Source of the DNA: Cycas panzhihuaensis
Taxonomy: Eukaryota; Plantae; Cycadophyta
Length of the DNA stretch: 64,000 bases
Assembly (NCBI GenBank): GCA_023213395.1
Contig: CM041465.1
Coordinates: forward strand, 250,115,741-250,179,740
Direction: 5' to 3'
Part shown: positions 1 through 64,000 of the stretch, piece by piece
How the letters are laid out: each line of letters begins with the position of its first letter
Position numbering within the stretch: position 1 is the stretch's first letter
Notes under the pieces: generated by a model
Seen by the model: only the letters and a program-made list of their open reading frames with translations
The model's database searches: none
What the model was told of the DNA's origin: nothing
Translations under genes and position numbers: made by a program

Positions 1-884
1 TATGATTCATTAAGAATTGACAAGAGTTAGGTGCATTGGAAATTTCACTTCAGAATGCCATTCCTACCTATACAACCAACTTGCAATAATTAGGGCCATA
101 TAACTATATAAAGGGAATATGGCTTCACTTTGATTAACTAACTTCTGGATTTTGTTAATGATGGAATTTTCAACTAAGGTTTCTTTTGATTATCCTAAGC
201 GATTTTCCAACCATGTGGTAGTAACTAGTTGAGCCTTGTAATAGAGCCATACAATATACATTATAGTTGGTATTTTCGGCGTTTTTTCTTTCTTGTTTGT
301 TTTTTCATTATTTGGTATTTTCAAACTCTAGCTCTTCCATTATTTCATGTACTTTACTTCCATGTTTTGTTGTGATTATGCATGTATTTATGATCTAAAT
401 TTATGGACAAGAAGCTAGTATTATAGTTGAATGCTGTACAAAATTAGGGTTTATTGTCCTATTAAAATTGTATGCATTTATAGCAGAATGGATATGCACA
501 TGATTGGATGATCGGCATGGTCATGTATGGCAATTGCACGAAAAAGAATGTGTGCATAAAAAAATAATTGGTTTGCATAAGGATCATTACCAATCCCATG
601 GTGAGTATTACTATCATGCTTGTGATTGTAGGGACAAAACTCATGGTTGCGTACATCATGTTGCATGAGATGAGTCCAACCCTAGAATTTTGTTGCTTGT
701 ATCTTGACATTTATTTTCATGTTACATGAATTGTGACTAGTTATATAGCTTGTATATGTTTTGTTGTGGATATAAAATGGTCATATTATGAATATGTATA
801 AATTGCATGAATAGTTAACCTTTGATTATGTTGTTTTATAATCTAAAAGTGAAAAGGGGTAGGACGATGTAATGGAGCAATGAC

Positions 885-1190
885 TATGATGTGCATGATT
901 TCTTATTGGATGTAGAAGGATGTTAATTTGCATCTTCTTAGAGATATGATCCTATTGGAGGTAGAGGGATGTTCACTTGCATCCTCCCATGACATCATAT
1001 AATTCCTACAGAGGGATGTTTGCTTGCATCCTATTTTGATATGATTTCTTATTGGAGGTAGAGGGATGTTGGCTTGCATCCTTATGATTTTTTGTTAAGA
1101 GGTAGAGATATGCTAGCTTATGTTCTTATATGAGATGATTTCTTACTAGATGCAAAAGGATTGTTAGATTGCATCCTCGTGAGATTAATG
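885..1190 (+). repeat. Degenerate tandem array, unit about 40-45 bp (consensus like GATATGATTTCTTATTGGAGGTAGAGGGATGTTGGCTTGCATCCT), probably within an old LTR-element remnant
   Basis: About 6-7 recurrences of the ggtagagggatgtt..cttgcatcc core between 885 and 1190. Confidence 0.75.
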
Positions 1191-1429
1191 TTAAAGGTAG
1201 ATTGATTATGGAGTCATGTTGTTCAACTCAATTAGTTGGTTGGTCTCGGTACATTCATTGGATAGGTATTGAGAGGATACTACTTTTTTAGTTCCTTCTC
1301 AAATGGATCTATAGTGATCGATACTTGGTAAGCTCCTAGAACAACTAGTTCCATATCCTAATATATCCCATATGATAATGGTAAAATATTCTACCATTGT
1401 ACCATATAGATGAGAATGCTATGCATACA

Positions 1430-2040
1430 TGAATTGCTTATGTTAGTATATGCATAATTTGTGTGATGCTAATGTGTGCATGAATTTTGCTTGTATGGGA
1501 AAGCTTGCTCATATATAGGTATTATCCATTTAACCATTTGTTCCAGGTGCACTATTATGATGAAAAGACTATGACAACAAGAATATATGCATAGATTTTA
1601 GGCAAATTAAAGATGTAAGTTTGATCCCAGCATGAGCTAGATGCAGATTATAACCCAATAGGTTGGGGTTTGTTATAAATGGAAGGACTAACAACAGATC
1701 GCACATCATGAAAGGTAACTTCTACAAGTTAGTAGTTGGAAGTTCTTGATGCCATTACTATTTTTTATGGGAAAGTGGGGCAATTTGTTAACAAAACCTA
1801 ACCTACTACATTAAAATTTGCATCTAGATCATCCTTGGATCACTCTTGTGTCTTTGATTTGTTTACAGTCTATGCATATATTCTTACAGTCATAGTCTTT
1901 TCATCACCACAATGCACTTGCAACAAATGATTAGATAATATGTATATCAAAAGCAAGCTATTCCATACAGGCACAACTTATGCATATATTAGCATTGCAC
2001 AACTCTTGCATATACTGATATTACACAACCTATGCTTATA
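1430..2040. repeat. Imperfect inverted repeat (arms about 1430-1677 and 1786-2040), likely two opposed LTR-end remnants
   Basis: gatgaaaagactatgacaacaagaatatatgcataga (~1559) matches the reverse complement of tctatgcatatattcttacagtcatagtctttttcatc (~1869); ctagatgca (~1637) pairs with tgcatctag (~1819). Confidence 0.75.
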
Positions 2041-2253
2041 TTGACATATGTAATTGCCCCACTTTCCCCTAAAAAATAGGAAGGGTATAAAGAACTTCCA
2101 ACTGTTGACTTGATGAAGTTATGAGCCCTGTATGTCAACAAAATACATTAGAAATTCTTTATGCCCTTACTATTTTTCATGGTAACTTCTACAAGTCAGT
2201 AGTTAGAAGTTCTTTATTCACTTACTATTTTTTTAGGGGAGAGGGGCAAGTTG
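1714..2253. repeat. About 70-bp unit in three copies (+ 1714-1785, - 2051-2121, + 2181-2253)
   Basis: ggtaacttctacaagt.agtagtt.gaagttct...actattttt...ggg.aagtggggcaa.t is seen twice directly and once as reverse complement. Confidence 0.75.
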
Positions 2254-2739
2254 TTATAAACTTTTATCCAATGTCTTTTATTGGCATAAAGGGCTTCTCA
2301 CAAGAGAGGTACAAAAGATGCATAAACTTGTGGTAAGCCTTAAGATGTTTTGTTCATAGAATGAATCACAAAACAATGAAAATGTAGAGGAAAACTAATC
2401 CCTTCAAGTAGCTATGATGTCATGTGCAATCTAAATGACAAGCCCTTTATTGGAACTCTTCATAAGGATAGTGTCTTTTCATCATTATTTTTTTAAAAGG
2501 GAAAGTACAGGTGCATAAATGTCAAATACATTAGTTTTTTGGATGTAGATGAGATCGAGAAATGCTTATTGACTAGTGTTTGCTAACCCCTTGTACCCCT
2601 CAATATTTGGTAGCATGTTCTCATTTTACATTTCTTCCAAGTGAAGATGAAATTGCCCCTACCTTATATTTTGGATTAAACTTGGAATAACTAGCACTTC
2701 CAAATAGCCAAGAGGGAAATGTTAAGTTTGTACAGTTCA

Positions 2740-2858
2740 TGTAGAGATTACCATTTGGGGAGGTTCATTTAATATGTAAGAACTATTTAGCAATAATTGG
2801 ACAAGTAGGTAATGTCAATGCGAACAATGGAACTTTATGTAAAGCTGGATCTAAACAT
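2740..2858 (+). pseudogene. rpl2: Plastid rpl2 fragment (NUPT), part upstream of the Gypsy insertion
   Basis: Translates [37 protein letters not shown], matching plastid L2 (LPSGEVRLISKNC.AT.GQVGNV....LG.AGSK); continues at 19603 with RWLGKRP. Confidence 0.88.
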
Positions 2859-3348
2859 TATGGGAATACCAATAGGGATTCACACCAAATTAACCAAAAA
2901 ACACATAGATCTATGCTATTTTTCTAGAACAAGTCCAGATATACCATGTAATATTATGACAATTTTGAGTGAAATATAACAGAACTCAAGCATTCATTGA
3001 ATATATTGATCACAAAATAATAATGGCAGTTTAATATTACTCACCAAAATGTCCAAAACTTACAATCACAATGCGTCCCATCTTTGAGGCAAGGTGTCCC
3101 CCCAGAACAAATCCCACTAGGGTTGAAAATATTAGACTAGAGTATCTTCCCTTTGATGATTTTCAATTTTGGGCAGGATTCCCTATATATAGGTGAAATG
3201 AAAGTTTAAAGTTAGAAGTTAGTTTTAATAAATGAAGTCATCCATAATTAAGAGAAAGAGAAAATTGACCAGATTTAAGAAAGAAGAAAAAATGAAAGGT
3301 AGAATATTAAGAGCAGAGGTCGGGTTAGCCATTGGAGGAACTGGAACA
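2859..3348 (-). repeat. 3' LTR of G1
   Basis: Direct repeat of 19116-19600; adjacent to the reverse-complement PPT agtcccctctt. Confidence 0.85.
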
Positions 3349-3379
3349 AGTCCCCTCTTGGAAAAGATGCTTTGCCCTC

Positions 3380-3530
3380 AAAGCATGGGAAGGTGAGAAT
3401 GTTGCTAGTACCATGCTTTTGATTCCCAGGTAGTGCCTTCTTTATCAGGGTCTTTCCACTTGATTAAATACTAGCGAATCTCCTTAGAGTGAAGTTGCTT
3501 GGTTCAAATCTAGAGGATCCCCTTAGGTTC
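3380..3530 (-). pseudogene. Chromodomain at the integrase C-terminus of G1
   Basis: Minus strand reads IR*YLIKWKDPDKEGTTWESK, the chromodomain YLVKW....TWE signature. Confidence 0.8.
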
Positions 3531-4702
3531 TATGGTCAACTTTCTTCTCCATCCCATGCTGGAAGTTTGGTCTTGGTTATTCTGGTTTGCGCCACCTTCG
3601 TTTTGGGACAAGAGACATAGAATACATTGTGCACTTTGCTACTTAGCAGTAGATTGAGTTGGTAGGCTACTTCTTCTGCTTTGTCTAGTATGCAATATGG
3701 TTTGTAAAACCACGGTTGCAATTTGAGTCTCTTTGTCTACTTTAGGGTAGATTGTATGTATGGTTGAAGCCTCAAGAATACCTAATTTCCTTTTGCAAAT
3801 GATCTTTTTAACTTATGTAAATCAACTTGTTGCTTTAGGTGGTTCCTTATTAAATTGATATAGTCTTTCAAAATTTGTAATGTTTAAGCCATTTGTTGCT
3901 ATTGGTCATGTACTATAGCTATGTGGGAGCTATTTTCTCATGTGAGGAGGGATGGGGGCTCCTAATCATATAGTGCTTGAAAGGGTGTCATCTTTGTTAA
4001 AGTGTGATAGGTGGTTTTGTACCACCATTCAACTAGATGTAATCGTTTATGCTAGTGTTGTTGCTTGTCACATGAGAAATTTTGAAGATAGCCTTCCAAA
4101 CATTTATTAATTGCTTTTGTCTGACCATTTGTCTGTGGATGATAAGTTGTGCTCCTTGTGAGGATAACACCTACCTGTCGAAACATCTCTTGTCGAAAGT
4201 TGCTTATGAAAGTCATGATCACTCACTATTGTTAGACTTTAACATGGAAAACAATTATCATCCACAATAACAATATCAAAGACCAAAGACGAACTCAACA
4301 TAATTAGAATACCAAAGCACCCAAGACTCAACATGAGCCTTGATGATTACATCATGACATATACTACCTCGACCACCTTTATATACAAAATAGGTGGGAG
4401 GACCTACAAGGCAAGTAATACATGTGGGACAATACCTTTATCCTGACCAATGACATTACACCAACTAATTTGACCAATAAGCTTCTATCCTCTCATACAA
4501 TATTATAATGATAAATGACTCTTAGACTCTAAGACTTAGGACTATGACTATTAACCTAAGATACACAACATTAAACATTATACTCTAACACCTCCCCTTA
4601 ATGTTTAATGTCAAGACTACAAAAGTGACTGAATACTAAAGACTAACATGACACTTGATAATGGACTTAGGACATTAAACATGACCTCCAAGGGACTTTA
4701 AT

Positions 4703-6385
4703 TTAATCAACATGTACTTTGCTTTCTTTGAATTTACAATGTCTTGTTCTTGGAAAGGTCTTGAACACAATGCCTTGGACTTGATTCTGGTCTTCAATCC
4801 TGTAATGTCGCCTCTGGAGCAGTCCCTTAGAGTGACGGTTCTTGAACTTTGTCCTTTTTGTCTTCACGTGCAATTGGGAACCCTTTATCACACAAAATGT
4901 GTAGTAGATCAAGCTTGAGCTAATTTGTGCTTGGTGAGGACCTGTTAGGTGTTTTTGCATGTACTTATCAAAGGTGTCTTCAAGATGTATATCAAATATG
5001 TCTTCCATTAAAATTCTGGTTTCCACCTGTTTGCTTATACTTTTTGTATTCGGTTCAACATGCTTATCCGCTTCAACTTGGTCACTTGAAGTAGCAGAAT
5101 TTCCTTCATCATCTTGCTTACCTGTGTTAACAACAGAATTGTTTTCCCTTTCAAGACTCTCTTCCACTTGTGCAGGTACTTGTTCTGAATCAATAAGATA
5201 CTTTGTTTTATCTTCATTACTCAAGAGATCCTTTGTCATACCAAATATGATAAGGATTTCTGTTGGGATCATATGTATGTACCTCCCAACATAAGAATAG
5301 TGTAGTATCTTAACATGATTGCCTCTCTTGACCAAGTATCCTGCCCATACCATACAATAATCTTGGTAGGCAAGACTTTGATCAAATGATACTCCAACTA
5401 TGTTCTTCCTTCTTTTGAATGAGTCTTCTAAAACCAATGTAGGATATATTAACACAGTTTGAATTCTTTCAAGGATAAGTGCAGAAAAAGCTACCATGTT
5501 AAATGTTGTCATATAAAGTCTTGTGCATATGTATACAACAATGTAACCTGAGAATGTTTGGAACCTGGCAACAAATTTATCAACATAGAATAAAGTGATA
5601 TAATCCACACTTTCCACCAAGTCAGTTGAATTTCCATATTGAACCACCTATAATAGATCAGTTTCTGAATTTTCAACGTTCATCCTTTCACTCTTTCTTG
5701 TTAGCGTGCTGAAACTCAAGATGTTTGATGCGATAATTCTCTTATCAACCTTTGGTTCTTTATTTTCATCTTCTTCCTCAGATCCTAAGCAACAATCTAA
5801 GGTTAAATCTCCAATAAGTTCATTTGCAGAGATTGCTTTGTCACAACAATTGTATTCATTTATTTTTTCATCAACAGAGAACCTATTTTCAGAAACAAGT
5901 TCACATACTTTTTCACCTTCCTTATCATCAAATGAATCTATAAGAGATTTACTCTTACAAAAACTGACCTTCTTACATTTATCCTTTTTGATTTTCTTCT
6001 TCAATTTCTTTTTTTGATTTTTTGTCAGGTTACTGTGCACAACCTACACTTCTGCATTTTTGTTGCCTTTACCTTTATTCATTGGTTGTTGGTTTGTCAG
6101 CTTGGAATCAAATTTCTCTTTTATGAAGTTCCATGTTTTGTGTGCCCTACATGTAGTATTTTGGGTGAGCTAAAAAATATCACTGAATTTTATGCAGCCT
6201 CCTTGTGTGGACATGACAGAAATCCATTGAAATGCAGATGTGTCCTTTTGTTCCAACACTGGTGAAGCATCATTGTATCCTACTAAAACAATCTCCCATA
6301 AGCCAAGGGAGATGAGCCAGGACTTCATGTTTTCTGACCATTCTAAATAGTTGTCTTCTGTCAATAGAAGATGTGTATGACCCAT
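4703..6385 (-). pseudogene. Shrunken, highly diverged Copia gag-pol relic (gag N-terminus, integrase-like and RNase H-tail-like segments)
   Basis: LTEDNYLEWSENMKSWLISLGLWEIV is a Copia gag N-terminus. ORFs 6040-5648 and 5647-4703 are in the same frame, separated by one TAG. LIYPT..SFKRRKNI..WAGYLVKRG..LIIFG resembles integrase PYTPQQNG.AERKNR..WAEA...YL.NR..LRVFG. The C-terminus LHVKTK..EDQ..FKTFPRTRH resembles the RNase H end. Confidence 0.65.
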
Positions 6386-7176
6386 TTTGATAACTTTACA
6401 ACCAAACTGCTTATTGTGAACTTGAAATCAGAAACTCAGGAGTCAAAAAGATATCAATAAATACGGTATTGAACCCTTAGACAGATTACGGAATAGATGT
6501 TTGAATGCAGAGATACAAAATAGAACGTATAGAACCTTCTTTTAAACTATTATTAGATCTAGCCTTCAAAACACGACCTTGAACAATAGAATTTATCGTT
6601 GTTGGGGTCTTTTCAATACAAAAGTGTTATCTGTTTTATCAAGTAAACCTTTCTTCGTATAGAAGGCTGAGATTTAGAGGCTAGTATTGTTCGGAAAGGG
6701 CCCGTATCTTCTCCGTGTTTGCTGGAACTCATCTGAGTACTTGTGAGACAAGGTGTTTTTCCAACTGCATCAACCAATTGCTCCTTTGAAAGATTCAAGT
6801 CAGCAAGATTAAAGTGCCTTCAATATTTCAGTTATTTCTATTGTCATTCCATGCAAAAAGGATTACCATACTGACTTATAAAGTTGCAAATGTTAGAAAT
6901 TAAATTATGGTACTTGATTTCCTGGAAGTTCACTACACTATTTGTGGATATCAACCAGTGCCAGACACGGAGAACAAAGACTTTCTTCACAACCCACGTA
7001 GACCAATTAGAGCAGATTTTCCGTTGCAAATAATTTCAGAACATCTAGGTTTCGTCTCCCATGGTACCATGACCAAACTACAAGGCACTCATGAACTGTA
7101 CCATTGACGAAAATTTTGCTTACGGATGACATTCTGCTTACTTTCCAAGGCACTCATAAACTGTGATGATGAATGG

Positions 7177-7398
7177 ATCACAGGATCGAACACAAGTCTC
7201 GCCAAGTCGAGTGCTTGCTTAGATTATCGCGGCATATGGAAGCTCTTAAAACCGCTTTGGAGGATTCTCCTATATAGGGGCTTGTCAACTGGAGATAGAC
7301 CAATCTTGTAATCAATGCCTTCGTCTTCATGAAAAGTCGATGAGAAAGCGTGTCTAGTGCATTATGCGTGCCCTTGCGGAATCATCAACACTATTTAA
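7177..7398 (+). pseudogene. ARPC5: Captured, internally deleted fragment of host Arp2/3 complex subunit 5, antisense to element A1
   Basis: RIEHKSRQVECLLRLSRHMEALKTALEDSP is joined directly to LYRGLSTGDRP..CNQCLRLHEK...CIMRALA..INTI* (with frameshifts), matching plant ARPC5 N- and C-terminal blocks. Confidence 0.88.
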
Positions 7399-7455
7399 CT
7401 TATATTTCTGAAGTGATTATTTCTGTGAAGTCTCCAATAGAAACAATCATCAGAA

Positions 7456-7498
7456 GATGAATGCCTTTGTTTTCATGAGAAGCTAGCAGAAAAACCTG
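7456..7498 (+). pseudogene. ARPC5: Second short ARPC5-like fragment
   Basis: DECLCFHEKLAEK resembles ARPC5 DQCL.IHEKLTEK; nucleotide similarity to 7312-7350. Confidence 0.6.
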
Positions 7499-8261
7499 TG
7501 ACATAAACATAGCGGGTCTACTACTCCAATAAGTGCACAGGACCAAGCCGCCAGGTATACCCAACTTATGGACAATCTATGGCTTCAGCAGTGCTTCATC
7601 GCAGATCTGTTATCATAAATTTCCACAAGAGCATCTTCACAATCAACCGTGCATAGAATAGGCTTAAAGGCGGGTATCACCTCACGATCTCCTTTAACTA
7701 GTACAGAAAAAATGGAGGCAAGCACGACAACTGTTTTAATAGAAATGAACAGATTGCACGGATCTCAACAATGAAGTTCCAATAGGTAAGTCTTCAACTT
7801 ATCATGCTCACAATGTCACGAACGGAATACAATTCCTTCTCTTAGGATAACCTTGCTCTGAGCCAACAAACCCTTAATATTCTAACACAATCTCCTAAGG
7901 ACAAGAATGAAGCCTTAACTCTCACGGTTAAGGTAAATTCAACAACCATCAATTAAAAAACTCCATAATCATTTCCTTATAGCAAGATAAGGAACAAGGT
8001 TACCTAGATAGAATTCCTGTTTCATATCAACACTTGGCATGCTTCATATCAACGATGACTTTGAAACTTTTCTTCAATCTGGCACCCACTTGATGGAGCC
8101 ACCTCCTCTCTCAATCTTCTTCTTACAACAGGATGTCCTGGAACTTCACTTTCTCAATTTAACTCTTCAATCTGACAGCCAATCTAACGGAGTTGCCTTC
8201 CTCCTTTATCAAAGAGAACCTGCACAACAATAGCCTTAACAAACAACCTACTCTGATACCA

Positions 8262-8619
8262 TGTTAGACTTTAACATGGAAAACAATTATCATCCACAAT
8301 AACAATATCAAAGACCAAAGACGAACTCAACATAATCAGAATACCAAAGCACCCAAGACTCAACATGAGCCTTGATGATTACATCATGACATATACTACC
8401 TCAACCACCTTTATATACAAAATAGGTGGGAGGACCTACAAGACAAGTAATGCATGTGGGACAATACCTTTATCCTGACCAATGACATTACACTGACTAA
8501 CTTGACCAGTAAGCTTCTATCCTCTCACACAATATTATAATGATAAATGACTCTTGGACTAGACTTAGGACTACGACTATTAACCTAAGATACACAACAT
8601 TAAACATTATACTCTAACG
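8262..8619 (-). repeat. 5' LTR of element A1
   Basis: Direct repeat of 4230-4590, adjacent to the PBS. Confidence 0.93.
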
Positions 8620-11583
8620 ACTATGACCTTGGGAAACCCATGTAGCTTACGGATTTCCTTGATGAATGAGTCAACTATTTGGCTTGCCTTAGCTATTGAT
8701 TATGCACATACTTTTTTAATTGATCTGCTACTACAAAAATTGAGTCTTTTCCTTTGGATTTAGGAAAGCCTGTGATAAAGTCCATCAATATTTCTTCCTA
8801 TTTCTGATATGGAATATGTAATGGTCGAGGTAGCCTTGGAATCTTGACATTTTCGCTTTTGTGTCCTTGGAAAATATCACATTTCGATACGAATTTGTAG
8901 ACATCCATTTTTAACCCTTTCCGATAAAATGTACGGTGAATCTAGTGATATGTTTTGTTGATGCCCAAATGTTTTGACAAGGGTTTAGCGTGGGCCTCTT
9001 GGAGGAACTTGTCCTTGATTGTGGACATTTGAGGGATAAAGATCTTTGCTCGATGTAAAATTAGATCGTTCCACAACTTGTACTCTTTTTGTGTTTCTGT
9101 TGGATTTTTTGGAGTATCAATTGTGATGTTGGATCTTCCTTGTATTCTTGTACCAACTTGTGTCCAACTGGGTTTGACCACTGAGATAGCCTAGAGCATT
9201 GATTGTTATAGAATCCTTGAAAGTGCATTTGCAATGACATTTCCTTTCCCTTCTTGTAGATGATGTCAAAATTGAAGGATTGTAACTTGCTCACCTATTT
9301 TTGTTGTTCATTTGATAGGGACTTTTGATTGAGAAAATACTTGAGATTGGCATGGTCAGTTTTCACCAAGAATTTGCTCCCTAATAAATATTGTTGCCAT
9401 TAGTGGGCGTGGATAATTGCAAACATTTCCTTGTCATAAATATTTTTCAAGCATTCCCTCATGCTTAATTTCTAACTTTCATATGCTATGGATTGATTGT
9501 TCTAAAGAAGAACTGCTTCTAATCCCACTTCAGAAGCATCACACTCCAAAACTAATGGTTCACTAAAATTTAGCATGGCCAACACTAGAGTCATGACCAT
9601 GTGTTCTTCAATCCTAGAAAAGCCAGTTGTGTTGGATCGTGCTAAATGAATGCTTCTTTCTTTATGAGGTTCGTCAGTGGTACTGTAATGCTTGCATATC
9701 CTTTGATGAAGTGTCATAGGAATTTGGCTATGCCTAGAAAACTGTTGAAATGCATGATATTGTTTGATGTAGGCCAATTTAAGATGGCTTGGACCTTTTT
9801 GGGGTCCATCTTAACTCCTACCTAGGTGGTGATATGACCCAAGTATTCTAATTTCATTTGTCCAAAAGTGCATTTGGACTCATTTGCGAAGAATTGGTTT
9901 TCTTCCAAAACCCACAATACTTCCTATAGATGTTGTAAGTGGTTGTCCCATGTATGACTATAAATTAGAATGTCATCGAAGAATATTGAGACAAATTTTC
10001 TAATAAATGGCCTAGGTACAATGTTCATAGTACATTGGAAAGTTGCAAGCGTATTAGTCAATTTGAACAACATAACCCAAAACTCAGATAACCCTTCATA
10101 TTTTCGAAACATTGTCTTGTACACATCTTCTTTTTTGATGTGGATTTGATAATATCCATAGTAGAGATTGATCTTAGAGAAGAATTTGGCGCGATGTAAT
10201 TCACCCAACAAATTGTCAATCCTAAGTATCTGATACCTATTTTTGACTGTTATTTTATTCAAAGTGCAGTGGTCGATGCACATTCAATATGATCCATCCT
10301 TTTTCCTGGCCATGATAATTAGAGAGGCAAAAGGACTAGAATTGGGCATGGTGGCTCCTTACTATAACAAATCCTTGGTAATTTGCTCTATTTCATTCTT
10401 GAAATGGTATGGATGTTTGTTAGACCTGATATTTATTGGTGCAACACCTGGCACTAGCCGTATTGCATGTTCATTGTCATGGGATGGAGGTAGGCCTTTT
10501 GGAATGTCTTAAAAGACTTTGTTGGGCCGGTCTATGAGAGCTTGGATTTCAGATGGAATATCTTGTATGGAGATTTTATTGTAGGACATGAAGAAGGCTG
10601 AGGGATTTTTTTTGAGCAGTTTCTACATGTGGTGAGGTGAGACTAGCTATGAAGGTGGTGTGGGTGGTTCTTGTAACTTATATTTATATCCTTTCTGGAA
10701 GAAGCTCATGAATTGTGTTATAATTTGTGACTTATGTTACCAAGATTCTAAAGCCGTGCCTAACACTATGTCAACACTATCGATAAACATGGCAAACATA
10801 CATGTGCTTAATGACTAGTAAGAGATTTGAAGGTGTACCTTATCACAAAATCCTCTGTATGGCATATTGTTCCCATTGGGAATTGCTACTTGGAATTGTT
10901 TAAGTAGCTTGACTTAGAGGCCCAACTTGACTACCGTTGGTTTGTTGATGAAATTATGTGTGCTGCCATTGTCTACTAGCACTGATACCTTGGAATTCTT
11001 GCTGTTCACCTCAAAGCATAGCATTTGAGGCGTATTAACCATTCTTGTGATCGCCTGCAGTGATATTTAAACATTCTCTAGCCCTATGTGATTAACTCTT
11101 CTATTTCCACTTCATACTCCTTTGGTGACTGCATCACTTTTGGTGGCTCCTCTTGTATTGGTATATCCACTTCTTTGTTGTTAATCATAAGGACTTTCTT
11201 TTCTAGACATTTATGATTTTGACTCCATTTTCCATTTAGTCGAAATGTGTTCCCCTTTTTAGATGTTCCGCTTTTGATAACCTGCCTTCCATGGGTCTTC
11301 TTTCCTTCTACTTCCTGAGTGGTGCGTTGGCCTTGGCTCCACGCTAGTACCATTTGGTCTATTGCCTATCCCATATGTCTAGAGCAGACATCTCGACGAA
11401 CAAAATTTTGGCACATTCTTATGAATTCTACTTCTATGTTGTGTGCTTGTCTGATTGTTTCCCTTAGAGATTCTACACCCAGTGTTTTTAGATGGAACTT
11501 GATAGTCCCTTTGAGGCCTTCAATATATGCTTGAAGTAGTAAATTAGGGTTGATTTTAGATGTCAATAAGCTTTGTAGATTTT

Positions 11584-14500
11584 AGATATAATATTGTTGG
11601 AGTTTTGAAATAAATGTTCAAATCAACTTGCAGAGGTGGAGTCCAACATCCTCCTAAATCTTTGATTGTGCACTGTAACATGTAGAAGGAACGATTTTAA
11701 ACCAAAATTTAGATGATAATAGATTAGGCCCCTAGCAATAATGGGTCAAAGTCAGATTTTTGATTGCTAGTTCTTGTAGTAAGACCTAAGGTGGGACCTT
11801 CTGTGGAAAAGGCTCCTACGATGCGCAATCATTTGGAGAGAAGAGTTAGTGCTGATTTCTTGAAGGACTAGATAATAGGACCAATGATTGTGTTTTTCTG
11901 TGATCTTTGTAGATGGACGTGGTAAGTTCTTCCTCCCGTAGGGTGGGCGAACCTCATCCAGATGAAGTTTCTATTCTATCAAAGAAGGCATGGCCTATAT
12001 TTGGGGGTTCTTGCATCAAGCATAAGCGACCTAACCCTTGCATTGTTATCAACCATAGTTATCTTTTTGAAGATTTTTTCGCTCTCTCAGTTGGAGGGAT
12101 AATATGTCGATTCTTCGACCTTTCGCCTTTGCCTAAGAGCTTGATATCCTATATTCGAGCCAATTGGATGCCTCGTACTTCCTAGGAGCTAGACATCCAT
12201 TGTGTGGGTTGGGGTTTTTTTGTGGTCATTCAAAACCTCATAGGATAGGAATGTTGTTTTTGAGAAGGGCTCATGGTTTATGGCTCGAAGCAGTTTGTGC
12301 ATGAAATACTAGGATTCCTCCTTCAACTTGAGACAAGAGATCCCAAACACAATCCTAGTGTGGGTTAAGTTGTCATTCTTTCCCCTTCATTTATGGATCT
12401 AGAAATGTTTCGAGGTTGTCGACTCATCTATTGGGCACTTCGTGAGGACTGCTGAAGTCACAACTCAACATAAAATCACTTCATTTGCTTGCATTTGTAT
12501 TGAGATTGATGTATCTGAAGGTCTTGTTGACCAAATTGAAATAGTTTTGGGTGATTGCTCCTAGAGGTAGGACATAGTCAACGAGCAAGTATCGTACAAA
12601 TGCAACTTGTGCCACCAATATGGGCATTTACTGCATGATTACCCAAAGAAAATTTTAGGACCAAAAGTTCCACCCAATCAACACCCAATACATTCCATGG
12701 ACTAGGCAAAGGATGATGGATTTGTTCCTATTCAAAAGAAATCTCGACATAGACTGGGCAATAGGAACAAGACGAATTTAAGGAGCAACCAATAAATTTC
12801 AAGCTCCATTAGGTTTAAACGATCCAACAACCAATGTCAGCCATAAGTTATAACCAAAAAAGAATTTATATAGCTCAGAAGAGGAAGCAGACAACTAAAG
12901 TGCAAAGAATTAGACCAACTCATCATCTTCTCTTCGCTTAGAGTCACCCTCATCACAATCTCCAAATCGACCACACACTGTAGAATTGGTACCAGAAATG
13001 TAGGACCCAGATTATAGTGATGTTGGAACAGTCAAGGAAGACACACCCAGGGTCAATGTAGTAGGAGGACCAATTAATACATGGATAGGCATTAAGTCAA
13101 TGCCGGTTAATGTGACCAATATAGACTATGGCGAGATAGAGAAGAAGAAACAGGGTAGACCAACCAATAGGGATATCCATACCAAAGAGGCAACACAAGC
13201 GGTGGAAAGTGATAGTCATCCCCAACTGCGAATACTCTAGGACAAGATCATTGTGGACAATCAATTGGTTCAAATCCAAACTCTTGGAGATGGAAATACC
13301 AAGGCCACAAAAATTATTACTCGCTAGGTTAGAAGATGATCATTGTGTCCTAGAATATAAGAGGTTTGGGCTTGTCCTCGGCAAAAGGAACCCTAAAGGA
13401 AAGGATCAGGGAATGGTCTCCTGATGTCCTCCTCTTACCAGAGACCAAAATGACAGAAGAAGAATTAGCATATTGGAATAATTCTTTGGATGGCAACAAC
13501 TACTCCGTTAAGAGTGTTAGTGCTAAGGGGCATTAGGGACGTATTGTTATCATCTAGAATAACAAAGCCCTCCAATTGATAGGTATGATTAAATACGGAC
13601 ATTGGATCAGATGCAAATTTTAGTGGGGTAGGATTTGATAGAGAATTTAATGTTACAAATGTATGTGGGCTGAACATCCCTTGCATGTCCAAATCATGTT
13701 GGAATGAGATTGCTCAAGATGGTTGTGCTGACCACCCCCAAAATTGGATTATGGGAGGTGGCTTTAACCTCATCCTACATCCTAAAGAGAAGTGTGGTGG
13801 ACGTTTCTCTATGAATCCTAATGCTAGATTACTTGCTAATATCATGGTAGAGAACAACTTAGTGGATGTTGAAACAATTAATGACATGTACACATGGTCC
13901 AACAAAAGGTATGACTACTCCTTGATCATGGAAAGGCTTGATCAGTTTCTAGTGTCGAAAACAATTATAGACTACATTAATGTGGAAGCCAACATTCTAC
14001 TGAGGAGTAGATTTGATCATGCTCCCATTCCCTTAAAGTTGCATGTTCCTTCCAAGTGCAAAAATTCTCCATTTAAGTTTAATCTAGTTATGATTGAAAA
14101 TAAGGGCTTTCTCCTCCTTGTCCAGAAGTGGTGGGAAGAGGCTCGAGAGACATGGGTACCAAGACATATATATTCCACTCCAAAATGAAATTTGTCAAGA
14201 ATAAGATTAAAGCATGGCAGTGAAGTGTTATGAACCAAGCCAAACAAGAACTTTAGAATTTGAAACTAAAAACCCTAAATGACAAGCTAAACATGGGAGA
14301 AGATGGTTCCTTAGACAATAGGAAGTGGCTTTGAGCATGAAGTTGGAATCCATGGAAAAGGAGAATGATGCTCTTATTAAACTAAGGTCTCACATGCTCT
14401 AGGCAAAATTAAGAGACATGAACTCGCGCTTTTTCGACAAGGAGCTTAAAACCCAATAACTTGAGAACAAAATTGTGGAGTTTAAGGACATTGAGGGGAT

Positions 14501-17500
14501 CGACTGTTTGCATAGATGAAGAAATTCAAGACTTAGTAGGAAAATATTTTGCAAAGCTGCTAAACGAAGAACAAGTTGACAAGCTGCCTGATCAGGATAA
14601 GATATTAGATGACATCCCCAAGCTAGTAACTACAGAAATGAGTGAAAATTTAACGAGTTAATCTCTATGAATGAGTTACATCATGTAGTATTTAGCCTTA
14701 AACTAGACAAATCCCCAGGTCTGGATGATTTTCAAGCAAATTCTTACCAAGCCTTTTGGGATATCATTAAGGTGGACCTTCTTTAGTCTAGAAGATCAGG
14801 AAAAATGTTTAAAGCCTTGAACTCTATCCTTATGGCTTTGACTCCTAATGAGAATCATGCACCCAGTTTGGACAGGTTAAGACCAATATCTCTCTGTAAT
14901 TATTCTTATAAGATCATCTCCAAAATCATGGCCACCTGGCTTTAGGAAATTCTACCAAGAATTATATCAAGTGAACAAGGTGGGGCTGTTAAGGGTAGGC
15001 AGATTCTTGACCAAGTCATTGTTGCTCAGAAGTTATCCACTTAGGATAGACTTCAAGGAGAAGGTTAATGATGATCAAGCTTGACTTTACCAACACATTT
15101 GATAGCTGCAATGTGAATTTCTAGCCCAAATCTTAACTAAACTTGGATTCAATGAAGAATCGATTCATTGGGTCGAGGCATGTCTGATCACACCATCCTA
15201 TGCAATTTTGGTAAATGGCTCTCCCACTGAGTTCTTTAAGACGTCTAGAGGCATCAAGCAAGGATGTCCCCTCTCTCTTTCCCTATATGTGCTAATTGTA
15301 GAAACCCTAAGTAGGTTGCTTTCTATTGCTCGCGATCATAAAGTAATAAGTAGGGCAATTGTAACCTCCTCTTTGGAAAACGTCACTCACACTCAACTCA
15401 TTGATGACACATTGATTTTTGCCTTTGCTTCAATTGGTGAAGTTAGGAAGGTTAAGACAATCATAGATAGGTTTTGTTTCGCATTTAGAGCCCAGATTAA
15501 TTCTAGCAAGTCTAAAATGGTAACACTCAATTGCCTCACAACTTTTTCATGCAGATTGAACTAGGTCTTTGGCTTTTAGATTCGTGGCAAGGACAACTAT
15601 TTTAGATATCTTGGCATCCCAATGAACCTTAAAAGATAGGGTTTAAACCATTGGCAAGCCATATTGAGTAGAATCAAATGAAGAATCCATCATGGTCGCT
15701 CAGATGGTTATCCTTTGTTGGTAGGGTCGTTTTGATGAACGCAGTCCTTGCATCTATACTAATCTACCTATTGTCAATTTGCCTCATCCTTGCAGGGGTT
15801 TTGGGCCACTTGGAAAAAAATTGCTGAACCTTTCTATGAAGAGGTGCTTAGGATCTCGATTTCAGGAAATTCCATTTGATCAAATGGGAGTAGATTTGCA
15901 AGTCCAAGGAGAGTGGCAAGTTAGGCTTGGGGCCTTTATCATGCATCCCTCAACTCTTCTAATGCTAAGATTATCTGGCGCATGATCACTAATTCAAATT
16001 TGTGGTTTGCCAAGATTGTTGCAACCAAGTACTTAGGAGGGTAGTTCTAAGCCATGGCAAACCTGCACTCCAAAATCAACAGATTTGGCTCATCGATCTA
16101 GAAATTGATATGTGGTAATATTGAGTCATTTAATTAAGGGATATCTTGACAAGCGGTTAATGGTCAGAAGGCCAATGTTTGAAGCGATCCTATCTAAGGT
16201 ATGAAGCCACTATCTAATTGTGAGGCAGTCCACAATCTGCATATGTGGTTCTCGAGTATAGGCATCAACAAGGTGTGTAGTTTTTTCAAAATTGACCCTA
16301 TGATCAAGCTGTCTAGAACACCCAAGGGAGTGGAAGATTGGCATTGTCTTCCAGCAAACCTCCATGAAGAATATAAGCTCTTCCAACAATAGCTCGTTAG
16401 TCGTAAAATTAGGATTTATAGAGGGGCAAACAAGCTTATGTGGGGTTCCTTTTCTGGACTTGGAATGTATACAATAAAGCTACATACCAAAGCTTGCATA
16501 TTGATTCCAACGATCAGAAATTTGAGTCATCGGTTGAATGGAAGTGGCTTTGGGGGAACCCGTCAATCCATAAATTGGATCATTTTTTTGGTTAGTCTTG
16601 CATAAGTCTATACTCATTGTTGAAACATGTAGAAATGAGGAATTTCTTCAATTTGTGTTTTGTGCAAGCAAAACTATGAGAGTACTCACCATATTTTCAT
16701 ACAATGTCCCTTTTCTATTGATGTTTTGCATCAGATTTGGAGGATCTTGTAGACGAAACCCCTTCCAGATATAGTTGACCTTGGCCTTGTTCATATCGTA
16801 TTGAGTTGGGTAGAAAAGTACCCATTGTAACTCTGGGAAAACCTTGGCTAAGGATGATATTGATACTTTTGCCTCACTTCATTTATTGGTACATTTGGTT
16901 AACTTGGAATGAATGCGCATTCTAGGGTAAATCCTCTTCAGGAACAAATTGATGGATGCACATAAAAGCACTTTTTAAGTTGCTTCTTCAAGCTCGAGAG
17001 TTAGTAATTTATTCTTCTGGATCTCTAACCATTGGAGAAGCAAATCTAGTAAGAGAGCTTGGTGTTATAGTGAAAATTGAGTCAAATAGTAAGGACCAAT
17101 TCGGTAATTAGCCTGAATTCATGTGTGGTTATTATCAATTGTACTTTGATGGTGCTTCTGAAAAGAATACAGGTATTTCAAGAGAAGGGGGTTCATTGTG
17201 GGATCATCAAGGAAATAATATTTAGGAATATGTGGAAGGATTAGGGTCAGGGTTGAATAGTGAGGTTGAATTTATGGGCCTCATTAGGGGCCTATTCAAG
17301 GCTACTAAACTCCAAATCAAATAGTTATAGGTATTTGGGGACTCATCATTGGTAATCAATGTTGTCAAGAATAATAAAATCCCAAAGAGTGTCAATCTTA
17401 GGTCTCTTTTTCAAGAATCTATGGAGTTTTCTCATTGCTTTTCAAGCATCACATTTCATTACATTGCCCATAGATTCAACCAAAGAGCAAATGAGCTTGC

Positions 17501-17993
17501 AAACTTGGGAACTACACTTCTCATCCAAGGTAGAACCTTATTGTTCAGATAAAGTATAATCCTCGATGATCATGATGACTCATGAAGTTGTTGGCAGCCT
17601 TAACGTAGGGCACAATTATAATCTCCAAATGATGGGCCCAAGGATAGTAGAATTCTATCATGCATATTCTTTCATAATAGCAAAGTTCCATGGAGCTGAT
17701 GTAGGCCTCTTTTCGATCCCATTGCAAATATCCATCATACTTGTCCAATCTCCAGAGTTGACGTTTTTTGCATGTTAGTTGCTTTCAGAAGTATTATGTG
17801 CTTTCTTTCTCCCTAAAGTACTCATAGGCCTTGAGGATTGGTTTTGTTGTTGCGTCTGAGATAGGCAAGCCCAGGTGCAAGTCTTAGGTGATTTTGGCAG
17901 AATAGGTACCTCTTTCCCATGGCATCTCATGTCAAAGGGCTAACCCCACTTTACGAGGATTTTACTTGTCCAAAGAAAAAAACAAAAAAAAAA
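11584..17993 (+). mobile_element. Full-length degenerate L1-clade LINE with RNase H, inserted in G1 gag
   Basis: ORF1 ~11913-13330 (DUF4283-like VWVKL and CNLCHQYGH knuckle). ORF2 from ~13336 (MIIVS*NIRGLG endonuclease, RT GIKQGCPLS..LIDDTLIF, zf-RVT, RNase H LYFDGAS..VFGDSSLVI). Poly(A) 17972-17996. 16-bp TSD with 2 mismatches (11568-11583, 17994-18009). Confidence 0.93.
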
Positions 17994-19115
17994 AAACTTT
18001 TTAGATTTTGAAATTCTTTTGTGTAAGTTTGGTCAATGCTTGTCTTTTGTAGATGCATGAACTAAGTGAAGTAATCTCTGCTCCAAGTGTTCTCATATTG
18101 TTCTATCAATGAGGATTTTGAAAAATCTTAGTTGTAGTGTTTTGTTCCCTATCAATCCTTGCTCCACCAATGGAACCATTTGATTGCTTTCCCATACAAA
18201 TGAAGAGATGCTACCAGTATTTGGTCCATGTCTAATATGGGGTGCATTTGGAAATGGAAATCCATTTGAATGATCCAACTTTGCATATCCCTTGGCTTAT
18301 TAAGGTCAATTTTTTTTGAAAGGAGTTTGGAGTCCTTCAAACCATAGTCGGACCTAGGTCTACCATTTCTATCTTCTCTTTCCTTGCCGTGGTAAGAATT
18401 ATCCGTATTGTTGGAAGGCCCTTTGTCGTCAATGTTGTTGTCAAGCTTGGGCCTTTTTAATAAGCTTTGTACAGATTTACTCACATCCTCCAATTGTTTC
18501 CCAAACTTGTTGAGATGTTTTCCCATTTCTTCCTTTTCATTTAGTTGATTTCCTACACCATTCCTTATTTTGTTATGCTTTTTAACCATTTCAATGTTTA
18601 AAGTATCCACTCCTCTGACAATGTCTCCTACCATGACTGAAGAGTGGTTTACCATTTTGCTTGGCGCAAGTGTTCTACCAGATCTTAATTCCATTCTAGG
18701 AAAAACGTTTGGCCCTTTTAGACACTATGGTCCCTCTGGAATTTGCTTATGGACTGTTATTTGCAGTGTACTGCTCATTGAAAAGTGTGTGCAATCTGCT
18801 AAGGTCTGCTAAAATCTGCTTGTTGCATGCTAGAAATGATTTTTTTTATCTGTTGAAATATGATTTTGACCAACGACTTCTGATTTTTGTTTAACATAAA
18901 TTTGTATACTGATGAAAAAAATCATAATTTGTTATCGTAGAAATATGATTGTTGATAGATAATTTTGACTTTTGAATGCAAAAATTTGTCTTTGACAGGA
19001 ATTTCAAAGTTGTGAGTATAAAAATTCTGATTTTTATTGTTGAATTGAAGTGATTGACTGCTGAAAATTGATCATCAGAATTGAAATGACCCCGATCACG
19101 AGTCTCTGAGACCAC

Positions 19116-19600
19116 TTATGGGAATCCCAACAGGGATTCACACCAAATTAACCAAAAAACGCATAGATCTATGCTATTTTGCAAAACAAGTCTAGATATA
19201 CCATGCAATATTATAACAAAATTTGAGTGAAATATAATACAACTCAAGAGTTTGCTGAAGACACTAATCATAGAAATAATAATGACAGTTCAATATTATT
19301 CACCAAAATGTCCAAAACATACAATCACAGTGTCCCCTCTTCGAGTTGAGGTTTCCTCCCAAAACAGATCCCACTAGGGCCAAAAATAGCAGACTGGATT
19401 ATCTTCCCTTTGATGATTTTCAATTAGGGGTAGGATGCCCTATATATAAGTGAAATGAAAGTTTAAAGTTAGAAGTTGGTTTCAGTAAATGAAGTCAGCC
19501 AAAATTAAGAGAGAGAAGAAGTCCAGATTTAGGAGAGAAAAAAAAATGAAACGTAGAATGTTAAGAGCAGAGGTCGACTTAGCAATTAGAGGAAATGCTA
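19116..19600 (-). repeat. 5' LTR of G1
   Basis: Direct repeat of 2859-3348, adjacent to the degenerate PBS tctctgagacca. Confidence 0.85.
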
Positions 19601-19602
19601 TG

Positions 19603-19796
19603 CGTTGGTTGGGTAAACGTCCTAGGGTAAGAGGAGTAGTTATAAACACTGTAGACCATCCCCATGGGGGTGGTGAAGGAAGAACTCCAATTGGTAGAAA
19701 TAAATCCATGATCACTTGGGGTTATGTTGTGCTTGGAAGGAGGAGTCAAAGTATAATAGATATAGTGATGCTTCAATTCTTTGTTGATGTAAGTGA
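19603..19796 (+). pseudogene. rpl2: Plastid rpl2 3' end (NUPT)
   Basis: [32 protein letters not shown]...WGY..LGRRS, then a frameshift and RYSDASIL. Confidence 0.95.
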
Positions 19797-19847
19797 GAGC
19801 AGTTGGGGATGTATTTTATTTTTAACAAACAAAAAGGGTAATTGACC

Positions 19848-20123
19848 ATGGCATGTTCCTTGACAAAGAATCCTTTTCTAGCTAATCATTCATTAAGGAA
19901 GATAAATAATCTAAACATTAAAAAAGAGACTAAGATAATAGTAACGTGGTCTTAGGCATCTATCGTTGTACCCATAATGATTGGTCATACAATTGTTGCT
20001 CATAATGGAAAGGAACATTTACCTATTTAAATAATGGATTTTATGGTAGGTCACAAATTGGAGGAATTTTCACCTCTAATTCCCCATAGACATGCGAGAA
20101 GCGAGAATAGATCCTATCATTAA
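19848..20123 (+). pseudogene. rps19: Plastid rps19 pseudogene (NUPT)
   Basis: [67 protein letters not shown]; internal stops and a frameshift; follows rpl2 as in plastomes. Confidence 0.95.
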
Positions 20124-20559
20124 TTAGGAGGTGCTCATCATTAATGGGAGGTGAAGCTCAATGGAAAAGACCATTAGATTTTGCCATTCAAGTTGATTCT
20201 ATTCATCCAATTTCATACTCAACGGATTCAATCAATCACATTTATGGATCCTGAAATGGGATTCATCATCTTTGTGAGATCAAATCTCAAATTGTTGTAG
20301 AATGGACTGAAAATGATAAGATCATGGAAGTTAATATTCCTGAATTTATCACTATTGTACTGTTCATTTCAATTCCTACTACTTTTTTACTTATGACACA
20401 CTTTACTTTTTGAGAGAACCCAAGCATTCTCTTTCGAATTTCTCAAGTGACTTTAATATATCTCTCTTCCATTTGGGAAAGACAGAAAAAGATGTGAAAA
20501 GATCCTCAAATTTTTATTGAAAGGCTCAAAATATTCTTCTGATGTTTCAATTTTAGGTT

Positions 20560-20730
20560 CAACATAGTTTATAGGTGTAGGAAATAGTTTCATCAAATAT
20601 AGCTTTTTTCTTTCAATCATACTTTCCTGATTCTTGTGATAAATAAGGACTGGTAATGTGAATAGTATTACAGCTTTGATAGTCAAAGATTGATTGCTTC
20701 TCAAACCATGTAGATCGTGTAAAAGCAGCA
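20560..20730 (-). pseudogene. Possible plastid ycf1 fragment (NUPT), deleted and frameshifted
   Basis: WFEKQSIFDY and MIERKKLY blocks resemble ycf1 WFEKP....FDY and MIERK.SLY. Confidence 0.35.
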
Positions 20731-20833
20731 TACTAAAAATTTGAGAATCAATAAGCTTAATAAGATGTTTTCCATGGAAAACTATTTTTGTGACATCTTA
20801 TTTGTTCATGCATGCTCCGCTCGGCCTTAGGAG

Positions 20834-21061
20834 GGGGATATAGCTCAGTTGGTAGAGCTTTGATCTTGTAATTGGGTTGTTGCAATTACGGGTTGGATGC
20901 CTGATTGTATAGGCAGTAATGGTAGTATCTCTTACCTACACCAATAGCTCATTTTTTCAGAGTAAATGGGAAGAAGACCAGAACATGCCACTGAAGAACC
21001 CTACTAAGGTAAGGATGGGCCGTCAAGAACATAGAGAAGGCAGGATGGGTAGTAAAGATCT
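20834..21061 (+). pseudogene. trnA-UGC: Plastid trnA-UGC exon 1 (20834-20871) plus the 5' part of its group II intron (NUPT); non-functional
   Basis: ggggatatagctcagttggtagagct followed by ttgggttgttgcaattacgggttggatg...aacatgccactgaa...gtcaagaac, matching the plastid trnA intron; no exon 2. Confidence 0.92.
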
Positions 21062-22145
21062 TGTGAATGTGTTTCCGAAGAATCTTTGACCATTCTCTCT
21101 AGTAGGAATAGTTCCTCTATTCCTCCGAATCTTTCTAGAGTGTTTTCTTCTTGGAGATGACCAGAAGATTCCTGTGACCGACCAGTATTCCACTAATTCA
21201 TAACCCAAGGTTTCAAATCTTTCTAGAATGAAATAGAGATTCCCTGGAGCAGGTATACTAGACATGCAGGGTATCGTAGGGAATAGGTAAGAATGGTTGC
21301 TTTTTGTCCTTTTTCTTTTCTTTTCAAATAATATTTCGAAGAGTTCTTGAACAATAAAAATGATATAAAATGAAGAAAAGGAAATCATGTGGAACTTCCT
21401 TGGTGCTCAAGTCGACAAGGGGAATGGTTTCTGAGTTGCCTTATGATCTTCAGGGTGCACAAAAAAATCTAAGTTGGAGATTTTAGATGCCTACTGGTGA
21501 TTCCACAGATAGGTCCCACACAGGAAGATGCAAAGTCTGCAGCTGCTGAAGATAGCTGGAAGCTTGAGCACGAGTTCTATTCTTGGTTGGATACACATTC
21601 TATTTTCTTTTTGGTTACACTATCAGATACAGCCATATGATAGAAAATTATTTGATGGTTCAAAGAATTCAAATCATTTAATTAAATGCATCCATTGATA
21701 CAAATATTTTGCCAATTGAAGCAAAACTAGTGTGTGAGTTAGCAAATTGATGCCATCATTACTGGAACCTATGAAGAAATTGGCTAACCACAGTTCTTCC
21801 CTTGTGTCCTACTATGAGTTCGATCTTGGACCAGTTGTGGGTCAGTAATAATTGAACATGTGAACAATTCTTCTATGGCCAAAAATTAGCAGTACTTTAT
21901 ATTAAACCTGCCCTAGCTATTTACAATCTTGATATTGCTTTCCTGACACAAATTTCTAGAATCCATTTGGATGGTCCTATAATCTGTTGACTTGGTAAAA
22001 TAGTAGGGAAGATCCCCCCACAAAGTTTAACATTGCAATGGAGGGAAGATGGTGATGGATAGGAAACAAAAACAATAGTTGGAAAAGACAAAATGGTACA
22101 GAATAATTGACTTTGTGCATGTTCTTTATTTTTCACTGTCTGCAG

Positions 22146-22208
22146 GAAAAGGGTTCAGCATTAGCATCTTTTGCTGCTAAAACTTTGGACAGCTCTCTTA
22201 CTTGGAAG
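22146..22208 (+). CDS. HAOX: Peroxisomal (S)-2-hydroxy-acid oxidase (glycolate oxidase family, HAOX-type), internal exon
   Basis: AG/GT bounded; EKGSALASFAAKTLDSSLTWK. Confidence 0.88.
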
Positions 22209-23308
22209 GTATAGTTCCATTTTTTGCAAGCTATAATCCCCTGCATCTCCATCCCTCTTTTCTTGAAATCTGGTATGCTTGCTAGACTGCTTCTTTCCTT
22301 CATTTCCTGTATTGCAAGTACAAATATAAAACTGTTCACAGTCCTAGCTGATTGAGATCAGAATCTTACTAGACTTGGATGCCAGTTGGGCCTGCCATGT
22401 GTTTTTGGAGTAGATCTGCTGAAGGTTCTGCAGAGATAGAGAGTGTTTTTTTTAATTCAGATATGCTCCTCAGATAGAGCCATTATTATGCCAGTGATCT
22501 GTTTCTTTTGCTAGTTTAAAGAAATTGCATTGCATTTATGGCAGGCATATGTATGCTCTATTCACCACTAGTCAATCTGTATTATAGGGTGTATTTTGGC
22601 TTTGCCCAATGTGTTTCTTTGTTGGCTTTCACTGGGATGATAAATAATCTGCACTTTCGAAGCCAGTCTGTTGATTGCTACTACATAAATCGATTTACTG
22701 CACTGCTATTTTTGTTAGCGTCATTCATGTGAGGTTATGTTCATCTTTATTCCCAAGCAGTTGGTGAAATGTCCTTCCTTCCTACTCATCTTTAGTCGCT
22801 TCTATCTTTTTTGCAAGTGTATGCATGTTTCAAAACTCAAACTGCTGTGCATTGGTTGACAAATGAAAACCTAGGGAGCCAGCGTTTATTTCCCATTTGT
22901 GCATTTCTTTTCTTGCATCTATCAGATCTTTTGTCATCAGTCCCTGGATGTAATCATTAACCCAAGGAATGGGTTGATGGCAATATCTTGTGAATGAATC
23001 AAATTGCATCTTTCTTTGAAATCAATCCTTACATTTCGATAGAACACCTAACGATTTAGACTTGGTCGACTACATTCAAAAACTGAGAGGGAACGCGGCT
23101 ACAGTCTATTAGTCCTTATGTCACTTTTAGCTGCCTCATCTGGAACTCAGTTAAATCTAGATGTGTGACTGTTATGTTTTGTGAAATTTGTTGGAAATTG
23201 CCAATTAATTGCAAATCTTTCTACCTCTGTGAAAACTGATTTTGCACGGTTTGAACATAAGCATTTGCAATATCATCACTTTTCTGAATCATTCCAAGGT
23301 GTGTACAG

Positions 23309-23378
23309 GATATCAAATGGTTGCAATCAATTACAAATTTACCTATTTTGATCAAGGGAATACTTACTGCTGAAGATG
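23309..23378 (+). CDS. HAOX: HAOX/GOX exon
   Basis: AG/GT bounded; [23 protein letters not shown]. Confidence 0.93.
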
Positions 23379-23610
23379 GTTAGTATTTTCTGTTCAAGTT
23401 CCTATTCATTCTCAGTTTTTTTATTTTGAATTTGAAGCTTAGGGTGCATTTCCACAAACTGTTATGTTAGTCATTTGGTACACAGCTACTGAAATTAATT
23501 GAAACATAAGAGTTTGTGAGAAGCTGTCCCTGGTCATATGAGCATGTTGAATTTGAAAAGCTGGAAATTATGAAGGCATACTAATTTTCTATTATATTCA
23601 TGTTTAACAG

Positions 23611-23711
23611 CTGAATTGGCCATACAAGCTGGAGCAGCTGGGATAGTTGTCTCTAATCATGGAGCACGTCAGCTTGATTATGTTCCATCAACTATTGATG
23701 CTCTTGAAGAG
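23611..23711 (+). CDS. HAOX: HAOX/GOX exon with the active-site SNHGARQLD motif
   Basis: AG/GT bounded; [34 protein letters not shown]. Confidence 0.96.
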
Positions 23712-25825
23712 GTTTTGAATAGATTTTAAACATAAAGCAAGTATTTTCTAATTATTTGCAACAGCTACAAACATGGTGCAGGCTATGCACACAAGAAGTA
23801 CCCTCCATAACATGAATGATCTGTTCTCCAACCACCTTGGAGACAGTGCTGCTTACTTGATCAAGGGAACTTGTAGGGTGCATAGACTACACCTAAAATC
23901 ATGCACAAAGAGCATCATAAACGAAGCAGTTAACTGTTATCAAGTGTCAAGTGAATCAAATTGCCAAGAATTAACTAATGTCCAAAAGCATTCATTCGTT
24001 ATGATTTAGAATACTTCAGGTTGTTGCCAAACCAAATAAACACCTCCAAAGACCACCACTTGTGACAGCAGCAGAGTGTCAAAAGAAATAATTATGTGGA
24101 TGTTCATCATATCAAAAGCGAATGAATTGTATCCATCCTATCCATGCATCTAAATGAAAGAAAGAAGTAATGTATAGGGAGAAGATGAAGCATGGCAGTC
24201 AGGGGAATGGACCTCCAATCTAAATAACGGTTTGCATGAAGTGTTCAACATTTATTGAATATTATTTTACCATGATCCAACTTCTTCACAGGACATTTGA
24301 GAAAGTGGATGCATTGAATCCTTTCTCTGGGCAATCATCTATGGTGATGGTGCATTAGGTTAGCAGGCAAGACTTTCTGTGTGAGAGTGAGAATAGCACA
24401 TGTAGTAGATAAGAGATGCAGCAATGCTTATATGATTGTGAGCATCTAGACCATCATTTCCAAGTTTGTAGTAACCCCAAAAGTTAGTGGCCTCGATGGT
24501 TCCAACCAATTGCTACATTTCGTCGTGTACCTAATACAGGGACTATAAAGGAGACAGCATAATAGATACAGTATCATAGCACTCTAGATTTCTGGGGAAT
24601 TGACAACTAGTGTCCCAAATGATTACAATGAGAAATAAACACATTGAGATGAGCAATGAACCTATGTACACCATTCAGGAAATAGATGCATCATGGCAAG
24701 CCTCGGGTACACTGCTGCTTTTAAATATTTTGGCAGAGGTTGTACCAGCTGTACCTGATCTCTTCCTTCATTGGTTTTCCTGACTATCTCATTTCTTATT
24801 TAGCCCTGCTTCTTGTTACCAACAGTCGCCGGGTAACCAATATCTGAGCACCAGAGATCTCTATGGGCTGAGGATGTTAAATGTTGTTTTACCTCAATCT
24901 AACTATAGTAAAAGCTATTGAAAAAGTTCATACAATCTATGGGCACCTTGGTTTTGGTTAGAGAGAGTTGTTCCATATGGGAGTCAATACTTTATAACAT
25001 AGATAGCAGATGTAATGGTGCTTGTGTGTTCATAACAATCATTCCAAAGTTTGTTACAGGCTCCAAGAACTACCATCAGACCAATGCTCTCTGCATTTTG
25101 TATGTGTGAAAAATATCTACTAGCTATATCTAATATTGATGCTAAACAACTCTCACCTGGATAACATTGTAGATTATCAAGCACTACATGACTAGTGCCC
25201 AAAGATTGCTAGAGTAGTTCCCAAGAATTTGATACATAGTGATAAGCCTATGGCACACTATCTGGGAAATAGATATATCACCATGATCCTTTGGTACAAT
25301 AGTACCCAGAAGATGAATACAGCCTCCCCCACATGATGGATTCAAGATTCCCGATGTTCAAGAAGGTTACAAGATGCCTGAGGTTTTGCTACCAGCAAAT
25401 ACATCTTGAATAAGTCTTCGACACATCTTCCCCAGGGGGGGAATAATGACTCATTGTGAATATATTAGCTCCTATTAGCATAGAAAAGCAATGGTGCTTC
25501 TTGTGCACCCGTGAATCTGTACCAGGATACCATTGTGAATGTAGTCTCCAAAACAAGGTGCATTTCACTCTTTCCAGTATCTCCTAAAGCCTATCTGACA
25601 AGTGAGATGATTCATCAGTTCAAGACTTGCTTGATTTTATGTGTATCAGGAAAAAATGATGAGTATTATGCTGAAAACATTGCTTCCTTTTGTCCTTTCT
25701 TCAAATGTTTATTAGTGTGATTTTCTTATGTTTGCTCAAATGCTTGTTTTATCTTGGGAATGATTATCAATAAGGAACATATACCATCAACTGAGAGATC
25801 TACATTGTAATCTGCTTTCAAACAG

Positions 25826-25930
25826 GTTGTCCAAGCTGTGCAAGGCAGAGTCCCTGTACTTTTTGATGGGGGCATCCGCCGTGGTACAGACATTTTCAAA
25901 GCACTGGCTCTCGGTGCACAAGCAGTTCTG
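25826..25930 (+). CDS. HAOX: HAOX/GOX exon with the FMN-binding DGGIRRGTD motif
   Basis: AG/GT bounded; [35 protein letters not shown]. Confidence 0.96.
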
Positions 25931-26150
25931 GTCTGTCATCTCATATTTTAACCATTTTGAGATTCGTCAAGTTCCATTGCATTGCATGCTCTTTTACATG
26001 TAAATCCACACAATTTTTTATATATGCATATAAGACAACACAAGTTCTCATATACATGAATACATATAAAGAGGCTTGCCAAGCCAGTTCATGACTTTTT
26101 AGAAACTGCATACCTTTCTCACGTTCTGTAATGTTATTATTCTATTGCAG

Positions 26151-26330
26151 ATTGGAAGGCCTGTAATCTTTGGCTTAGCTGTAAAAGGAGAATTGGGTAT
26201 CAAAAAAGTGCTACAGATGCTTTTTGAAGAGTTTGAACTAACAATGTCACTTGCTGGTTGTCAAACTGTCAAGGATATATCTAGATCTCATGTTCAAACT
26301 GAGCGAGATAGAATAAGGTCAATGCTGTGA
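26151..26330 (+). CDS. HAOX: HAOX/GOX last coding exon with PTS1-type SML
   Basis: [14 protein letters not shown]...[11 protein letters not shown]...[15 protein letters not shown]; phases are consistent across all five exons. Confidence 0.95.
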
Positions 26331-28203
26331 TAAAATTTCAAATTTTATCTCAACCATATCATGCAGAATTGGCCTCAAGGGAAGAGTTTATATTTTCAGT
26401 ACTTGTAATTCTTTCAGTCTCACTCATTTTTAATGTGTTCATTTTAGTATTTGGTGTGGATGCCTTTGAATGGATCAAAAGGACAATCATATCAAATTAC
26501 GTGTCTTGAAGATGATTCCTTGACATTAAAATCTCATAAAATTCTCTCATATAAGTGCCTATTGCGGTTGTAGCTGGGCGTAAGATGCATGTACCTTCCT
26601 TTCACCCACCGTTCCAACTATATGATTGTCAAAACCCAAGGAAAATGGGGTTGCTTTTATAAGATGTTTAATATACCATGAATGGCTTTACTTAATGCTA
26701 GAATCAGGAATTTTCAAGCTTGCCGCAAACTAATTTATTGGTCTCAAATATTTTCGTATAACTTTCTCTTAAACTAGTATCCAAGTACAAAATCATTTTA
26801 GAATTAATTTGCTCATCAATTGATTTATTGTCTATATGAAGTTATTGAATACTAGCTTCAGGATCAGAAATTCCATAAGCTAACTCATATTTTTCATTTT
26901 CCTTATTAGTATACTGTTAGAGTATAATGTTTAATCTGTGTAAAGTGTGTCCTAGGATTAATAGTCTTAGTCCTAAGTCTTAGAGTCAGAGAGTCATTAT
27001 AATATTGTGTGAGAAGATAGAAGCTTATTGGTCAAGTTAGTTGGTGTAATGTCATTGGTTAGGACAAAGGTATTTGTCCCACATGCATCACTTGTCTTGT
27101 ATGTCCTCCCACCTCCTTTGTATATAAAGGTGGTTGAGGTAGTATATGTCAATACATCATTAAGGCTCATGTTGAGTCTTTGGTGCTTTGGTATGTTTTC
27201 TGATTATGTTGAGTTACTCCTTGCTCCTTGATATTGTTATTGTGGATGATGAATGTTTTCCATGTTAAACTCTAACATGGTATCAGAGCAGGTTGCATGC
27301 TAAGGTTGTTATTACGCAGGTTCGCCACCATATCTATGATAAGGAAAGGTAACTCCGTTAGATTGATTGCTAGATTGAAATTCCAGGTTATCCTACTGTA
27401 AGATGAAGATTGAGAAGCTCAGTGAAGGATAAAGCATTCAAGCAAAGAGGTGGTTTCATCAAGCCATTACTAGATTAAGATCGAATTGAAGAGAAGTTCA
27501 AGGCTTTACTAATTCAAAGTGAGCCACTGTTGGTGTGAGAAAGAATTTCACCAGGTAATATCACTCCCTTGTTGCATTATATATATTAGGGTTTATCCTA
27601 AAAGTCAAGGCCAACATGTATGGAGAAATAATGACTTTTGAAGTTATATGAGGGATTGATATTTGGAGGATATTCATTGGATTTGTACTCTGGCTATTGT
27701 TGCATGTCTATAGAAATATGATTGCCAATATTTATTAGTTGCTAGCATTAGTTTAAGGTTTGGTAAAATCTTAACTTTGGCAATGTTATAAGTGTTGAGA
27801 CAAAGAAGGTGTTGGTTCTGTGTGAAAGATTTATGGTCATTTTTGACTTTGAATGTCCACTAGTGGACAACGTACCCTACGCAATAATTCTGCTTTGTCA
27901 GATTAAGCTGAAGATAGCCGCCAATGTATTAGCCCTATCTCGAAGAAAGACCTGAATACACAGTTGCCAGAGTCATTCTGGGTGCCACCAGTGAAGAAAT
28001 AAACCACAGTACAGTCCTTGATGTGCAAACGCTGGGGTGTTAACCTTCTGCAATCCGGCTCCACCTCCTGTCTGTGATCCACACTTTTCTTCACAGCCTC
28101 TACAAAAACGTGAAGACAACGATCGTGTCGGTGGATTTAGACTTTCTCCTGAGAATTGCATGCTTTTGACATTAGATCTGAGTGGAAGGAGAGGCTATAG
28201 GTG

Positions 28204-28339
28204 ACTTCCTGCTCTAAGGGATGTTGTTCTCAATAGCAAACTCCTTGTGAGCAGTCATGCTGCTGGGACATAATTACTAACTCTTGCACGTCTTATCACT
28301 TTATTCAAGTCTTTGAACTTCATGACTGATTGTACCTGG
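28204..28339 (-). pseudogene. ALDH2: Captured fragment of a host family-2 aldehyde dehydrogenase, antisense to element A2
   Basis: VQSVMKFKDLNKVIRRARVSNYVPAA*LLTRSL...LRAGS resembles ALDH2 PVQSILKFKDL.EVIRRAN.S.YGLAAGVFT..L.....RALRAGT. Confidence 0.78.
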
Positions 28340-29187
28340 AGTTGTGCTTGCTTGGTAGCTTGCCCTCAAGTTGCATCCACAGAATTACAAGACTTGGCCA
28401 TAGCATTTCTCATAAATATTTGTGCGGGTTGTGCTCGGCATTCTAGGAATCAAGAATGATTCAAACATAAGGAGGGGCTTTGTTCTTCCATAGTCTCAGT
28501 CTAATGGTGCTAGAATACTCACAGAGAGACAGGGAATGTAGATGAGCACCTGCAAGAGGTCTGGGATGCATGGACAGAATGGAAGATAGCTTGGAGGCGA
28601 TTACCCTTTTGTCTGGTTTTATCCAGCAGTAATAAGATATTTGGCCTATTTGTACTAGGTGCAGCATTGAATGTCCAGATCTGTTATGTGATTCCAAAGG
28701 CGCCTGCCTTGTGGTTGTTTTGACCTAGGCAATATTCCCCACAACGTGGTCCCTCCAGTTTTGGAGGCTCTCAGATAGAGCACTAGCATTGACCATTGCA
28801 TATGTGGTTTGAGATGTTGGTCCAAGCAGACAGTTTGGGATGGTTGTTACCATATGCATGCTTTGCAGTTTGGTGATCACTAGTCTTGCAGCCTTTGGGA
28901 AACTTTAAGGTTCCAATGCTTGTGGCCTCATGGCATTATGGTGTGCTGATTTGTGAGCTTTGAGCTGCTTTGGGTAGTTATGAGGACCCAAGCCTAAAAG
29001 CTTAGGATTGAAGTTGTTGCATTTGTGCTTATGATGTATTGATCTTGCAGCCTCTGGAGTATGGTATATGGCATATGTGCTTTGTAATATGATTTAGGGT
29101 AGCTGGAATCAGGAGTTTGAAACTTGAGACAGGAAGAGTGGGTCTTGGCTGAGATCATGCTCTTGTGTTTTTTTCTGTAATGCTGAT

Positions 29188-29370
29188 ATCTATTATCTTG
29201 AATGGTTTTCTATCATTACCTCTTGCTACAGTTGCATCAAATGTGGTAGTCTCAGGCCCATGTGGAGTCACGCAGTTGTGGAAACTTGCGCCTCCTGAGG
29301 GGTCACCACCCTGATCAAATAAAACTTTATTGAAAGGACATAATTTCTTCAGATCATACTTGAAGGGCAT
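29188..29370 (-). pseudogene. HGO: Captured, internally deleted fragment of host homogentisate 1,2-dioxygenase, antisense to element A2
   Basis: PFKYDLKKLCPFNKVLFDQGGDPS is joined directly to GGASFHNCVTPHGPETTTFDATVARGND..PFKI, two HGO blocks that are normally tens of residues apart. Confidence 0.9.
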
Positions 29371-29823
29371 TGAAGTGTATGAGGCTGTCATCGAATCCTT
29401 AAGCTCTTTTTGAACTGCTCAAGACACGAGTTTAAGGCGTGAATCATAATCAAGACATCATTACTATAAGTGTATTGACTACAATGAATTCTGTTTTGAA
29501 GGCAGGTCATTGGCAGAGTTGATCCTAAAGTGAGTTGGTGTCGGTCCTCTCATTGATCTGGTTGTGGAGGTAGCTGACACTCTTGATATCATCGCTGAAA
29601 TAAGATATCAGGCTTACAGTCTATGATTCTCATGTACAGCCAGTAGGATGTGATGGCAGATCTAGAGTTCCAAAAAAGGTGCTCTTATGTATCGAGGTAT
29701 TTTTTGCAATAATGGATGTATGAACTTGATTGACACATATAGAAAATTTCTTCCCCGAAAACACCAAGATTGGTCTATTTTCATTTTTTAAGGCTGAAGT
29801 GGGTATTCTTTAATTCATACGAC

Positions 29824-31400
29824 ATGGAGTTGAGTGACGTCATAGTTTTTGTGACGGAAAAAAATGAATACTGGTTGACAGATCTTCCTTTTCCTTTGCC
29901 CAAATATATTGGAACTAATTTTTTTTTTTGGAAAATTAAGGAGAGCATATTCATACTAAAGAAACTTTGGAAGACAATTATTGGTATTGAAAAGGCTCAC
30001 GAAGAAGGGGAGGAAGCTTTTAGAAAGAAAAATAGAATAGCCATTGACATAATGCTTGCAACTTTTGATAAGGGCCATCTTCCTTCTCCTTATCACTTCC
30101 TTGTCCGATCTCTTTAAAACACCAACTCAGCTGAAGACGCTTGGAAACTGCTGACAGAAGTACATGAAAAAGGACCTGAAGAAGTGCAAAGGTGTATCAA
30201 AAGGGCAAAGAACCAAAGGAGGAAGATGAAAAGGAAAGTCAAAAAATAACTTGATTCTGGTAAGGAAAATTCTCTCGTAGATAAACAAGAGGCTGATAAT
30301 TTCTGCCCAAAATCTGATGAAAATTTGAGTGCACCAAATGACCTGAGTCTCACCAAGATGACAGGAGACTTCACACCTGGGATTGCTGAAGTTGAAGAAT
30401 CTGAACCACAATCTTTGCAGATAATTCTTCACGAAAACACGTGCATACTGACAGAAGGTATGGGCAACATTGTCCTAGTTTGTGTTTACAGGTTGGTAGC
30501 CAGAATTCAAATGATGACATGATATACAGTGATATGCATATATTGTAGACTATCCATGATTACTTTCAATTCAGTTGCATCCTGTATTCTCATCTTTGAA
30601 AGAATCAAAATTATGACAACATATCCTACAACAACACTAGAAAGTTGTTTTAAAGAAAGAAGGGACATAGGCAGGATATTATATGATCAAAATCTTGTTT
30701 GTCAAGATCATATTACATTTTGGGTAGGTTACTTAATCATAAAGGTCAATCATATTGAAATAATGTTCCATCTCTGTATAACCATAATCAGGAAGCATGT
30801 ACATGTAGGCATCATGAAAATACTCATTATACTTTATTCAAGGAATCTCGAGTGATATGGAGAAAATAGGGTATCTTGCACAGCCTACAGGTAACAATGA
30901 TGAAGCAATTAGAACTCATCTCAATGAATTCATTGCTTCTGGGGAGGATGATATTATCTCACCACTTGATGACTTATCATTATATTTGGTTAAATGATGA
31001 TATTGTCAACTTATCTCTAATTGATAACATTTATCACTCATATGCTAAAGAAAGCAGAAGCAAACAGATGGTGATCAGAATTCTGATAGAAGACAAGACA
31101 TATTTGATGTACACCTTGAATATGCTTTTAATGAGTACATGCAAGGTCAACTGACAAGTCTATACCAAGTTCAAGTTGAACTAGCCATGATTCACTACTC
31201 ATTTTGCATGAGAAAGGATTCCAAATTGTATATAAAGATAAATGAGGCAAAGCTCGAAGACCATCAGTCTAAATGACTACTTCAAAGACGACACCGCAAG
31301 AATGAAGACAAAAATCAAGGCGAAAACATTGTGTTCAAGACCATTCCAAGATCAAGACGCTGTAAATTCAAAGCAAAGTACATGTTGAGTCCATTGAAGG
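29824..31400 (+). pseudogene. gag-pol relic of element A2, homologous to 4703-6385
   Basis: gag-like FWKIKESIFILKKLWKTIIG; YCRLSMITFNSVASCILIFERIKIM.YPT..LESCFKERRDI..DQ.L.CQD...WVGYL aligns with the A1 ORF; shared C-terminus VFKT.PR.R.CKFK. Confidence 0.7.
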
Positions 31401-32399
31401 TCATTTGTCAAGTGTCATGTTAGTCCTTAGTATTTAGTCATTTTTGTAGTCTTGACATTAAACATTAAGGGGAGGTGTTAGAGTATAATATTTAATGTGT
31501 GTCCTAGGATTAATAGTCTTAGTCCTAAGTCTTAGAGTCAAAGAGTCATTATAATATTATGTGAGAAGATAAAAGCTTATTGGTCAAGTTAATTGGTATA
31601 ATGTCATTGGTTACGACAAAGGTATTTGTCCCACATGCATTACTTGTCTTATATGTCCTCCCACCTCCTTTGTATATAAAGGTGGTTGAGGTAGTATATG
31701 TCAATACATCATTAAGGCTCATGTTGAGTCTTTGGTGCTTTGGTATGTTTTCTGATTATGTTGAGTTACTCCTTGCTCCTTGATATTGTTATTGTGGCTG
31801 ATGAATGTTTTCCATGTTAAACTCTAACACATACTTCACAGTAGTTTTGTGAAGATTATCAACCTCTTTAGGAAAATCATCATTAATAGTAGTTCTTGTA
31901 TCAGCATGAGTTGTTTAAACTGAGGGGACCCATTACAATGCTCCACTGTCTAAAGGTGGGGTTTGCGCATGACTGATCATATGCAGCCTATGTTTTGGTC
32001 GGTTTCACCTGCCTACTTTCAATGATACTCACAAGGTCCATGAAACTCTCTTCTTATAAGACCTACCCATTATCAATGTTGCATACTGGTTATTAGCATT
32101 CACAACTCATCAGCATGTGGTGAAGTGAAAGACCATATCACATCATTACAAAGCATATGATAGGATTCCACAACCATTATTGTATCGATGAAAAAAATAT
32201 TACAATATTACATGAGATTCATCTCTCACACTAGACAAGTGAGTGTTTACCTTTTAAACATAATCAAGAGTCACTTTACATTTGTGTCACCCTTCATACA
32301 TACCCTTACAATATGACCATTACAAGATATTATAATGCATAATGACATACCAACTAATCTCTTTAGTAATCCATAGCACTAGCATGCAGTTGTACGCTT

Positions 32400-35300
32400 C
32401 ACTCCATTATGCTGGCTCTAACCTAGAGGTTGGCCTACCTTCAATATTATGGCTGAACTAACACCTCATAGGTTGACTAATTGCATGCCTTGCTGCCATA
32501 GTTGATTTGTTTCTTGGTATCTACTCAGTTGGAGTGCAGTGCTAAAACTTGGGCATATATCTACTCTAGGGTGACATTGGTGACTTTCCTCGCTTACTGT
32601 GCTTTTCAAAATTTCCAAAATTTGATGTTGCCCTCCCTCCCCCAAAGTTTTTTGCAAATTTCTAATCATTTCCTGAAGTTTGAATATTTGAACTTGATTT
32701 TCTACTAGTTTGGTTTGTAGGCTTATGATTTTTCCTTTGGCCTCTACTAAATCCTTCTCATGCTCATTGAATGCACAATGTAATTCCTTCTAGCTTCCTC
32801 AGTGTTAGTAATGATCCAATCTTTGCTCATCAATTTGGTTTCCAGACTTTCAAGAATTTATTCTTTCTTCACTATCTCCTCATATAGGCTACGGTTATTC
32901 TTTTGTAATTCTTGCATAACTCGAACTTGCTTCTCCTACTGTCTTGCCCACTTCTTCATCTATTGGAGGGCATCGTAGTAGTTCCTCTCCCATTATTGGG
33001 TTTATATCGTCCATGTGCCAAGCTTAATAATTATTCATCATAGGTCTTCTAGGATTGGCAATGTATGGTGCTATTTGAAACTTTGAAGTCCCTCCATTTC
33101 ATCGTCTATTTTGTTTACCCTATACTTTTTGTCTTTCTTCCTTGATTTGAGTGAACAAATTTTGCTTGATTGCCAATAGCTGAGTAGAAGATACAAAAAT
33201 TGCATGTTTAATGTCCAATTATTTTTAAATCAAGCATAAATTTGAACATATGCTCTTGGCTTTGTTTTCTGTGGTCACTTAACCAAAATTGAAAAGTTGA
33301 CTACTTTTACTAGTAGTGTGGGCTGGTGGCTGACTGGGGGCACTATGGCTTCCTTACATTGGGTAGATTCGCTGCTCTGCTTGTCTTTTTGTTTTGGTAG
33401 CTCAGTTTGTTCCATTTGAAACCTTGGCGAAGCTTATGACAACTTCTTGTTGGTGGTGTTCTCTTTTGTGGATCTGGTCATTGTAAGTTTTTCATGCTTT
33501 GGCTTCTCTTCTTCTTCAATGGGTACCATCTCCTCTGGTTTAGTAGGTTGTGTGGCAGTAAGTTCTTCATTTGCAAGGGCTTTCTTTGGCAATTCATCTT
33601 CTTCTATGATGACAATTTTTGTGTGGGACTTGTTTGGTGTTGTAGGCAATGGTGATGAAGAGGCTTTCTTTTTCGATTATCAAATTTCTAGCTTGTATAA
33701 GATCCAATCTCCTACACTATCCAAATTAGAGATCACTTCTTCTTGTTAGGATTTGGGCAGGTGAATTCCCAATCAGAGTTGTGCCTCCCAAATTTGCACT
33801 ACTCTCATCTCTTCTTTCACTACTCCACTATTGCTTTTGTAAGCCAATTGGGCAACTTTGTTTCTATCACAATCCATGAGCTTGGGCACCAAGCCCTTGC
33901 AAGTTTACAATTAGGAATGAGCTAATTAAAAGTTGCAAACATAAAACTTTTTATGGTAGAATTGGTCTACCTTCAAATTTTGTCTTTCATTTAGAATTGC
34001 TCGATGCATATGTACAAGCCAATATACATATTTATCCAAGTTGGATCTATAATGGTCCAACAATGACCTATAATTGTCTTGACACATGTTACATACCTAT
34101 TACAAAATTATATAACTCCTAGGACATTTGTCACCATTTAAATGATGACCCTTTGACTCACCAAAATCCCCAAACATCTATTAGGATTCACAACCTAAGT
34201 TTTGACCTAATAGAGTAAACATTAATTCTAACACTACCTTGTAATGTTTACATCATTGGCTTTGATGCCAATACAAAATCTAAATTTATCAAATTTGTCT
34301 TTAGACAGGGATTTGTGTTAAGGCCCTACTAGGGAACATAGTACTCGTGACAAATGCCTACTTAACTAGGCAAGTACCAAGTTGTCCAAATGAATTTGCT
34401 GAAAGCTGAAGATATGTTTTATGAATTTAGTGGAAACATCTACCCGTATGATATGACAAATTCAAGAGAACAAAGGTACTTATGTATTTGCAAATATGTT
34501 TCTTTTGACCCAAACAGTGCATGTAATCATGCAAATGAGCATAGAATTTGCAACCATCAAATGAAACAATAAGCCAAATGTTTGACTAAAAAAAAGGGAA
34601 GAGCCAACCAAATTACTTCAGACAAATTTATCGCCCAACCTTTGGCAAACCTAAAGAGAAAAGTGCTCCTTGGTTGGAGCACATGATATGAACATTGAAA
34701 TACTGGTGGGTTTCTTTGCGCACAATCCCAACCTATCCCTTCAAATAAAATATGTTCTCTAAATAAAATTAAGAAAGTAGAAGTTGTTGCTATCTCTTGA
34801 TTTTTACTCCAATATCATATGTATGCTCATTCTTTCATACTTCAAACCAAGCTAGGAAAATGCTATATTACGTATGGCTCACTATTGTAACAATCTAAAT
34901 AGACTACCTTACTATGCAACTACGTGTCCCATACTATGCAACCAATCATAAACAAGAGAAGACTCCTCACTCTTATGCACAAAATAACTAGAGCATAGGG
35001 GACTCCTCACTCTTATGCACAAAGAATAATTAGAGGGTACTCTTCACCCTCATGCAAAAAATAACCAAAACATAGGGGACTCCTCACCCTCATGCACAAA
35101 GAATAATCAAACAATAGGGCACTCACTCTACTCTATCTTAATCAACCTACACAACAATATAATTGAGAGAATAGGTGACTTAACTTTATCCCAAGATGTA
35201 GTCATAACACCCATAAAGCAGTCCAAGAAGATTGAGATAGTAAGTCACACATATGCATATGTCATTAACCAAATAAGTCTTTGCATGAGATAGTAGTAAT

Positions 35301-35405
35301 CACCAAAACAAGTGTGGAGGGGACTCTCAAACCTTGTAGGAATATGAGAGCTCACTTAGTCAAAATCCTCTTTATATCAGCAAACACAAAAATGATTGAA
35401 GCATA
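32400..35405 (-). mobile_element. Old degenerate retroelement remnant, boundaries unclear; appears to continue at 45858-~46500
   Basis: Decayed charged ORF pieces on the minus strand; its 40-bp repeat unit resumes after the inserted Copia (45858-45908). Confidence 0.35.
34955..35115. repeat. About 38-40-bp tandem repeat, 4 copies (GGGGACTCCTCAC.CT.ATGCACAAAGAATAA..AGAG)
   Basis: Directly visible repeated gactcctcac...atgcacaaa units. Confidence 0.8.
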
Positions 35406-38400
35406 GGAGATGTTGGAAATAATGTACATTCCCATTTCATGTTCATTTAAATCCATTTCTCATGTCATTAGAAAATTTCTTCACATGGAATATTTTTGGT
35501 TTGAATATTCTTAGTCAAAGTCATTAAATATGGTGGTTAGTAGAAGTCAAAGATAGTTGAAGTATTAAATATAGCAATTTAGAGCTTACCATAATTTGAA
35601 GGAGTTATTAATTAATCATTATAAATTGGTTAGAACTACCTCATACGTTTAGTACATTTGTAATCTATAAATATATGGTGTACTCTATTATTTTGAGAAT
35701 GGGAAAGTTGTAGAGTTGTGATTCATTAGCGCGTAGTCATTTCTTGCATATTTGGCGTGTGGTATGTGTCATGAATCCTCCTCCTATCAACTTTTCCTAA
35801 AATAGTATCATAACACCTAAGTTTTTGACAGTTGTATGCTTGAATCTAGAGGTGATGCTATATCCATATGTTAGGTCCTATTTTAAAAAGCTTGCTTTCC
35901 TCTTAAATTTGTAAATTTGTAACTGTCTGGATAACGTGTTGTTCACTACCACTTGTGTTAAGTTGTAAATAAGATATTTGGGTGTGTTTGGAGGTAGCAT
36001 CTATTTGTTCATGCATAGGGTAAGATAGTTTTCTACTTTCTTACCTGTCGATCTGCCAATATAGAGCCAACCAACTATGAAAGTTTGGAGAGCAACCTCC
36101 ATTGTTCTACGAACTTCTATCTATTCGCTTGCCCACGTGAGGACTATCTCCCAGGCGTCGCACATCTTTTGATTGTAGCTAGCACAATCTTCAGAAATCC
36201 CTCATTCACGTGAGGTTGATGCCACAATCACAAGTTCATAACAGTTCGTAGATACGATAGTAGAGTTGCTGCTAGTCGTTGCCTAGCTGCCACTATTGGA
36301 GCCACCAGACATGCTGGAAGCAGTCACAGCCACTATTCGGGAGTTGTCATCATTGCCAGTCACCTACAAAGCTACCAACTACCACCCAATACTTTCACAA
36401 AAAATTGAAATTTGATTTGTGAAAATTTTTGAATATGTACTATATTTATAACATTATGTTATAAATATCAACATATTCTTAAGAATATTCTTAAGTGGAT
36501 TTGGATTTCCTTTTTAAAGTTTGTTTTTATTAAGAGCCTGAAAATAATATTTCTCTTTTGGATTTAATACCTTAAGAGGAACTATAATTCATCTATTTTA
36601 GAATATTTTATCAATTGGATACTACATCTTAAAGAGAATTTAAAGCTATTCAAACTTTGTATTTTATCCTTCTTTAAGTCTATTTTTTTGGCTTCACTTG
36701 AAGAGTACTTCAATAGGTTTTTTTAAAGCATTTTATTGTCTTTTGAGAGTATTTCTTGATTTATTTTAGAGTTCTTTTTGAACTTTTAATGTATACTTCT
36801 TGTGTATTATCCAACTTGTGTCACTGAATGATATGTGACATTCACACTAGCAGTGGTTTAAACACTGATTCTTTTAATCTCCATATTCCATGTTGATGTA
36901 TGTGAATATTGTTGGCCATAGCTTGATGGAATCACTGAGACTAGATGGAAGATTTATGTAATTTTCAAACCTTATAGAGGCTTATAGAAATTGTTGAAGG
37001 AGAAGACAAGAAGCCAGAAACTGATTCAATTGATGAAATTGTAGAAGCGACATGGCATGATAGGAACCTAGAAAACTGGCAATTATTAATTTGTCAGTTG
37101 TTGATGAGTTTACTCATTTTCAAGGGAAAATATTTGCATTTGATGTATGGAAGATTCTTGAAGATTTGTTCAAATTGGTGTCTTGAAACTTGCTTTATTC
37201 CTGTAAAATGTCTATGCTCTATCTCTCTTCATCTACATAAACTAAAGGAGATAAGAGTGAAATTTGTTGTTGTAGGTAAAATTGTAGAGGATATCACTCT
37301 TAACAACCTACATGAGGTCTATCATACTTTTGTAACAAGATAGGGCAACCTCAACTTCATTTCATTTGATGAGTTGGGTAGCTTATTGTTGTATGAAGAG
37401 CAGTGAATTGTGTTATTGTGATGATAGTAACAGTGTTGTGGTGTTCTCATTAAAAACACCTAACAATTCTACGAAGCAATAATGACATGCTGATAATAAT
37501 AATGCACAGGAACCAAGCATGATATTGTATGTGGATATTGCAATATTTGGAGAAGCAGGGCCAAGGGCATGGTATTCACGCATTGATGATCATAACTTAT
37601 ATGCATTGAATGAGGATAATGAAATCCTCTTTGGTAGCTTTGTATAGGCAACTTGTGGGTAGTCTCGATTATTTGACTAACACTAGGTCTAATCAACAAC
37701 AAGATATGCATTGGCACTTAGTTTTGGTTAACCTCTTGGAGCAGTAAGAAATAGTATATTGTTTCTTTGTCTTCTACCAAGGCAGTATACAAAATAGTAG
37801 TTATAGCAATCGGTGAAGCCGTTTTGGCTTAGTGGACTTCTTAACCACTTTGGACTTGTTCATTTGTTCTACGACAATCAAGGTGCCATCTAATTATTGA
37901 AGTATTTGGTTTCCATGACAGAATCAAACATGTGGAAGTTGACCATCATTCTATTCAACAACAAGTGGAGCATTGTGAAAAGAGGCTAGATGGCCTCAAC
38001 AGTCCCTAGATCTAGAAACTAGGATCACTCTAGTTCTAGTTGTAGAAATACAAACAAGTATAATAATCTCAAGGTAAAGAGAAAGCAAAGAGACAAAACA
38101 TGAATGAAGGAGCAAGAGAAAATGATACCCAATATGTGGAGTTGGAATTGGTCCAACCTCCAAAGAATGAACAGTTTGATTAGCAAACCGACAAAGATAA
38201 CAATACTCCAACTCTCTTATGAGACAATGAGGAGAGGTCTCATTATATAGAGTGAAATGAGAGAGACCTAAGGCCTTGGATGTTTGACAAGTGTCAAACA
38301 TCCAAGATACATGCCTTGCATGTAGGACATGTGTCCTTTTGGGCTCTCATGTGAGCAAAAATGCATAAGGGTCCATTTGACCTTTTAGTGACAACGTTGT

Positions 38401-38520
38401 GTCACTAGAAAGAATGTGGGTGTGCACTTTATCACTTAAGTGATAAGTCACCCCTAAAGTAAAAAGTACACATATTATATTAAAATAAAAGTACATTATC
38501 TTAACATGTAAACATAAGGT

Positions 38521-41500
38521 TTAACACCCCCCCTTACTGTTTACAATGTTAAGTCGGACACCAAGACCATCTCTGAATTTTGCAAACTTTTGTCTACCAA
38601 GAGGCTTGGTAAAGATGCCTGCTGTCTACTCCTCTCAGAGGTCTCAGACGGAGGTTGATCTCACCATTCTGCACATGCTCTCTGATGAAGTGATGGTGAA
38701 CCTCGATGTGTTTTGTTCGTGCATGAAAGACTAGATTCTTAGCTAACTTGAGTACACTTTGATTGTCGCAATGTATCCTGGTGGGGTGACCTTGCTCAAG
38801 TCCAAGTTTCCCAAGAATCCGTCGTAGCCAAATAGCCTCACAAACTGTGCTGACTGCAGCTTTGTACTCTGCTTCGGTGGAGGATAAGGTAACATTGGGT
38901 TGCTTCTTGCAACTCCACGAAACAATCACGAACCAAGGGAAAAACGATCCCGAGGTTGATTTCACCTATCTTGGCAACTCGCCTAATCGTAGTCCGAGAA
39001 CCCTTCCGTGAGTGAAGTTCTCATTATGTGCATACTCAAGGCCATGCTGCAATGTGCCTTTGATGTACTTAAGTATGCGTTTGGCTGCATTCCAGTGTAT
39101 CTGATTGGGTTGAGACATGTAACGTGAGCAAATCCCAATAGCAAATGAAATATCCGGTCAAGTGTTGGTGAGATAAATGAGACTCCCAATCAACTGCCGG
39201 TAAAGTGTGGGATCTGCTGCGACTTCCTCATTGAGAGTAAGCTTAGATCCATTCTCCGTAGGTGTAGGCGCTGTTTTGTAGTCGTGCATCCTGAACCGCT
39301 GCAAAATGTCCCAAGAATATTTCGCTTGGGAGATGAAGATATAGCCTGGCTATTGCCATATCTCAAAGCCTAAAAAATAATAGAGAAGTCCAAGATCTGT
39401 CATCTCGAAACTTCTCTTCAAATTATCTTGGAGAATATGAATTATCTTAGTGTCACTACCAGTGATCACTAAGTCATCTACATACAAGGCAACAAAAATT
39501 ATATGGTTCTTTTCATTTTTTATATACAGATTAGGATCTGAAGTAGATCGATGAAACCCATGTCTCAAGAAGTAGTCATCGATCTTTGAGTACCATGCCC
39601 TTGGAGCTTGCTTCAAGCCATATAACGCCTTTTTTAGGCGATATACAAGATGCTCCTTGCCTTGTACTTTGTAACCAGGAGGTTGCTCCAAATACACCTC
39701 CTCTTGAAGATCGCCATTAAGAAATGTGCTCTTCACGTCCATCTGGTAAATAGGCCATTTGCATTGAGCAGCTAAGGCCAAGAGAAGTATGATGGTATTC
39801 ATGTTCGCCACTGGTGCAAAAGTTTCTTCATAATCTATGCCTTCTTTTTGTTTAAATCCTTTTGCAACAAGGCGAGCTTTCTGCCTTTTAAGTGAACCAT
39901 CAGAATGGAATTTGGTCTTGTAGACCCATTTGCAACTGATTGCCTGTTTGTGTTTTGGCAATTCAACCAAATTCCAAATACCATTCTTTTCAATAGAATA
40001 GAGTTCTTCATCCATGGCAGCCTTCCAATTTTCATTTTTAGAAGCCTCCTCAAAAGTGGAAGGCTCATCAACACAAAGCACTTCAGCCATAAGTGCATAA
40101 TTGGTTTGTCCGATATTTAGATGGACGTTTTCCTTCAATGATGTGACCGTCCTGAACTGTTTGTGTGTACCATTTGGGTAACTTTTGAATTGAAGTTACT
40201 TGGACCTCAAGATCTTTTGGTGTAAGTGGTTGGTCAACAGAAGATGAACTTGGATCAAGTGGAGCAAATTCAGTTGAAGTAGACAGTCCAACTGGTGCAG
40301 ATGATGAACATGGTGTAGAAGGTTGAGAGGGAAGGAAGGCCTCAACAATCTTCTTGCCTTTGTCAACGAGAGGTTGCATGGATGCTGTTTGCACCTCCTT
40401 GTGATCTTCTTCAACAAAGATGACATCTCTTGAGAGATGTATTTTCTTCCCCATAGGATCATACGACTTGTAGGCTTTGTTGTGAATGGCATAACCTACA
40501 AAGATGCATTTTAGACTATGCTTGTCTAATTTCTTCCTTTGCTGATCGGGAATATGCATATAAGCAGTGCACCCAAAAGTTCTCAAATGGCTAACAGTAG
40601 GCTTTTTGCCAGACCATGCCTCCTCAGGTGTCATGTTGGTGACTGCTGTAGTAGGACTACGATTGGCCACATAGGCAGCTGTGTGAAATGCTTCTGCCCA
40701 GTAAGCTCGAGTGAGTCCTTGTGCATACATCATAGCTTTGGCTTTATTGGCCAAAGTTCTGTTCATTCATTCGGAGACTCCGTTTTGTTGAGGAGTGTGA
40801 AGTATCGTCAGTTGTCTCTGAATGCCGTTATCCTTGCAGTATTAGGTGAATTCATTTGATGTAAATTCACCTCCATTGTCTGTCCTGAATGTTTTGATTG
40901 AATGGCCATACTCATTTTCCACTTCAAGCTTGAATTCTTTGAACTTGGAAAATGCTTCAGATTTGTGTTTGATGGAATAGACCCAAACTTCGTGACAAAA
41001 GTCATCAATGAAGGAGATGTAATACAAAGCTCCTCCAAAAGATGATGTGGACATAGGTCCACACAAATCCGAATGTACTAGCTGCAGAGGATGTGATGTA
41101 CGCCACACTTTGCTTTTAGGGAAAGGCAAGCGATGTTGAGTTCCCATAATGCACGCTTCACAAAGACACTTTATTCCATAGATCTTTGGAAGCCCATGTA
41201 CCATGTTCTTGTTGATCATCTGCCTCAAATTGTCTAAGCTCAAATGGCCTAGACGTTGATGCCAAAGTTGCATCTTGGACAAGTAAGGAGTGACAATGGA
41301 ACTAGAGTAAGTAGAATCAAGTGTTATATTATTTGCATCCAACTTGTAGAGGCCTTGATCCTCATAGCCAACAGCTACTACTTGGTCTTCTTTGTCACTA
41401 ATTATACATTTCCTGTTTCGGAACAATACACTCATCTGTTGCTTGTCCAACTTGCTAACAGATAGTAAATTTTTGTCCATTGAAGGTATTAAATAGGCAT

Positions 41501-42714
41501 TGCCATCGGGAAATATGGAGGAAGGATTTGATGAAGAAGAAAATGGAGTTATTGTGCCTACTCCAGAAATTTTGATAGATTGATTATTCCCAAAGGTCAC
41601 TGATTGACCTTTGCCTTCCTTGATGTTGGTGATGAGCTCTTCACTTCCACTCATGTGTTGGGAAGCTCCAGAATCAATAATCCAAGTTTCATCAACCTTG
41701 GATGTCTGATATGCACAAAACAGTTTGTCTTCATCTGCAAACTGATTAGAGTGACGTTGATTGCCACCTTTGAAACCCCCCCTCCTCTTTGACCTCCTCG
41801 ATAGGCACCTCGATTTGGTCGAGGGTTGCCGCTATTATTGTCACCGAAACCGCTTCGGTATTCGACGCGGGTCCGTTGTCGCCGATTCGGATGATGACGG
41901 TTCGCTGCTAGCGTAGATCTGCTTATTTTTTCTGACAATCAGGTGCTATGTGGCCAAGTTTGCTACAATAATGACATACAACATTGGTCCTTGAAGACCC
42001 AATGCTCATGTTCCCAAACTGCTTTGAAAGTGCAGGTTTGGGTTGCTGTTTGGCCTTTGAATTGGCCGTGAATGCGCCTGATATAGATGGTTCCTCCTCA
42101 TTATCCTTAGTGTAGATTTGTTCTTTTTGAAGTAGCAGACTTTCAAATTCATTGAATGTCATATCTTTGAGAGAACCATCTCTTGTAGTAGACGAAATGA
42201 AGCCATTGTAGTCTTTCGGTAAGGCTTTGGTGATGGATGTGATCAATTCATCCCTTGTAGCTAGACTTCTAAGTGTATTCAGTTCATTACATACCTCCTT
42301 GATGGAGGAAAGAAAAGCCGACATGGGCTTGATAAACTTAATGTATCACGATTTTGCCTTAACCATTAAAATGCGAGCTTGATCTTGCCTTTCATACAAT
42401 GAGGACAAAGTGTCCCAAGCTTCCTTAGAAGTTTTAGCACCAGCAATATTTTGATCTACATGTACATCAACAATCATGTGAAGGAATGCCAAAGCAATTT
42501 CATCTTTAGCTTCCCAAGCAGCAAACAAAGCATTATCAGGTTGCACAGTAACATTTCCATTGGTAACAAGTGTCGGTCGAGGTAATCTCTCAGAAACATA
42601 ACTCCAAAATTCGTTCATGATTAGCAAGTTCTGAGTGAGTCTTTTCCATTCTTGATAATTATCTTGTCCTGTTAACTGAATGGTGCATGCATTTAGCATG
42701 TTTATGGCAGCCAT
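38521..42714 (-). pseudogene. Copia B gag-pol (frameshifted)
   Basis: gag, CHYCSKLGHIAPDC knuckle, WIIDSGAS protease, integrase (HSDLCGP, TDNGGEF), RT (LYVDDLVITG), RNase H (HCDNQS..FHARTKHIE). Confidence 0.95.
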
Positions 42715-43780
42715 ATTTGAGTTTATAAAAGCTTGAATCTAGCAGATAACTTGGAAACTCAAAGCTTTCGTCACTTAAGTTCCACCTTCTAACGAAACCA
42801 ACAGTCATGATCTTACTAGAAGATCCAACAACTGAATGGAATGATGAGGGGTGGAGGACTAGGCTATGGAGTTGGTCCAACTTGATCTTATAGAGGAGAT
42901 CCAATTGTTGGCCAAGTTAAATCTAGAACAAGGCAGGTAGGGTTGATCTACATGGATGTACCATGCTTTCCCTAGGATTTACAGCCCCAATAACACCCTT
43001 TTCGAACCTCCTTTATCTCAAGCAACCTTAATTGTCCTGCACCGAATGCAGTCGGTTGGTCCCCTAGGGAATGCACCAAGCTTAAGGTTAATTTAGAGGC
43101 AAGGTTTGAACCTTTTTCGAGCCTCTCCAATAGATTTTAAGTCACTTTTTAGCAGATTTTAAAGTGAACTTAGGTTTCTTTTTGCTTGGAAAATGTACTT
43201 ATGAAAATGCTTTGATTAAGCTTTACAATAAGAGCGGCTTCAAGAGGAAGCAATGTAAGTACATGAATATGAACACTTGTAGTGTTTTTACAATGAGCAC
43301 TTTAATGAAAATGTAGTGCTATGTTGATCTAAGTAAGAAACCAAATGCTTGATTTACAATAAGTTTTGCAAAGTACTTTTTGAAAAAAAGAGCCTAAGTA
43401 CTGAAAAAAGTAATGCAAAACTTGTGATGAAGATACAAGTGGGTTCCTTTTAATGCTGAAAAAGTGAAGGTAAGAGAACCACTTGCATGAAAATGGACAT
43501 CAAGCACTAAGTGTTAGGACTTTAAATTAGTCCCAACAATCAAAAGAAGAAGTGATTTTTATTAAGTACAAAGTGTTTGGAACCCTCTTTGAGACTAAGG
43601 GTTATTAGGTCACCATGCAAGGTGCCTTAAAAGTGTTTAAAAATTAGTGATAAATATTACTTTTTTGATATGAAAAACATTTGAAATCACTTCTCCTAAA
43701 GTCAATTAACACTTGTTCAAAAACCTTGAAAATGCCATAGAAGAGCTCAGATTCAACAGATGTAGCTTCAAAGAACAACA

Positions 43781-44240
43781 CTTTAAGTATGAAACAAATC
43801 TTTAAGTATGAAAACAACTCTCATAAAGTATGAAAACAATCTTTAAGTATGAAAAAGCAATTGTCATAAAGTATGAAAACAACTCTTTAAGTATGAAAAC
43901 ACAAATTGTTTAAGTATGAAAACAAATCTTTAAATATGAAAACAACATTTGTCATAAAGTATGAAAACAACTCTTTAAGTATGAAAAGCAATATCATAAA
44001 GTATGAAACAAATCTTTAAGTATGAAAAATCTCATAAAGTATGAAAACAAATTTTAAGTATGAAAAACAACTATCATAAAGTATGAAAAGCAAATTTTAA
44101 GTATGAAAACAAATTGTCATAAAGTATGAAAACAACTCTTTAAGTATGAAAAACAGCGGTCATAAAGTATGAAAACAACGCTTTAAGTATGAAAATACAA
44201 ATTTATTTAAGTATGAAAACAGTAGCTTTAAGTATGAAAA
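43781..44240. repeat. Array of about 22 units (19-25 bp) with near-invariant AAGTATGAAA core in the Copia B 5' leader
   Basis: Counted by eye; TTTAAG and ATAAAG variants largely alternate, with variable 5-11 nt linkers. Confidence 0.92.
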
Positions 44241-47200
44241 CCAACAATTTTTATGCTTTTTAGTGGGATTTCAAGGTCGAAAATGCCCGTAAATTGATCC
44301 ACTGCAAGAGGATTAATAACTTGAAACAAACTTCATTAAAGAGTTTCAAAGAGTCGCATAATATGCCAAAGACCGAACTATGAGAAGAAACAAATTTCGA
44401 AAATTGCTGTCCACCATGAAAAATGTGAGTACTTTGCTCAAAAACCTTGTAAAAAATTTGAAAAATAATTTCAGATTTGAGTATGGAAAGCTCCTCCTTT
44501 TAATCTACTCTAACAAAGCCTTGAACCTGCATGCTGCACTCTTGATAAAAGTCTGAAAAAAAAAATCAGATTTGAAATGTACTTGCTCCAGCCTGTAAAT
44601 ATAGCTCCAAAAGTTTGAACCTGCAAAAAAAATCTTCAAAACAAACCTTGGATCGCCTTCGGAGTGCAAAGGTCATCACCAAGAGTTTGTAGCTTTCTTC
44701 AAATCTCCTTGAGCAGCTACAAAACAGAACATAGGGAGCTAATCTCCTCTTGCTCTGATACCAAATGTGAAAAGAGGCTAGATGGCCTCAACAGTCCCTA
44801 GATCTAGAAACTAGGATCACTCTAGTTCTAGTTGCAGAAATACAAACAAGTATAATAATCTCAAGGTAAAGAGAAACCAAAGAGACAAAACATGAATGAA
44901 GGAGCAAGAGAAAATGATACCCAATATGCGGAGTTGAAATTGGTCCAACCTCTAAAGAATGAATAGTTTGATTAGCAAACTGACAAAGACAACAATACAA
45001 ACTCCAACTTATGAGACAATGAGGAGAGGTCTCATTATATAGAGTGAAATGAGAGACCTAAGGCCTTGGATGTTTGACAAGTGTCAAACATCCAAGATAC
45101 ATGCCTTGCATGTAGAACATGTGTTCATTTGGGCTCTCATGTGAGCAAAAATACATAAGGGTCCATTTGACCCTTTAGTGACAACGTTGTGTCACTAGAA
45201 AGAATGTGGGTGTGCACTTTATCACTTAAGTGATAAGTCACCCCTAAAGTAAAAAGTACACATATTATATTAAAATAAAAGTACATTATCTTAACATGTA
45301 AACATAAGGTTTAACAGAGCATAACATAGTTGAGTTGATGTATTTTCCTTTAAATGATCAAGTTGTTGATATTCTCACTAAGGTTCTGGAGTTGTGAGAA
45401 GTTTAAGACATTGACACTGATGTTTATAAGAGAAAATGAACTTAACATTATGGGAGGGTGTTGGAAATAATATACATTTCCATTTCATGTTTATTTAAGT
45501 TTACTTTTCATGTTATTAAAATATTTCTTCATATGGAATATTCTTAGTGAGATAATATTCTTAGAATATTTTTAGTCAAAGTTATTAAACATGATAGTAG
45601 AAGTCAAACATAGTTGAAATATTAAATATGGTAGTTTAAAGCCTACTATAATTTGAGGGGGTTATTAATTAACCATTATGAATTGATTAGAATTAGCTCA
45701 CATGTTTAATATATTTATAATTTACAAATATATGATGTACTCTATTATTTCGAGAATAAGAAAGTTGGAGAATTGTGATTCATTGGCACAGTCATTTCTT
45801 GCATATTTGGCATGTGGTGTGTGTCATGAATCCTCCTCCTATCCACTTTTTCCAATAGGCGATTCCTCAACCCCATCTCAGATAATTAGAGGGGACTCCT
45901 TAACCCTCTTCTAATATTCTTAAAATGAGCTCCTCTGGAAATGCTCTTCCAAGCTTAAGAAATACATGAAAGAAAACTAAGAATTAATTGTCTAAAAGCT
46001 TAAATATAACCAGGGCAATACTCAACCCTTTTATCTTAAGTTTGTAGTAACACTTCACAAGAAGAAGAATTTTCTCCAAAGATTTCATTTTCAATAGAAA
46101 TTGTACTCTCAATCTTTTGGCTATTATAGCACATAACACAAGTGTTGATAATTCACAATACTTTTGCTAAAGGATATGGACATCATTCTTTCACCATTCC
46201 ATCAAAATTCAGCATAGAAAGCCTTGTATAAGCTCATCAACAATTGGTTGGTTGCTCTCTTTTCTATCACAGAATCGGCTTTCTTCACCAAATGCTCCCT
46301 CTGCATTAGAAAGCTCTCTAAGAAAAATAAGCACACCAAAAGGCATAAGCAAGCAAGAAGTGTAGAAGCAAAAAGTGTCTTCCTTTCTCACATTTTTCAA
46401 ACTGTACCTTCTTCAGGCATGATTTAGTTTCCTATCATAATTGTCATTAATGCTAAGTGGAGAATCTAGGCTAAGTGGTTGAAATGGTGCACATAATGGG
46501 CCCCAAATTATGCTCACAATTGCCACTATTAATACAATTTACAATTGCCCACTACCTCCATTTCCACAATTATCTCCTCGTAGTGAATTTCTGGGTAGTC
46601 TTTGCCTATTCAAGTGCTTAGTTGACTTTAATACAGGTCATATGGAACTGGTTTGACATGTTTTTGACATTAAATGAGGTAGTTATGAGCAAAATTGTGA
46701 GGTTTTGCCACCAATCTTCTTGTCGCTTTGATCTTAGAAGCTCATCTGCAAGATTGCAAACTGCACTCCTTTGTATTGCCCTTTGTTTTCGTAGTGGCAG
46801 AAATGGATGCCACTCATTCCCTCATTTGCAAGCTTGTGGCTACCATGCTTTGCACTCGTAGTTTTAGGGTTGGGTGCTCAAAGGACGTTATTCATTTACC
46901 TGCTTGTGGGACTATGAGCAAGGTTCACCTGTATTCCTTGTGTTTTGCGGCTTTAGAGTTGAGCATATGAAGGGCCTCACCCATCTATTCATTTTTGGGG
47001 TCACGAGCACCCTTCTTTTGTATTCTCTTTGCTTGCAGTTTTAGGTTTGGGTGATGAGATTGTTCCGCTTGCATGTCCATTTGTGAAATGTTTAACAAAC
47101 TTATACTTAAGAAAATTTAACTTGAAGATCAACTTCAAAACTCAACATTTTTTGAGTCTTATCTCTGTTTTCAATGCTTTTCTAGTCATTAAAAAGCTAG

Positions 47201-47513
47201 AGACCTGTTCTTTCATTTGGTGGAATTTCCTTCTTGCAAATAATGTCCCTCAACTAAATTCATAATATCTTGAAGATGTCTTGTGACTCAGTATCTATCT
47301 TCTATCCTCACACTTATTCCACCCCTCTATTCTTCCCTTGTTCATATCATGTGCTCCTTAGCCTATGTTGCCTATCCAAAGCAATACAGTTAGCTTTTGT
47401 ATTATGCAAGCCACAACAGAATAAGTTACATTATAAGGTGTTAGAGAAAAGAGGTCCAATACCTCGAAACATATTATGACTCAAACAAATTAGCTACTCT
47501 AATAGACACAAGG

Positions 47514-47740
47514 TTGGTGCATCCTCACACCTTGTGGAACGTGAAATAAACTTCCACCTTACATAGGATGTACAAAGACAAAATAAGAACTAGATGGTGC
47601 ACCCCCAATACATGGTAGAACATGGAGTAAACTTCCACCTTACATAGGATGAACATAAACAAAAATAAATACTAGATGGTGCACTCTTAACACTTGGTGG
47701 AGCATGAAATAAGCTTCCACCTTACATAGGGTGAATAGAC
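47514..47740. repeat. About 80-bp tandem repeat, 3 copies, probably within the 3' LTR of Gypsy G2
   Basis: ggtgca.c....acac.tggt.ga.catg..ataa.cttccaccttacatagg occurs three times. Confidence 0.8.
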
Positions 47741-47901
47741 ACTGTGAAGTGAAGAGGACTTTACATTGGAACAATAGATAAGAAATGAAGAAAAGTCTTT
47801 ACATGCATATGTACATAAGTGAGAATCATCATGATTTATTTAGAAGTAACTTATATAAGAAGTATATGAAAGTCTGATCATCTTGGGGTTGGGTTCTGAC
47901 A

Positions 47902-50726
47902 CCCCCCCCCCTTCAAAGAAGTATCATCTCAATGCACTTCAACTTGCTGCAAACAAGTGTGGATTTGTTGTTGTATGTCATCTTCTAATTCCCAAGTGGC
48001 TTCTTTTGGAGTTAGGCATTGCTATTGTACCTTTACCTACCTTATGACTCTATTCCATAATACTTTTCTCCTGCTACCCAAGATTTTATTAGTTCTTCTT
48101 CAAATTCAAGATTTGATCCAAGCACAAGTTTAGTCCAATCGAAGATATGCTTAGAATTAGGTACGTACTTCTTCAATAAAGAAACATGAAAAACATTATG
48201 CACTTGATTGTTTGGAGGAAAAGCAAGTTTGTACACTGTTGGACCTACTCATTCCGAAACCTCAAAGAGGCCACAATACCTTAGTGCGAGTTTCTTGCAT
48301 GTATCCAAACAAAGTGAGTTGTGCTTAGGACTCACCCAAAGGAACACATGATCACCCATTTGGAATTCTTTTGCTATTTGCTTCAAATCTACATAGCTCT
48401 TTTATCAATCTTGGGCTATCTTCAACTGTTGCCTTATATTGATCACCTATCTTTCCATTTCCTGTAACATTTTTGGGCCAAGCACATGCCTGTCCTCCAA
48501 ATTTATCCAACTTAATGGCATGTTGCATTTCCTACCATAGGGTGCTTCAAAGGGATTCATTCCCATAGAGGAATGGATTGTGTTATTATAAGCAAACTCA
48601 GCTAGGTGTAGGTGGTTTTCCTAGTTAGATGAATATTCCATTGTGCACATTCGGAGCGAGTCTTCAAGCATTTGGTTAACTCGCTTAGTTTGCTTATCAG
48701 TTTTTGCATAATATGCTATATTGAATCTCAATTTGGTACCAACACCTGAAACATATATCACCATAAATTGGACATAAATTTAGTGTCTCTATTTGACGCT
48801 ATGGACTTTGGCACACCATATAGTCTAACAATTTCTTTCATAAAAATGGATGCAATGTCTTATGCAGTATGTGTCATGTGGACTAGCATGAGGTGGGTTG
48901 TTTTAGTTAATTTATCTAGAACCACCATGATAACATCATGTTGTTTATTACTCTTAGGCAGTCCTATAATGAAGTCCATTTTCATTGTTTCCCTCTTCTA
49001 TTTCAGAATTTTTAGTGTCTACAATTGTCATGTTGGATGTTGGTGTTCGACTTGGACTCTTTGACATGTCAAGCATTTTGCTACAAAGCCCATAATATCT
49101 TTCTTCATTCCCAGCTAGTACAATTGTCCCTTTATAGCTACATATGTCTTATGATACATAGGATGGCCTGTGTATGGTGTGGTATGGGCTTCCTGCATGA
49201 TTAATTCCTTAATTGGTAAGTTTGGCAAAACGTATATCCTTCATTGGTATGTTAATGCACCATTTGCTAACATATGCAACACTATGTACCTCTTTTGAAG
49301 CTTAGCATCCACATTTTTCTGAGCTTGTTGCTCTTGCAAAATAGTCTTTGCCCATTCCTAAAACTCATCTTCTTGACAAGCTTTTAAAATTGAATCAAGT
49401 AGATCGGTTTGGCACATACTTACTAATGCAACATGTTGTCTTTGACTCAGAGCATCAACTCTGTTCTCTTTGCCTTTAACATACTATGGTTGGAAGTCGA
49501 ACTTGCTGAGGTACTATACCCACCTGCCTTGTCTTGCATTCAAGTGCGGCTAAGTAAATATGTGTCTTAAACTATCATGGTTAGTGTGGAGTTCGAATCT
49601 CTTCCCCAACAAGTAATGATACTATACTTCGAGCATATGCATGACTATCGCAAGCTCTAAATTGTGGACTAGGTAGTTCTTGTTATAATCTTTCAATTTT
49701 CGTGATTCATGTGACGTAATTCCTCTATCTTGCATTAGGACTGTGCTTGATCCTTCTATGCTCGCATTTGTGTAGATCAGAAATTCAATGTTCGAGTTTG
49801 GTATAACCAAAATGGGCACTGATATGAGTAATTGCTTCAATACTTAGAATCATTTTTTGCATAGTTCTGTCCATACAAACTTGACATTTTGTTTCTGCAA
49901 TGAAGTGATAGGCACTACAATCTTAGAGAAGTCCTTCACGAACCTTTAATAATATCTTGCAAGTCCCATAAAGCTTTTAACTTCTTGTATATTTTTAGGC
50001 AAAGATGAATCCATGATAGCCATTGTTTTTTATGAGTCAACAACAATTCTAACTTCAAAGATCACGTGTCCTAAATAATATATCTCTTCTTTGTAAAACT
50101 CACACTTGTTGAATTTTGCATATAGTTTATGTTTCCATAACAATTGTAGTACTATGCACAAATGTTCCTTTGTTTTTGTTTAGTTTTTAAGTAAATTAAG
50201 ATGTTATCGATGAACGCCACAACAAATTTATCTAGTTATGCTTTAAGCATACTATTCCTTAGACATATAAATTTTACTGGCACATTTGTTAAACCAAATG
50301 ACATCACTAAAATTTACAATGCCTATATCTCGTTTTAAAAGCAGTTTTATAAATATCATCTTCTCTTATTCTGATTTGATAGTATCCTAAACTTAGATCA
50401 ATTTTTGTAAACAACCTTGCACATTTCATTTGATCAAACAAATCCTCGATTCTAGGCAAGGGATATTTGTTTTTTATATTAGCCTTATTCAATTATCTAT
50501 AATCTATGCATAATCTTAAAGTCATGTCCTTCTTCTTTATGAATAGAATTGGGGCTCCTAAGGAGATACACTTGACCTAATAAATCCCTTATCTAGTAAA
50601 TCTTGTTGCTGCATCTTTAGCTTTGTTAACTATGGCATAGCTAGGCAATAAGGCACTTTGGAGATTGTCTCTACCCTTGGTACTAGATTAATAAAGTAAT
50701 GGACGTCTCTTTTAGGGGGGGTAACT
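47902..50726 (-). mobile_element. Ty3/Gypsy chromovirus pol remnant (G2), interrupted by Copia C; its 3' LTR extends left from 47901
   Basis: [38 protein letters not shown], RNase H, integrase, VHNVFHVSLLKKY, chromodomain KEATWE, poly-C (reverse PPT) 47902-47911 next to tgaca. Confidence 0.9.
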
Positions 50727-53700
50727 TATTAAACCTTTATGTTTAAATATTAAGTGATGTACTTTATAATATATTATTGATGTACTTAATGTAACTTTAT
50801 GTTAGTGTGACTTATCACTCAATGTGATAAAGCATGCACTCGTATTCTTTTTAGTTGTATAATGTTGTAACTTGAGGGTTAATGTACCCTCATGTACTTA
50901 TGCTCATAAGAGAGCTAAAGGGGACACTTTATCTCGCATGCAACTAGCTAGCTTGCATGTTTGACATTCGTCAAACATGCAACGCTTTAAGGTCTCTATA
51001 TATTGAGACAATTTCTCATGTAACTTGTATGAGAGAGTGTTGTATTGTCATGTTGCTAGTCTTGTTAATCTAAGTTATTCTTATTTATTTGGAGTATGAT
51101 CAATTCCTTCTCCTCCATATTTGTGTCCCCATACTTGTGATCAATGTGCCTAATGCTTGCTTATGTGTTCATCTTCATGCTTGCATAGTTAAATGTTAAT
51201 TATCTTCATATTGTAGCAGACTTTTCTCTCTTTTAGATTTTAAGGGTTGTAGGCTTAATGCCATCATTCTCAACATTTAATATGAAAGCTTGTTAAAAGG
51301 AGTTTTTTTGTTGCTTTTTTAGATTTAAGAGAGGGTTCTAAACCTTTGGTGACGTCATTCGATCTTTGAAGGCAATCCAAGGCAAATTTTGGTTTATTTT
51401 TTTTATTTTTTAATTATTTCACTGATATTTGTAGGCTAGATATTAATAATTTTACTTTTTCAAAATTTTTAAAGTTCGTATTAGTTAGTGCAATAGAGAA
51501 ATAATATAAAAATTAGAGTTTTCTCTTTGTTTTTTTATAGAATAAAAATTATTTTTGCAGGTTTTATTAACATATCACTATAGAATCCTTATTGTTAACT
51601 GAAAGTTAGTTCCACTTTGCTCATTTTAGTTTGTTTGATCACCAGACTGCCTTTCACACAGGGTTGGGCAGATTTCTTCATATTGGGCAAATTTTTGAAA
51701 GTAAAATCACTATTTTTTTTGTGGATATATTCTTACTGGCTTGTTTTGGTATTTCTTGCAAGTGGTACTGCCCTTGGAGAGATCGGGAGCTTCAAACAAA
51801 GGTTTTAAACCCAAAAATAATTCTTAATAGCCACTCGAACTCCCACAGTCGTGTGCCCTTATAATACCTCTTTTTGCATCAATCTCCTCACACAACGAGA
51901 GTTAGCTACTCAAACTTTAGAGATACCTTCTACCAACTGCTACGACCCTTCCTCTAAAGTTTGGTGAAGATCTGATCATTCTACATGAATTTCTCTTCAA
52001 TAGAAGTCCATCAAAGAATTGGAGTCGATATCTCTGTTTTTTTGATGAAAAATTTTATTTTTAAATATTAGTATTTCAATCTTATGATATACACTTTAGT
52101 ATATCCTCAGAATATTTTATATTTGATAAATGGCACATTTCTAAAGTTTTTGATTTTCAAGTGATTTTATTCTATTTGATCACTTTATTAAGCAAAATCA
52201 ACTTGCTTTTAATTTTTTAAAGTTATTTTTACAGTTAAAAAAATTTGCAAGTATAAAAATAAATTTTAATAAGTGAATTTTCAATCATAAATGTATAAAT
52301 TGTGATAAATTCACATTGTACACATTTTTATAAGGCTCCCTACTAGGTGACCTTGATACCTTAAGTCATCAAAAAAGGGTACAAATCACTTATTTTTTAA
52401 AAAGTCACTATATTGAGGTTGGTTAGAACTATTTACAAGTCCTAACACTATGGTGGTGGATTGTCTACTTGGCATACTTCATTAAATTTTCATTTAGTAG
52501 TCATTTACTTGCATTTAAAACGAAAGCACTTAATGCACTGTGTTAAGGCAAACAACTCTTGACTGGACATTTAACACTTTTTGTTATTTTTTAAGTGCTT
52601 TTACAACACTTTATGTGTTATTTTTTATGTATTTAAATCATTTCATTTGAAGCAATTTTCATTGAAATTTGATCAAGCATTGTAAAGTAATAATATCATC
52701 CACCCAAGCAAATTAATTTAAGGTAATTTAAACCATTAAAATTTATTTTAAAATTTTGTTGGTGAGGTCTAAAAAATGTTAAAACTTTACCTCTAAAAAT
52801 CTCAAGCTTGGTGCATTCCCTGTGGAAGATGGCATTTAGTTTACATAAACCAAGATCTAGAATATTGTTCCTCTTTAGTTTTAGAATCAAAGAGACCAAC
52901 ACTTGACAATGAAAGCTATTCAAGTAAAGCAAGATAAAAGACTAAACATAAAAGAGTATGAGCAAGATGATACCAAAATGAGGAGGTGGTCTCAATATAT
53001 AGAGTTACAAAAGAGACCTAAGGCATTAGATGTTTGACAAGTATTAACCATCCTAGGACATGTGTTCTTTTGGGTCACAAGTGAGCAAAAGTACACGAGG
53101 TTCATTTGACCTTTAAGTGACAATGTTATATCACTAGAAAAGAATGTGGGTGTGTATTTTATCACTTAAATAATAACTCACCCCATAAAGTACAAATATA
53201 CATGAAATAAAGTATATATGCTTAACATGCAAACATAAAGTTTAACACTCTGCCTTACTGTTTACAATGTTAAGACGAATCCCTAAACGTTTTTTAAAAT
53301 TTACAAACTTTGCTCTACCAAGTGGTTTGGTAAAGATATCTGTTGTCTACTACTCTATGGGTCTGTAATAGAGGTTGATCTCACTATTTTGCGCATCCTC
53401 TTTGATAAAATGGTGATGAACCTCGATGCATTTGGTTCGCGCATTAAAAACTGGATTCTTGGTCAACTTGAGCACACTCTAATTGTCATAATATACCCTG
53501 GTGGGGTGATCCTGCTCAAATCTAAGCTCTCCAAGAATCTGTCAAAGGTAGATAAACTCACAAGCTATGTTGACTGTAGCTTTATACTCTACTTCTGTGG
53601 AGGATAAGGTAACATTGGATTGCTTCTTGCAACTCCACGAAACGACTCTTGAACCAAGGGTAAAGCAATAACCCGAAGTTAATATTCGACTATCTTAACA

Positions 53701-56700
53701 TCCGGCCTAATCAGAATCTGAGAACCCTTTCAAGATGAAGTTCTCATTGTGAACAAACTAAAGGCCATGTTGCAATGTGCCTTTAATATATTTTAGTATG
53801 CATTTTACTGCATTCCAATGCTTCTAATTAGGTTGAGACATGTATCTGGAGTAAATCCCAACAACAAATAAAATATTCGGTATTGTGTTGGTGAGGTAGG
53901 TTAGGTTACCAATTAGTTGTCAGAAATGAGTAGGATCTGCAGGTTCAACTTTCTCATTGAAAGTCAGCTTTGTTCTATTCTCCATAGGTGTAGGCACTGG
54001 TTTGCAGTCATGCATCTTGAACCGCTGCAAAATGTCTCAAGAATATTTTGCTTGGGAATTGAAGATATAGGCTGGCCGTTGGTATACCTCAAAGCCTAGA
54101 AAATAATGGAGAAGTCCAAGATTTATCATCTTGAAACTTCTCTTCAAGTCACTTTGGAGAATTTGAATCATCTTAGTATTATTACCAGTGATCACTAAGT
54201 CATCCACGTACAAGACAATAACAATAGTACAATCTTTCTCAACTTTGATATGTAAGTTAGGATCTTATGTGGATCGATGAAAACCATATCTCAAGAAATA
54301 ATCATCGATTTTTTAGTGCCATGCTCGTAGGGCTTGTTTCAAACCATACAAAGCATTTTTGAGGCGACAAACCATGTGTTCCTTCCTTCTACTTTGTAAC
54401 CAAGAGGTTGCTCCAAATATACATCCTCTTGAAGATCGCCATTGAGGAAGGTGCTCTTCACGTTTATCTGGTAAACTGACCATTTACATTGAGCAGTTAA
54501 GGCCAAGATGAGTCTGACAATGTTCATATTTACAACAAGTGCAAAATTCATCATAGTCAATGCTTTCTTTTTGTTTGAAGCCCTTTGTAATAAGTTAAGA
54601 CTTTTGGTGTTTGAGTGTACTATCAGAATGAAATTTGGTTTTGTAGACCTATTTGTAACTAATTGCCTATTTGTGCTTAAACAATTCTACCAAATTCCAA
54701 GTTCTATTATTTTCAATAGAATGAATTTTTTCATCTATGGCATCTTTCTAATTTTCATTTTCACATGTCTCCTCAAAGGTAGAAAGCTCATCAACACATA
54801 GCACTTCAACCACAAGTACATAATTAGTTTGATGCCGATATTTTGATAGATGTTTTTCTTGAATAACTTGGTTGTCCTGTACACTCTGAGTGTATCATTT
54901 GGGCAACTTTTTAATTGATGTAACTTGAACCTCAATATCTTTTAGTCAGAGTAGTTAATCAACAGAAGATGTGTTCGGATTAAGTGGAGCAGATTTTAAT
55001 GAAGTCGGACTAGCTGGTGCAAATGATGTACATGGTGTGGAAGATTAAAAGGGAAGGAAAGCCTCAACAATCTTTTTGCCTTTATCAAGAGGAGGTTGGA
55101 TGGATGCTGATTCTAACTCCTTATGTTTATCTTCAACAAAGATTACATCTCTTGAGAGATGCATTTTCTTACCAATAGGATCATACAACTTATAAGCCTT
55201 GCTATGAATGGCATAACCTATAAAAATACATTTTAGGCTATGTTTGTCTAGTTTGGATCTTTGTTGATTGAGGATATGCATGTATGCAGTGCATCCAAAT
55301 GTCTTCAAATGGCTAACAGTAAGTTTTTTGTCAGACTAAGTCTCCTTTGGTATGATGTCGGTGATTGTTGATGTAGGACTTCAATTTTCCACATAAGTAG
55401 TTATGTGGAATGTTTTTGCCTAATATGTTTATGTTAGTCCTCTTGCATGTATCATAACTTTGGCTTTGTTTTTCAAAGTTCTGTTCATTATTTGGAGACT
55501 CCGTTTTGTTGAGGAGTATGAGGAATGGTGAGTTATCTCCTAATGTCATTATCCTTGTAAAATTGAGTAAATTCTTTTGAAGTGAAATCACCTCAATTGT
55601 CTGACCTTAGAATCTTAATTGATTGGCCAGACTCATTTTCCACTTCAAGTTTGATTTCTTTGAACTTTTGAAATGCTTATTATCTTTGTTTGATGAAGTA
55701 GACCCAAACTTTGTGAGAGAAATCATCTATGAAGGAGATGTAGTATAATGCTCCTTTAAAGGATGTTGTGGATATAGGTCCACATAAATCTAAATGTATC
55801 AATTGTAAAGGATACGATGCACACCATCCTTTACCTTTAGGAAAAAGTTGTCGATGCTGTGTCCCCATTATACATGCTTCATAAAGACATTTCAAATCAT
55901 ATAACTTTGGAAGCTCATGCACTGTGTTTTTGTTCATCATCTACTTGATATTGTCTAAGTTTAGGTGGCCTAAACGTTGATGTCAAAACTGCATATTTAA
56001 TAATGATTGAGTGACAAAGTAAGCATAATCAAGGGTTATATTATTTGCGTCCATTTTATAAGCTCCATGGTCTTCATGACCAATGGCTATAACTTAGTCA
56101 TACTTATTACTAATGGTACATTTCCCATTTTTGAACAAAATGCTCATTTGTTGCTTGTCTAATTAATTAACAGATAATGGACTCTTCTCTATGGAAGGGA
56201 TTAGGTAGGCATTTTTAGTGGGAAATGTAGATGAAGGATTTAAAGGTGAATGGAATGAGGTAATTTTGCCTATGCCTGATATCTGAACAAATTTATTATT
56301 TCCAAAGGTCACAGATCGACCATTTTCTTCTTTGATATCATAAAGGAGTTCTTCACTCCATGTCATGTGACAAAATGCTCCCAAGTTAATGATCTATGTC
56401 TAATCAACCTCTGACGTGTGATAAGCACAAAATAGCTTTATCCTCATCTACAAATTAATTGGAGTGGCATTGATTGCTACCTCTTAAACCCTTATTTCTC
56501 TTTGACCTCCTCGATATGCACATTGATTTGGTCAAGGGGGTTGTTATTGTTGCTGATGCTAAAACTGCTATTGCTGCTAGAATTGTTGACGAGACTGTTG
56601 TTACCTTTAATGCTACTAACGTAGTTGTTGCTGTCATGTGTGCTAGGAATCGACTTATTTTTTTCCGTATTCAAGAGTTTTGTAGCCAACTTTTCCACAA

Positions 56701-59700
56701 TAATGACAAATGACATTTTGGCCTTTGATGAGCCAATGTTCATGTTCTTAAACTATTTTGTGAGTGAAAGTTTGGGAACTTGCTTGGCCTTTAATTTGGC
56801 CATGAATGCTCCTGATGTGGATGACTCATCATCTTCTTTCCTAATATAAATCTCCTCATCTTGAAGTAATAAACTTTTAAGTTGATTGAAGGACATACTT
56901 GAAAGTGAGCCATCTTGCATAACGAATGATATAAATCCATTAAAATTTTTAGGTAATATTTATACAATTGTCGTTACAAGCTTGTTTTTGAAAGCTGGTT
57001 TGCATAATGTATTTAATTTATTATAGATTTTTTTGATGGAAAAAAAGAATGTCGACATAGGCTTTACAAATTTTAAATAATATAATTTTATTTTCACCAT
57101 CAAAATACGAGCTTCATCTCGTCTTTCATACAAAGAGGACAAAGTGTCCCAAACTTCCTTAGAGGTTTTTGCACACACTATGTTTTGATCAACATGAACA
57201 TTAATAATCATATGCAAAATTGTCAAGGCAATTTCATCCTTAGACTTCCAAGCAACAACATAAACTAGATCTAGATGAACAACACCACCATCATTTTTCA
57301 CATGTACAAGTTGAGAAATTTTGCTAGAAACATGACTCCAAAATTCATTCATTATTAAGAAGTTTTGTGTTTGCCTCTTCTATTCTTGATAATTATCTTG
57401 ACCTGTTAATTTGATGGTATATGCATTGAGCATGTTTAAAGTAGCCATGTTAAAGTTGTAGTGTTTGAAGCTAGTAGATGGTTTAGAAACTCAAAGCTTT
57501 CGTCGCTTAAGTTTCACCTTGTAATAAACCAACAATCTTGATCTTAGTAGAAGATCCAACAACTGAATGGAATGATGAGAAGCAGAGGACAAGGCAAAAT
57601 AGTTGGTCCAACACTGACCTATAGATGGGATCTAATGGTTAACCAAGTCATATCTAGGACAAGGCAGGTAAGATTGATCTGCGTAGACGTACCATATTTT
57701 TCATAGGATTCATAGCCCCAATAACACCATTTTTAAACCTCATTTTCCTTAAGCAACCTTAATTTTCGTGCAGTGACTGTACGATCGGTTGGTCCCCTAG
57801 GAAATGCACCAAGCTTAAGATTATTTCAGAGGTAAGGTTTGAACATTTTTCCAACCTCTCATATTTGATTTTAAATTCACTTTTTAAAGATGTTGAAGTG
57901 AACTTTATGAGTTTTACTTGGATGATGTACTTGAAAGATGAGTGCTTAAAATTCTTACAAGTGTGACTTCAAAAAGAAGCAATTTAGTACATCAAAAATA
58001 TAACATTTAGAGTGTTTTATAAAGCACTTAATGAAGTGAAAAAGAGTGCTAAAGATATCCAAGTAAATGAGTCAAGTGCATTATATGTAACACATTAAGT
58101 ATTTTAAGAAGAAAAAACACCTTTCAAAAGATCAAAAAAAGAGTGCTAAGTACCCAAATAAAAAATGAACTTCCTTGTGATGATACTTCAAGTGGGTTCC
58201 TTTTAGAGGAAAAATGGTCAACTTGAAGGTGAAATGAGGCACTTTGCAAATGTAAACACAATGCATCAAGTGTTATGACTTAAATTAGTTTTAACCAGCC
58301 ACAAAAAATAGTGATTTTTTTATTAAAATTTTGATTTTTAAGCCTCTTTTTGGACTAGAACTTTGGGTCACCATGCAGGGAGCCTAATGAAACCACTTAA
58401 GTGATTTTCTGCTTTTACAATAATAAAAATGACTTGAAAAAGTCACCAAGTACAAATATAAAATTTTTATGTTAGAGTGACTTCAAAAAGTAAGAAAAAA
58501 GTGAGTTTGACCTTATTTAAGAACTAGAGCATGAAGGACACCTTGTAGGGAGCCTTATAGAACACTTTAAAAAAGTGATTTTTCACCTTTATAATGATAA
58601 AAATGACTTTAAAAAAGTCATTTAATGAGTAAAAAACACAATGTAAATTTTTTTTTAAAGTGTCAATAAACTCACAATAATGAGAAAAGGCTAAAAAAGA
58701 GCATTAAAAGTGATTAAATAGAGATTTAAACCACTTAAAAGATAAACTTTATAATATAAAGTTTATTTAGAAAAGAATATTCATAAGAATATTCTAATTG
58801 ATATAACCCAAGGTTATATCTTAATAGTTAAAAAAAAGAATTTTTTTAAAACATTGGACTAACGGTAAGCCGTGTGATTGCATAGTGCTCAATTTGGAGA
58901 GATCTCTCTCTACAATGCTCAAATCGGGCCAAGATTTCAGGGGTATCTTTGTATCATCTCGATAGTGATTCATTTATGTTTTCACGCCATTTCATTCACT
59001 ATGGTGGAAGAATGAACATATTGAATTTTTGCTTGGGCGCACAGGCCATGGAGGATGCAGAGAGCTATGCAAGTTTATACAGACTACTGTACATCTTGGA
59101 AAGACTACTATATGTCTTGGAAAGGTTGCATGGGACCCACAAGGGGCAGAAACACCTTCAAATAACAAAAAATCTGCTAATACAAGCAATAATGAAGAAT
59201 TTAAGTATCCTCACTAGGGTTTGAGGGTTGAAAAAAGCCTAAAAGTGGTCCATACACTGCAAAGAGCCACAAATCAAGAATATTTGATGCCTGGAGGGTT
59301 GATTTTATAGCAAAACTAACCAACACCCTGCTCTATGAGAAAAAGTGAGCTAAAAAACAGATTTTAAGTGAACAATCACAAGAAATGATAGTAAAGCTAC
59401 TTAGATATGAGAAATAACTAAAGCAAACTGGTTGCAATTCAGTTATATGCCACAGATAATGATTATAAGACTGATTTATAGTAAAAAAATAGTAAAATAA
59501 CTCAGATCTGTCTCATTTTCCTACAAAAGATAATTTTTCTTGAAGAAAAATTAGAAAAACTCACTATTTTTTATAACAGTGAGAGCTGCATCCTTTGTGA
59601 AAGTCTGAAAAAAAAATTTAGAACTAAAATGCACTTCTTCCAACCTACAAATGGCTCGAAAATGTCTAGAACTGTTACAAAATAGATAAGATAAACTTTG

Positions 59701-62700
59701 AATCGCCTTCAAAGAGCAAAGGTTGTCACCAAGGGTTTGTAAACCCTTATAAGATCTCCAAAAAAAAGAAATTAGAATAGAGAAAAATAAACTTCTTCTG
59801 CTCTAATACCAAATGTGGAAGATGGCATTTACCCTACATAAACCAAGATCTAGAAGATTGTTCCTCTCTATTTCTAGAATCAAAGGGATTAACACTTCGC
59901 AATGAAAGTTATTCAAGTAAAGCAAGATAAAAGACTAAACATGAAAGAGTATGAGCAAGATAATACCAAAATAAGGATGAGATGGAATTGGTCTAATCTC
60001 CAAATGAATATCAGCTTGATTAACAAACTGGCAGTATAACAATATAGCTTAAACTCTATATGAGAAATATGAGAAGTGGTATTAATATATAGAGTTACAG
60101 AAGAGACCTAAGGCATTAGATGTTTAACAAGTATCAAATATCGAAGCTACATGTTTTGCATGTAAGACGTGTCCTTTTGGGCTCTCAAGTGAGAAAAAGT
60201 ACATGAGGGTCATTTGATCCTTAAGTGATAATGTTGTGTCATTAGAAAAGAATGTGGGTGTGTATTTTATCACTTAAGTGATAAGTCACCCTATAAAGTA
60301 TAAATATACGTAAAATAAAGTATTTATGCTTAACATGTAAACATAAGGTTTAACATTATCTAGGGGCCCAATTGATCGTACGATTAGTGCACAACAATTG
60401 GGATTCTTTTGGAGAATAGAGGATTTGAAAAGGCTGTTACTAAGGCTATGAATCACAAGAAAATCATGGTTGTTCGTGTAGATTAACCCTACCTAGCCTT
60501 GTTCTAGATTTGACTTGGCTAACTATTAGATCTATCTAAAAAGATCAAGGTTGGACCAACTCTTAGCCCAATCCTATACCTGTCACCACTCTTTTCAATT
60601 GTTAAATCTTCTTTGTAACATCATGGTTGTTGGAGTGCTAGAAGGTGGAACTTAAGGGACAAAAGTTTTGAGTTTCTAAGTTATATGTTAGCTTCAAGAA
60701 ACCTTTTAATCAACTTTAACATTATGGTTGCTATTAATATACTTAATACATGTACTGTTAAACTAAATGGACATGATAATTATCAGGGATGGAAGAGGTA
60801 AATACAAAATTTATTGATAATAAATGAGTTTTAGGCATTTATATCTTTAAAAAAATCTGACGTTAGTTCTTATTGAAAATAAAAGAAATGTACTTATTTA
60901 TCTTAGTCCTGCTTTAGTTGTTGCTTGGGAGGCTAAGGATGAAATTGCCTTAGCATTTCTTCACATAATTATTGAGTAAATATTGATCAAAATATTTGTT
61001 ATGCTCATACTTCAAAAGAAGCTTGGAACATTTTGGCTTCATTATATGAAAGGTGAGATGATGTTCGCATCATGATGACAAAAGTTAAATTGTATTCTTT
61101 GAGATTTACTAATCTTATGTTGGCATTTTTATCTTTTATCAAATAAATTTATAATGAGTTGAATACTCTTAGAAAACTAGCTTTGAGGGATGAACTTATA
61201 ACTGCCACATTGAATGCACTTCCAAAGGAGTACAACAGATTCATATCCTCAATTATTAGAGATGACACACTTGTTACAACGACTTCCAATCAACTTAAAA
61301 GTCTTTTACTTCTTGAAGAATAAATCTATTTTTGGTAATATGAATTATCAACTTCAAGTGTATTCACAATGAAATAAATATATTTTCGGTACTTCAAGTG
61401 TATTCATAGTGAAATATAAGGCTAAACAAAATCTCAAATAATCATTTCAAAATATTTTGGAAATATGAACATTAGCATATCAGAAACCAATATCATATGT
61501 CATTATTGTGACAAGGTGGACTACATTACACTTGAATGTCAAAAAAAATAATCTGACTTACAACAACAATAACAATTCCAACAGCCACGTCAACAACAAC
61601 AATGATAACATGAGCCATGTTAGCAATAATATCAGTAGCATCGATAACCCCCTAGACCAAATCAAGGTGGATTTCGAGGAGGTCAAAGAGGAAGAGGAGG
61701 CTTTAGAGGTGGCAACTAACACCACACAAATTAATTTGCAGATGAAGAAAAAATATTTTATTCTTATCATAACTCTTAAAGTGATAACACTTGGATAACT
61801 GACTTAGGGGCATCTCGATGCATGATAGACAATGATGAGTTGCTCTACAATATTAGAGGAGAAAGAGGGTAAATAATTACATTTGAAAACAATGAATTGG
61901 TTGAAATATTTGGTATAGGCAAAATTGCCTCATTTCATTTACCAAACAATCCTACTTCCACATTGTCCACTGGAGATGCCTATTTGATACCTTTAATGGA
62001 GAAAAGTCTCTTATCTGTTAGTTAATTGGAAAAATAACATATGAGTATATTATTTGAAGGTTAGTGACATAAATGATCAAGTGGTAGCCATTGGTCATGA
62101 GGACCATGGTCTTTATAAATTGGATGCATCAAACATTACACTTGATACTACACTAGCTTACTCTGTCACACAATCTATGACAAAAGATCAACTTTGACAT
62201 AATAGACTAGGCTATTTAAGGTAAGAAAATATCAAAATGATGTTTAATAAAACATGGTGTATGCGCTTCCAAAAATATCTATATCAAAGTGTCTTTGTGA
62301 AGCATGTATTATGGGGACTAAACATAAACAACTTTTTCCTATAGACAACTCATTGCATGCATCACAATCTTTGCAATTAGTTCATACAGATTTATGTGGA
62401 CCTATGTCCATGACATCTCTTAGAGGAGCTTTGTACTATATCACCTTCATCAATGATTTTTCATATAAAGTTGGGGTGTACTTTATCAAATATAAATTAG
62501 AAGCATTAAAAAAATTCAAGGAATTCAAACTTGAGGTGAAAAATTAGTCAGAATTGTCAATCAATATATTAAGATGTGACAATGGATATGAATTTGCCTC
62601 AAGAGAGTTTAATTAATTCTCTAAGGCTTATGGAATCAAAAGACAATTCATTGCTCTGCATACACCTCAACAGAATGGAGTATTTGAGTGAATGGATAAG

Positions 62701-64000
62701 ACTTTGGCCAAGAAAGCCAAAGCAATGATACATGCAAAAGGGCTATCTCTTTCCTATTGGGCAAAAGCATTCCACATAGCTACCTATATGGCCAATAGGA
62801 GTTCAGCTATAGCAATCACCGACATCACACTAGAGGAGGCTTGATTTGGCAAAAAGTCAACATTTAGCTATTTGGGGACTTTTGGGTGCACTACTTATAT
62901 GCAGATTTCCCATCAACAAAAGAAATTAGATCAGAATAATCTCAAATATATTTTTCTTGGTTATGCTCTTCACAATAAAACATATAAAGCATATGATCCA
63001 ATTATCAAGAAAATACACGTTTCTAGAGATGTAATCTTTATTGAAGAAAATGAGGAGTTGGAAACTTCATCCATCAATTCTCTTTTTGCAAAAGACAAGC
63101 AAATTATTGAGAACTTCCTTCCCTTACAATCTTCTACACTATATACATCTTTTACGCCTGACGCTTCTTCATCTACTTGTGCTCCATCTACTTCAGATAC
63201 AACTTCGCTTGATCTAAGTACTTCTTTTGTTGATCAACCAGTAAAACCAGAGGATATTGAGGTTGAAGCTACATCTATAAAGAAGCCACCTAAATAGTAC
63301 ACTTAGACAGTATATGATAGTTAGATTATAGAAGGAAAATATCTATCAAAATGAGGCAATAATCAGCCAATTATACACTTATGACTGATATACTTTATGT
63401 TGATGTGACTTCCACTTTTGAAGAGGACTAGTAAAAATGAGAAGTGGAAAGTTGTCATTCATGAGGATAATCGTTCTATTAAAACTAATGGAACTTTAGA
63501 TTTGGTAAAATTGCCTTACCAGAAAAAGGCAAACAAATGTAAAATGAGACAAAGTTCTATTGAGCATCACACAACTTGATGGGTGGTCAAAGGATTCAAA
63601 CAGAAAGAAGGCATTGACTATGGAGCAATCTTTGCACTTATGACACATATGCACACCATTAAATAAAGATTGACCCAATCTACTCAATGTAAGTGGTCAA
63701 TTCATCAGATGGACATGACGAGCGCCTTCCTCAACGATGACCCTACAGTAGAGGAATATTTAAAGCAACCTCCTAGCTAGTACAACATCTTATGTCTGAT
63801 TTAACATTGTAATCGTTAAGGGGGGCTATTAAACTTTTATGTTTAAATGTTAAGTGATGTACTTTATAATGTATTATTGTTATACTTTATGTTAGTGTGA
63901 CTTATCACTTAATGTGATAAAGTACATGCCCACATTCTTTCTAGTTGCACACTGTTGTAACTTGAAGGTTAATGTACTCTCATGCATTTGTACTCATAAG
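50727..64000 (+). mobile_element. Ty1/Copia element C (same family as B), degenerate, truncated within RT, hosting Copia D; 3' LTR runs off the window
   Basis: 5' LTR 50727-51275 with degenerate PBS; gag from 60724 (MVAINILNTCTVKLNGHDNY); integrase LVHTDLCGP; PPT aagggggg and 3' LTR from 63827 matching 50727. Confidence 0.88.
52821..60355 (-). mobile_element. Ty1/Copia element D (same family as B and C), degenerate full length
   Basis: LTRs 52821-53247 and 59814-60355, PBS gctctaatacca 59800-59811, gag ATG at 57448, integrase/RT/RNase H down to ~53250, degraded TSD TTCCC/TTATC. Confidence 0.92.

What the first reader, a model, noticed from the sequence alone, without database searches (positions are those of the whole stretch)
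4230..31829. Non-autonomous LTR family carrying variable cassettes of antisense host-gene fragments
Seen: elements A1 (4230-8619, minus) and A2 (26915-31829, plus) share ~360-bp LTRs, PBS, a ~270-bp leader and a 3' gag-pol relic. The ~1.3-1.8 kb between leader and relic is not visibly homologous and is a mosaic of short gene-like pieces. Recognisable pieces are ARPC5 (two) in A1 and ALDH2 plus HGO in A2, and all four are antisense to the element transcript. Known: LTR elements can transduce host mRNA by template switching (maize Bs1), and TE-captured gene fragments can yield siRNAs matching donor genes. Inference: this family has a fixed slot that accumulates different host fragments with a consistent antisense bias, so it could be a mobile source of antisense RNA or siRNA against unrelated housekeeping genes. 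Four fragments is a small sample for an orientation bias.
Basis: partly seen in the sequence, partly recalled or inferred. Interest (0 to 1): 0.9.

Follow-up and report, generated by a model that had tools for sequence, protein, structure and literature searches.

The report
Copia relics carrying antisense host-gene scraps
Two decayed copies of a very abundant plant retrotransposon family carry dead snippets of ordinary host genes, inserted backwards in their untranslated leader; such gene capture is known, but the backward orientation and fixed position could show how it happens.

Summary
A1 (4230-8619, minus) and A2 (26915-31829, plus) are real, separately inserted LTR elements of one Ty1/copia-derived, pol-less family. 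They have 357-363 bp TG..CA LTRs, an initiator-Met-type PBS, a PPT, 5-bp target duplications and LTR divergence K about 0.03. They share the LTRs (85%), about 140 nt of leader and a 3' block. The stretch between does not align.

Of the claimed cargo:
- HGO is confirmed twice and is antisense. It has an internal deletion (HGD residues about 323-378 missing).
- ALDH2 is probable: the best solved-structure matches are all ALDH1A1, but E is only 0.24.
- ARPC5 got no support from any tool and rests on recollection.

Contig depth in three related species puts the family backbone at thousands of copies. The cargo modules reach only tens to hundreds, and each module has its own abundance. So fragments were captured in sub-lineages and then amplified.

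Three capture events, all antisense, are not a significant bias. No expression or small-RNA evidence exists, so the regulatory idea is untested.

First readers of this scan noted the same antisense leader cargo in many other windows of this genome, and one sense-strand case. Those notes are unchecked.

Verdict: a new variant of known LTR-element gene capture. The mechanism is interesting if the bias holds genome-wide.

The parts
8262..8619 (-). A1 5' LTR (first base mutated T>C). The target duplication ATAGT lies at 8620-8624 and 4225-4229.
8250..8261 (-). A1 primer-binding site, TGGTATCAGAGT (initiator-Met tRNA type)
   Evidence: the tRNA assignment is from general knowledge of plant Copia elements
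8109..8249 (-). A1 conserved PBS-proximal leader, shared with A2
6428..8108 (-). A1 cargo zone. No similarity to A2 or to the rest of the window, and no terminal inverted repeats.
7177..7503 (+). ARPC5-like pieces, antisense to A1. An N-terminal piece (7173-7274) is fused to a C-terminal piece that runs to a stop near 7395. A second short piece lies at 7441-7503. Identified by eye only.
   Evidence: translation. No tool support.
6173..6427 (-). A1 Copia gag N-terminal relic (DUF4219)
   Evidence: E 2.4e-6; E 0.001 against the B1 gag N-terminus
4706..6043 (-). A1 open frames of 131 and 314 aa, in the same frame as the gag relic. They have no known domain. The 314-aa part is homologous to A2 30421-30834 and 31094-31372.
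4230..4589 (-). A1 3' LTR, with the PPT AAGGGGAGG at 4590-4598
26915..27277 (+). A2 5' LTR. Target duplication is TATAC (26910-26914) and CATAC (31830-31834).
27278..27415 (+). A2 PBS (27278-27289) and conserved leader
27416..29797 (+). A2 cargo zone. It is made of modules with different abundance in related genomes. A 716-bp stretch (28471-29186) is absent from some copies.
   Evidence: depth table; joint 28470>29187
28258..28365 (-). ALDH2-family-like fragment, antisense to A2. Weaker by-eye similarity continues towards 27906.
   Evidence: 8 of 8 best PDB matches are ALDH1A1 residues 404-426, E 0.24
29188..29376 (-). Homogentisate 1,2-dioxygenase fragment, antisense to A2. Two collinear blocks match HGD 299-322 and 379-406, with the part between deleted.
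   Evidence: HgmA_C E 2.8e-6; 1ey2 E 3.2e-5
29798..31466 (+). A2 high-copy backbone: a gag-like relic (by eye), a K-rich stretch, and the block shared with A1
   Evidence: depth rises about 100-fold at 29798
31476..31829 (+). A2 3' LTR, with the PPT at 31467-31475

Best explanation
A1 and A2 are old, dead, pol-less derivatives of a very abundant Ty1/copia family, mobilised in trans. Their long untranslated leader holds passively carried scraps of processed host mRNAs. The scraps lie between the conserved cis-acting part next to the PBS and the gag relic.

Inferred origin: the scraps were copied in by reverse-transcriptase template switching inside the virus-like particle. They were then multiplied along with the sub-lineage that carried them. 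That would explain why each sub-lineage has its own mosaic.

Inferred position: the zone is the one internal stretch where extra sequence is tolerated.

Inferred orientation: a fragment that is antisense in the element's plus strand cannot come from the classical minus-strand switch onto a co-packaged mRNA, which gives sense inserts. Two routes remain:
1. Plus-strand DNA synthesis, running from the PBS towards gag, switched onto host mRNA.
2. Capture was unbiased, and sense inserts were lost because they bring poly(A) signals, splice sites and start codons.

Shown: the element anatomy, one solid antisense gene fragment with an internal deletion, and different copy numbers for cargo and backbone. 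Inferred: the RNA origin, the switching step, and the cause of the polarity.
For: - Complete LTR-element anatomy with separate target duplications.
- No pol domain anywhere; a gag N-terminal relic only.
- HGO fragment on the opposite strand, confirmed by two libraries. HGD residues about 323-378 are missing, as expected from an intramolecular template jump or a skipped exon.
- ALDH-like core on the same strand.
- No inverted repeats or other DNA-transposon ends around or inside the cargo.
- Summed contig depth in three related species: flanks 2-5, LTR 28,000-123,000, backbone 1,100-34,000, cargo modules 0-1,000 with module-specific levels. Some copies lack 28471-29186.
- Stop codons are depleted only on the antisense strand of both cargo zones: 89 against about 106 expected, and 91 against about 110 expected. 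The sense strands are at expectation.
- Three other Copia elements in the window (B1, B2, C) also share the LTR plus about 230 nt of leader, then differ over 0.9-1.3 kb, then realign before gag.
- A review states that transduced genes in LTR elements are usually in sense (PMC7264820).
Against: - Only one of three gene identities is statistically solid. ARPC5 has no tool support.
- Three events cannot establish an orientation bias.
- No donor gene was available, so absence of introns, junction microhomology and poly(T) tracts could not be checked. No A or T run marks fragment ends.
- Depth summed over contigs is not a true copy number. It may include donor genes or unrelated repeats.
- Poly(A)-signal counts on the two strands (3 against 7) are too few to support the filter idea.
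- B1, B2 and C show the variable zone, but no gene hit was found in the B2 zone by Pfam. B1 holds a tandem array, and C was read by eye only.
- One unchecked first-reader note reports a sense-strand mosaic elsewhere in this genome.
Confidence: 0.65

Rival explanations
1. The family is a selected, mobile source of antisense RNA or siRNA that regulates unrelated housekeeping genes.
For: The orientation would give RNA complementary to HGO and ALDH mRNAs if the element is transcribed. TE-captured fragments are linked to epigenetic cross-talk with donor genes in maize and conifers (10.1101/777037 abstract; PMC13477047). One run guessed to be RNA has contigs over the LTR, the leader and, thinly, the cargo.
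Against: The fragments are short, about 87-88% like the best contigs laid on them, and broken by frameshifts and deletions. They differ between copies, so no particular target is conserved. No listed run is on record as RNA, and the one 'RNA?' run may hold DNA. No small-RNA data could be examined.
Confidence: 0.1
2. Capture happened at the DNA level. Either another gene-carrying transposon (Pack-MULE, CACTA, Helitron) nested in the leader, or filler DNA was patched in during break repair. The elements later amplified.
For: Such transposons are the main gene capturers in maize and rice (PMC2774510; PMC13317346). Most of the cargo zone is unidentified sequence. A 716-bp stretch is present in some copies and absent in others.
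Against: There are no inverted repeats of 14 nt or more and no flanking direct repeats in or around either cargo zone. HGO shows a coding-block-to-coding-block join without intervening sequence. Repair filler would give random orientation. The same zone varies in five elements of two families in this window.
Confidence: 0.12
3. A1 and A2 differ mainly because of recombination between distant Copia lineages, by copy-choice between co-packaged element RNAs. On this view the 'variable cassette' is ordinary fast-evolving leader, with one or two chance acquisitions rather than a capture-prone slot.
For: Similarity falls from 85% (LTR) to 68-78% (3' block) to 62% or less (gag and K-rich part). The unaligned stretch includes gag relics, not only cargo. 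The B1 variable zone is a tandem repeat, not genes.
Against: In A2, depth falls about 100-fold exactly across 27470-29797 and returns at 29798. This indicates inserted modules, not mere divergence. At least two different host genes sit in one zone.
Confidence: 0.1

Closest known systems
Maize Bs1 and other gene-transducing LTR retrotransposons
   Same: A pol-less LTR element carrying pieces of several unrelated host genes between the 5' LTR and the remaining element sequence, then amplified by retrotransposition (PMC13317346).
   Different: Per the review read, the Bs1 fragments became a transcribed and translated chimeric gene, and a second review says transduced genes are usually in sense. 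Here the fragments lie on the opposite strand, are non-coding wrecks, and differ between sub-lineages.
LTR-mediated retroposition by template switching (Tan et al. 2016, PMC5131818)
   Same: Host mRNA copied into an LTR-element cDNA by reverse-transcriptase template switching.
   Different: There the retrocopies are transcribed more often from the same strand as their parental genes. The model I recall is a minus-strand switch, which gives sense inserts. Antisense inserts need another step or a filter.
TE-captured exon fragments in gymnosperm giga-genomes (PMC13477047)
   Same: Mass capture of coding fragments by TEs, Copia included, followed by amplification. About 400,000 fragments per genome are reported.
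   Different: That study reports no orientation or position analysis ('antisense' and 'orientation' do not occur in its text). It finds that most host TEs carry a single fragment.
Antisense additional ORFs of Grande, RIRE2 and Retand (PMC7264820)
   Same: Sequence on the antisense strand inside an LTR element.
   Different: Those are conserved family-wide ORFs between pol and the 3' LTR, without host homologues. Here the pieces are host-derived, sit in the 5' leader, and vary between copies.
Pack-MULE / Pack-CACTA cargo
   Same: Mosaics of fragments from several host genes carried by a non-autonomous element.
   Different: Those are DNA transposons with terminal inverted repeats and genomic (intron-bearing) cargo. 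No such ends are present here.

Membership tests
Ty1/copia LTR retrotransposon (non-autonomous derivative) | Direct LTRs ending TG..CA with a 5-bp target duplication | tested here: met
   TGTTAGAG..CTCTAACA. Duplications ATAGT/ATAGT (A1) and TATAC/CATAC (A2).
Ty1/copia LTR retrotransposon (non-autonomous derivative) | PBS next to the 5' LTR and polypurine tract next to the 3' LTR | tested here: met
   TGGTATCAGAG(C/T) and AAGGGGAGG. The match to the initiator-Met tRNA 3' end is from general knowledge and was not aligned here.
Ty1/copia LTR retrotransposon (non-autonomous derivative) | Copia-type gag | tested here: met
   A1 6173-6427: DUF4219 E 2.4e-6 and similarity to the B1 gag N-terminus, E 0.001. 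For A2 by eye only; Pfam blank.
Ty1/copia LTR retrotransposon (non-autonomous derivative) | pol with integrase before reverse transcriptase | tested here: not met
   No protease, integrase, RT or RNase H signal in any stop-free piece or against the B1 pol. Hence non-autonomous; superfamily assignment rests on gag and PBS.
Gene-transducing LTR element of the Bs1 kind | Host gene fragments inside a complete LTR element | tested here: met
   HGO. ALDH-like is weak. ARPC5 is unconfirmed.
Gene-transducing LTR element of the Bs1 kind | [quoted passage not shown] | tested here: not met
   HGO and ALDH-like lie on the minus strand of the plus-strand element A2. They are broken by stops and frameshifts.
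Gene-transducing LTR element of the Bs1 kind | Fragments derived from spliced mRNA | tested here: inconclusive
   HGD blocks 299-322 and 379-406 abut without spacer. No donor gene was available to place introns.
Pack-type DNA transposon cargo | Terminal inverted repeats and target duplication around the cargo | tested here: not met
   no inverted repeats in 6300-8200 or 27300-29900.
TE-borne antisense/siRNA regulator of host genes | Transcription through the cargo, and small RNAs matching the donor genes | not testable with these tools
   No listed run is on record as RNA. The single reads call returned contigs only.

The most novel reading that the evidence does not exclude
In this large plant genome, Copia-type elements capture host mRNA by a polarity-specific step of reverse transcription. 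Plus-strand DNA, growing from the PBS into the leader, switches onto host mRNAs and back. The result is mosaics that are almost always antisense and always lie between the PBS-proximal leader and gag. This would be a capture route distinct from classical minus-strand transduction.
Probability: 0.3. Interest if true: 0.8.

Novelty: new variant of a known kind. Interest (0 to 1): 0.55.

Why it matters
Gene-fragment capture by LTR elements is known, and is massive in giga-genomes. How the fragments get in is less clear. The reviews and genome papers I could read do not analyse where the fragments sit or which way they face. One review states that transduced genes are usually in sense.

A consistent antisense polarity at one position would be a footprint of the step of reverse transcription at which host RNA is copied. 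Alternatively it would mark a strong filter on what a retroelement RNA can carry. Either can be tested directly with the genome sequence.

It would also predict that thousands of element transcripts are complementary to host mRNAs. That bears on the reported epigenetic conflict between captured fragments and their donor genes. Taken alone, this window supplies one solid and two soft examples.

Tried and rejected
PROTEIN IDENTIFICATION
- Every stop-free piece of 35 aa or more, on both strands of both cargo zones, went to Pfam. Only HgmA_C and DUF4219 passed.
- ARPC5 pieces: PDB, the representative library (52, whose only hit P0001 is a repetitive unrelated protein), the word-index search and the Atlas were all blank.
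- The word-index search was equally blank for the confirmed HGO piece. Its silence on ARPC5 therefore says nothing.
- Looking for sense-strand cargo: protein-like pieces on the A1 sense strand (7588-7764, 7403-7576) gave nothing in PDB.
- Further ALDH pieces gave nothing.
- The A1 314-aa ORF has no Pfam domain, no database relative and no Atlas hit. It shows no significant similarity to the pol of the neighbouring Copia B1 (37). 'Gag-pol relic' is therefore unproven for the shared 3' block.

COLLECTING MORE COPIES
- Two exact-pattern scans of metagenome contigs found nothing.
- The protein route failed.

OTHER CHECKS
- Rfam and tRNA scans of the window were blank.
- No poly(A) or poly(T) tracts at fragment ends.
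- Poly(A)-signal and ATG counts by strand are uninformative.
- Loose ends at 27305 in the reads table looked like a breakpoint. They turned out to be the same leader in diverged form.
- Organism names were coded, so the species was not identified.
Full report
THE ELEMENTS

Repeat finding and BLAST confirm two LTR elements at the stated places. A1 lies on the minus strand, with LTRs at 4230-4589 and 8262-8619 (96.1% identical). A2 lies on the plus strand, with LTRs at 26915-27277 and 31476-31829 (94.8%). Kimura distances between the LTRs of each element are 0.032 and 0.029, almost all transitions.

Both have TGTTAGAG..CTCTAACA ends. A PBS reading TGGTATCAGAG(C/T) follows the 5' LTR directly; from general knowledge this is the initiator-Met type usual in plant Copia elements. 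The tract AAGGGGAGG precedes the 3' LTR. The 5-bp target duplications differ between the elements: ATAGT for A1 and TATAC/CATAC for A2. These are therefore two independent retrotransposition events, and the assigned orientations are secure.

WHAT A1 AND A2 SHARE

- The LTRs are 85% identical.
- Similarity continues through the PBS and about 140 nt of leader, to A1 8109 and A2 27415, with weaker similarity for perhaps 50 nt more.
- It resumes at 78% in A1 5043-4590 and A2 31051-31476.
- At protein level it resumes further upstream: the A1 314-aa frame matches A2 30421-30834 and 31094-31372.
- Only a 62% low-complexity match links the parts in between.

No pol domain is detectable in either element. 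A1 keeps a Copia gag N-terminus at 6173-6427 (DUF4219, E 2.4e-6). It also matches the gag N-terminus of the neighbouring Copia B1 (E 0.001).

The gag relic, a 131-aa frame and a 314-aa frame all lie in one reading frame. None has a relative in Pfam, the protein collections or the Atlas. Calling the shared 3' block a gag-pol relic is therefore unproven.

THE CARGO

I searched each stop-free piece apart, by reference. The step of joining frameshifted pieces was left out.

HGO is solid.
- The piece 29158-29418 on the minus strand hits Pfam HgmA_C above the curated cut-off (E 2.8e-6).
- It also hits human homogentisate dioxygenase 1ey2 (E 3.2e-5). All three matches listed at E up to 1 are that enzyme.
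- Two collinear blocks match HGD residues 299-322 and 379-406, with nothing between.

ALDH2 is probable. The piece 28258-28365 (minus) aligns over 23 residues with ALDH1A1 residues 404-426 in all eight best solved-structure matches. However, E is only 0.24, and Pfam and the neighbouring pieces are blank.

ARPC5 has no tool support at all. By eye, three short segments on the plus strand of 7177-7395 are collinear with what I recall of ARPC5 and end at a stop, and a fourth lies at 7441-7503. A recollection is a lead, not a test. I put the identity at about 0.7.

The word-index search was also blank for the confirmed HGO piece. That search therefore cannot count against ARPC5.

No piece on the element-sense strand of either cargo zone matched anything.

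ORIENTATION

All recognisable pieces face against the element. They amount to three capture events at most, because the ARPC5 pieces are one event. The one-sided probability under no bias is 0.125.

An annotation-free check points the same way but is weak. Stop codons are depleted relative to base composition only on the antisense strands: 89 observed against about 106 expected in A1, and 91 against about 110 in A2 27858-29800. The sense strands are at expectation.

HOW THE CARGO RELATES TO THE FAMILY

Contigs of three low-coverage DNA runs from three coded organisms, plus one run guessed to be RNA, were laid on 26500-32300. Flank contigs match at about 98%, so the DNA organisms are close relatives or the same species.

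Summed word depth by region:

| Region | Summed depth |
|---|---|
| Flanks | 2-5 |
| LTRs | 28,000-123,000 |
| Backbone 29798-31349 | 1,100-34,000 |
| Conserved leader | 1,200-7,900 |
| Cargo 27470-27857 | 430-890 |
| Cargo 27858-28633 (ALDH part) | 40-255 |
| Cargo 28634-29021 | 0-210 |
| Cargo 29022-29797 (HGO part) | 135-1,000 |

Some contigs join 28470 to 29187 and so skip 716 bp.

Summed contig depth is not a copy number. Even so, the pattern is clear. The backbone is orders of magnitude more abundant than any cargo module. Each module has its own abundance, and each is far above single copy. The simplest reading is that modules were acquired stepwise in sub-lineages and then amplified with them.

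The cargo zones contain no inverted repeats or flanking direct repeats. They have no similarity to anything else in the window. They hold no known RNA or tRNA.

THE SAME ARCHITECTURE NEARBY

Three further Copia elements lie in the window:
- B1 (37974-45316, minus) has near-complete gag-pol.
- B2 (52821-60355, minus).
- C (50727 to the window end, plus) is interrupted by B2 and lacks RT.

They share the LTR and, for B1 and B2, about 230 nt of leader. They then differ completely over 0.9-1.3 kb and realign before gag. The B1 zone is a tandem array. The B2 zone gave no protein-family hit, and the C zone showed nothing recognisable by eye. A variable zone in the leader is thus general here, with or without recognisable genes.

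MECHANISM

Shown: the anatomy, one antisense gene fragment with an internal deletion, and cargo rarer than backbone.

Inferred:
- The fragments come from processed RNA, copied by reverse transcriptase.
- The position reflects tolerance. The PBS-proximal leader is conserved, presumably for priming and packaging. Gag needs its start. Only the stretch between is free.
- The polarity is informative. A switch of the growing minus strand onto a co-packaged mRNA gives a sense insert, which a review describes as the usual case (PMC7264820).
- An antisense insert requires that host mRNA was copied by the plus strand as it extended from the PBS towards gag. Alternatively it requires an antisense RNA template, or unbiased capture followed by loss of sense inserts.

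My counts of poly(A) signals on the two strands (3 against 7) are too small to help. No T runs mark fragment ends.

WHAT IS KNOWN

- Capture of gene fragments by LTR elements is established: Bs1; 425 maize elements, none with more than one gene (PMC2774510); rice and sorghum (PMC3726574).
- It is reported at about 400,000 fragments per gymnosperm genome (PMC13477047).
- Neither that paper, nor the rice and sorghum survey, nor a 2026 review (PMC13317346) analyses orientation.
- I found no description of antisense, leader-located mosaics. My searches cover open-access text only.

OTHER WINDOWS

First readers of this scan noted the same pattern in many other windows of the same genome, up to 179 Mb away. 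One noted a sense-strand mosaic. These are unchecked AI notes by similar readers. I treat them as a lead that the pattern is genome-wide, not as evidence.

VERDICT

The structural interpretation holds in outline. The orientation bias is unproven from this window. The regulatory inference is untested and unlikely for such decayed, copy-specific scraps.

Noticed in passing
window 37974-45316 (minus): B1 is a near-complete Copia element. It has RVT_2, integrase, gag-pre-integrase, a zinc knuckle and gag, and its LTRs are 96% identical. Its leader holds a tandem array with units of about 43 and 80-85 bp at 43792-44195.
   Followed up: partly
window 50727-64000 (plus) and 52821-60355 (minus): Copia element C is split by the nested Copia B2 at 52821/60356. 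C also lacks the RT-RNase H part (B1 39677-38560 has no counterpart), and its PBS is mutated.
   Followed up: partly
window 43627-44533, 58385-59585, 51290-52605: B1, B2 and C share the LTR, and B1 and B2 share about 230 nt of leader. They are unalignable over 0.9-1.3 kb before realigning ahead of gag. This is the same variable leader zone as in A1 and A2, but without recognisable host genes.
   Followed up: partly
window 4706-6427 (minus): The A1 gag relic, a lysine-rich 131-aa frame and an uninterrupted 314-aa frame lie in one reading frame. The 314-aa part has no relative in any library searched. It is too long to be open by chance in AT-rich DNA.
   Followed up: partly
window 28471-29186: A 716-bp stretch of the A2 cargo is skipped in contigs from two related organisms, with 9 other letters in its place. 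This is a presence/absence difference among cargo-bearing copies.
   Followed up: no
window 29493-29656: A 4,468-letter contig of a run guessed to be RNA matches this cargo stretch at 87%. It may be a donor transcript for an unidentified fragment.
   Followed up: no
window 18152-18694 (minus): An ORF with weak Ty3 capsid similarity (E 8.5e-5), suggesting a Gypsy-type remnant between A1 and A2. A 185-bp repeat links 3075-3259 with 19332-19516 (85%).
   Followed up: no
window 1528-1936: An inverted repeat with 148-nt arms (78% complementary) 113 nt apart. It looks like a hairpin or a MITE.
   Followed up: no
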